Shown here: positions 1 to 64,000 of the stretch, piece by piece
Numbering within the stretch: position 1 is the stretch's first letter
How the letters are laid out: every line of letters begins with the position of its first letter
Origin: Proteromonas lacertae
Taxonomy: Eukaryota
Assembly: GCA_002245135.1 (NCBI GenBank)
Contig: NGBS01000003.1
Coordinates: forward strand, 186,001-250,000
Direction of reading: 5' to 3'
DNA length: 64,000 nt
The notes under the pieces: model-generated
What the model saw: only the letters and a program-made list of their open reading frames with translations
Databases searched by the model: none
Told to the model about the DNA's origin: nothing
Translations under genes and position numbers: made by a program

Positions 1-193
1 ATTACAACAAAACAATATGTTCTTCAGTACTGAATTGAATGGAGCTATGTATTATTCTGCTAAAACTATTACTAATCAACCATTCGCTTTAGAAATTAGA
101 GTGAAAGGAAGTCAAGCTCAATGTATTATCAAGAGTGCTGCTATTAATCTTTCAAATATATTGAATGAAGAAGTTGAACAAATTTTAGGTTAA
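1..193 (+). CDS. 3' end of a probable beta-adaptin (AP-1/AP-2 beta appendage), partial
   Basis: Frame 2 reads LQQNNMFFSTELNGAMYYSAKTITNQPFALEIRVKGSQAQCIIKSAAINLSNILNEEVEQILG* (TAA 191-193), resembling the beta-adaptin appendage platform C-terminus. Confidence 0.5.
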   Translation, partial: LQQNNMFFSTELNGAMYYSAKTITNQPFALEIRVKGSQAQCIIKSAAINLSNILNEEVEQILG

Positions 194-348
194 GTTAAAT
201 AAATAAAGAATATATATATAAATATAACACACAGTTTCTTAATTATTTGAGAATCTATATGTTTTTTTATGGTTTGAATTAATCAATGAAAATACATAAT
301 CAATATTATTTAAATTATATTCATATATATTCTCATCAATTAACAATA

Positions 349-664
349 CTATGTGCCATCATCTTCTGGAGTTGCTAGAATTGTATTTAAAAAAGCAGGC
401 ATTGTGGATGGAACAGAAACAGCAAGCCCAATAAAAGCCATTTTCATAATCTAATATAAAATGAATATAATACACTCATTTCATTGGTTTTAATTGTTTT
501 GCATAGAGATCTAACCATTGCTCTTGGTCTTTCAGACATTTTCACTACAGTTTGATAAGATTTACTAGAAGTATCTAATTTATTAGATTATACCTTTCTT
601 TAAGTGTAACAACTCGTTTAACACATGTTTTAATAATAGGACTTCTACGAAAGAATCTATTCAT
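349..664 (-). CDS. small hypothetical protein (~87 aa, 2 introns) with a possible mitochondrial/MRO presequence
   Basis: Splicing two GT-AG introns gives MNRFFRRSPIIKTCVKRVVTLKESKSYQ...IMKMAFIGLAVSVPSTMPAFLNTILATPEDDGT*. The N-terminus is Arg/Lys-rich and acid-free. Confidence 0.5.
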
Positions 665-1032
665 CACAAAAAAAGCACTTAGAAATGACTAAAAATTATT
701 TATTCAATATAGTTTTAAATCATTTCTATTTAAAAAATATACTCTTTTGAAATCCATTTTGACATTTCTCTATTTTGTTATATGGTGAATAATGATGTTT
801 TTAATGATGTTATTTGTTATGTGTAAAACATTTTAAATTAATATAAAGTGATAAATTCAATAATTTTAAAAACTTGTTTAATACTTGATTAAGACGTAGT
901 TCTTTTGGTGTAAAGTGAATAACGAAATTTATAAACAATAACTCATCGTTGTTTACACGTTAGACATGGTTGTTTTTTAAGCTTGAGAAGGAGCTTGATA
1001 AAACAAATCTTTTGTTTTTTCTTTATTGAATA

Positions 1033-4000
1033 ATGTCTGAAACGCAAAGAGAATATTTGAAAGTTGGATTTATGGATAAGAGGGTATCTTTACGGTGTTA
1101 TGTTTAGGGTCATATAGTAAAAAACTGGAAGAGAAGATATTTTATCTTAACATCAAGTGAGCTATCCTATTTTACTGTATGCTTTTGTTTTTAGTAATGC
1201 ATAAATAATAGGATGAGAAGATGAAATCCAAGCAAAAGACCATTCCTCTCGATGTTATTGGTACAGTCAAACCAGGACGTGATGAGGATGATCATCGTAT
1301 ATAAATAAACTGAATCTAATCAATTAATAGCGAATATTATTAATGTAACAACAGACAGTGATGAATATTTATTTTCTTGTGAATCATCTCAAGAACGTGA
1401 ATCATGGATCAATTGTATACAAGCAGCAAGGTCTAGTAATCCATTAACAAGTACTTCAAAGATGGTATACGCCAGATATCATCAAGAAGAAACTCCAGAA
1501 GCAACAAATGCTTATTACAATCGATTAGTGTTGAATTTCTGTGAAGCAAAATCTGCTAGTGCATATTTAGATAGTTTACTCTGTTTAACAGCATTCTTTG
1601 CAAGAATATACTCCACTCATTCAAAAGTTGTAATTGATTATGAATCTGCTTCATTAAGATGTGACCATATATTAGAGACTGTTAAAAAGCAAAGGGAATA
1701 TGCACAAACACATGCAATGTGGAGTGATAAGATTGAAAATGTTTATTTTGATTTTATTGATGTTGTAACATCGTTACAAGATAAAATGTATTTTATATGT
1801 TTTAATATTTATTTATTCTTTTTCTATTAGTAAATATGCAATTCAGATGAGTCAAGCAATTGCTTCTGGTGCTGAAGAAGCTAAAATGTCACCTGATACA
1901 CCATCTAGTGAGAGTAAAGAAAGTAAAGATAATGATCCAAGTATACCCAAAACAGGATTCTTTAAACATTATGTATATATATTAATAATTATTATTGTGT
2001 ATAGAAATTAAAAGCTCAACTTGGATCTGGTGCTTATTCAGTAGTTCATGAAGCTATTAATCTTGTATATATATATATATATATATATTGATTGTTATTA
2101 TATATATAGGAAACTCGTGAAAGAGTAGCAGTTAAATGTATTAATAAATCACGTCTTAGTAAAAGTGACTTGGATGCATTACAAAATGAAGTTGGTATTA
2201 TGGCTAAATTAGACCATCCAAATATTGTGAAATTAATTGATTATTATGAAGAAGGAAATATGTATTATATTGTTACTGAATTAGCAGATGGTGGTGAATT
2301 GTTTGATAAAATCGTAGAAAAGAAATTCTACACTGAAGCAGAAGCTAGAGATGTTATTAGAACAATCACAGGAGCAATTTCTTACTGTCATGAAAGGAAT
2401 GTTGTTCATCGTGATTTAAAGCCAGAGAATATATTATTGTCTTCAACAGGTGTGATTAAATTAGCTGATTTTGGTTTTGCCAAGTCAATGGAAGAAACTG
2501 ATAGATTACATACTGATTGTGGTTCACCTTGGTATGTTGCTCCAGAAATATTAGAAAGTAAAGCTTATGGCAGTGAAGTGGATATGTGGAGTTTAGGAGT
2601 TATTATTTATATTATATTAAGTGGATTTCCACCTTTCCATGACAATAATCAAGCTAGATTGTTCCGTAAGATCAGATCTGGTCATTATACATTCTTATCT
2701 CCCTATTGGGATGGTATTAGTGAAGATGCTAAAGATTTGATTCAACATTTATTAGTAGTAGATCCAAGAATGAGATTTGATGCTAAACAAGTGTTAATTC
2801 ATAAATGGTTAACATCAACAGAAGTATATTTAACTTTATTATTTATAATTAATAGGTAAGTTCAACTACTCAACTAGCCAGTGCTCAAGAAGGATTAAGA
2901 GCCTTTATTGATACTCGAAGAAGACATGTATTAAGACAAGGTTACTTAATGAAACAAGGACATATTATAAAGAATTGGAAAAAGAGAAGTTTCGTTTTAA
3001 CAGCTCAAAGTTTATCGTATTATCCTGATGAAACATCTTCTGTACCAAAAGGATGTATTGATTTATCAGATATTACTAAAGTGATTGATTCTAGTAAATC
3101 CACCAATTTCTTAATCCAAACAAAATCAGGAAAATCATATGAAATTCAAGCAAAAGATGAAAAAGAAAAAGAGATTTGGAAATCAAGTTTACTCGCTGCT
3201 AGAAGATGTTGGTTATTAATTGACAGAGCAACAACTGCATTAGCTGAAGATAGAGTTTGTAATGCAATAGAAATGATCTCTGAAGCAAGAAGAGCAGAAG
3301 GAATGTTATTAAATGCGCATTTATTGAACTTATGGGGTGAAGCTGGATTAAAATGTGAAAAGAATAATTGTGCAGCTGCTTTTAACTTAAATACATATGT
3401 AGGTTCATTCTCCTTAGAAATCCATTGTATGACATTAGCTAGTCATGATAATATTAATTATATATTACTCGGATCATCCAAAGGTATTATTCAGATATTA
3501 AATATGGATGGTTTATCCACTGGACAATTATCTGTTGGAGAAGATACAACAATTACATCATTATCAATACAGCATAATACAGGATTATTATTATCAACCT
3601 GTTCTAATGGTAAAAGACAATTCTGGTCATTCCCAGGTAGAAAATTGATTAATGCTGAGTCTGCTCATAATTGCCCAATATTATGTTCAGATATTTCAAG
3701 AACTAGAACCATTGCTGTGATTGGTACATCTGATGGAACTATTAAAGAATATGATTTAAGTGAATTTACACTAGCGAGAGAAGCTGTTGGTCATTCTGGT
3801 AGAGTGTGTGATATTGCCTTTAATTATACATCGAAATATATCATATCAGCTGGTGAAAATAGTGAATTGTTAGTATGGGATGAAATGTCATTCAAACCAA
3901 TTGAAAGATTGAATGTATTTTTTATTTATATTATATTTTATATTATATATATAGGGTCATCAAGGTACAATTAATTCAATTTGTGTTAATTTCGATGATC

Positions 4001-4469
4001 AAATGATTAGTGGAGGTGATGATAAGAAAGCTATCTTATGGGATTTAAAACAATTGAAACAAATCAAAGTACTAGCTGATGATAAATCAACTGATCAAAT
4101 ATTAGATCATCAAAGCAGAATTATTAGCGTATCTTTGAGTCAAGATATTAAATGGGGTTTGACTGCTGATACTAATTCTAAAGTCATTTTATGGAATTTG
4201 AAGTATATATTATTATTATTTATTTATTTATTTAATATAGAACTGGCGTTCCTGAAGTATTATGTTCATTAGAAGAACGTATTGTGAATATAAAGTATTT
4301 GGCTGATAGTACTGGCTTCTTGTCATGTACTAATAAGAATGTAGAGAAATGGGTATTTGATTGGGTTTTGACTAGAGATGGAAGAGATTATCCTCCACCA
4401 GTTTGGATTTTACTCAATCAGAACAAATCTAAAAGAAATGTCAGTGATGAGAGAAAAGATGCAAAGTAA
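1033..4469 (+). CDS. multi-exon PH domain - CaMK-family Ser/Thr kinase - PH domain - WD40 repeat protein
   Basis: First PH: KVGFMDKR/GHIVKNWKRRYFIL. Kinase motifs GSGAYS, VAVK, HRDLKPEN, DFG, APE. Second PH: GYLMKQGHIIKNWKKRSFVL. WD40 repeats (GHSGRV...VWD). Joined by about 8 GTAT..AG introns. Confidence 0.88.
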
Positions 4470-4568
4470 ATAACCTCTTTTTATATAACTTATATTATGA
4501 TAAACTCGTTGAAATAAACAAAAAAAAACAATTAATTAAATATATCATAATTTAAATGCTTATATTCC

Positions 4569-5100
4569 TTACATAATAACACATCCACATCCTGTTTTAT
4601 AACTTCTAATGAATTCTAATTGTCTATCAGTCATTACTCTTGAATCACCTTCTTTACATACCATACTGAGTGCTTCAGCAGGGTCTACTTTACATATTTC
4701 TATTAATGCAATTACTGCCATCGTAGGAGCTCTTCCAATTCCAGCAATACAATGTATAACAAATACTGACTTTTTATCTCTCTGTTCGAGAATATCTATG
4801 AATTTATCTATTACTTCTGGTGGAGGTGGTTTTCCATCATCAAATTCAAGTCCCTATAATTAAAAATAACTTATAATTTATACATAACACTTGATATTAT
4901 TAGATGTAAAAAGCTTTTCATCATATGTTAATTCACACGTTCTGACTATGTCAGTAACACCTAATTTTTGATATTCTTTGAGATAATTCTCTTGTTGGTT
5001 TTCAGAAGGAGCCTATTCGATAATAAACTAGATATTATACTCCACTGATAATTAAGTGAAGGTCTTTAACGTTAATTTGTCTTATTTCACGAATTGACAT
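4569..5100 (-). CDS. PTP4A: PRL/PTP4A-type prenylated protein tyrosine phosphatase
   Basis: Spliced product contains GVTDIVRTCELTYD, FDDGKPPP, the P-loop HCIAGIGRAP and a C-terminal CaaX (CVIM). Two short introns. Not present in the ORF track. Confidence 0.9.
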
Positions 5101-5337
5101 TTTTCTTTATTCTTGTAGAAAGTGATTTTTCTTTTGATCGATTTTAGGAGAGAGGAAAGAGAACACCATGAATATCCCAGAAAGGATGTGCTGATATTTA
5201 TCTATAGTAAAAATAAATGAAATGCAAAAAAGCAATTCAAAATATTATCCGTTGCAAAGTGTTTTTTAAAATTTTCTAAAAAATGTAAACTAATCGGACA
5301 TTCTATTTTTCATTCATAAAAACAATACTTATTAACA

Positions 5338-8300
5338 TTATACATTATAATAATTAAGAATATCTCTTGATTCACTCAACTTTACAATATCACCAGTTAT
5401 ATTAACAGCAATATAACTTGATTCTTCATTCAAATCGTCACCACTATCTCCAATAACAATATTATAACATAAAACTGCATTTCCCTTCACTCCTCTAACA
5501 TAAGCTCTAACAATTCTATTCACTTGAGTGAAAAACGAATGATAAAAGTCAGAAGAATCAGAATCAAATGAACGAAGTAGTTTTGATTCTCTCACTAGAT
5601 GAAGATTCAAACATCCTATATAATCTTTGACAACTCTTCCAGATATATGATTGGAGGGAGATAAATATATTTCATCTTTTTCTTCTTCTATTAATCTAAC
5701 AAATTCAATAGGTAATGGTTTGGAATAAACTAAAAATATAAATAAATATAAAAATTGAAATATACATTCTTTTATTCTTTCGCTTTTATCTTCTGATGAT
5801 GAATCTACTAATTGATTGTATTCTTCTATATTATGACAATAATAATAATAATAATAATAATATACGAACTAATGAATGACATGGACAATAAGAAGATGTA
5901 CAAATACCAGTACAATATAAAAACACTACATCATCTTGAAGTAATCTAACATTGATATTAAATCCATTCACATAACTTGGTTCAGTCTAAATAAATGTAA
6001 ATTACAATAAATATACTTTTCTGGTTGTGAAATATACAGTATTAATTAATTCTTCAATTGCTTTTGACAATGACACTTTATCTATTTTGAAGCAATTACA
6101 TGAGAGAATGTATTTTACTGGTTTAGAAAGACATGAAATACCTACTGTCTTCTCTGTAGTTGTTATTGTACATTCTAATACTCAATAATATATATATATA
6201 TATACTCTTATTAATATTATCTTCTCTACATATTCTTTCATATTCATCTAAACTCAAAGGATCAACCATATTCAAACATCTTCTACCTTTACTAGAAGTT
6301 TCACTTTTTGATGGAATGAATCTTAATGGAGATAATACTTCAGATGAATCTGTTTTATTTTCTTCTCTAATATTAATAATATATATATATATCAATATAT
6401 ACAATAATTCACTCTTTTTTCTTTCAATTAATTCCTTTTCAATTGATGATATTTCATAAAAACAATTCTTTAAACCATATTTTGAATCAGTATCATAAAA
6501 ATCTGTAATTCTATTCAATAAATCTTTTAACTTTGAATCTTTTTCACTTTCATTTTCATTTTCATCACCAAATTGATCAATCTAAATTAAAAAATACTAA
6601 ACAGATAAAATACAAGGAATTCTAAAGCATCTTGAGGTTCTGGAAGTGGTAATAAATTCACTGCTGTTCCTGTTATTATACCAACGATATAATTATCGCC
6701 TAATTGAAAATCATATTTATATCTAAAAATAGCATTTTTCTTATAGAGTGATAATTTAAATAACAATTTATGATTTAATGATTTTTCCATTTTTATAATA
6801 AAACTACTCAACTTCCCTGCCAATACTTCTCTATCTTCAACATTCTCTGGTAATCGCAATATTTCACTCACAATAATAAAACAACTTTTGCCTTTCACTG
6901 GAGCATCTGGTGGTATTTCTAATGAACAAAACAATACTTCAGGTACAAATGCATTTGGTCTTTTGCAATATCTACATGGATATAAATTACCAACTTTAGG
7001 AAATGATTTTATATAAGCTTCAGGAAAATGATACTATTAAATAATAATAAATATATTAATTATACATGAACACAAGGTTGATATTCCAATTTTTCATCAG
7101 ATTCAACAATAGCAATAGAAGTTCCATCACATGATAATACACAAATATCTCCATTAATAGTTGCACTTTCATTATATCCAATTATATAATTACCATATAA
7201 ATGAACACTTGTTGATTGTAACTTTTGCCTTACTTCTCTCCACCATCCATCTCGAGTTTCTATATCTTCACTTTTTGTATATAATTTCTCCTAAAATAAA
7301 TAAATACAACATATTAATATACTAAATATTTAATAGATCTAGAACCAATTAATCCACAAATATAATATTCCTGGCCTTTATTAATCATAGGTGGATATAT
7401 TGTTGGTTTAAAATTCACATCATCTACTCGAATATTCACACCATGAGCTAACGGTGATCCTCTGCGCATTGCTTCTAGCGGTGGACTTTCTGATTCAGAA
7501 TCTATCGAACTTTTTACTTCTTCAACTCTCCAGACATTACCATATCCTCTTAATGTTAAACCACTATCTCCTTCTATATCAAATTCTTGTCTATAACCTA
7601 ATACTAAATTGCCTTTCATTTTATTGACTCTTAAAGACATTTTTAATTTTAATTCATGGCTAAATTATATTATATTTACTTATTTATAATTTATACGTTA
7701 ATCTCCACATTACTAATTGCCTTTTTTCATTTACAGATTTTCCTTTATTTCTTTCATATTCTGGATCTGTATCAACAACTAATTCTTCAATAAATTCATC
7801 CATATCTCTCAGTATATATCTATCAGTATCAAGATCTATTGTTGAAGAATAAAAAAATGCAACTGAATCATTCTATTTTAACAAAAATAATAAGAAATAG
7901 AAATACTTCAATTGGTTTTGATGGTTTATAGTTTACTTCTATCTCTATTTCTCCTCTTAAACCTTCAAAACTATCAAATATAGGATACCAACCTTTTATA
8001 TCATAATCTGAAGAACTTAGTACTAATGGAGGCTTGGAAGCTAATATTGACAAATCTAAATGAACAACTCCTATAGATTGTCCTGATATTCTATCCTCAT
8101 CGAACACTTTTATAATAAATATATCTTCTAAAAGTTCATTTACCGTGTGTGAACCATTATATACTTCAGAATCCCACTTTGGTGTTAAGGTATTCTTCAT
8201 TGTTTCTGTTTCATGTAAAACTTTATTATTTTTTAGAAATTGTGCATAACTAAATAATTTTACAATGAATATACCAATCTGTTGTGTTTCTTTTTCTATC

Positions 8301-8395
8301 CATAACAGGAAGATTTTTTGCTTGTATTATACGAACTGTTAACAAACCTACAACATTCTACGATATATTATTTAATGATATACTTCCTCTGACAT
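5338..8395 (-). CDS. C2CD5: C2 domain-containing protein 5 (C2CD5/KIAA0528-like), multi-exon
   Basis: N-terminal C2 domain LTVRIIQAKNLPVMDR...GWYPIFDSFEGLRGEI, followed by YbjQ-like segments (GNLVLGYRQEFDIEGDSG, C-terminal VKGNAVLCY...ITGD). Confidence 0.8.
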
Positions 8396-8506
8396 GATAA
8401 AAAAAGCAAATTAAAATATTGGTGTGTGAAAATTTTGGAAGTGCTTTATTTTAAAAACATTAAAAGTCAAACCTAATTTCATTTTTAAAGGAAATAAATA
8501 TTAAAA

Positions 8507-9622
8507 TTATTTACGTCTAGGTGATTTTGGTGGTTTGGGAGATTTAGGAGAATAAAGAGTAGAAATAGTCTTCCATCTTATTTCTTTACATTCTGGATCA
8601 GAAGTAAAATCAAATTGTTTTTCTTTGTGGATTTTAAATGATTTTGGATCTTTTATTTTCAATGCCTATACAGATTTATAAATAATTATAATAATACCCT
8701 AGGAGAAGGGCTTTTCCTTCGTGGAGATAATGATTTTATTGAACTTTGTTCTTTCTGCGTAGAAACAGTGGAAGTATTATTTGATTGGTTTAATGAGTGA
8801 GTTGTGCTTTTTGAAATTGTTGATTTTGGAAGATACACGTACTTTTTACCTGTTTTATCATTCTCTAGAGAAACGTTACTGAAAATATATTCTGAAACTT
8901 CATTCAAATAACTTTCACTCAATTCATTTTCTTCTTTTCCTTCTTCATCTTCTTCTTTATTCTGAGGAATATTATATTTCTGAAATTCCTTAATAATAAT
9001 AAATATAATACATAGTATATATAAATACATTTGGATTAATAACTAATTGATATAATAATAACTTATCTCTTCCTTTACAAGATATTGTTATTGTAAAATT
9101 ATTATTTTTATTATTATTATTATTACTTTCATCTATTGATGATGTTGAAGATTGATTCATTGTTTTGATTTGAATCAACACCTCTATATTTAAGTAAAGG
9201 CTTACTGACTTTTTTTTCTATTTTAATATAGATAATAATATAATAAATACATAATAAACATATTCTTTCACTGATATTTTATCCCACAAACCTTCTGACT
9301 TTAATTTTGAAATTCTACTATTTATTTCGTTATATTTTATTTCTAATGTATTTCTATATGTCTGTGTAGATGTTCCACGAGGACTTTGAGACTTAGAACT
9401 CAAAGTTTGGTTATAATCGTGTGGAGTAAGTTTTTGAACATATAATGGTTTTACAAAACGATTAGGTACATGATTTGGAGAAGTTGGATAATATGCAGGA
9501 GGTAAATCCAATGGAGATTGAGTAGATGCTACTCCATACTTCATTTTCTTTTGAAATTCTGAAAAATCTCTAACGCTATGTTCACTAAATCCTTCCAATT
9601 GTTTTTTCGGTGATTGTATCAT
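8507..9622 (-). CDS. hypothetical protein, Ser/Pro-rich, multi-exon
   Basis: The ORF pieces 9218-9664, 8990-9181 and 8686-9030 join through GT-AG introns and end ...SPKSPKPPKSPRRK*. Confidence 0.55.
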
Positions 9623-9726
9623 TATATCGATGAGATACAAAAGAAAACAGTTTTTTATTTCCAAACCATAATCAAGTTATTAGCAAACCAAATGCTTGAT
9701 TCACTTTAAATACATAAGAAAAAAAT

Positions 9727-11553
9727 ATGAATAAATTCACTCTATCAACTAAACATTTATCAGAACTTGACTTTAAAGCTAGAAGAAACAGCATGTTTTT
9801 ACTACATAATGAGTTAGTAGTGTTAGATAATAAATATTTACACAGCAGAATCAGGCTTGAATATGGATGTGAAGTAGATAATGGTAGTAAAGAGAAAATA
9901 GAGAATAGAGCTTCATGCCTACTTGAAAAGTATTTGGTTATGTTAATCTTGTAGAGAATATATAATCACTCATGGAGGTAAAAAGAAAGATGAAACTTCA
10001 AATAAATTAGAAATATATAAATATGACAATGAAAACCAATCATTACACAAATTATTCAAATGTAAGTATGATTTTAAACTCAGTGATCATATATGTAGTG
10101 AAATTGGGAAAAAGTATATTGTCTTTTATGGTGGAATTAATGAAAAAGATGAAATGAATGATGAATTGTTTTTTTTCAACAAAAAGGAATTGATAAGAAT
10201 GGCAGAAAGTAATCATAAAAAAAATAAATATGAAGCTGTTGAAGAAATAGCACTTGAAAAAGAATTTCTACCTCGTCCACTTCCAAGGTTGTACTCAACA
10301 TTAACATATCACAAAGATGAACATACTTGTATATTATATGGAGGAAAATACAACATTAGTGATGATGACGATGATAATGAAAGTAATTTAGTTTTAAATG
10401 ATCTTTGGGTATTATCTTTAGATGATAACAAGGATGCTTGTACTTACAGTTGGTATCAACCAACATTAATATGTGGTCATGTTCCATTTAGAGCTAATCA
10501 CAACTGCGTTGCTATTAAATCAAATACTTTTTTAGTTTTTGGTGGTGTTGATGAAAATGAGGAGATTATGAATGATTTTTTCATTATGGAAACTAAATTC
10601 GAAATGGATTATGATGATGAAATGAATTATAAATTTGAATTTATGTGGTCAAGTCCAATTATGAATTCATCTCCAATGCCCTTAAAAGATGCTTCAGTTT
10701 GTTATGATAAAAAGAATAAGAATATCTTTTTTGTATGTATTATTTATTCTCTTATAGTTCTTTTTTTAACTAAAATGTTTAAGTCTGTATATATTTGGCG
10801 GTAAGAATAATATGGGTAATAGTAAGGATTTATATGAAATTAAAATTGACAATGAAAATTTATTTGATAATAGTTACATTCAAGTTGATAATCACAAAGA
10901 ATTAAAGGATTATCTCAAAAAACTAGATTTAGAATTTTGTTTATCTTTATTTATTGATCAAAATATAACAGTTGAAGATATTTCACATTTTACTATTGAT
11001 GATTTTAGAACACACCATATTAATGAAACAATTGCATCTACATTATTAGGAAAGAAGATAATAAAATCATTTAAAGGAATAATAGATGGTGATGAAACAG
11101 ATGCTATACTTGTAATGATTAAAGAACATTATGATCCTAATAGAATTCAACTAGCCATTAATACTATTCATGAAGCGAATATGACAATTGATAAAGATTC
11201 ATTATATAGAGAATTGAATAATGATAATTTTTCTCATCCTCAAAAATGTATATATTTAAATTTTTGTAATATAAATAGTAAGAGAATTAAGAGCAGTGCT
11301 AGATGGATGTGATGATAAAAAAGATAGGGAAAGAGAAAAAGAAGAAATAAAAAGAAAAAATATTGAAGAAATGAATAGTAAGAAAGAAGCAGATTGTAAT
11401 ATTTGTTATGATAAACATGCAACTCATATGTATAGCGGTTGTGGACATTTATGTATATGTGAAGATTGTTCTGGGGATTATCAAAATAAATGTGTACAAT
11501 GTAATGCACCTGGAATACCAATTAAAGTAAATTTCCCAAATCCACCCAATTAA
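9727..11553 (+). CDS. Kelch-repeat - SAM-like - C-terminal RING finger protein (probable E3 ligase)
   Basis: Kelch GG motifs (THGG, FYGG, LYGG, VFGG, IFGG), SAM-like ELKDYLKKLDLEFCLSLFIDQNIT, RING CNICYD...CGHLCICEDC...CVQC. The model needs an AT-AA intron at 10722-10782. Confidence 0.8.
10722..10782 (+). other. putative U12-type intron, AT-AA ends, 61 nt
   Basis: Starts ATATCTTTT, has branch-like TTTTTTAAC and ends TTTAA. Removal gives KKNK-S-LYIFGG in frame with the downstream ORF. The GT/AG pairs I tested do not restore the frame. Confidence 0.75.
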
Positions 11554-11637
11554 CAATAAAAACAAAATATAAAATCAATTATCTAAACTACTTCATGTAT
11601 TATATTAAAAAAAAGACTGTTTCTTTTGTGTAGATAA

Positions 11638-14388
11638 TTATAAAACACTATAACTTCTAAATTCTTGTTTTATATTATTCAAAATTTCAGCTTTCTTTCC
11701 TCTTTCTTTAAATTTATTTGCCATATATTTATGTTTATTATCTTTCACTTGCTGTAATCTTATATTCTCTTGAATCTTATCATCTTCATATAGTTTCTTT
11801 TCATAATTCTTCAATTTCTCATTCATACTATAAGACATTATTCTGCTATTGTATTCCTCTTCTTTCCTCAATATATAATCAGCTCTCTTTTTAATCTTAT
11901 TCAAATATATCTCAGTTGCTCTAATATAAGCTTCTTTTCTTCTTTTTTCATTCTCTTCTCCATTTTGGATATATACACTCGCCTTTGCTTGTAAGATTGA
12001 ATCAGCTTTTTCTTGTTTTTCCTTTAACTTTTGTGCTATTCTTTTTCTTTCTCTTTCACCTCTCTTTTCAGTTTCTTCATCTATTTTCTTTCTTCTTTCC
12101 AGTTTTTCATAGCTTATTTGTGCCTTCAAATGTTGAGATGCCTCTTTACCTTCTAAATACTTGTTATATATTTGAGTTCTTCTTATTTCTCGTTTTTGAT
12201 AATCTTTTACTCTAGCTTCCCAGATCTTATTTCTTCTATGCTTATATTCTTCTATTCTGTTATCTAATTCTCTGTATTTCATCTTTCTCATCTTTTCTTC
12301 GTTATATATTTGACTTATTTTTACTGTCATTTCGTTGTTATTTTCTAATTCTGTCAAGTATTTCTCTTCAATTACATTATAAGCATTATGAAGTGACTTT
12401 ATCACTAATTGTAATAAGAACAATTTTCTATTATAAAAGTGTTTTAATTCTACTTGTTTAAATTCATCAGTTATACATTCTATTGATTCATTATTTATAC
12501 TATTTTGAATTGATAAAAACTCTTTTACAGTAATTCCATTCAAATAACAGGAAGTTGAAAATGTAATATTCTTACATAACATATGTAATTGTTCAATATT
12601 ATTCAGTAATTCTATAGATATATTTTTAGCTTCATTTTCATCATATATTCTATCTTGATTATAATCACTTAATAATTCTGGAAGATTCTTATAATAATCA
12701 GGTTCTGATAGAGTATTATTACTTATTTCTATTGGAATGTCTTTTATTATATTAGATACCTGATAATTACATGATTTCTGTTCAGATACTGTTTCTACTT
12801 TATATTGTTGTTGTTGTTGTTGTGGAAGTGGTTGTGAATTGGATTTATTCATTTTCTTTGGTTTTAAGATGATTTCTTCATTATCCTCTTTTTCATCACT
12901 TTCCTGTTCTTTTTCTCCACCTTCTTTATCATCTTCTTCATCATCTCGTTTATCATTTTCTTCTTCTTCTTCCTTCTTCATTTATTATTTCTTCTTTACT
13001 ATTCTTCTTGTGTGATGGTGATACAATTGGACTTGATGGAATATTCAACAATTGACTCTCTTCCACTTTATCTTCTTCTTTCATTTCATATTTGCCAATA
13101 TGATTTCTATTATTATTATTATTATTACACTCAGAATCAAATGAATCAATTAATACACTTGATTGTTGAACACAAACACCATTCTTATTTATATCATTCC
13201 TATCTACTGTATTATTATTATTATTAATAGTTATTTTATTCACATTTCTTCCTAAGGCTTTATATAACAATCGTTGATGACCTATTTTCATATTAATATA
13301 TTGTAAATCAGATAATGTTATTGTGTTTAATGAATCTACACTATCATATCCTATTTCTATTAATGATTCTAAATATTCTAATAAATGATATTGTTTTAAC
13401 CAATTACTCAATTGTTGGATTTGAATCTCTTTTTCTTTTGCTTGAGTCTTTTTTAATTCTTCAATCATTAACTGTAATTTTGGTTTTGATCTTGTTTTTG
13501 GTTTATTTTTATTCTGTGTTTGTTTTTTCTTTGGTTTTATATCATAATTGATTGATTGGTTTATATATTGATCTTCTCCACTATATTCTGAACTTGTATT
13601 TGTTCTATAATCATTGCCACTTAACATGTTGGAATATAATTGGGTCGAGCTTGTTGGCTTGGCTGTGTTTGGTCTTCTTTTCTGTTTGGATTGAGATGAT
13701 GGTGAAGAAGATGATGTTGTAGTGTTTGTAGATGGATTAATTGCAGATAAAGGACGTTGTTGTTGTTGTTGTTGATTATCTTGTCTTATACTTTTAAATT
13801 TATAATTTTTATTTACATCTGGTTTAAATGGATATGGAACTATTAATAAGAATTATATTTATTATTATCTATACGTGGTTCTGGTTCTGGTATTTGTTTT
13901 GGTTGAGACATACGATCAAAGTATTCTTTCTGTCTTTCTGATAATTCATGTCTATGACTATCATTATATTCATATTCTATTTCATATAAAAAATTGTTTT
14001 GCGCTATTTAACATAAATTTGCAATTATACATATGGAAGGCTTGAGAAAATGAGATAATTTTGATGTGTTAAGGGTTGTGGAATTTTCTACTACTACTGG
14101 ATATTCTGCTTCACTATCCTCATTCTGATATATGGGTAATGAATAAGCTGTGAAAAAACAGGAAGTTGTTCCTCTTTTAGGTGGAGGTACTTTATCTGCT
14201 GGATATAATTTTGTTTCAAAATCTGAACGTAATTTAGGAGGTTCAATATCTTCTTTAACTCCATAATCAGCTAATATCAGATTATATCTTGCCTTCGACT
14301 TATATTTCTTCTTCTCACTTTCATAAATTCTCTTCGGTAATGGTTTCAAATATACAGAAGGTATATGGAAGTCATCATAATCACTCAT
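11638..14388 (-). CDS. SAM-domain / coiled-coil protein, multi-exon, with one unexplained frameshift near 12970
   Basis: SAM motif LSNWLKQYHLLEYLESLIEIGYDSVDSLNTITLSDLQYINMKIGHQRLL and a long Lys/Glu coiled coil. The ORFs 12953-13627 and 11638-12981 overlap out of frame in a GAA repeat. Confidence 0.65.
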
Positions 14389-14492
14389 TTTTAAAAAACG
14401 TTAATTTTTGAATTATAAACGACTCTATTTTTATTATTTGTTCAATTTTTATCTCACCAACTAAACAATATTAATAATATTAATTTCATTAT

Positions 14493-16225
14493 TTATATTT
14501 GACCTGATGTTAATGGAGTATATAATCTACTTCTACTTCGTCTATAATATCCTACTCCAATAATTGAAGATACTAAACCAACAGTTAAAACAATAGGCCA
14601 GAACAATGGATTACTAGTAAGTCCACCTTCTTCTGGTTGAACATTAGCTGGTTTAAGATTCTGTGAGTTTGATTTGGTTGTTGTTGGTGGAATAGTTGTT
14701 GGTTCAGGAGTTGTAGGTGAAGCAACAGCAGCAGCAGAAGGAGCAACAGTTATATTAGCATTACCTTCGATAATACGATTCTTTGGACTTGGCTTACCAT
14801 TACATTAAAACTAAATAAAGAAAAACTAAAAACAAATTCACTTATAAAAAATAAAAAAAGGATATATTAGCTTCAACAATACCAATATTATGTTTATTTA
14901 AATTAAATATAAAATCATGATCTCTCATAAAATTATTACCTAATATATTCCTTGACATTGAGTATAATCCCAAACAATATGTTTGAGTATCTCTATCATT
15001 AGGTCTCCACATGTAATTTTTAGCTTTTACTACTAATACAGCACCTCCACTGAATGTGATAGTAATATCTGGGAAAGATGATAAATCTGGGTTTTTAAAA
15101 CAAAAATGTTCACGATTCTTCGAGCCTGTAGTTTGAGTACCAACACATTTTTTGCTATTACAGTAAGAATAGAGGGATGATGAGATTGAATTGATCATTG
15201 AAGATGACATATAGGTTAAACTTGTACCACTATCTACCAATACATGACTATAATAATAATAATAATAAGATTAATTTAAAAAATACGAGAAAGTTCCAGA
15301 TACACTTCTTCCTCCTACACTAATACCACTACCATCTGCATAATAATATGAATCACCTGAATAGGGAGTATATCCAATAGTTCCTTTATGAAATGAAGTT
15401 TCTATACCACCAACAGCAAAATAACCACCAGTTTCAGCAATACAGAGTGAGAATACCGGATTAGGCAATTTATTATGATTTTTTAAATGAAGTAAAAATG
15501 TATTTGCTATAGAATATATGAATAAATTATATACATCTTGGTGATAAACCCAATATACCATCAGCCTCTTGCGTTCTGAATAATTCTAATAAATATAACA
15601 ATCATTAAAAATACTTGTTTCTTTAGAATGACAACCAAAAGGGTATTGAATTGCAAATTCTTTAATATGATCACTTGATTTATCAGGTGTAATACCTTTA
15701 ATTTCAGTATCACCACCAAGGTAGATATAATCATAATAATATATTCCTCTATATGAACTTCCTTCTGTGTATGACTATTAATTATAAATTAGGAATATTA
15801 TACTTGAGACCAGCTACATCCACCATTATTACATGTACTACAACTTACACCATGTGTGTTCGCACAACTTATCTTTTCAGAGGATGAAGAACTTGAAGGA
15901 ACAAAAGGAGAATTTAGATGTTTACCACAATCACATCCTGTGCATGGAACCGACATGATACTACTTCCTGTGTCAACAATAACTGTGAATTTCTGTGGAG
16001 GAGTGCCAATATAAATTGTTGTGTAATAATAACTAAAATGAACATTAGGAATATATTATACCCAATCTTTTGAAAATTTCCCATTAATGGAACTTCTTCC
16101 AATAAATCTCCTAACACTCTCATTGATTTAACTGGTAAGTCAACTCTGTGTAATGGCATTACTATAGTAGAAGTATTACTGCCAAAAACAAACATAATCA
16201 TAAATAAAAAAGCGAAACACTTCAT
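14493..16225 (-). CDS. A1-family aspartic protease, plasmepsin V/ASP5-like (signal peptide, C-terminal TM helix)
   Basis: MKCFAFLF signal peptide, VIVDTGS and VDSGTS catalytic motifs, [20 protein letters not shown], Pro/Thr stalk, TM helix, and a cytosolic tail with YTPL. Confidence 0.85.
14805..14865 (-). other. putative U12-type intron, AT-AA ends, 61 nt
   Basis: On the minus strand it starts ATATCCTTT (canonical U12 donor), has branch-like TTTCTTTAT and ends TTTTAA. Removal restores the IGIVEAN|C motif. The internal AG acceptors lead to stops. Confidence 0.85.
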
Positions 16226-16321
16226 CTTCACTTCAAAAAGCAAAAAATTATTGAGATGAAGCGAAAAAATAACCCCCAAATTTTGGTATAAAATTTGAAT
16301 TTTTCTGTTGATTTCTTTCAA

Positions 16322-18636
16322 ATGTCGAAGAAAGAAACTCGTAAAATATGTGTTGCACTCAGAGTTAGACCGATGAACGCCAGAGAAGTATAATATACAT
16401 TATTAGTGTGTAATTCGTAGAGTAATCTTCACGACAAGTGCATATGGAAATGTGATATGAAAAATAACACAGTTTCATTAAATTCAAACGAATTATCATC
16501 TTATTCAGATAAAAATATATATCCATTAGGTATTACTATAAATTACTGATTACTAGATGCAGTATTTGATGAAAATTGTACATCAGAAATGGTTTACAGA
16601 AAAATCGCTTCTCCAATTATCGATGATGTAGTTCGTGGTATAAATGGCACATTATTTGCTTATGGTCAAACATCATCAGGTAAAACATTCACAATGCAAG
16701 GAACACGTGAAAATCCAGGAATGTTATTTCTATCAGCAAACGATATATTCACTAAAATATCAAATACACCTGAAAGACAATTTATTTTGAGAGTTTCCTA
16801 TATAGAAATATATAATGAAATATTATTCGATTTACTTGATCCAACTACATCCCCACAAATACATGAAAGTAATGAAAGAGGAGTGTTTTTAGAATCAAAA
16901 GAAATAACAATTACAGAAATTGATCAAATATCAAATGCATTGAAATTAGGTGAAACAAATCGACATATTGGATCAACAAAGATGAATGAAAGAAGCAGTA
17001 GAAGTCACACAATATTTAGAATCACTATTGAAAGTCAATTAATCAATAACAATAAATTAGAAGAAGAAGAAGATGATGATAATGATGATTATGATAATAA
17101 TGACGGAACTGTATTAATAGGAGTTTTAAATTTAGTTGATTTAGCTGGTAGTGAAAATGCTAAAATGACTGAAGCTAGTGGTGGTAGGTTAAAGGAAGCA
17201 GGCTGTATAAATAAATCACTTTCAACACTATCAAGAGTAATATCATTACTATCTAACAATAAAGGGAAAAACACTTTTATAAATTTTAGAGATAGTAAAC
17301 TTACTAGATTATTACAGCCATCATTGAATGGAAATACTAGAACTGCAATAATTGCATGTATTAGTCCATCTAGTAGTAATAAAGTATAATAATATATTAA
17401 CATATAATATTAAAATAGAGTGAAAGCGAAAGCACAATAAGATTTGCTTGTAGTGCAAGAAATATACAAACTACAACTCATATTAATGCAATATTTAGTG
17501 AGAATCTGAATGATATTGAAACATTGAAACTAGAGAAAGAACAATTGAAACATGCATTAGAAGAGAGTGATAAATTAAATAATGAATTAAACCAGATGAT
17601 TAATACATATATGAAAAATGAAGAGATTTATAATAATGTGAAAAGTCAGTTGAAAGAAATGAGTGATAAATATTTATTCAAAAAGATAAAGAATGAAAAT
17701 GTTGAAATAGAAAATGAAAATGAAAATGAAAATGATGAAGATAAACCAAAAGAAGATGATGATGTAACAATAAAGAAGGAAGAAGAAAGTGCAAATGAAG
17801 AAAATGATAATGATGATGACATTACAGAGTTAGTTAATAGAATGAATAGTGGAATATGTAATATAATAAACGATATAAAGGTTAAAGAAAAGGAGAGATT
17901 TAATATTTATAAGAATATTATTGAAAAAAATAAAAGTTTTGAAGTTCCAATCAATACCAATTTGTTAATTCAAAATGATGATATGAATATAGAAAATATA
18001 ATAAATCACTTTGAAAATGAGATTAGAAGTATTGGTGAATTTTATTACAATAAATATATAGAGTTTGAAAGTATAAAGAAACAGAATGAAAGTTTGAAAT
18101 TAATAATTATTGAAAAAGAAAAGAAGATATTAGAATATAAAAAGAATGAAGAAAATAATAAAAAACAAAATGAAGAGTTAAAAAATCAATATAATGAAAT
18201 ATCCAATAAATATGATCAGTTAATAAATATAAACAAAGAAAATGAATCAACAAAAGAGAAGTTAGAAAAAGAAATTTCCAACTTAAAAATAGATAATGAA
18301 ATGAAAAGTAAAAGAATAGATGAGTTAGATAGGAAGAAGGTTACTCAAGATATGATAGAAAAAGTAGATAAAATATTGAATGAAAATAAAATACTCAAAA
18401 TGAATAATGACAATTTATCTAAATCAATAGATGAAATAAAGAAGGAAAGAAAATTGGAATTGAAAAATATAAAAGATAAAGTGATGAAGGATAAATTATT
18501 AACAGATTTAAAGAAAGAAGTAATAATATATAAGAAGAAATATGAAAAATTAAAGAAAATTTATGAATGTGATGTAAGCAGTAGCAGTGAAAAAGAGAAT
18601 TTGTCAAATTCGATATTTGATTCATCAATAAATTAA
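16322..18636 (+). CDS. kinesin-7 (CENP-E-like) motor protein with coiled-coil tail
   Basis: VALRVRP, FAYGQTSSGKT, MNERSSRSHTIFRI, LVDLAGSE, RLKEAGCINKSL, FRDSKLTRLLQPSL. Three introns. Confidence 0.88.
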
Positions 18637-18779
18637 TCATTTTTTAAAAATCTTATTTTTATCAGTGTTGTATATAACAATCAAACATCAACAGTCCATA
18701 AATAGCTATTATTTTTAAAGATCACATTTATCATACCTAAAAATCTATTTTACTAGTAAATGTTATTAAATACTGAATA

Positions 18780-18997
18780 ATATTAATGGTGGAATTTCTT
18801 ACTATAACTCTCTGATAAATTAACTAAAAAAGACTTCTATGTAATAGCATTACTCTTGCAAAAGAATAAATTAGCAGAAAAAGAAATATAGAAGCGAAAT
18901 ACTTCATATTCACTTCAAAAAACAAAAAAATATAAAAATGGAGCGAAAATTATTGCCCCATAATTTTGGTTTGAGATTTGAATTTTTATTTTTTGAT
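18780..18997 (-). pseudogene. decayed duplicate of the aspartic-protease first exon plus its upstream promoter (~16085-16312)
   Basis: Reads MKYFASIFLFLLIYSFARVMLLHRSLF* versus [15 protein letters not shown]...VMPLHR. Shares the upstream blocks CTTCA..TCACTTCAAAAA, GCGAAAA, CCC..AATTTTGGT and ATTTGAATTTTT in the same order. Confidence 0.75.
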
Positions 18998-19068
18998 AAA
19001 CAGCCTAGTTTATTAGTTTTACCCAACATATATCCAGAATATCAATCAATGTCGTTAATAATAGTTGA

Positions 19069-22000
19069 TTAGATAAGAATTATTATCATAATCATTGAAA
19101 TGAATAAAGTGAGTGATAAATCAACAATATTTCCTTCATCCTCTGATTTTTCTGTTGGTTGAATAGTAACACTTGGAGATTCAGTTGTATCTTTAGTAGG
19201 TTCATCTTTAATAGAATTAAAAATATCTTCATATATGTTATTCAATCTGTCATTTAAACTATTCAATAATCTTTGCTTTAATTCATTAAAATCATCTATA
19301 TATGGAAATTTTACAACATTAATCCAATTATGGTAATAACTTTCAAAGGCCATACAATAATCTGCATTAGGAAATGTGAATATACCAGGATTGGTATAGA
19401 AATAGTTATTTTTTAATGTTTCACTTGCATTACCAATCACAATTATTAATCTTTTAACAGTAGAACGAGAATTACTATAATTGATAAATCCAATTAAACC
19501 ATCATTCACCTTTATATAATTTATTACTCCATTAGAATTTCCAACATAAGTTATATTTATTTCATATGATTTATCAGATGGAATTCCTCTTGTATTCTTG
19601 GTAATAAGCAAAACTTCTTCTTCTAACACTGACAAGTCTCTTTCTTCTAATGGAATTATTAAGAATATTTCTTCATTCTTGGTTATATATATATATTTAT
19701 TTTCGATGTTTATTTCGATATTTGTATCAACTAAATCATTTAAATATACATTCATTTCTTCTTTCTTTTCACAATTGTTGAATTCATCTTTAAATGATTT
19801 CTCTGAATTTGGACAATCATCTTCACCACTACATGGTAATTCTATTTCACTTAACTCACAATTAAAATCATAAATATTGAGGTTATTTTTGTTAGTAATA
19901 TCATAAATCAATTTTATTTGATATATATTTTCTCTAATATATCCTCCATTTTTAATGTCATATTGATATATGATAGTAAATCTGTTTGATGTTATGAAAT
20001 ATCCTCGTAATATTTATCTTCATAACTATAATAATTATAATAATATTCATAATAATAACCTTTTTCTTCTTCTTTTCTTAATTGATTTTCTACTTTCTTT
20101 TCTTCTTTTTTAATTGATTTTACTTCACTTTTTGTTGAATTGTCATAAAATTCTTCTAATATTTTTCTTGTCTTATCTATCAATTTAGGAAAGTTTGTTT
20201 TGAATTGTTCCAATACATTTTCAGCTTCTATTAAAATGAATAAATGAAACATATACTTCTAACTTTGTAACATTCATTTAATAGATAGTTGTATTCACCA
20301 TATCCTTCTTTGAAACAAATTCTTGAATCATTCTCTACCAAATGAAAGAAAAACATATCATTCCCATCATATTCTATACTACCTTCATGATTAAAAGTGT
20401 ATTTATAATAATAATAACTTGGTAAAATTTCATCATTTCCTTTATAGTATTCAAAAATTGATGTATTTGTTTGAAGGATATATTCTTTATCACTTTTATG
20501 CCAATTCCACATTTCATATAGTTTTACTGGATATCTTTCTATTAGTGGATGATCTATTTTATAATGAATATCTGCATTACTTATTTCATGTAATTCTTTA
20601 CCTCTATCTTCTGTTCTTCCTTCATAATATAATTTATCATTCTCAATATAACTTGGAATTCTAATGCCTCTCTTTTTATTCTCCAAAATTGTTTCATATT
20701 CATCTGCACATTTCTCTTTTATTGTTTTGTAATTATATTTCCCTAATTCAATTTGACATGTTATCTCATCTCTACTATCAATTGTAATATATGATTTCTC
20801 TTCATCTATATCTCCTAATGTTATTTTTGTTTTATTTCCTTCTTTACTTGATGTATAAGAATATACAATTACATCTCTAGAAAGTAACATCAGAGTAATG
20901 AGATTCAGAAAATAATAATATTTTATCATCTGATATTAAAGTTGATTTACCATCACTAAAACCATTTCCTTTATATAATTCATCATAATTATCTTCAATA
21001 TTATATTCTATCTCTTTATCTTTATTATCATCATCAATACTTAATAATCCAATTATCTTATTATAATTCTCTTCTCTAAATGATCTATATGCTGTTTTTA
21101 CCTTCTCAATAGCAACAGGAAGCATCACTTTCAAAATCATATCCACTCAAATTGAAGAATTCAACTCTTCCAATGAAGTATTTATCATTGATTCCTTCTA
21201 TCATATGAAACTGATCATTTTCATAATTCAATTTTGCTGTATCTTTATCATAATAAAAATGTTTTCCATTAGTAGTAAATATTTCCCATAAATAGACATA
21301 TACTCACCATCATTTGCTGAATTTAAAACTGTTTTATCTTTAGGAATAGATGGAAAGAGAATAGAAATTCTTTGTATGTTTTCATCAAATACATCACAAG
21401 CTGTTCAATAATAACACACAAAATATACTTGCATTTCTAAGATGAACAATGTTATATCCATATTTTTAAACTGTTATCTACTGATGAAAAAGAATAATTA
21501 CCATCGTATATATAATGCTGTATATCATATCTTAATTTTCATTATTATCAATATCACAATTTCCATAATATTCTTCAAATGATAATCTTGATTTGTTATA
21601 TCCAATTTCTATTTCACTTTCTTTACAATTCATTTCTTTCAATGATATATGGTCTATAATAAATAAAGATGAAAATATAGAATACTTGGATCGGTAAATG
21701 GAATGACAATTTTGAATTGTTCTAAACAAATATAACAAGAATTAATTATACCAGTATCATAAATAGATGCAAAATCACCTTGAGGTTGAGGTGATAAATG
21801 GATAACAATAAATGTATTATCTTTTATGAAATATCCTTTATAATCATTGTTGTTGAGGTAATTGTATACAATTTCTTTATAATAACATTCATTATTATTT
21901 ACCAATTCTTTCATTTTCATCATTTCTTTATTATGATCTATTAATTCTCTTGTAGATGATGTGAAATTTGAATCAAAATTATCATCAAAAGATGAAGAAA

Positions 22001-23036
22001 ATTGATCATAAACACTTTTGAACTTTTCTATAACATCAGTTTTACTAACTGTATATTCACATTCATTAAGATAAAAGCCTGTCCATACTGAGTTTATATC
22101 ATAAAGACTATTACTAGATACTATTGTATGACATATTCTTTCATCATCTTTACTTAATTGTGTATATGCTAAATAATATCCAAATTGATTATTATACACC
22201 AACATTTCATCTAAAACTGAATTTTCACTTACTAAATCTAGACTTTCAGTTATACCAAACTTATATATGTCATTATTCATTGATTGTCCCATATATCCAT
22301 ATAAGTGTCTAGTATAAAATGAATAATAACATTGATATCCATAATAAAAATAATTTTCCTTACATTCATAAGAATATAATAATATTTGACTTGGTTTGTA
22401 AAATTTTAATCCAGAATTCATCTTGTATGTAATATCATCAATACCTATAACATAATAGTATAACACTCTATATACTGTATTTATTATAATCATATTCCAT
22501 TGTATTTTCTATACCATTTTTTCATTGTCAAAATATTCTGGAATAATTACAGACGAGATGATAGTATTAAATTTGGATGAAATATATTTACAGCCATAAC
22601 GAATTTCACTAATAATAATATAAATAATAATAATAATATATACTTCATCTTGTATTTTCTTTTTCCAAATATGCAACCTTCATATCTACTTAATTCACCT
22701 ACAGAATCTTCATCAAACTCAATATAGGAATTTTCTTCATCTAAGGAATATTTTGTAATACTCAATGTTATAGGAGTTGATATAATAGTAATTGAATAGT
22801 ACAATTTTAACACAAAGTAAATAGATATTCATAAGACTTGTGATAACGCATAGCATAGTACTATTCAATAAATAAACAAAATTATTATCATAATGAGATG
22901 AATCACGATAAACAACTCCATACTTCTCTAAATCTATCAAAACTTTCTCAGATTTCACACTTTCTAACTTATACTCTCCACAATGACAACTATCAATCAG
23001 GATAAACCACACAATTAACACCATTACAAACTTCAT
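19069..23036 (-). pseudogene. large Tyr/Asn-rich surface or membrane protein gene with an internal duplication, interrupted by at least 6 frameshifts
   Basis: N-terminal signal peptide (MKFVMVLIVWFILIDSCHC), Ser/Thr stalk and C-terminal hydrophobic tail. GT-AG introns are intact. Indels occur near 22515, 21535, 21465, 21120, 20880 and 20010. It may be an intact gene with assembly errors. Confidence 0.55.
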
Positions 23037-23809
23037 TCTCGATAAAGAGTAAAATGAGTTAAATAAATTGATCGTTTAATGTGTGTAACCGATTATTTAT
23101 CAAGCCACATTTTTATCATCAAACTATCATTTTTACAGTATACATTGACAATTTGATATATTATATCAATATTCATAGTAAATTTTAATACACAAACACT
23201 TGTAGAGGGTTTAATTTCTTTCATTTTGATTATCGCTGGATATAAAGCTAATAACAAAGTAATTCAGTATAATATTCTTCACAAAAATGAATAATATAAC
23301 AATTATACCATTTATATTACTCTAAACAACTCATTTAAGGAAAATATTATTTACGTATTACAATCATCACATACGATGATATATGGAATAATTGAATGTT
23401 TTAAAGTAAGAATATTGATTATATGCCTATTAATTGAAGATATCACTCTGAAGTGTATATTTGAACATTTAAAGTGTTTCATATATTTATATATACATTC
23501 TAATACTCACTGATAACATTATATCAAACTAATTATTACATAAACAATATTTTGTCAGACTTTCATCATGTCATTATAATCATTAATGCATTAGATAATA
23601 GTACTTCATAAATATACAAAATACATAATTAAATGGATATATGTGCTGTACATAAAGACAAAAAATGAAATTAAAATATCACAAGCTTTAGGCTTGATGG
23701 AAGTTTTATTTTCTTTATTTATATAAAAAATAATCATTCTTCATCTAAATATTCATAATAAAATTAATAATTCAATAAAAATAAACAAAATATTTATCAT
23801 CAATTTATT

Positions 23810-26800
23810 CTATATAGCAAAATCTACTAAACTTCGACGATTTTTCAAGTTACTCCAACGGAACATCGCATTTCCTTCAAACTCAGAACTACTATTTCCA
23901 ACTACTGGACTACTGTAACAATAAACACAACTACTGTCAAAACCATGTCTTTCACCATCATAATATTGACTCTTTATATCTACTAATATACCACCTACAA
24001 ACGATGAAATCACATCACTCATTGTGTCAGTTATAGCATTCAATAATTCTTCATCTTCACATTTTATTTGAACTTTCAATTTCCATTCAATTTCACTATC
24101 ATTTTCTTTATCAAGATTCACATGAATTGCACTTATCATCATTACAAAATAATCATAACTTCGAGTTGTACATAATGCTTGATACTATTCAAATATAAAT
24201 AGATAATATAATAAATACTTGTAAATAGTTATTACATAATTCTACTTCATCATTTAATCTTAAACCAAATTCACATTTTTCACTCAAAATCTTCTTCAAA
24301 TTTTCTTGACTTATTTCTTTTGTTAATACACAATCAAAATGTTTTGAATATGGAGCATAATGCCATAATTCACGGAATCGATAACTTCCATTTATACTAT
24401 TGGGATTAGCTATCATTAATAAATCAGTCACTTTTAATTTTAATGGTTTAGTTGTTACTACCATATCACCTCCTCCACTTACTACTTTACCTTTATAGTC
24501 CAATATTTGTTCTTCACCATTTATATATGTTATATATAAACTCACTTCACCTCCACCAAAGTAACTCACATCTAATAAAATATTCCATTTCATCGTGTCT
24601 TGAGGAGCTAATGGATTTATTGGTTGATAACAAGTTGGAATATCGATTGGTAATGTTAAACAACCTTTACAAGTTACATTCAACTTCAATTTGTTTAAAC
24701 TGATATTTGTTGTATTACAGATTTCAAATTCACCTACTACACTGTTTCCTATATCTAATACTCGTAATTCACCTGTTATATATAATGGATCAGATACACC
24801 ACTGATTTGATGTAATTCAGGGAATGTTAGAGGATTATAGTGTTTATCGATTTCTTTTATTTCATTTTTTTTGGCATATCGAATAAAATGTTTAAACCCT
24901 CGTTTTACATCTTCTTCATAATGAATCATTGTATGATTTCCGGGAAGTTTTATTAATATATCATTATCAGTATAAATGCATCGTTTGTTCTTATAAGAAT
25001 CTAAAATCTTCTTTTTTATACCACTTGGAATGTTATTAGGGATTTTTAACGAAGTTGTTACACTCTTTTTACCTACAGCTAATCCAATCTTTTCTATTGC
25101 CATTTCAATCTCTTTCTTCATATGTTCTCCAATTTCTAGTTGTTCAGAAGCAGCTTGTAATGATTCCATCACATCTTTACTTAGTTTAGGATGATATATA
25201 CCAATATATTGTAAACATAATATATAATATTCTAAAGCTTCATCCATATAATCATTATAATCACTATAAACACTTTGTAATTTTTCATTAATCAATTCAC
25301 TAATAATTGGAACAGATTCTTCTGATGGACAATGTTCGCATAATATCATCAATATTCTAGGTAAACTCTCCTTTTGAATATACTTTATATCTTCTAAAAT
25401 AGTGTTTAATATATTGCATAAATAAATCCATAAGACAGATACTCTATCATCTGTTGTATGATCAAATGCAACACACATTCTTGATAATCGATCAGTATAT
25501 TCTGTTATATAAGTTCTTCTTTCATCAATATTCCATTTTAAACATGGTTCAGTAATAGTTAAAATATGTACAGCTAAAATACCCCATTTACACTTCTCAT
25601 TATCTATTTGTAATGGTTCTAAAAATCCAACTGTTCTTAACATAGCAATAACGATTTCTTCTTTAAATGAATTATCCATATCATCATTCTTCATCACATT
25701 ACCAATCCAAACACCATTAGTAAAATCATATATTTCAGTTGGATCAGTATTTTCATCAATCTCATTCAATATCTTTTTAAATATCTTTAAGAAGAATTCA
25801 CACAAATATTTCACTCTTGTAGCTGTATCTTGAATTCTGAATATACATCTAACTACTTGATCTAATGGTGAAATACCTTCATCAAATGATTTAATTACTG
25901 TTGGATCAGATATATCTTTTATCCACTCACCCATATCTCGAGTTAATGGCTTGTAGATTTCACCATTATTCAATACTTTCTTATCTTCATTCTTAACTTC
26001 ATAGAGATTCTTAAATGGTATATACTCAATACATTTTACTATTAATCCTGATAATTGGCTTCTTACATTTTGATATGGTAAAATAGCCAAGTTCAATAAT
26101 GCATTAAATGCTTGAGTAGAATATTGTAATGTAAATGAAGACAATAAGTCATATGGTAATAATTTCACTATTCCTTCACAAGCAGCATATACTACAGATG
26201 GATTAGTGGAATATAATAATGGTTGTAAAGTATTCTCCACCCACTGTATAACTATCTCTTGAAATGATAACATACTTGGTGTTTGTGTATGTTCTAAGGT
26301 TAATAAACTATCAATTACACTTCTACCACCAGCTGTATTAGTTTTAAGTGCTAATTCAATCACATTACTTCCTAAAGTGATAGCTTCAGCTGTTCTTTCA
26401 TCTGTTAATGATCTACAGGAATATGTAATGGTAATAATTTGAGGTAACAACCTCTTCTCTAAATAAGTGATAATTGGTTCTAATATTCTGACATTACTTT
26501 CTTCAAATAGTTTTGCTTCTTTACTTTGATAATATCCAACTTCTCTTCCTAAATTACTAAAACAGGAGTAATTATATTCATCATAAATTGTATTTAACAT
26601 GGCGAACACTTCTCGTTGTACATCCATATCTTTATCAAATTTCATATCGAAAATAGCAGTAATAATTTCTAATGAATGATCTTTACAATCTTGTGTTGCT
26701 GCTGTTCTTTCTCCTTGACTTTCAAATGGCATGTACTTTAAATTGGTACTTTGTACTACTAATAATGTCTTTAATGCCATTTCTCCTAAGTTTTTGATAG

Positions 26801-27263
26801 TATGAGAACGAATTGAAGCATTTTCGTGATGGGTTAATTTCTTAACTAATTCAGGCTATTTCATTATATTATAAATTATAATTAATATATATAATACTCT
26901 TAAATTCCTTATCCATTCAGCAATTGTACGAAATGAGAGATTGTTTAAAGCTGATAAAGCAGCTACAGCTAAATTGCTCTTTTCATCAGTACCAGGCAAA
27001 TCTTGCTTTGCAGCAGCAATTATAAGTTTGGCTGCATTTTCATTACCATTAATTGCAGAATTAGACAAAATATCGTAACCTAATTGTCTAAAAATCTGGG
27101 GTGCTTTTGGAGCAAATGCTGCTTCACCCACAGCATCCACTAATAGAAAAGGGATCAATTCACCTTCAGTCATTGCCTCTATGATATCGAACAAAGTACC
27201 AACCTTTGTATCAATATCCGTAGACCCCAAATACTCAATCATATCATACACATCGAGTATCAT
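23810..27263 (-). CDS. TPLATE: TSET/TPLATE complex beta-like large subunit (TPLATE)
   Basis: N-terminus YLGSTDIDTKVGTLFDII...AVGEAAFAPKAPQIFRQLGYDIL and DLPGTDEKSNLAVAALSAL. Appendage ISGVSDPLYI...ICNTTNISLNKLKL...PLAPQD and PLKLKVTDLL...FRELW. Resembles TPLATE more than beta-COP. Two introns. Confidence 0.65.
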
Positions 27264-27347
27264 TTTTGAGATAATCGCTGAGATATAAAAAAGATTCCCT
27301 TCAGAATGAAACTGTTGTGATAAGCTTGAATAATTCAAATCAAAACA

Positions 27348-27859
27348 ATGAAAATTTTCTTTTTTCTCTTGTTCTCTATATATTTATCATCTGTCATTGC
27401 TGTAAATAGAAAAGATTTGGATGAGAATGCTAAATTGAAGGTTGGTTTGGTTGTATATTAACATCTTTTATGTTTTTAGCATAGACCAGATGTATGTGAA
27501 GAAAAAACAAAATTTGGAAGTAGAATTGGTGTTACTTACAAAGTAATTTTTAACTTTGAATATAATTTAGGGTTTTTTGTACAGAGATAATTCATTATTT
27601 GATAGTAATGATGATCCAGAACATCCATTTGTATTTACTCTTGGTAAAGGACAAGTTATAAAAGGATGGGAACAAGGATTAACTGGAATGTGTGTTGGGT
27701 ATTTTTCAATTTCTTTAATATTGTATTTTATATAGTGAAATAAGAAAGTTAGTTATTCCATCTCATTTAGCTTATGGTGACTTAGGTTTTGGAACAAAAA
27801 TACCAGGAGGTGCAACATTAATATTTGAAGTGAAATTAGTTAAGATAATGAAAGTATAG
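27348..27859 (+). CDS. ER-type FKBP peptidyl-prolyl isomerase (FKBP2/FKBP13-like)
   Basis: Signal peptide, [56 protein letters not shown]. Three introns. Absent from the ORF track. Confidence 0.9.
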
Positions 27860-28074
27860 AATTTAGATTAAATAAGACTAACTACTTTTGAGATTTTTCG
27901 TAATTGTTAATATTATTTTTGATTAATTTTGTTTTTTAGTTTTATATTTGATTTAAAATATAACTAATTTAATCTAATTTGTTATTATATTTTCTATTTA
28001 TTAAAATAAAGAAGAAAAACAAAGACTTACCCACCAACCGCAGAACCGAAGAATAGATCTTTTATTTTATTAAA

Positions 28075-31000
28075 ATGGAGCCAATACCAGCAGTATTTTG
28101 GTTATGTTTATAAAATGACTAGATTAAGAGTATGAACTCCTTTCAGATAGGAAGTGGTACTATCAATGGTGAGACAATGAATGACTTAATCGGTGTAGAA
28201 GATAGATCTGTGCATACTCAAAGTTGTGATAGATCAGTATTGTCTTTTCCATTGAAAAACAAGGAAGAAATCAAAGAAATGATTCAGTTTAACGAAGTAT
28301 TACAATTGTCAAATTATTATACAATAGTTACTTGACAAAGGTGATGAATATCTCTCTAAATTATATTTCTGGAGAAGTTTATCAAAACCAGTTGAACCTG
28401 CTGTAACTCGTCAAGATTTAGGTCAAGCAAAGAAACAAGAGATATTACAACACACTCTTGATTTATTAAAACCAGCAATACAACTATGCCAAGATATATT
28501 ACTATATAACGAGAATTATATGAAATTATTAACTCACTGCATAGATATGTCAGAAAAGAGTTTAAATAGTGATGAACCAGTATATAATTACTAGAATATT
28601 TATTTTAAATAGATTTTGGAAGGATTCTATATAACTTTAAATAGATTTTGTGATCAATCTCTTCAATTTTTCCGATTGAAACAGATAAAACAGTCATTCT
28701 TTTTAGATCTTAAAAAAGCAGAAGAAATCTATCCAGAAGTGAAAATGCAAATATCTTCTCCATTTCCCTTCTTAGATGTTGGTAGTAACGATAATATTTG
28801 TTTTAGATATAAAAATCAAGAATTAATCAAGTTAATAAAGGATAATTGTACAAAATCAAAAGTATGGCAGAAAATCTTATCACAAACAGCTTTATATACT
28901 CAAAGTGCAGTAGAAAACAAAGAATATTTATTACCAGAAGAATTATTCTGTTATTTAAGAGGTTTTACTGTTGCTTATCATTGTACTGAATTAGTAGCTC
29001 CGAAAATTTTGAAAACCCCAGCTGCTTCGTTTTTAGCAAAATATGTCAATATTCCATTATATCAAGATATACCCATCTCCTTATTCCAAATATTAAAAAT
29101 CGAACAACCTCGTGAAAATCCAACAGATTATTCAGTAACTGCTAATTGTCCAACAATGTTGAATTATTATAACACTCTAGTGAGTGAGTTTATGATAGCG
29201 AAGTTTAACAGAGAGAGTACAATAGATACACCCAATCAGAGTGAAGATATTATTGTGTTAGTGGAGAAAATATTGAATTTCTTATCTGATATTAATATAT
29301 TAATACAAATGCAAGTATTTATTCTATTATATTCATTCTTTTTTATTTTCTTTTTCTTCTTCTTTTTATATTATATTATTATTATATATAGATGGCATAT
29401 TGTTATACCTATCCAGCAATCGTTCACAATTGTCCTCAATGTGGTGAACCTTATCCTTATTATATGTTCAATCAAGAATCATGGGCTAAACTATCAATGC
29501 CACCAGGTCAATTAGATCCAAATGATAAATCAATAATGTGTAGTAAATGTGAAGAAGAAGGAATAAGACCCAACTTTACACCTCCCACTATCAAGATAGA
29601 AGATAAAGAAGGTAATCAATACTTATTATCTGCATTATTCAATTTATCACCACAAGATCAAGTCTCCTTCATTAAGTTAATATCAATGATAAAATCACTC
29701 GATGATTTGTTATTGAAAAATGAATTATTATTGAAAACGGATCTGTTTTCAGCTGTTTATCATAAGATCCAAAGTATTTCATTAGATGATATTTTATATT
29801 GGTTACATCACGCTGATAAGAAAGCATCAAAAGAATCTGAAGTATTAGTAGCCTATTTCCTACAAGTAAGAATATTATTAGCTGATTGGATTACTGGAGC
29901 TGTACCAGATCCAAAGAATGATTATCAATTAAGAAGTAAAGAAAGAGGAAGAGTAGAATATAATAAACAATTCAAAATGGTACAACCACGAAATGGACCA
30001 ATCATATTATCCAGATATTATTTACAAAGATTATATGATCAAGATTCTCCAGCCTTTAAATTAAAAGGATTCTTCGCTAAGAAATCCTTCTTTTCTTCTG
30101 AAGATATTGATAAATTGAATGTTTTACATAGAGTTCTATTTAATTTACCATATTTAACTAATTTTGATGAAGTATTAAAGAAATTATCAAATTTAGATTT
30201 CTTATGGTTTAGAGAAAGATTTATTGAACAAAGTAATTTGATACAAATTCCAATAGAATATTCTATTCCTTATTTCCTATTGAATAATCTTATTGAAAAC
30301 CCATTTCAGTGTTCTTTTAGATCTTTCTATCATTTATTTGATATATATAATGATGCAGAATCATGTCTAACTACCTACAAAGTACCGTATCTATTCCAAG
30401 AGTTAGAAAGTGAAGCAAATACTACAATAGAAATATTATCAATGAATCTAGCCAATCAAATGTATTTATATTATTATTATTATTATTATTTATAATAGTT
30501 ATATATACTTCAAACAAATTGCAATATTTAGTATGAAAAGACAACCACATCCTCGTGAAAAAGATCCTAATCCCTATTTACCACTTAAACAACACCCTGA
30601 AATATCAATATTAGGAAGACATTTAGATTTACAAACTGTTTTAACAAAACACTTCAATACGAATCTTACTGCAGATATAGATTTCGCAATAACAAGATAT
30701 GAGAATACTGATTTAACTGGTTTAGTTGAATTACAGATTACTTTAGATATGTTAAAGTCATTCCATGTATTATTATCAGGTTATTCTTATATTGATACAT
30801 TTGAAATATTGTTTAATACTGCGAATGGTACAATGGAATTACCTAACAAAGGAAGAATATTAAGTCATACATTTGCATCAATTGTTGGTGATTTGACTGA
30901 GAATTATACATACTTGGAGAAAGCAAAGAGATTTATTAGACCAAGACCAAAACCAGGTGAGAAATTAAGACCATTAGTATATATATATATATATATATAT

Positions 31001-32971
31001 ATGTTTCATTTTTTATTTTATTCTTTATAGCCACATCCAGGCTATTTATTCACTCGTGAATTCGAAAAGGAATGGCAAATCATCTTCGCTCCTTATAATG
31101 ATTTCATTGGAAGTCAACATGTAAATGCAATGGTAGGAATATTAACCTCCAGTCAATTATCAGTATTAGTTGAAAAATGCATATGTTCAGTAGAAGGATT
31201 GATTAGTAATGATATAAAGAACGAATTAGAAATAATATCCAATAAATTTAGAACATTCCCAGTTCCAAAGATGGAGGAAGCTTATACTGTTTATTTCTCA
31301 TCAGGTGTATGGAGATTATTCTTACAAAATTCAAAAGTTTTAATGGAAGAACCTGAACAAGTTGGTTTGTTATATAATAACTTGAAATTATTAGGAAATA
31401 TAATATGTTTCTTGAGATTATTGGAATCTGCAATTGAGAGAAAAGAAATTAATGTGTTTATACAGTCATCAGCTTTTCTTGGTATTAATAGTGAACTAAG
31501 AAATAAATTTGAAATGCCAACTTCCAATGCTTTGATAGAAATGGCAGATAAACGTATAGTTATTAATATATATATATATATATATCAAATATAGTTGGGT
31601 ATATAAATATGGCTAAAAGAACAACAGAAGTATATCAAGCCTCCAGTATGTCTGTTAGTTTATATATTCCCTTCTTAAGAAGAATGGCACAATCATTAGC
31701 TCAATATCCAAGAGGATTAATGAATTTAAATCCATTAGAAGGTGAACCATCTCCTTATTACTTCATATGGAGTACTTTGTTATTCCAATTTTGTCATAGT
31801 GTATTTATTTATCATTGTTATTTATTATGTTTATAGACTGAAAACTTTACAATGTTATATGGTGAAGGATGTATATTTGCTGGTTCAACTATTGTCTATT
31901 TACTTGGTCAAGATTTATTGTTCAAATCAAACGATTTCTCTACTTATGTAAGAACAATTTATCAAACTGAGAATAAAGTTGATGCTGCTAGTAAACCACT
32001 AGAGAAAATGGATCGAGATTCATTTGCTATATTTATACAGAATAGTTATGAAGCTTATGATATAAACAACAAAGTAGAAATGATATTTACTACTCACTTT
32101 GATACTAGAGGTAGAGATACAAATGTAAAGAAAGACTTATTAAATCCATTACCTGATAGTATTGAAGTACCAACAACTAATAGACAACTTGATTCATTAA
32201 TGTATATTTATTCATTCATTTATTTATAGATCTACTCAAATACAATGTGATGGAAAATCAAAGAATAAAGAGACATTAAGAGCACCACCTACATCCTCAG
32301 ATACATCTTCCAGTACAAAATCATCCAAGAAATCAAGTAGAAAGAATTCAAAAAGAGATGAAGGAAAACCACCAACAGCACCACCTCCTCCTCCAAATGT
32401 GAGCGGTAGTGAAAGTAGTGATGAGGAAGATAGAAAGAGCAAATTAAAGAAAACTAGAAAACCAAGTAAAGAAATACCAAAAACAGCTCCTCCAATTGAA
32501 GTTAGTGGAGATTCAGATAGTGACAATGATAACAAGAAAAAGAAATCATTAAAGAAAACAAAGAAATCCAAGAAAGAATCATCTTCAGAAGATGAAGATG
32601 ATTCAAAGAAAAAGAAATCTAAAAAAATATCCTCCAGAAAAAACAGTAAACCAACTTCAGCACCTCCACCTCCACCAGTATCTGATGATGATGATGGTGA
32701 AGCTGCTCCACCTCCCCCTAAAGCTCCTCCTCCGCCACCTGTTGATGATGATGATGATGAAGTACCAGAAATACCACCACCAATACCTCCACCAACATTT
32801 TCAGATTCACCTAAGAAGAGTAAGAAAGATGATGATGATGATGATGATGGATTTAAAGCTCCACCACCAATACCAGAATCTGAACCTCCTCCAGTTTCAA
32901 CTCCCAAAGAAAAACACCATAAGAAATCAAAGAAGAAGTATAAGACTTTGGAAGAAGTACCTAAGAAATAG

Positions 32972-33005
<34 letters not shown>

Positions 33006-33223
33006 GTTATTCAAAGTTGTATGGTCTTACTTTATATCCTTATGAAGCAACTAGAGATGATGAATTAACATTTGATGAAGGAGTTGAATTGAAAAGTATA
33101 TTTTCCTATGCATTATATTTAATAGTTATAAATATACAAGATGATGGATGGTTTGAGGGTGAGATTAATGGAAAGAGAGGTGTTGCTCCTGGTAATTATG
33201 TTGAGCCATTTGTTATGAAATAA
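28075..33223 (+). CDS. CYFIP: CYFIP/Sra1 (WAVE regulatory complex)-like protein extended by a Pro/acidic-rich region and a C-terminal SH3 domain
   Basis: LSNLDFLWFRERF...IQIPIEYSIPYFL, IYNDAE, LFQELESEAN, ISILGRHLDL and YGEGCIFAG match CYFIP. The frame continues through GT-AG introns into PPPPP/DDDD repeats and an SH3 domain (LYPYEATRDDELTF...DDGWFEG...GVAPGNYV). Confidence 0.8.
32977..33000. repeat. (TA)n microsatellite inside an intron (similar tracts near 2066, 30978, 31567, 36984, 53868)
   Basis: Directly visible TA dinucleotide runs, all intronic. Confidence 0.8.
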
Positions 33224-33379
33224 TTGTTATAGCAATATTAATATTTTTATTATAATATGTATTACGAGTTGTATTTTTAAGAAATTAATATTTTGGGGGT
33301 TGTGAAAATTTTCTTAAACTCATTTTATTTTTATTTTTTATTTTCTTATGATTGGCAGATTTAAATCATTCAAAAAATT

Positions 33380-34566
33380 ATGGCCCTATTAAACAAATGT
33401 ACTACGAATAAATATATAGATAAAAACGGTATTATTCTCAAAAATTACAAATATTTGGTTGAAGTGATAGATATCTTAAATTTATTTATATCAGATAGAA
33501 TTTTAGAAGTAAAACTAATAGAAAATGATGATCAGATAATAATTACAGAAGAATATGAAAAAATGGTTCATTTTTCAAACCTTCAAAACTGTAAATGTGA
33601 TAAAAATATAATTATTAAGCAATTAACACAAATATTACTTCTATTAGACAAATTGCTTTCTATGAATGTTAGTTTTATATCGAATAATTTGCTTATTGAC
33701 AACAAAGGAAAAGTATTGTTATTTAATTGGTATGATAAACTATTAATGAATGAAAAGATTAGCGAATCAGAGTTTTATAACTCTATGGCTATATTATTCT
33801 ATTCAATTATAGAAGGTAATAACAATGAAATTATATACAAATCAATCTATGATATGATTAAAAACCTTACACAAATAAATATAAGTGAAAAGAATATAGA
33901 TTATGTGAATATATTACCTTATTTGATGAATAACAGTATTTTGTTAGAAGAAATTGAAATAGTTTTAGAAAATGAAAATGATATTAATTATGTTGAAGTA
34001 AAAGAAAAGGACTTTAAAAAATTAGTATTATATTATGGATCTTATCATGCAATTGAATCAATAGTGAAAAATTGGATTGATACAGAAGTAGATAAAGTTG
34101 TTAAAGAGAATTCTGAACAAATTAAGTTGTGGAATTGTATATATATTCTATCATGTATTAATTATAGGTTCTTTTAAAACTTATGAAATTGAATATCTGT
34201 TGAAAGTAATAAAATTGGTGATTTAGGAGTTGTATGTTTTTGTGTTAATTGTCATTTCATCCCTTCTTTAAGATTTCTATCTCTACCAAGTATTATATAT
34301 CTTTCTAAACTGTAGATAATAGAATAACAGATGAAGGAGGAGATATATTGGCTGAAAATTTAAGCAAATGTATAAAGTTGAAATGTTTATGGATATATTG
34401 TATATATTGAAATAATATAATGTTTAATATAGGGAATAGAATACTAAATTATGAACAAGTCAAACAAAATATACAAAATAACCATTCTAATACAAAATTA
34501 AAAATAATAATATATTTCGGTTGTGAAGAAGATGATGAAGAAAATTATAGAATTGATAAACCTTAA
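33380..34566 (+). CDS. degenerate kinase-like domain plus LRR protein (probable frameshift near 34477)
   Basis: Kinase C-lobe-like remnant (NNLLIDNKGKVLL) followed by RI-type LRRs (NKIGDLG, NRITDEG) on short exons. Confidence 0.55.
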
Positions 34567-34626
34567 TTTATTTTGTATAATAAAACAATCCCAAAATAAA
34601 AACAATAATCACAATAATCACAATAA

Positions 34627-37600
34627 TTAACTATTTATATTGAAGTATTCTTCAGATAATTCTTTCTTTTCTTCTTCTGAAATTCCATCTAAATTAATTC
34701 TTCCAATTGATGAAAATGTTTCTAGAAATGATTTTAATTCTATTTTATTTATATTTTCTTTTACTGTTATTGATAATTCTTCTATACAATCAAATACTTC
34801 TTTGTTTTCTTTCATTAATCTTAATTCTTCTTCATTTAATACATTTCCTAAAAGATTTATCACATTTAATATATAAAAGTCTTTTAACCTTTCTATTAAC
34901 ATTTTTAATCCTTTTTCATTCATTCCTATATCTATTCATATGATATATTTATATTATATTTATATAAATACTTGATAGATTTAATAATAATGGATCATTA
35001 ATAAATTTATCAAAATATTTACATATAATCTCTATCCCTTCATCTCCAATAGGATTATTATATATTGCTATATAATATACTGTTTCTGGTAATTTATGGG
35101 TCAATTCTGTTAATCCTATACAAGTAATTCTATTGTTTGATAAATCAATAAAGTCCAAAACAATCTTTTTAATTAATGAAATATGACAATCATTAATATC
35201 TAAATCTATATAATTAAATAATACATTTTATACTGGATAAATCGATGATGTCTTTCTGTCTTACTTCTTTAACATAATAGTTCAAGTAATATCCTATTTC
35301 TTCATTTGTCCATGATGAATTTTTCATTCTAATTAACATATATCTATCATTCTCTAACGATTTTGAACAAATTGATATTAACCCTTTCTTTCTAATGTTA
35401 TTTCCTTTTAGATTTATAATACACGATTGTATATCAGAATCTAGTTTACTTGACAATATTAACACACTTTCATCATCAATTGAAATATTACTCAAATTCA
35501 TAATGAAATTACAATCTATTAACATGTTCAAATAGTGTAACAGTAGTTTAAATCCACTATAACCAATTGGATTGCCTATAAAATAAAAATGAAGTTTATA
35601 AACTATATATACTGTGAATAGACAGTCTCTCAATATTATCACTTTCTTTCATGTAATTCATTAAATATTCAATTCCATTTGAATCAATATTATTACGACT
35701 TACATTAAGTCTGATCTTTATATGAATATTCTTCAATCCATCTAATAAGTATATTAATCCAATCGAAGATAATCCAATTTCTATTGAATATTGAAAATTA
35801 CTTTTTTATACTTGAACAATTAATTCTATTATAATAATAATCGTAATGCTTTAACAAATGTAAATGTGGTGATAATAATTTCATTCCTTCATCTCCTATT
35901 TCATTTCCATTTACATGAAGTTTTCTAAGTTTTGGAAATAAAGATAAATTGTGTATCAGACATTCTATACTTCTGAATGTCAGCTTATTATCTAAACAAT
36001 AGATAAATATCAAATAATACTACTTAAATCAAAACTAACAATTTTAACAAATTCATTTGATCTTAATTGAATAAATGATCTGAAAATATCATCATTAATT
36101 TCCATATTACTCAGATTTAACTCGAAATGATTTTTTATATATCTGATCAAATCTGGTATATCTTTATCAACTAATAACTTTATATTTCCATTATAATCAA
36201 ATTCTATTTTTGATATAGGAAATTTGGAGAATAAAGCTTTCAACCCTTTGGAATAAATACTTTTATTTGATTTTATATCTATTTTCTGAAGATTTGAATA
36301 TTTACATAGTTCTTCTGATAATAATATCATTGATTCATCGTTCAAATTCATTCCATGAAGATCTAAAATGTTATTTTTGTTAATTAATAAATGTAAATAT
36401 GGAAGTAACAATTTGAAGCCTTTTGGACCAATTGGATTATCTATTATATTATTATATACAAGTTAAATATTGAATACATGAAAGCGAAATATGTTCTATT
36501 CTCATCAATGGAATTGATTTAACAAATGATTCAATGAACTGATCAGTTAGAAAGCAGTTTGATATATCTAACACTTGTAAGTTTGATAATCGCGAAAAGT
36601 ATGATCCAAATAAAGATTGAAGTTTGATAAAAATTTGAATATCTACATTATAATTAACTTCAAGTAATACCAAAATTGAGTATTGAATGATTCATAAATT
36701 TCAATACTCTGAAGAAATAATCTATTCCTTTCTCACAGAAACAAATACAATCTGAACCAATCCATAATTCATCATTATTATCATCTTCGTCATTACTTAT
36801 ATTAAAAATAATTTCGTCTAAAAAGCATTTTCTATATTTACAGTGATGATAAATATGATATTTTATTCTATCCTTTATTGAATTATCTATTTTGTATAAT
36901 TTCATCATCAATAGTATTGACAGCATTTTTGTATTTGATCTATAATTGTATACATCTATCTGTGCGTCTCTATATTCTATCCATATATATATATATATAT
37001 ATAATATAATCACTATACTTTCCCATTCACTACTTTTGATATAATCATCTGGTGAATGAAATGAAGCAACAGCTTCCCAATCACTTTTGAAAAACATATA
37101 TTTTTTTCTTCAAATACTGTCAAATTATTCTTTACAGGTGAAATTTTTATCATTTCCTTTTTCAACTCTTTCAAACTCATTCTATCTTCATAATTCACTT
37201 TTAACATTTTTTCAATAATTTCTTTTATTGAAACATCTTGCATTAATTCTTTATTGTATTTACATCTCATGATATTATTCATAGTCTTATATATATTATC
37301 ATCTTCATTGAATGGTACATCTATATTAACTATTTCAAATAATAAACAACCAATTGACCAAATTACACTTCTATCATTACATTCTAAGCCATTTAACTCT
37401 TCTGGACTTTTAATGGATATATCTCTGATTCTCATTTCTTCTTCTCTTCTCACATTATTTAAATATAAATCACATATCTTTATATTATCAAATCTAAAAA
37501 CATCTCCTTCAAATAATACATTAGAACTCCTTATATCATATACTACTAAATTATATTCATTTAATAACATTAAAACATCACAAATTGAATTTATTACACT

Positions 37601-37961
37601 ACATATATCACTGCTTGACAATAAATTACTACGAATTATCTCTTCTAAATCTCTTGAATACAATTCTCTATATATTATAATGCTTTTTCTGCATAATTGT
37701 ATTTGATAAGGATAGATAAAGGAAAAACAACAATCTGACAATGAAGAGCTATTCTCTAAAAATCTCAAAATTTTCTTTTCTTTTACCCCTTTAATGTTTA
37801 GGATTTTCATCATTTGAGCATCATTCTGGTGTTTTATTATCAATTGCACTTCACTAACGCCCTTTTCGGTTATATTTATGATCTATTGAAATAAAAATCA
37901 ATTTGAATACCTCAACATCAGATGGTAATATCGAACGCACTATATCAAACACATAAAGCAT
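34627..37961 (-). CDS. pseudokinase plus RI-like leucine-rich repeat protein, multi-exon (frameshift near 37097)
   Basis: VYDIRSSNVL, KICDLY, KSPEE and IWSIGCLLFE (no HRD or DFG). About 15 LRRs (NPIGPKG, NEIGDEG, NPIGYSG, NPIGDEG), with introns at LRR boundaries. Confidence 0.75.
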
Positions 37962-38122
37962 GTTTTACGGATTTTATAAAGATATAGCCGTTTTATTATT
38001 TTATTTTTCTTATAAAAAACACCATTAATCAATCCAAACATAATTTAAATTATAAATTATAAAAATATAATATATAATATCCTCATAAATACAAAATATT
38101 AAAAATTAAAATAATTAGTATT

Positions 38123-38801
38123 TTAACAACCACATTTAGATGATGGTTTAGATACATCAATGGGTGGAACATAATCAATCTTCGATTGTCTAACACGAGG
38201 AATCCTTTTCACCAAAGCTTCAAAACATTCTACAACATTAGTTCGATTTTTTGCAGATGTTTCAAAATACAATAAATTATTCTCATCTGCATATTCTTTT
38301 GCTTCAGTAGTTGGTACTTCTCTTAGATCAGTTAGATCAGCTTTATTACTTGCTAAAGCTATAGCTAAATCAGCTGGGGCTCTGTCTCTTAATTCTGTCA
38401 CCCATTGAGATGCTTTATCAAATGACATCTATACATATAAAACATATAAATTTGTATTTATTATACACGATTTGTACAATCAAACACCACAATTGCTCCT
38501 TTAGCACCTCTGTAATACATTGGAGCTAAACTATGATATCTTTCTTGACCTGCTGTATCCCATACATCTATTGTTATAATATCATCATCAATTCTTAATG
38601 TATGTGAACAATATGCAGCTATTGATTAAAATATATTATAGTTAGAGATACCACCAATTGTACTATCTTGATATTCTGAAAATGCATTTTTGAACGAATC
38701 TTTGAATTAAACTAGTTTTACCAACACCACTTTCACCTAATAAAACCTACAAGTATTAAAATTCTTATAAATACTATTTTAAACTTATATGTATGATCCA
38801 T
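38123..38801 (-). CDS. RAB5: Rab5-family small GTPase (one extra A in an A-run near 38690)
   Basis: [48 protein letters not shown] and C-terminal CGC. Three introns. Confidence 0.85.
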
Positions 38802-38901
38802 TTATTATATTGATATTTATTAATTTAAGCAATAACCTTCTATTCTATAAAAAAATCTTTCAAGATTGCTTGAGATAATCAAACTATTTCAAATTTAATT
38901 T

Positions 38902-40166
38902 ATGATGATTAATAAGGCATCTTTACAGATAGGACAAATTATTGAGTGCCATTTACTAGACGAAGATTCACCGTTGTGTATTTTATCATTTGCCATCCAT
39001 AGATGCTGCTACAGTATATAGTATTGATGAAAAGGCTGATAGAGTGTATGTAAGATATAAAGATCGTATACATTTATGATATTATGTAATAATATAATGT
39101 AGAAGATGAGAGACTTGATGCTTGGATTCCTTTATCTTTCATAAAAAGCACTACATTATCATCTGCTCATACTGCTCCAAGGAGAGGAAGACCAAGAAAA
39201 CGTCCAATGCAAGAAAAAGTTTCAAAAATACCAGTATTATTTTTATATTTACAATTAACAGATGAAAAATATAGAAAAAATCCAATTCGGTCCATTTGAA
39301 ATGGATACATGGTATCATTCACCATTTCCAGATGATTTTGTCAATTTAGATATACTTTATATGTGTGAAATATGTTTGAAATATTTTACAAAAGAAGAAG
39401 ATTATACAAATCACTGTAAAAAATGTGCAATAGGTTATCCACCAGGTGTAGAAATATATAGAGATGGCTGTATATCAGTGTTCGAAATAGATGGAGCTCA
39501 AGAGCTATATTACTCTCAGAATTTGTGTTTATTAAGCAAATTATTTTTGGATAAAAAGACTGTATATTATGATATAGATCCTTTTTTGTTTTATGTTTTA
39601 TGTGAAATTAATAATAGAACAGGATGTCATTTTGTATATATATATTTATTATTATATATTTATTTATTATTATATAGAAAGGCTATTTTTCAAAAGAGAA
39701 AAATTCTATTAATAACAATAATTTATCTTGTATTTTAATTCTTCCACCTTATCACAGTCAAAGTTATGGAAGGTTTTTAATATCAATAGCTTATGAATTA
39801 TCAAAGAGAGAAAATAAAATTGGATCACCTGAAAAGCCAATATCTGATTTAGGTATGTTAACATTTAGGAGTTATTGGAAATACAAAATTCAAGAAATCT
39901 TATCGGATTATTGGAAAAGAAAAGAACCTTTAACTATAAAACGTATTAGTGAAATGACTTGTATTACTACTGATGATATAATTGATACTATGGTGGATGT
40001 TGGTGTTTTATATCAAGCAAGAGCTAGATATACGATTAATTTGAAGAAAATGGAATCATTTATAAATACTCCTATTAGTAAACCGAAAATAATGTGTAAA
40101 CCAGAGAATTTGAAGTGGGTAAAGTCTCATTTGAATTTAGAGAAAATAAATGCTTTGAATTTATAA
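38902..40166 (+). CDS. MYST-family histone acetyltransferase (Esa1/Tip60/MOF-like) with N-terminal Tudor-knot domain
   Basis: DERLDAWIP, MDTWYHSPFP, C2HC zinc finger, QNLCLLSKLFLD, GYFSKEK, NNLSCILILPP, GSPEKPISDLG. Confidence 0.92.
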
Positions 40167-40547
40167 ATTTTGGATTCATAGTTTGTAACAATATGTTTAA
40201 ATTCTATTTAACTTTTTACATTGGTTAAAAAAAAGCAAAAATCAATATTATATGTTTGACAGCATCAAGCTTTACTTAATTTTCTTTTTAAAATATCTTG
40301 ATGAGGAAATAGATTGGAATGTTAAGGAACATAGAGATGCAAATAATATGACTCAATAAGTCATTTTAGAGGTGGCAATTAATATATAAAGTGAATTATG
40401 GCAGTATTAACTTTGACAATATATTGACATATTAAATCAATTTATTATGATATGATCTAGGGGGAAAATCAAAAAATGTTCTTTTTTGATGAAATGCAAC
40501 TTGAAAATATCATTTTTTGTGTTTAATAAAAATTGTTTCAGCACCCC

Positions 40548-43500
40548 ATGAAACCTTCAGAGATTGAACTGAAAGAGATTTCAATCGAGGAACCAAAGCA
40601 GGAGATACCAGTTTGCAAAACATCGTTTGAATCTGCTAATCAAGCACTTGATCATGGATATGATTACTATGCGAAACAAATCAAATCAATTCTTCCAGAC
40701 CTTCCACCTGTTGATATATCTCTAAAAAGTGTATATTATACCACAAAGGTCCCAAATGAAGAATCTACACATGAAGTGATCAACATAGTGTCGGGATTCT
40801 ATAATCAATTAAGACATATTGTTCCAATTGGGTTATATACCAAAGAGAAGATTTTGCAGAATATCACATTTAGATTCAAACCTGGAACATCCACCTTAGT
40901 AATGGGTCCTCCATCCTGTGGAAGTTCTACAGTATTAAAGATGATTGCAGGATTATTACCAAAGAGTGATATTAAAGGTTCAATTACTTGTAATGATAAA
41001 CCACTGGATAGTTTTAATTGGAAAAGATATTCAAGTTTCTGTGGACAATTAGATATTCATTTACCTTTATTAACTGTCAAGGAAACATTCGATTTCGCTG
41101 TGGCTTGTTTAAATGGTAAAGGAGAGATGAAAAGTAAAGGTCATTCAATGATAGAAGATGATATTAACCTCAGAACTGATTTATTCCTCACATTATTAGG
41201 TTTAAAGAACTGTGAACATACAATCGTTGGAGATGCAGTTCATCGTGGTTGCAGTGGTGGTGAAATGAAGAGAGTATCTGTTGGTGAATCTTTATTAGGT
41301 CCAAGTCGAGTATTATTATTAGATAAAATCAGTACTGGTTTAGATAGTGCAGTAACATTTGATATTTGTAAATTCTTAAACCAATGGACAAAAATATTTG
41401 AAGGAATCTTAGTATGTCACTTGTTACAACCAGATCCTGAGGTAATTGCATTATTTGATAATATGATAATATTGAGTGAAGGCCAAATTATCTATGCTGG
41501 TCCATGTGATGGAATATTACCACATTTTGATTCAATTGGATATCATATGATCGAAGGAAAAGATTTAGGTGCATTTATCTGTGAAGTTGGCAAAGAAGAA
41601 ACAAGAGAAGTTTATAGAAAAGATGATACAATTCCAGTAACAACTCAATATTTAGTAGAGAAATATGAAATGAGTGAATTAAAGACAAAAAATTTGGATA
41701 GTGTAAATGAAAAAGTTGAAAAAACTGAAGTTCCAAAGAATGATTATAATGAAGCAATGTTCAATACAGCTCATCCAATGAAATTTTGGCATGAATTATT
41801 CTATTTAATTAGAAGACAAGTAACAATCACTTTACAAGATAAACTATTCATTCGTGGAAGAATTATTCAACAAATTGTAATGGGATTGTTATTTGGAACT
41901 GTTTATTTCCAAATAGATAGACATAATTTCATTGCTAGAACTGGTTCAATTGTTGCTACTGTGATGGCATTGGTGAATACTTCATTATCATTGGTTGTTG
42001 GTATATTTAGACAGAAACCTGTCTTGTATAAGCAAGTGCAAAGAGGATATTTTTCTGTTCCTTCATATGTGTTAAGTGTAATAGTAAATCAAATCCCTTT
42101 GCAACTATTTGAAGTGTTTATATTTGGTTCGTTGATCTATTTTATGAGTGGTTATTCATTAGCTGATAATGGAGTTCATTATTTTATCTTCATAGCTTAT
42201 GAACTGTTGGGTTATATGGCTTTTACTTCATTTCAATTGATTATGATGTATTTGTATGGAAAATTAGCTATTTTAGCTGCCTTTCTACCAATTGTAGGTT
42301 TTTTTTTGAATGCATTTAATGGATTTAATATTACAAAGAATTCTATACCCAAATGGTTAATAGAATTCTATTATTTCAGTCCAATGAGTTATATGATAAA
42401 AGGTATTGCAGTAAATGAGTTTACTAGTAGTGAATATACTCCAGAAGAAGCTGTAAATTATCTAAAAGTATTTGATTTCCCAACTAATAAGAATGATCAA
42501 TGGCAGTACTTTTTAATATTAATTTGTGAGAATATCATATTTGTATTATTACAAATGGTTGTATTGCATTATATTATATATGATCCATTTCCACCAAGTG
42601 AAACTGTTGATATGAAAGATGTAAAAGCTGTTGATATGACAAGACAAAGTGAAATGAGTGCAAGATCTTCAGCTTCAGAAGTTAATTTCAATACAGTTGA
42701 TTTCTCATTTGAACATGTAAAATATTCTGTTAAAATAAAAGATCCAGTAACAAAAAAGAAAGTGGATAAAGTATTATTGAATGATGTAAGTGGTTATGTT
42801 AGAAGCCACAGTATAACAGCATTAATGGGAGCAAGTGGTGCTGGTAAAACTACGTTATTGGATGTATTAGCAAATAGAAAAACACAAGGTAAAATAGAAG
42901 GTGAGTTTTTAATAAATGGTAAACCATATAAAATGAAAGATTTGTGTGTGTTAAGTGGATATGTTGAACAACAAGATACATTACCAGAAACTGAGACAGT
43001 CAAAGAAGCATTGATGTTTAGTGCAAGGTTAAGATATCCAGGACATCCAAATGATTCAACAATTAAAAATTTTGTAAAACAGGTAATAGAGTTATTAGAA
43101 TTAAAAGATTATAAGAATATGGCAATAGGAAGTGTAGATGATGGTTTACCAATGGGTATAAGAAAATTAGTGATGGTTGGAATAGAATTAGTTGCAGATC
43201 CATCAATATTATTCTTAGATGAACCAACAACTGGATTAGATAGTTCAGCTGCTTTATTAGTATGTCAAGTCTTACAAAGAATCGCAGCAAGTGGCCGAAG
43301 TATAATTTGTACAATCCATCAACCATCTTATGAAATATTCAAGTTATTTACTGATGTATTGTTATTAGAAAGAGGCGGAAAAGTAGTTTATTTTGGTGAA
43401 TTAGGTGAAAATGGCAGTAAAGTAGTAGAATATATGGAAAGTATAGATGGAGTAACACCAATTGAAAAAGGTCAAAATCCAGCTAGTTGGATGTTAGATG

Positions 43501-44509
43501 TAACTGGAGCTGGAACAGGAAATACAAAAAATGTGAAATTTGGTGATTATTATTTGACAACTGATTTATATCAAAATGTAGAAAACACATTAGCTGCAAT
43601 TAAATCTTCCAATAGAAAAGTAATTCATTTCAAAGATGCATATTCCTCAACCATTACAAGACAAATATGGGAAGTGACAAAGAAACAATTTCGTTTCTCC
43701 TGGAGATTATTGGAATATAATTTAGCACGTTACAGAGTTTCATTATTTATGAGTTTAGCAATGGGAATATTATATTTCCAAACACCAATGAAAACAACAG
43801 GTAATTTACAAAGTCGTTTTGCTTGTTTGTGTGTTTATGTAATGACTATTTTTATGAATACATGTATAAGTATCGTTCCAGTGTTAATTGATAGAAGATT
43901 GGTGTTTTATCGTGAAGATGCAATGAGAACTTATCATCCAATTGCTCAATTGATTGGTTTAATATCAGCTGAATTAGTGTTTTCCTTCTTTTTAGCTTGG
44001 TGTTATATGTTATTTTACTATCCAATGGCTGGGTTAAGAAGTGAAGCATCAAGAGTTTTCAAACATTACTTTATGAATTATACATTCATTATATTAGCAG
44101 TTGTATTAGGTCAATTCTTTTCTTATTTGTTTCCTATTATTCAGATTGCTTCTATTTGTATTATTTGTGGTTTAAGTTTATTCAGTACTTCTGCTGGTTT
44201 TACTATTCCTTATCCATCCTTAAAAGCACCTTGGAAATGGATTTATTGGATTAATCCAGTTGCTTTTGGTATTCAGACTGTAGTAGGAAATCAATTTGAG
44301 TGTGCAATAAAATACCAGTAAATACTACCAACTGTCCATCAATAATGGTGTTGGGAAATCTTACAACAATTCACGATTATTATGCTAATACTTATGGTAT
44401 CAAGTATGATATGTTTTGGACATATATTGGTTATTTGTGGATTGAAATAGCAGTTGCTTTGTGTTTGTTGTTTGTTGGAATTTCAAAGATAAGATATTTA
44501 GATCGTTAA
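40548..44509 (+). CDS. PDR-type full-size ABCG transporter (NBD-TMD x2), intronless, frameshift near 44308
   Basis: GCSGGEMKRVS, LDKISTGLDS, TALMGASGAGKTTLLDVLA, FLDEPTTGLDS, CTIHQPS and two TMDs. The last helix is in the ORF 44300-44509. Confidence 0.92.
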
Positions 44510-44675
44510 AGAATACTTTTTATATCTTAAAATATTATTATAAAAGTTGTTTGTATGAGTATGGAATGACTTAATAAACACAAGCCGATTATTTGGGTTT
44601 GAAACGAATAAAAAAGTTTACAATTGTTTATTAAAACGACTATATTTCATTCAAAAAGATTTAATCTTCCAAAAA

Positions 44676-45777
44676 ATGTCTATGCCATATACTTTCTTAG
44701 GAAACACAGGTCTAAAAGTATCTAGACTTGGATATGGTGCTTTTGGATCTTTTGGATTAAAGACAGACGAAGAGTTGTCTTATCAGTTAATGAAAAAGGC
44801 ATTTGACAGTGGTATTAACTTATTTGACAATGCTGAAATATATGGAGATGGAGAAGCCGAAATCATGATGGGTAAAGTTATAAAAAGACTAAATGTGAGA
44901 AGAAGTGCTCTCGTAATAGTAACAAAGATATTTTGGGGACCTAAGCTGGGAGGTCGTAAAGTATATTGCAATGATTTTGGTTTATCAAGAAAACACATAA
45001 TTGAAGGATTGAAAGATTGTTTAGGAAGATTACAGTTGGATTATGTTGATGTTGTAATTGCTCATCGTCCTGATATAAGAACTCCAATGGAAGAAACAGT
45101 AAGAGCTTTTAACTTTGTGATTAGTCAAGGAATGGCTTTGTATTGGGGAACAAGTGAATGGTCAGCTGAACAAATCAGAGAAGCAAATATATCTTTTATT
45201 TATATAAAAATATTGTGTTTTGTTTTCCTTTATTAGTCATTTTACGAGATTGCAAAAAGATTAGGATTAGTTGGTCCAATTGGTGATGAATGTCTTTACA
45301 ATTGCATTAGTAGAGCCAGATTTGAAGGTGAATATGATAGATTATTCAAAGAAACTAAAATGGGTTCAATTACTTTTTCACCTTTAGCTTATGGTTTGTT
45401 AACTGGTAAATATGCGAATGGAATACCTGCTGATAGTAGATTAAGTATAAAAGAAGGTCAGCATAGGAACTGCAAATGAAGGTGTTATTAAAGGAAGATT
45501 TGGATCAATGGAATATATAAATGATGTTTGTAGTAAATTAAAAGTGATTGCTGATAGATTAGGATGTACTTTACCTCAGCTATGCTTAGCATGGGTATTG
45601 AAGAATGACAATGTTAGTGTAATGTTACTTGGAGCTTCAAAATTATCACAATTGGAAGAAAACATAAAGTGTTTGGAAGTATTACCCAAATTGACTGATG
45701 AAGTAATGAATGAATTAGAAAAAATATTGAATAATAAACCAGCTCCAGCTCCTGATTGTAGAACTTGGAATAATTAA
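44676..45777 (+). CDS. aldo-keto reductase, Kv-beta (KCNAB/AKR6)-like
   Basis: [62 protein letters not shown]. One AT-AC intron and one probable 22-nt GT-AG intron (45445-45466). Confidence 0.92.
45189..45245 (+). other. U12-type AT-AC intron, 57 nt
   Basis: ATATCTTTT...TTTTCCTTTATTAGTCATTTTAC. Removal gives [18 protein letters not shown], the conserved Kv-beta segment. Confidence 0.9.
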
Positions 45778-45917
45778 ATAATAAATACCTCATATTGTGA
45801 TATTTGTTTTTTTTCTGTAGATATAAAATAAAAGTAGTGAAATATTAAACATAAATTCAATTGATTTAGAAAATACACAGTAATCAAGCTTCTTTTTTTG
45901 GCTTGCTCGAATTTAAG

Positions 45918-47403
45918 ATGCGTTGGATATGTATATATATCATATTACTAATTCTTTTAGCAATATTTGCAATTTCTATCTTCATAAGCATCAGTTTTGT
46001 GTCAGCAAAGGAATACGATCCTGATTTTGAGTATGAAATAGTTGTAAAAGCTGAAGGAAGTCTTGGATTGGAATTAGAAAAAGGTATAAAATGTAAATAA
46101 TGTATAAATAGATCCAGAAGATCAACAATATTTGAGAGTGTCAAAAATCCATAAGGGAGGATATATTGATCAATCTAAATATGTTGATGTAGCTGATAGA
46201 TTGATAAGTTTAAATGATAAGCCTATATTAAACATGTCAATGAAGTATAATTATACATTTTTATATATAATATATTATATTACAATCAATAGTTCATTTG
46301 TTGATATGTATATTGAAGAAGAATTCCCCAAAACATTGAAGTTTTTACCCATAGAACCATGGAACAGAAAAGATCCAGAAGCAATGAAGCAACATTATGC
46401 TCCACCACCACCTAAACTAGTCAATGAAGGTGTAGCCTATCTTAATATACAAGGCCCCTTTGTATTTGAGAATTCTTACCAACTACAACAAGGAGAAATA
46501 GGTAAATTAGAGTATGATCGAGATGTTGATATTGAATTTGTAGCAATCAACACATTAGGATGTGATCCAGTAGCCAATGACACTTATAAGAATAAATATG
46601 TAATATTATGGAGAGGAGATTGTAATTTCTTTGAAAAGGCGACAATAATTCAGAATGGTGGAGGTATTGGAATGATAGTTGTTGATAATTCAATAGAAAA
46701 AGTAATTCCAAGAATAAAAGGAGTAGATGATGAAAGATTTGTATTTCATATACCATTTTTCATGACTGATTGGTTTAACGGTCATACATTAATGCAAGCT
46801 GGTGTAGTGAGTGGTGGTTTAACTGGTCAAATATCATTTACACGAAAAGAAGTGAAAGTTGAAGAAGAAGTTGCTGCTTCTGATAGTGGTGCTAATACAG
46901 GAAAAGCAGCTAAATCAGGAAAGAAAAGATATAATCGTAAAGCATTATTGAATAAAGGAGCAGTTGATATTACTGTTGTAGGAGAATATCTTTTTTTAAT
47001 ACTTTTTATTTAATAATTTCTTTAATTAAATTGTAGAAATGGATATAACAAAGTAATTTCAAGTAAGAAAGCACTTTATGGTCCAAAACCAAGTGGTCCA
47101 GGATATATGTTAGTTCCTGCTGGCAATATGTGTAAAGGATTTACTGCAGATATAAGAGGAAGTTGGGCTATAACAGATACAACTCAATGTAGTTATGAAG
47201 AGAAAACAAGAAATGGACAAAAAGGAGGTGCTAGAGGTGTTATTGTAGTTAGTGACGATGAAAATGTTATTCAATTACCTGCTGTTAATGCTGATGGAAT
47301 TGAAATTCCTACTTTGATGATTAGTAAAAGTGATGGTGAAGAGTTGATTCAACAATTTACATCTGGGAATACTATTTTTGGAAGAATGAAGTCTATCAGT
47401 TAA
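45918..47403 (+). CDS. secreted or membrane-anchored PDZ-like plus two protease-associated (PA) domain protein
   Basis: Hydrophobic N-terminus. PDZ-like GSLGLEL...RVSKIHKGG...DRLISLND. PA1 GCDP...ILWRGDCNFFEKATIIQNGGGIGMIVVDN. PA2 CSYEEKTRNGQKGGARGVIVV...IPTLMISKSDGEEL. Confidence 0.75.
46986..47036 (+). other. putative U12-type intron, AT-AG ends, 51 nt
   Basis: ATATCTTTT...TTTCTTTAATTAAATTGTAG. The phase-2 join GA|A restores the frame into the PA2 exon. No phase-compatible GT donor is nearby. Confidence 0.75.
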
Positions 47404-47500
47404 TTAATTAAATGATATTATTATTGGATTATGTTATTTTTAATTCTTTTGTTGTTTCTCTATTCAAAAAATAAATCCGTTTTAGTATTTTTCAAAAAGG

Positions 47501-47805
47501 ATGTTTTTTATTACTAAGGCATGTTGGTTTACAACTGGATTTATTTGTGGATGGTTAGGCAAAGAGCATATTGATACTGAGAAGGTTGATGCTTTAATAC
47601 GTTCCAAGGTTAATAATGAGCAAGTTATTCTATATGTATTTCACTAATATTATATTTAAAATAGTATGATAAAATTTTATTCGGTAAAGATAAAGTTGAT
47701 TCTGTATAAAACATTATAAAGTAATTTTTATAGTTTATCAAAAGCTTTAAAAAGTCAAGTGATGGTTCTAAGGATGTACCTAAAGATAAGCCAAATGATA
47801 AATAA
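47501..47805 (+). CDS. small hypothetical protein (~80 aa, 2 introns) with N-terminal hydrophobic segment
   Basis: MFFITKACWFTTGFICGWLGKEH...YDKILFGKDKVDS|FIKSFKKSSDGSKDVPKDKPNDK*. Confidence 0.55.
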
Positions 47806-47925
47806 TTTTACTATAACTGTTTATTATTCTAATTATTAATGTTTTGTTTGAATATAAAACCAGCAAAACAATATTTACATACTATTAAAAATATTTATAT
47901 ATTACTATAATTAAAAATCAAAATT

Positions 47926-48832
47926 CTACTCCATATAAAAAGAAAAAACAGAATTGAATAAATTCACAACATTTACATCACTTGAAGACTTAATAACATT
48001 CAAATGATCACTATACAAATTTACTAAATCCCTGATATTTAATCCCTCCAATAACTTAATACATTCTATTAATAACAACATAATTTGATTATCATAATCA
48101 ACTAAAGATAAACAGTCAAAAAAAAGTTCTATAAAACAATGACTGCTTATCATGTCAATAAATAACTCTGAATATTGAGATTTCAATAAAACAATTAATA
48201 TTTTCATCACCTCAACATTCTGATGAAGTTGATATGAGGTATATAAAACATGTAAAATATGTTCATCAAAAAAATAGACTGCATTAGAATCTTTCTCTAT
48301 TATATACAGCCACACTTGTAAACTGTTAGATACTACTATTTTACTCCAAATATGCAAATGATCAAAAATATCTACAAACCCTTTTCTTATAATTTTGCTA
48401 TAATCCATATATTCAAATATATGAGCTAAGAAATAGTAATAATTATTAATATACGATAATTTTCTAAGGCAGATAATATAAGAGAAAATGCCTTTTGTAG
48501 ATGATTTTGGTCTTCTAGTGAAGAAATCGTTTTAAAAACATAATTATCACATCTAATTTTTGCTAATTCTTGACAGTTCTCAGTAGAGCTATGAAGCTTC
48601 AAAAATGTACCAAGAAAATCACTATATTCTTCTGCTTCAAGAGCATTATTCCAAGACCAAAAAAAGAAAGGCATTTCAGCAATTGAAACAATTTCTGTGA
48701 ATTTATAAGCGAAAAAAACATACCATCTAAAGATGATTTTGAATCTTCATCGAAAATACTCTCATACAGTCTCTTTGGCATTATTTCATCTTTTGAATTA
48801 ATAATCCTGTAACTTTTATCATGATTTATCAT
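47926..48832 (-). CDS. hypothetical helical-repeat (ARM-like) protein, start uncertain
   Basis: Three ORF pieces are joined in frame by two GT-AG introns. The product is Leu/Ile-rich and helical. Confidence 0.5.
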
Positions 48833-49148
48833 GATTTAATCAGAGAAACTTGTGTTTCTACTATTTGTAACGGACATATTTGCATTAGCTGAAATAAAAT
48901 TAACCAGAAAGATTCTGAAGTAGATATTTAAAATCTATTTGATTATTTGTAATTTTGATCTGAATAATGATATATTTTCTTATGCTCCAATGAAATACCT
49001 GAAATTTTTTTCTTCCTTTCAGTTCATTTATGGTCGTTAATTGATCATTAGGACACTCTCTGATCATCGATAAGCTCTCTCTGTCTTCAGAAACAACTAC
49101 TCAAACAATGTCAAGCTTATGAAATATATTCGTTACACTTTATAAAAA

Positions 49149-49910
49149 ATGAGCAGAAGAAGAGCAATCGTCTTGATTAGTAAATCGTTTGTTAAAGATA
49201 TTAAACGAGAGTATTTGTTTTTATCAAGCTAAATAGAAAATTCTCTACTCCAAGTGAATCTTCAGCTGTTTGTGAATGTTTTGATCCAAAAGGAAACTCC
49301 AAACTTGGATTCAATATTGGAGTTGAATTTGTTAATCCTGGAGATGAATTGTTGGGAGAAGTATATTTTCACTTATTTGTTAGTATATTATGTATTCTGG
49401 AAGGCAAGTGATAAAGAATAAAGATTTTTATATATCATGGCTCACTCTAAGAATTATATATTACCTTATTTGCACATTGAATGTTTTTTCTTCAATATGT
49501 TTGTTATGTTTCAAGTATTATATATATATATACTATCTAATATGTTATATATTTATTAGATATACACATTCAAATATAACTGAACCATCACATATTAATA
49601 GGATTTGTTGTTCAGTAATTCCATGTTTTATTATTTTAGTTGAATCAATATTACTTTATTTACAGAAATTCAAATGCTTTGGAGTTTCTATCTTTTTGCA
49701 TATTATATTTACATTCATTTCAACATTTTATATGCCTTCAGGGTTTTATTTGGTAAGAATATTCTTGGATTTGTTGAGTTTTATTGTTGTGTTTTTTATG
49801 AAAGATTATTTTGTATATTCATGTAATATTATTCAATAGATCCCAATGACAATGCTTGTTCCTCGTGATAGCGCTGGACCACAATCTCTTCTGGAGATAA
49901 TAGATGTATA
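49149..49910 (+). CDS. hypothetical multi-pass membrane protein
   Basis: Several hydrophobic helices on short exons, ending ...DYF|IPMTMLVPRDSAGPQSLLEIIDV*. Confidence 0.5.
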
Positions 49911-49919
49911 ATAAGAATT

Positions 49920-51358
49920 TATGTAATTTTTTTAATATATATTGAATTATATATATTGTGAGAGGGGAATGAATAATATAAAACGTTCTATATCTGAATC
50001 GTGAAATAATTAAATTAACAAAAAACGAAACGGATCTGATAAAATAACTATTCATTGGAACACTGTAATAATCACTGTCAAATTTTAAATCAGAAACTGG
50101 TTTATACAATGTTTTAGCTTGATAAAATGGAATTGATTCTTCTTTATCACCATTTGGTTTTATCCATTTCAGTTTTAATCTATAACTGGAGGAATTGTAT
50201 TTTTCTGAACATATTGTATCATTGTCATTATCTGTATAACATTCTTTTTGTTTTTTACTGTAAAATCCTCTCATCTCAAAATCATGATAGCCTGATGCTA
50301 TTATCATCTTATTTGAAGATTCTGAATATTCCCATAAACTACAAAATCCATAATAATCATTATTGTCTTTTGTATAATTGAATTTTGTAGAGTTAAATAC
50401 ATTTATTTCATCAATGTACACTTTATAGAATGAATAATCAGAATCACTCACAAATGTATATTCACCCTCATTTTCCACATATATTAATCCTTTTATAGTG
50501 AAATTCCAATATTCAATGTGATTTGTTGATAAATAATACTTCAATTTTTCATCCCAAATTACATAAGTATTATCACCATTTAAAGCATTAATATTATCTA
50601 TTATTGCATTTAAACTACTATAAACTGTTGTAATTTTATCATAACCACAATTAAATTCATTCACACCATTGTCTATTTCCACATTCAATCCAGGTTTATA
50701 TTCAAATGGAATTTTGGATATTATTATATCTGTTGTTATTCCACTTTCATTTGAAGGATTTTTGGCTTTGATTGTTATTCTATTAATATATTATATCATT
50801 TTATAAAATACATTAATCTATCGATTGGAGAATAGTTATTGAATGATAGTATTCCATCTTCAGATATTGAAATATTCGTAATTTCCTTCTGGTTGGAAAG
50901 ATATTGACCAATTCTCTATTTTTCTATCACATTTACATTCAAATGAATCTGTCAAATTGTCAATTATATTTAATTCACTAATTCCGACAAGATAATGCAG
51001 TTGGTACATCCCAAACTATAATTAATTATGAAATCTATACTCTTTATATCCAACATAGAATTAAGTATAGCTTTCATCAGTTTTTTTTAACGTCACAGTA
51101 TATGTTTGTTGATTTTCTTCTTCAGGTGTACCTGTAATTCTTCCATTTAGTGGATCAAGTGATAAGCCTTTGATTAAACTAGGTTTAACCATAAATACAC
51201 CTCCATTAGATCTGATATTTGGAGTATTGGAGATTATTATTTCATCCTACAACATAATTTGGATTTTGATTTGAATAATCAAACTCATTTTCTGCAAACA
51301 CATACAGAATAAATAGCACTATTTATAACTTATATTATCAAATACTAAAAACAAACAT
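49920..51358 (-). pseudogene. disrupted He_PIG (putative Ig) plus PA14-like surface protein gene
   Basis: Signal peptide MFVF|MLFILYVFA, He_PIG PSLIKGLSLDPLNGRITGTP, PA14-like KGLIYVENEGEYTF...LKLKWIKPNG. Frameshifts near 51245 and 50885 and an in-frame TAA at 51061-51063. The 3' end is uncertain. Confidence 0.65.
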
Positions 51359-51530
51359 TTTGTTTATAAATTTGACTAGATATGATCACTATAGTGAAAT
51401 AACTGAACGTTTATTTTGAAACGATTTAATTTTTATAAATTAAGAAAAGACAATAATAATTAAATATATCTTTACATATAAATAAATATATAGTTTTAAA
51501 TAAAACACGTTTATTATTATCCTTATTAAA

Positions 51531-54500
51531 TTAATCACTATCATCATCATTATAATTATTAATTCTAGCATTTGTCCAAGCAGTAGCTTCAGTATACCTC
51601 GTAATAATTGGATATTGTGTAACAATCGTCGATGAAACATGATTCAATAAAAACCTAATCATTATAATATCACCAATAAAATTCTTTGGAACTGATGATA
51701 AAAAGAAATAATAAATAGTTGTCTGTATAATAAATAACACAACAAAATAAGCTGAGACAATTATAATCAACGTCTCTAATGAACTGAACATAATATCATC
51801 AGTTAAACTAATGATCTCCAATAATTGTTTATGTAAATTCCTATTTGTGATTAAATCCTTAAACATCAAATAAGTTGGATGATTAAACGACAATTTTGTT
51901 CTCTCTTCATTATATATAGAAAAACTGATTCTATAATACTCATTAATAGTAGAATCTAGTGATCTCTGGTAATAATTATCAGTAAAGTATGAAAAATATG
52001 ATTGTTTAAATATATCACTTGGTAAATCATATAAGTCTTGATATTCAATATCACCATTATCACAATGCCAAGAGGAACAAGATTGATAATACATCAAATT
52101 ATTTAACTCACTTTCCAACATTTTATGATATTTATTATATTTTGTTATGTCATCACTGTGTTTTATTGTTTCTTGTATTACATATTCTATTTTATTAATT
52201 GACATCATTCTATATCCCTTATATAACAAAGCACCTACTAACTGTTTTTCATCTTGTAACATAAAAATGAATAGCAATAACAATGCAATTCCTAGTATAA
52301 ATTCAACAAATAAAATCCAATAAATATTATGTGTTTTCTTTTTCAAAGTTTTACATTTATATGATTCTTGAGTAAAGAATTTAATCTTTTCTTCTACTAC
52401 AAGAGGGTTGGAAGGATTATTCTCTAAAGTCCATACTTCCTCTGTTCTTGATTTATATTTCTCTTTTTCCATTTCTTCACAATAAGAAGAAGAAGCAACA
52501 TTATTTCTTTTATTTAATAAATATTCAAAACTTTCTGTTAATCTTTCACATTCATAATCAGGTATCATTTTGATTATATCAAATCCTATATGTTGTTCTA
52601 AATGTCCCAATCTAATTTTATTTCTAAACAAAAACACTGAAACAATCAAAAATACTGATTTCATTACAACATAGATAATAATCACATATAAAATAACATC
52701 TAATCGATGAACAACATTATCATAACTTTCCTTTAATACTGGAAAATAAGAATCAGGAATTTCAACAGTATTATATAATACATTATTTTCTTCTTCTTTA
52801 ACTAATGCTTTTGAGATTATTGAAGTATCTTGTTTATTATATTCAGTCAAAATTGTATGTACTGAATTAATCAATCTAGATCTTGCATCAGTTAAATATA
52901 CTTCTTCCATATATTCTCTACCATTAATTAACCATTTCGTTATACTCAATTTCTTTCTATCACCTAAATGAGCTAATCTACAAGTACCACTGATGATTAT
53001 ATTATCTGAAGGACATCTTAATAATGGATAATATATAGATTTTAAATGAACTAAGTCATCTGACATTAAATTAAGCCAATAATTAACATGTCCTGGATCA
53101 GAAGAGATTGTGATTTGATAAACATCTATCAAGTTCTGATATAGGAAATATGGAGTTAATAAAATTGAATGATAATATTTCACAAAGTACCAAAAGTAAA
53201 CAATCAATAAAATACATACAATCCCACTGATTACAGTAAATATAATAGCTTCAATGATATAATAATATAATGTAAATTTCTCCAAGTATTGCAAACCCAT
53301 TCCATTGTCAAAACTTACTTTATTCTTATCATCTTTCATTGCTATTGTCTTTTTCATTTGTGTTTTTTTATTGGCTAATAAATTCTCCCTCACTCTATCC
53401 AATGAATTCTTCATTTTTAGATCCTTTGTAATAGAATTATCACTACCAACGGATAGATTTGTAACAGATGCATTATTATTAACGAAACTATCTTCATCCT
53501 CTCTAGCACTATCCATTACTTCATCATCATCATCACTTAATCTATTCTCCCTATTATTCATAAATATATCAGGATTTTCTATCTCGTCAGCCCAATCATA
53601 TAATTCATCTGCTTTTACTAAATCATCTCGAACATATTGCATGTAATTACCATATCCTCTTAACACTTCAGCATGGCCTGGAAACTTTGTCATTAATGTA
53701 TGGTAGGAGTTATTGACTTTGGCATCAACATCACGGATTTGACCAAATATATTTTGCATTCTGACAGCTATTATATGATTTGGTAGCGTTTTTGTCATTG
53801 ACATGTTTCTCCAGAATGTAAATAATAATGTAATTAACTTCTAATAAAATAATAATTATAATAATAATTATATATATATATATATATATACTTCATGTTG
53901 TTTTTGTGATTGATTGAATGCTCTCTTATATTCCACTTCTTTGTAATTGTCTATATTCTTAGTTGGATTGTTATTTTTGTTCTTATTGTTAGTTTCATAT
54001 AATTCATTTGTTTCATTGATGCTTTGTTTTTCTTCTAATAACAATAATGAATGGTACAATAAATATTTCAAGTCATAGGGTGATATATCAGGTATTTTCA
54101 TAACTATAGTTTCTAACTCCTGATTATAAATAATGGAATAATTCAAAAAATATGCCCAAAATGAAGATTCAGTTGAATATTTACCTATATTACCTTTAAA
54201 CACCATATATGCAGTATGGTAAAATTCATTATCAGGCTTTTGCACCATTTCTGCAGCAATACTAATAGCAAAAAACAAATCATAAGGTGAATGTGTTTGT
54301 TTAATATAACCAGGAAATGTTTCAGATGGATTAGATATTCCTTTTGTTGTTTTAATGGCAAAATCACTATTGGCATGACTGAGTAGATTTTCTGTTTCAT
54401 TTTTCTTTGATCCTGATGATAATAATACATTTTGAAATTTTTCTGAATTAAATATTCTCTTTTTATAAAATTCTATAATATTAATAATAATAATAATATA

Positions 54501-55629
54501 TATATATATACTGAATAAATAATTAATTCCAATAACTCCTGGAATTATTGACACAATGAATATTATTGTAGTTGCTAACTCTGGCACTCCCCATACTCTT
54601 AAACAATCAAATATTATACCAGCACTTGGAATATATTGACTTATTAACATCTAATATATATATATAAATATGATTAAAATTGTTAATACTTTTCGATTAT
54701 TTTTAATTTCATAATAAGGCATATAAAACCATATTCTATACACTGAATATAATATAAAACATAATCTCACTACTGTGGTTATATTTGACGATATTAATAA
54801 TGCATTCCAAGTACAAGTTACATATAGAAATATGTTATATATTTTTATATAGAATAATTGTCTTCCATTGATTACTCGTGAATTATGGTGTAATAATAAT
54901 AAATATGAATGAGTAAATATAAAGAATGCAATGATAAATAGTGTAATTATACCAAATATAGAATGTGCAGCTGTAGATGTCTAATTAATTAAAAACAATT
55001 ATTAATACATACATTATAACACTGTATTTTCCCTTCTACTCGTGAGATATAAATACCATTAGAATTTTTAGAGCAAAATATATAAGTACCAACAGAATTT
55101 ATTGAAGGTATGTACAAATACACTGTAAATATACTTAAAAATCCTCTTAATATCTTAATATGCAGTGAATTGAATGGTTTCTTATAATAGGCAGTAAGGC
55201 ATACATAAAAAAACAACATTGCTGCTAAAATATGAATTACAACAATGATCCAGAATGCCGCTTCATAACTTCGGAATATGAACCAAACAGTGTCTGCGAA
55301 AAATGATGTTATTTTTGATATATATTCTCCAACCACAGAATAATCTTCAGGTTTAAAAAAGGCACAATGCGTTAGGAGTAAATAATATTAAGAAATTTAA
55401 TCGCATGATTATTTTAAATAAATGATATTTAATCCTGTCCATAAGAAATACAGATAAGAATTACTTTCAAAAGGAAGCGGCTTTCCTGTTAAAGCATATA
55501 CAACTATGAAGTATGTAGTCTCTATTTTTGTTAAAGCGATCTTCTGTTTTATTCTTCTTAGTGAATTCGCTTTGGATTTAGAATGATTTGGGCTTCTAGG
55601 TAAAATAATAAAATAAAATACCTGGCCAT
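51531..55629 (-). CDS. TmcB/TmcC (tiny macrocysts)-like multi-pass membrane protein
   Basis: N-terminal multi-TM region, TPR-like YHTLMTKFPGHAEVLRGYGNYMQYVRDD, paired TM helices flanking extracellular domains, DIIKMIP and IRFLLNHV motifs. Contains an AT-AC intron. Confidence 0.65.
55378..55428 (-). other. U12-type AT-AC intron, 51 nt
   Basis: Minus strand ATATCATTT...TTTCTTAATATTATTTAC. The phase-1 join A|TC gives WTGL-I-LTHCAFF and removes an in-frame stop. Confidence 0.8.
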
Positions 55630-55753
55630 CTGATATACAGACTGTGTATTGATTGGCAGATTACTAAGCTTTAAATATTTTGAAAAAACGAATTGGGTGT
55701 AACAAAAATAAACGAAAAATATTATCATTTTTTATATTCGTTATTTAAGTGAT

Positions 55754-56924
55754 ATGGAAACACAAGACTTATCAGCAGCGGTTCGTATTATTATTATTAT
55801 GATTGAATAGGTGGGTTTTTATTCCAAACAAAATGTCGTTCTTGGAAGCCAATATATCGAATTACTTATGTTATAGCCATATTTTTAATATTTGGAGTGA
55901 TTTTATTTGCATTATCCTTACCTATAATGAATACTTCATCAAATGTATTTTTAATTTGAATTATTTTAAATTAGATACAAGAATATGAATATCAATATGA
56001 TGGGGATGGTGCTGCAACATCAGAATGTAAATTAGGTGAAGGCACATATAATAAACAATGCACAGTATAAATAATTACTTAATATGTAGATAAAAATAAA
56101 AGTAACAGAAAAAATGGAAGCACCCATCTATGTATATTATGGTCTTGACAATTTTTATCAAAATCATCGAAGATTTGTACAAAGTAGAAGTGATAACCAA
56201 TTATTAGGTGAAGATGTTAAAGACAGTTCATTAGATGATGATTGTGATCCACTTCCTAAAGCTCCTAATGGTAAATACTACTGGCCTTGTGGATTAGCTG
56301 CTCAAAGCTTTTTTAATGGTATAATAATAATAATAATAATCTATAATTATATATTAAAAATAGACTCTATTAAATTAGCATCACCTACTGATATTGTAAT
56401 GTATGAAAGTGATATAACATGGAAATCTGATAGAGAAAAGAAATTTAAAAATCCAAAGTCAGTAAATAAAGATAAATATGTGTATTTAGATGATTCATTT
56501 CCTGGTTTAATAAGTCTTGATAAAAGCAATGATAGTACTAAATCTAATTATTATGGTGGAGGTGTGCAGGATGAGCATTTTATTGTTTGGATGAAAACTG
56601 CTGCTTTACCAAACTTTAGAAAATTATATGGAAGAATAACAGAAGATGTTGAAGCTGATACTGAATTAGAATTTACAATTAATGCTAGTATATATATATT
56701 AATATATTGATATAGATTTTCCTGTTTACCAATTCAAAGGGAAGAAATATATAATAGTAGCTACAACTGGATGGATTGGAGGTAAAAATACATTTTTGGG
56801 TATTTGTTATTTAGTAGTTGGTATTCTTTCTTGTGTAATTGGAGTAATATTTTTAATTAAACATATTATTAAACCAAGGAAGTTTGGAGATGTTGATAGT
56901 ATTAATTGGAGTAAGCTTGATTGA
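55754..56924 (+). CDS. CDC50: CDC50/LEM3 P4-ATPase flippase beta subunit
   Basis: MEAPIYVYYGLDNFYQNHRRFVQSRS, PCGLAAQSFFN, EHFIVWMKTAALPNFRKLYG, WIGGKNTFLG. Five introns. Confidence 0.93.
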
Positions 56925-57170
56925 GATAGTTATCTATTTTAGTTATATTCTTGTGTTTGTTCATAAAAATATCTATATAGACACTAAATGTAACTAATTT
57001 TATCATTATCACATTTTGCAATTTTATAGAGCATAATGAATGGATTTATACACCAATATAATCTTCAATATAGGTATTTAGGATGTTTTTTTAATCTTTT
57101 TAATTTTTGGGTTATTCAAAATTTTGATAAAAATCGAATTTCGTTATTTTTGTTTTATATTTACATAAAG

Positions 57171-59377
57171 ATGATAATAAAAGTGAATAAAAGCATAAGA
57201 GAAGAGGGGTATATTTTATATTTATTTTTATGATAGATTATGTCGAAAATTGGTCGAAAGTGGTTTTGGTGATATAGAAGTGAAGATTAGAGATAATCGA
57301 ATAATGTCAATCAAATCAATTTTAGTGAATGGAAATGAAACTGTAAAGAAACTGTTGTTAGATCGTGAGTTTGTTGGGGTTTTCGAGTTATATGAAGAAA
57401 TCGAAGAAATTGGCTATTATGAGATGGAGAAATACTACAGTGGTGGTGAACTGATAATCTGTAAAGAGAGTGTGTGTGAAGTGTTGATGTTTTGTTTATG
57501 TTATTGTGAAAAAGAGATAATAAATGATTGTTATGAATTTATGAAGAATAATATAGATGAAGATGTGTTAATGAAATTAATTCATATATGTAATGTATTT
57601 GGTGGATGTTTGAGAGAGATAGAAGACTTGAAAAATATGGAAATAGAAAAGCGAGGATATAAATATTTATATAAAAATGAATATTTGCTGAGATTAGAAA
57701 TGAATAATTTGATTGAGATATTAAATATGAAAGATGTGATAATAGTGAATGAGTTATGGTTATTAAATCGGTTATTGGAATGGTATAAATTCCAAAAGAA
57801 TAAGAAAGATAATAATGAAGAGATTAAAGATGATTTTAAACAATTGATAGAAGAAGATATCGATTATGAAAAGATAAAAGAGAAAGAGATAGAAAAAGAG
57901 AATAAAGAAATGTTGAAAGAAATGAAAATAGAATTGAAGAAAAATGAATGTAAAAATCATATAGAAATATATTGTATAAAAGATGAGAGAATTCAAAATG
58001 TAATAATCAACAATTACAATGAAGATAATAAAGAAGAAGACTTTAATGAAGAAGAAAGAAGAATATTGGATAGAATGGAAGAAAAAGAATTGAATGATGA
58101 AATAATGTGTATATTAGAAATGAATAATATAAAAATGATGGAAATAGTATTGATGATAATGAAATATAAAAATGTGAAAATGGAAAGTATAAATACTAAA
58201 AATATATTTAAATAGAATATATCTCAAATACAGAAAAGAGAAATATATTGGAAAGATTATATAAGAATATAATGAGAATAAAAGAAATCGAACAATGAAA
58301 TGTTTATGTTTATTTGTTGATGATAAAAAGAGTGTTTCAATAATAGAAGAAGTATGTGGAAAAGGAATTCTTTTTAGAATATTGAATGAAGATAATTATC
58401 TACATTCCAAATCGAAAGAATTATTAATAGAATATATAAAAGAGAATAAATTGAGTTTCGAAGAAGAAGAAGAAATGATTGTAATAATGAAAGATAAAGA
58501 ATTATTGAGTGAATTAAAAACAAAAGAAATCACATCATTTTCATATCCTCAATCAGAATATTCATTTGAAATAAATAAAGAAATATCAATAATTCCATCA
58601 TTTGATGGAAATCGATGTGAATTTTCAATCAATCCATCATTGCCAGATGGAATAATGATAGAGAAAGAAAGTGGAATAATTAATGGAAAAATGAATAAAG
58701 AAATCAAAAATAGAGAATATGAAATAAATTGTAAGAATATTATAAATGAAAAGAAATTCAAAATTTCATTAGAATTTGATGATGTAAAATTCACAGAATT
58801 AAACAAAAGTGATAAAATATTAATATCAAATAATGGAAAATTAATAACAAAAACAAATACAAATTATGGTTGGAATCATTGTTATTTAAATAAGAAAATG
58901 GAAAATGGAATTTATCATATCAAATATAAATATTATCGAAATGGAAGTTATTATGATGATATGATGGTAGGATTATCAACTGATAATACATATTCTGGTT
59001 ATGATATTCATAATGAATCAACAACATGTAATTATTATGCATTTAATGGTGAAAGTTTAGATATTACTCCATATTGTCATATTGGAAGAGTTGTTAATAA
59101 AAATCCAAATTTCAATAATCATGGAGATGGTTCAATTTATGAAGTGATTGTTGATATGAATAAAAGAGAATTTTGGATAAGTCATAATAATTCATCTCCT
59201 GTTTTACTTGTTAAAGATTTGCCTTCTCCATTATATCAATATGTTGTGTTATTTGGTAAAACCACTTCAGTTGAGCTATTATCAGTTTCACATATTGGGT
59301 TAGGGAAGAGATGTGCCTTTCGAGAATTATCGCCTATATCGTCTCATCCACCTCCTTATAAGTTTCCTATAGATTAG
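57171..59377 (+). CDS. BTB/BACK-like - He_PIG (Ig-like) - SPRY-like protein (frameshift near 58263)
   Basis: BTB-like GFGDIEVKI...MEKYYSGGELII, BACK-like NELWLLNRLLEW, Ig-like FSINPSLPDGIMIEKESGIING, SPRY-like IVDMNKREFWIS...LPSPLY. Confidence 0.6.
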
Positions 59378-59529
59378 AATTAAATTTTAGTCAAGTATAT
59401 TCTTTTTCTCCCCGATATTTTTATTTAGATTTAATTTACATAACTCTTAAAAAACACAAAATAATAACCAAAAATATATTTTATCTTAAAAAAACAGGTT
59501 CAATTATATATAAAACCTATTTATCTTCT

Positions 59530-61217
59530 TTATAATCCATTTACTCCATTTTCCATTCCCCATTTCTTTATTATTCTAGTGATATACTCAACTTGAGGAT
59601 TACTTGGAGAACTTCTCAACATTTTTACTACTTCTTTCAAACTATCTTTATTCTCTACTCCAGCTACTACTTGTTGAAATACACCAACACAAGCACCTCG
59701 TTTACCTTCAAATAAATCAGGATCACTGTCTAATCTCTCCAATATACTAAACGCTTTGGCTGAATAGAAGAATGCTCCCATTTTGTAACATTCATTCGCT
59801 ATTAATGTCAATAAACTGAATGTATCTTGACCACTTTCCATATTCACATATAAATTCCAAGCTTTTTGAGGTTTGCCATTCATTATATAACATCTACATA
59901 ACCAACTGATATATACATAATCTTCACGATATTTCTCATTCTGAATTGATTCAAAACATTCTTCAGCTGTTTGATAATCACCTGTGGATGCTGTACTTAT
60001 TCCATAATTCCAATTAAATTCATCATTATTTTGCATATATGGTTTAATTGATTTTAAATAGATATTCACATCTTCAAATTGATTAATTAAATAGAAACAA
60101 GAGGCCATACATTCTCTACCAGGTATTGTATCACATTCAGTGGGAGATGAGCCAACTAATTGGAAGTATTGTTGAGCTGTTCTTAAATGTTCACGACTAT
60201 TTGTACTTTGACCTATATAAGTATTAACTATGGCTTTTAAGATGAATTCAGTTGGACATTGGGGTTCTACATCTTTCATTAAATCATAAGCTTCATGAAT
60301 CTCATCATTTCGTAAATAAAATATTACTAAATTCAATCGTGCTTCTGGGATTAAATCAACTAATGGAGGTAAGACCTGTAAAGCATTTTCACCATTTCGA
60401 AATACTACTAAATTGTGTTTTATTAAATCGTTATCTAATATATTATATCCTTTATCTTGTAATGCTTTTAAATCAGTTTCTGCAGCTTTTCCATTGTATA
60501 ATCTACTACTATTACAAGCTTTCAAATTCAACGCAACTACACTATCAGCATGACTTTGTAAATAAACTGTTAAGATTTCTAAACTTACATCATAATAATC
60601 CATTTTGTAATAACACATTGCTATATATACATTCAATGCAATATTGTCTCTCTCTTCTAATAAGATCTTTTTATAAGCATCTGTAGCTTCTTGATAATTT
60701 CCTCGCAAATAGTGCAATGCTGCAATACTCAATTGATCTTCGATCTTGTCAGTGATTTTTTGATGGATACTCACTAATTTATTATCATCATTGTCGTGAT
60801 GAGCTAAATACAGTTGAATACGAGTTTTTAATGGGCAATCTGGTCCTAGTTCTACTTCATCAGCTGCTTCTTTCCATAATTGCAAATAATAATAACAGGC
60901 AGCCATATATAAATGAACTTCTTTTCTTTCAGCATTTTCATTCAAAACATCTTGGTAACATTTCAAAGCCTTATCATATTGACCAGAATGAAATGCACAA
61001 TATGCGATCCACATATTACAGTCGTCATTGGCTTCTTCAGTGTTTTTGTAAAACTCTAATAAAGTAATAGCACCACTATAATCATTATTTTTCAAATATT
61101 CATCCAAATCAGGTTTCTTTTTCTTTTCTTGCTGAGATTGACTCCTCATCTAATAAAATTAAATATATAGGTTCATACGTTATTCCTGTTTTGGATCACA
61201 GCTTTTGACATCATCAT
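59530..61217 (-). CDS. IFT56: intraflagellar transport protein 56 (TTC26/DYF-13)
   Basis: DYSGAITLLEF, ALNVYIAMCYYKMDYYDVSLEIL, HNLVVFRNGENALQVLPPL, ECDTIPGR, IANECYKMG, EGKRGACVG. Confidence 0.95.
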
Positions 61218-61425
61218 TTTCGCTTAGGGGTTTACTTAAATCGAAAAACGATTTTAAAAATTAAAAACTGATGAAAAAACGAATATATTTTTTTGAATTT
61301 CGTTTTTTCAAATTTAAACATACAACAATATTACAAATATAAAAATATAATGATTAAATTCATAACAGAAGAGAAGACAATTAATACTATTCCTTAAATA
61401 AATAAATAACATAAATGACGTACAA

Positions 61426-63254
61426 TCAAAAAATGACACATCCACAACCACTTTTCTTTACTTCCACATTACCTTTCTCATTCTCATCAAACAAATCTTT
61501 ATCAAAAGTCTCTAAAAACATAGGAGTTGTAGGTGTAGGTTTCTTATTATTCACTTTATTTTTGTTGTTGTTGTTGTTGTTGTTACTCTTTGATTTTGGT
61601 GTAGAAGAAGCTGATGAATATTTATAACTAGCAACCGTACCAACTGATAGAGAATCTTGAGCATTATTATTCTGCATAGGATTTGGTTTAATTATTGTAG
61701 TTTGAAGACTTTGATGTTTTGTTCTAATATCAGATATATCAGTGGTTGTAGAAGTAGCAGATAGTGGAGGAGCAGGAGGATATATAAATTTATTATTAGA
61801 GTATACTAAAGGAGATAAAAGAGTTTGTTTTTTATGAGGAGATTTGATTGTTATTTTGTTATTATTATTATTATTATTATTATAAGGTAAGTTTGAATTT
61901 AATGTCAATTTACTACTAGTTGGATAATCATCGTAATTTGGACCAATTGAACTGCTGAAATGACTTTCTGACATTTTATACATTGTATCAAATCCTATAT
62001 ATATATAAAGTTATAAAAAATATATGATATACGTTTCAATTGAGCATAAGATATATTATGTTTCAATGGTGTAATAGCTTCATCAATCTCACGACTGGAT
62101 AAACAAATAACTGGAGCTCTATGCTCTACAAATGGCGAACAATTGAGTGGAGGATTTAAAAATTCACATTTCTTTAAATCATCTATTTTCCATCTTTTAT
62201 TAGGATCTTTCTCCAATAATCCTTTGATTAATTCTTTCAAATTGTTATCAATTGGTTCAGGGAATTGAACTTCATCATTCATTATTGAATTAAATAAAGT
62301 AGTCACATTCAAAGAAAAGAAAGGTAAAACACTGTAATGTAATATATAAATAGTAACACCAAAAGCCCAAAGATCAGTATAATAACCTGTATAACCATTA
62401 CCACTCAACATTTCTGGTGCATAAAAGTATAAAGTCCCTTCACTGTCTGTTAATGAATTGTGTGAATCTTCATTGGATTTGAACAAATGTGCTACACCAT
62501 AATCAGCCAATAGGAATTGATTGGATTGTGATTGGAGAATATTTTCTGGTTTTATGTCTCTATGAACGATTCTGTTTTTGTGTAAGTATTCTAATGCACT
62601 TGTGATGTCTTTTACTATTCGGTATATTGCTGTGTCGGTTAAACCACTTTGGTCTGATAGTAATATTGGATCATGAGCTTCATATTTGAGTATATTGCCA
62701 TTCCAAGTCATTATTGCACCTTTTTCTATATATTGTATTACCATATATCTATATATGATTAATATAATATAATAAAACAATACAAATGAGAAGAATCATC
62801 TGAATCTATTATTTTTATCAATCTAGCGATATGAGGATGTGATAGTCGTTTCATTATTGCTATTTCTTCTTGTATCTATCGGAAAATAATGAATAATTTG
62901 ATAATATACTTTATTCATAGCTGTTTCCATAACCATCTTGCCATTTACTTTTTTGAATTGTCTTGCACGTTTTAATTTAGATTTATCAATAGCCTAAAAT
63001 ATGTATTTATAGGAATTAATACTTTTATCGCATATTGTTCGTTATTAGCGTCATGTGATATATAGACTGTAGAATAAGCACCTTCGCCTAAAATTCCTGT
63101 GATTGTGTACCTATTTAAATATTCAGAACTGATAATACTCATTGACAGTTATGATATCCCCATCATCACCCTCTTCTTCATCGCATACAGATGATTTTGG
63201 AATACTATATTCTGAGGAAAGCTTATGCTGAGATGGACTTATTTCCTCATTCAT
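61426..63254 (-). CDS. CaMKK-like Ser/Thr kinase with C-terminal CaaX
   Basis: LGEGAYSTV, YAIK, QEEIAIMKRLSHPHI, HRDIKPENIL, ADYGV, GTLYFYAPE, DLWAFGVT. Ends KKSGCGCVIF*. Confidence 0.85.
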
Positions 63255-63397
63255 TCAGTCCGCTTAAATTCGAAAAAAACAGAAAACGACAAATTTTTGC
63301 TTGATGAATAAATTACTCAACTACATTATGTGAAAGAAAAAACAATACAAAAAATATAACAAACAATAGTATTTCGATAAGGAAAAATATTAAACAA

Positions 63398-64000
63398 TCA
63401 AAATCTATGGCCACAATTATCACAAAATTTCGCAAGGAATCGATTGGGACCTGAACATTCTGGACATATTTTTGATCTGTTTGCTACACTTTTACTATTT
63501 TCATCCACAATTGCCTTGAGTGGAGTAGAATCAGGTATAAAACTGGGAGTAGTCTTTAAAAGCTTAGTAACAACAGAAGTTTCTTCAACAACTGGCGAAT
63601 TCTTCCTTTTTACCTTCATTTCTTCTTTCACTTGTTTTATAATACTTATCTTTTGATTATCTTCATCATCATCACTTGAATGTTCATCTTCAATATCCAC
63701 TATATCTTCATGTTTTGATTTTTTCTTCTTTTCTTCCTTTGGAGGCATAATTGAAGGTCTAGTCTGTCTAGGTTGTGATGAAAATCCATAATTATTTTCA
63801 CTTTTCAATTTATTTTCAATATTCATTTCCTTTGAAAAATTAGATATATTCATCTGTTTATTTGTTTCATTCTTAATTGGTACATAATCACTGAGTGGAG
63901 TGACACTAGAACTATCATTTCCACTTTCATTACTTTCACTGATTGTATATTTCAATTCTTTCAATGATTTCATTTCATCTGTTTCATCACCTTCATCAGA
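63398..64000 (-). CDS. 3' part of a hypothetical protein with a C-terminal zinc ribbon (partial)
   Basis: Ends ICPECSGPNRFLAKFCDNCGHRF*. The ORF is open to the window edge. Confidence 0.7.
   Translation of the reverse strand, partial: SDEGDETDEMKSLKELKYTISESNESGNDSSSVTPLSDYVPIKNETNKQMNISNFSKEMNIENKLKSENNYGFSSQPRQTRPSIMPPKEEKKKKSKHEDIVDIEDEHSSDDDEDNQKISIIKQVKEEMKVKRKNSPVVEETSVVTKLLKTTPSFIPDSTPLKAIVDENSKSVANRSKICPECSGPNRFLAKFCDNCGHRF

Follow-up and report, generated by a model that had tools for sequence, protein, structure and literature searches.

Five short inserts that begin with AT interrupt predicted genes in the window, the whole 64-kb stretch of DNA analysed here, and they raise the question of which splicing machinery removes them and whether they were acquired recently. 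The first-pass annotation had described five inserts of 51–61 nt, each restoring a broken frame, with a common ATATC[C/T/A]TT start and a branch-like box near the 3′-end. All five were located (Table 1), the frame is open once each is excised, and both signals are seen in every one. Three inserts (10722, 45189 and 46986) begin with ATATCTTT, the insert at 14865 with ATATCCTT and that at 55428 with ATATCATT. Compared with the extended donor RTATCCTT, one start is exact, three carry a C-to-T change at +6 and one has A at +6, a recognisable match with drift. In window order, the inserts end in AA, AA, AC, AG and AC, and a TCCTTAAC-like branch site lies near the 3′-end of all five, with the putative branch A at distances of 13, 11, 13, 11 and 10 nt from it. 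Judged from their sequence, the five inserts are likely U12-type introns.

Table 1. Predicted host genes, minor-type introns and likely branch boxes in the window.
Feature	Coordinates	Strand	Basis
Kelch-repeat and SAM protein gene (predicted model)	9793..11553	+	Pfam match, gene model
AT-AA minor-type intron, 61 nt, phase 1, kelch and SAM gene	10722..10782	+	gene model, homologues
Likely branch box TTTTTAAC, branch A 10769, 13 nt from end	10763..10770	+	function inferred
A1 aspartic protease gene (predicted model)	14493..16159	-	Pfam match, gene model
AT-AA minor-type intron, 61 nt, phase 0, last intron of A1 aspartic protease gene	14805..14865	-	gene model, homologues
Likely branch box TTCTTTAT, branch A 14816, 11 nt from end	14815..14822	-	function inferred
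Aldo-keto reductase (AKR) gene, Kv-beta family	44682..45777	+	Pfam match, gene model
AT-AC minor-type intron, 57 nt, phase 0, 1 in-frame stop, Kv-beta-type AKR gene	45189..45245	+	homologues
Likely branch box TCCTTTAT, branch A 45232, 13 nt from end	45226..45233	+	function inferred
Gene for protein with two PA domains (predicted model)	45918..47403	+	Pfam match, gene model
AT-AG minor-type intron, 51 nt, phase 2, 3 in-frame stops, two-PA-domain gene	46986..47036	+	gene model, homologues
Likely branch box TCTTTAAT, branch A 47025, 11 nt from end	47019..47026	+	same box decoded in relative
TmcB-like membrane protein gene (predicted model)	51531..55629	-	Pfam match, gene model
Probable AT-AC minor-type intron, 51 nt, phase 1, 3 in-frame stops, variant start ATATCATT, TmcB-like gene	55378..55428	-	
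Likely branch box TTCTTAAT, branch A 55388, 10 nt from end	55387..55394	-	function inferred

The major class in the window (22–30% GC) comprises 104 GTAT..AG introns of 23–77 nt (median 32), with almost invariant GTAT donors and AG ends (93% TAG). Since only 3 of these 104 reach 51 nt or more, the inserts do exceed the major length class, as had been claimed. A strict TC(C)TT(T)A box 9–15 nt from the end occurs in 1 of 90 clear GTA..AG introns; the same pattern also misses the kelch intron, whose box is all T before AAC. Searched across the window, the donor and branch pair gave 7 matches against 1.15 expected, a count reached in 0 of 100 shuffles, with a pattern that leaves out the ATATCATT intron. 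Within gene spans, the pair matched exactly the five inserts on the sense strand and three places on the antisense strand, and 29 permuted donors combined with the branch in the sense spans gave a mean of 0.38 and a maximum of 2. These motif-pair tests are somewhat generous, because the patterns were composed after the introns were known. The motif TGTTTGTT is found 10 times in the window against 5.76 expected (7/100 shuffles).

A gene model offering both intron classes, its branch component fixed after the candidates were known, recovers the exact boundaries of all five inserts, with score gains for the minor introns of 11.5, 15.8, 32.7 (a span with two introns) and 16.7. Three inserts (45189, 46986 and 55378) keep the frame yet hold 1–3 stops. 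A restored frame counts for little by itself in this assembly, because 11 frame breaks in the window are without any intron solution; several in-frame 3′ ends are possible, and since frame alone sets length only modulo 3, the ends depend on homology. Other candidates were rejected: a sixth at 22828 (-), ATATCTAT, scored only 1.8 better than a plain frameshift, and the gene region around it is broken elsewhere too; a 24-nt GTATCTTT intron at 1084–1107 is without a branch box and was scored as major; and candidates 36861, 50904 and 27241 of a first rough model were gone in the trained model.

Relatives were compared as proteins, the donor being read from translations that run through the intron. 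In all four genes tested, relatives at 39–87% identity translate into an ATATC-type start at the identical codon, a position fixed by homology. Four of the five inserts are thus backed by homology and the fifth, in the TmcB-like gene, by its own sequence. Across 50% protein divergence the ATATC start and branch box are kept and the remainder of the insert has changed, while insert lengths differ out of frame between cluster members, as expected of non-coding DNA or of homopolymer assembly error. Such frame-shifted cluster members were also used to infer the letters and ends of the relatives' introns by two-frame decoding. Four of the six cluster pairs tried gave no solution, and the unique decodings, in two relatives, gave AC and AA ends and TTCTTTAA[C/T] boxes.

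In the kelch gene, with relatives at 50% identity, all 14 of the listed proteins (P0138–P0150 plus that of the window) show an N-I-F read-through at one and the same codon, and the decoded relative has the end AA and the branch TTCTTTAAC. After splicing, the blade has the spacing seen in an internal blade of the same protein (Y to first G = 11). An in-frame AC end is also possible at 10770, where the upstream box is weaker, and a GT-AG alternative of 73 nt (10733–10805) removes the LYIFGG motif. In the protease, the end at 14805 is the sole one that preserves a Cys present in 84 of 97 motif-bearing homologues; an x-I-S-F read-through is found in 4 of the 97, and these four fall with the window's protein in one 6-row branch.

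At the AKR intron site a 19-codon gap was opened by tblastn, and a motif spacing of 28, found in 116 of 119 homologues, is the spacing obtained after removal of the 57 nt. The relatives P0001, P0002 and P0123 share an I-S-F read-through, and the insert of P0123 ends in A or C before the exon. A degenerate pattern of AKR plus donor matched 0 loci in JGI metagenomes. A GC-AG alternative in the AKR gene would span 45183–45236, and another frame break lies near 45465. For the two-PA-domain gene, a Y-P read-through (equivalent to ATATCC) occurs in 16 of 16 proteins (P0122 and the 15 of the P0121 cluster). Of the candidate loci returned for the PA alignment, 0 of 594 in metagenomes and 0 of 204 in GTDB were confirmed. 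An AA end at 47039 is a further option for this intron. Decoding of a PA relative gave the branch TTCTTTAAT and the end TAC, hence AT-AC, with a spacing of again 11 nt. Its AC against the AG of the window is a direct difference between orthologues, in line with the proposal of a relaxed last base.

The TmcB-like candidate has a gene-model score gain of 16.7 and a start mismatched at +6, and no GT/GC-AG solution shorter than 120 nt was found for it. An in-frame AA end is also possible at 55372. Its flanking exons match no Pfam family at the curated cut-off. In the Atlas, PA-domain clusters were found and the Ig-like gene had no match.

Two earlier ideas about the age of the introns fare less well. 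Recent gains had been proposed, with intron positions in orthologues as a check; the codon is the same in 4 of 4 testable introns, all common to relatives down to 39% identity, so no testable intron is recent. The description of several host genes as lineage-specific was overstated, as all five match Pfam, and holds to the extent that the kelch and PA genes have only two word-search matches each.

In the minor spliceosome, U11 and then U6atac pair with the 5′ splice site, and U12 pairs with the branch box. On the evidence of sequence and homologues, the five inserts are likely to be old introns of the U12 type, which a minor spliceosome like that of Blastocystis would excise. By analogy with established minor-spliceosome biology, ATATC(C/T/A)TT would be bound first by U11 and later by U6atac, and the T(C/T)(C/T)TT(A/T)A(C/T) box by U12. 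Distance would be the main guide to the 3′ cut, placing it at an A-N dinucleotide 10–13 nt past the branch A, which would leave the last base nearly free. Genome-wide AT pressure may have driven the C-to-T changes in the branch box and at donor +6; as these changes would still pair as G-U wobbles, the snRNAs need not have changed to compensate. The length excess over major introns is likely room for the U11/U12 particle. Rfam returned 0 matches at the gathering threshold in the 64-kb window, with no minor snRNA and a single chance-level snoRNA match (E 0.54), a result that carries no weight for the genome as a whole.

The minor share in this one selected window is 5 of 109 introns, or 4.6% (95% interval 1.5–10.4%), against 0.94% in Blastocystis ST1 (binomial P = 0.004). 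This excess agrees with the claim that the class is expanded; on the other side, the window was selected, and about 0.8% of 10,009 sliding positions of 109 introns in ST1 (three table stretches) also hold five minor introns. A minor-intron expansion in the lineage is therefore suggestive only. A more far-reaching proposal, possible and put forward tentatively, is that of a low-GC Blastocystis-like lineage in which minor introns form about 4–5% of all introns, start with AT only, have a free last base and carry drifted signals matched by changed U11, U6atac and U12, many of them having been created in an ancestor of the clade. If true, this share would be several times that of ST1 and would exceed the figures given for animals, plants and fungi, and the lineage would join Physarum as the second example of minor introns created on a large scale, invisible to GT-AG-only annotation.

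It is unlikely that the minor system is still actively expanding through newly formed minor introns of the Physarum kind. Besides the share in the window, the protease read-through would fit, since a single branch has it and 84 other homologues lack it, which allows an ancestral gain; those 84 could, however, derive from genomic DNA or from transcripts. All four testable introns are common to relatives, the five inserts are by inspection without shared internal sequence, and ST1 too has 109-intron stretches with the same count, the window having been picked for its density. A bacterial origin of the AKR gene, which would have dated a gain, was rejected: in a tree of 54 rows (the top 120 matches, P0123 and the protein of the window, after thinning of near-identical rows), the five focal rows group in a branch of their own (100/100) outside a 46-row bacteria-bearing branch. 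As the AKR is not nested among bacterial sequences, there is no dated post-transfer gain.

Very unlikely is a second alternative, by which the introns are real and are removed by an AT-accepting major or hybrid spliceosome, the U12-like signals being relics of a lost minor system. The major donor GTAT differs from ATAT by one base, and animals have U2-type AT-AC introns (Sheth et al., 2006; PMC1557818). Against this reading, the start and box persist across 50% protein divergence in otherwise changing inserts, the box is all but absent from major introns, the length classes are separate, and 4 of 5 candidates end in AA or AC against the AG of major introns. Ordinary GT/GC-AG splicing, assembly errors or pseudogenisation with AT starts by chance can hardly be the explanation: the 11 frame breaks without an intron and open-frame GT/GC-AG alternatives at all five sites would agree with it, but some alternatives disturb conserved features (the LYIFGG motif, the terminal Cys and the AKR spacing of 28 residues) by losing or gaining residues, the remaining ones are at least 90 nt long with poor donors, a single indel cannot explain three inserts that are in frame with stops, and independent assemblies of relatives carry inserts at the same codons.

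With old U12-type introns as the preferred reading, GT-AG-only annotation would truncate or mis-splice about 1 gene in 6 (5 of roughly 32 modelled), and public read-through proteins indicate that such mis-annotation is already present in relatives. An AT-only minor system with a free last base would be extended to a second, AT-rich genome, its signals drifting with base composition, and the orthologous AC/AG switch at constant branch spacing would offer a natural test of distance-set 3′ site choice. Larue and Roy (2023; PMC10639083) call for more comparative genomics in this clade on retention versus gain; a genome-wide count would help with that question, because there is otherwise almost no record of minor introns arising de novo.

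Among known systems, the non-canonical U12-type introns of animals and plants include the same AT-AG and AT-AA end types, and single-base end switches between human and mouse orthologues, such as AT-AC to AT-AG, appear in Table 3 of Sheth et al. (2006; PMC1557818). In animals and plants, AT-AG and AT-AA make up about 1–5% of minor introns, which are mostly GT-AG, compared with 3 of 5 in the window. Physarum polycephalum shares RTATCYTT donors, a narrow branch A window, there 9–12 nt from the end, and non-canonical ends, among which AT-AG (29%) and AT-AA (27%) come first (bioRxiv 10.1101/2020.10.12.336362). Its more than 20,000 minor introns are mostly gained, many are GT-AG, a transposon origin has been proposed, and its TTTGA branch has a co-evolved U12 (bioRxiv 10.1101/2020.10.12.336362). 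Unlike these, the introns of the window all start with AT, have a near-standard branch box and, where testable, are old rather than recent and unshared.

The closest likeness is to Blastocystis ST1 (Gentekaki et al., 2017, PMC5608401; Larue and Roy, 2023), which has four of four minor snRNAs and seven minor-specific proteins. Its RNA-seq-curated intron table holds 339 ATATC[C/T] starts (336 ATATCC and 3 ATATCT; PMC5608401 S11 Data); all 25 GTATCCTT starts belong to introns of a major-like 29–33 nt. A sample of 90 of the 339 ends in AC (55), AG (31), AA (2) or AT (2), so that 35 of 90 are non-AC, and most are 37–44 nt long against 30 for major introns. As in ST1, essentially all minor introns of the window start with AT, the last base is free, the length exceeds a very short major class and the branch box is of the CTT-N-A-Y type, with phase 0 in 2 of 5 (49% reported for ST1). 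On indirect evidence (low GC, an intron median of 32 nt and the AT-only minor class), the DNA may well come from a low-GC gut stramenopile resembling Blastocystis. AT-only starts, non-AC ends and extra length are real features of the window and already published in the ST1 table. In contrast to ST1, 4 of 5 introns carry T or A at donor +6 (3 of 339 there) and the branch-box C is often T, which agrees with the suggested AT drift. The introns are also longer than in ST1, the branch A lies 10–13 nt from the end against about 6–8 there (by eye), and AA ends occur in 2 of 5 against 2 of 90. Relative to Blastocystis, only the drifted signals and possibly a higher density are new.

A gene model returns exactly the boundaries that the first-pass annotation had proposed for five AT-starting minor (U12-type) introns in the window. 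This codon and splice-site model was trained on the window and applied to 24 gene spans, where it could choose among major introns, minor-type introns and frameshifts; its output comprises 108 major introns, six minor-type introns and 11 frame breaks without an intron. Score gains for the five introns are 11.5, 15.8, 32.7 (two introns in one span) and 16.7. The window has a GC content of 22–30%, retains ordinary stop codons and carries short introns whose lengths peak near 28–32 nt, 104 of the 108 major introns being of the GTAT..AG class (23–77 nt, median 32). At 85–90%, the A+T content of the five AT-starting introns is similar to that of major introns.

Positions, lengths and terminal dinucleotides of the five AT-starting introns
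Host gene	Position in window	Strand	Length	Termini
Kelch	10722-10782	+	61 nt	AT-AA
Aspartic protease	14865-14805	-	61 nt	AT-AA
AKR (aldo-keto reductase)	45189-45245	+	57 nt	AT-AC
PA-domain	46986-47036	+	51 nt	AT-AG
TmcB-like	55428-55378	-	51 nt	AT-AC

The pairing of donor with branch box exceeds chance under patterns set after the candidates had been viewed. With the pattern so fixed, seven matches were found against 1.15 expected (0/100 shuffles), and five on the sense strand against a mean of 0.38 and a maximum of 2 for 29 permuted donors, again with a post hoc pattern. The sixth minor-type candidate (22828-22777, -), which starts ATATCTAT at a frame break, was set aside, its gain being only 1.8 and a good branch box lacking. 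Only one intron combines a GT start with a donor resembling the minor type (GTATCTTT; 1084-1107, +); it is 24 nt long, has no branch box and was scored as major.

The intron-less frame breaks (12970, 20012, 20882, 21114, 22517, 27427, 34194, 37102, 45465, 50865 and 58296) are assembly indels or decaying genes; several lie in base runs or repeats, and they are densest in 19069-23024 (-). Either a 22-nt GT-AG intron of odd composition or a one-base indel would account for the second break in the AKR gene (45445-45466, +). A broken gene at 49819-51350 (-) resembles one at 57171-59377 (+), which has a weak putative Ig-domain match (He_PIG, E 0.004) and for which a search of Atlas gave no match. 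An ABCG/PDR-type transporter gene of 1,258 codons (40548-44321, +) is intron-free, although the window is otherwise rich in introns. The Blastocystis 3′-end motif TGTTTGTT gives a weak signal (10 against 5.76 expected, 7/100 shuffles), its overall enrichment not being significant; in two genes it lies about 30 nt beyond the genomic stop codon (56954, +; 63365, -). Taken with the short introns, the low GC and the AT-only minor class, this weak signal points tentatively to a Blastocystis-like gut stramenopile as the source.

Since frame sets intron length only modulo 3 and the assembly contains stray frameshifts, homology is required for the boundaries. Relatives were available as translations of public gene calls on Logan contigs; these calls run into introns, and intron starts are therefore recorded in the proteins. 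Compared in this way, donors fall at the same codon in the AKR, protease, PA-domain and kelch genes. At the AKR insert, tblastn opens a 19-codon gap; of the 119 homologues that carry the WGTSEW motif, 116 show the spacing expected after removal of 57 nt. The relatives P0001 (87%), P0002 (71%) and P0123 have I-S-F, the translated ATATC donor, at the insert codon, and P0123 has A or C immediately before the exon; P0003, from the cluster of P0123, ends upstream and is uninformative. Among 150 protease matches, 53 lack the query motif, 84 have a Cys that only the AA end of the window intron retains, nine differ otherwise and four have x-I-S-F (85, 70, 53 and 39% identity). A quick tree was built from the window and the best 60 of the 150 matches (61 rows); in it, these four and the window share one six-row branch (SH-aLRT 95), which may include paralogues, and the remaining row of that branch stops short of the site. 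Two protease relatives, P0155 and P0174, show apparent extra read-through major introns in an exon unbroken in the window, and retain the minor intron position.

In the PA-domain gene, Y-P (= ATATCC) is shared by P0122 and the whole 15-member P0121 cluster (84–85% identity). Decoding a pair of members that run in different frames gives a single solution, a TTCTTTAAT box and a TAC end with the same 11-nt spacing, so that the relative's intron is AT-AC where that of the window is AT-AG. In the kelch gene, N-I-F occurs in P0139 and in 12 proteins of the P0138 cluster (50% identity), and two-frame decoding gives TTCTTTAAC and an AA end, with which blade spacing equals that of the protein's internal repeat. 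An alternative AC end at 10770 also keeps the frame, but would lengthen the protein by four residues (by three in the relative) and disrupt blade spacing. This intron also contains a 25-nt GTAT..TAG stretch (10733-10757, +), outwardly a perfect major intron, whose excision by itself leads into a stop; the stretch may be fortuitous, a cryptic site or an intron within the intron. The TmcB-like insert has three in-frame stops, and no GT/GC-AG solution shorter than 120 nt was found; it is quite likely a minor-type intron. The five form a real and well-supported set of introns, probably of U12 type, in which an already known system has drifted.

Minor-type introns make up 5/109 of the window's introns (4.6%, interval 1.5–10.4%) against 0.94% in Blastocystis sp. 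ST1, an excess (P = 0.004, binomial; P = 0.012, Poisson, per kilobase) to be read for a window chosen for the trait. Among 10,009 sliding 109-intron stretches of ST1 (three stretches of the table, rows taken as genome order), 0.8% contain five. A genome-wide density above that of ST1 is plausible, judged from one window so selected; its combination with clade-level gain seems unlikely. The recent gains that had been proposed are contradicted by positions conserved in relatives, in the protease down to 39% identity. Since the protease read-through signature is limited to one branch, gain at an earlier stage, in the ancestor of the clade, may have occurred. The AKR tree shows no sign of a bacterial origin of that gene.

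In the minor spliceosome, U11 and then U6atac recognise the donor, and U12 the branch box. By analogy, the donors here would be read by U11 and then U6atac and the branch boxes by U12, and the 3′ cut would fall at an A-N placed by distance from the branch A (10–13 nt here). Signal drift is nearly all C to T, the A at +6 of the fifth intron being a true mismatch. Because C-to-T drift would preserve G-U pairing, compensating snRNA changes are possible, not required. The earlier picture of an AT-drifted system with a relaxed terminal base holds as to drift, donor +6 being T or A in four of the five introns, and as to the last base, which changed between orthologues (AG in the window, AC in the relative); the loose end is not new. 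The +6 T is also present in the kelch relatives, so the donor drift is old.

Ends of the AT-AG and AT-AA types, and orthologues that differ by single-base switches, are on record in a Physarum preprint (bioRxiv 10.1101/2020.10.12.336362) and in Sheth et al. 2006 (PMC1557818), and in animals and plants AT-AA is the most frequent of the non-canonical ends (Larue and Roy 2023, PMC10639083). The latter gives 253 minor introns for Blastocystis (77% AT-AC, mean 42 bp); in B. hominis they make up 0.29% (PMC11347168). GC is 21.5–23.1% in low-GC tortoise isolates and 27.0% in Proteromonas (Lind et al. 2025, PMC12129017), in a paper whose main text does not contain the word 'minor'. A search largely confined to non-subscription journals found no published account of minor introns from any low-GC representative of this group.

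For ST1, 346 U12-type introns among 35,412, all four snRNAs and seven proteins are reported (Gentekaki et al. 2017, PMC5608401); the text describes the ends only as 'typically AT-AC', its Introns section being silent on the AT-AG share. The intron sheet (supplement 32, 36,254 rows) lists 336 ATATCC and three ATATCT starts; no intron in it begins with ATATCA or ATATCG. Ninety of the 336 (places 1–30, 151–180 and 307–336), counted by eye, end in AC (55), AG (31), AA (2) or AT (2) and are mostly 37–44 nt long; AT-AG thus accounts for about one third of this sample. All 25 GTATCCTT introns of ST1 are 29–33 nt long. Starts confined to AT, a last base free to vary and a length above that of major introns are not new, since they are present in these published data. 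The window introns differ from those of ST1 in having T or A at donor +6 (4/5, against 3/339 in ST1), in their greater length (51–61 nt, and about 46–62 nt as decoded in relatives) and in their greater branch spacing.
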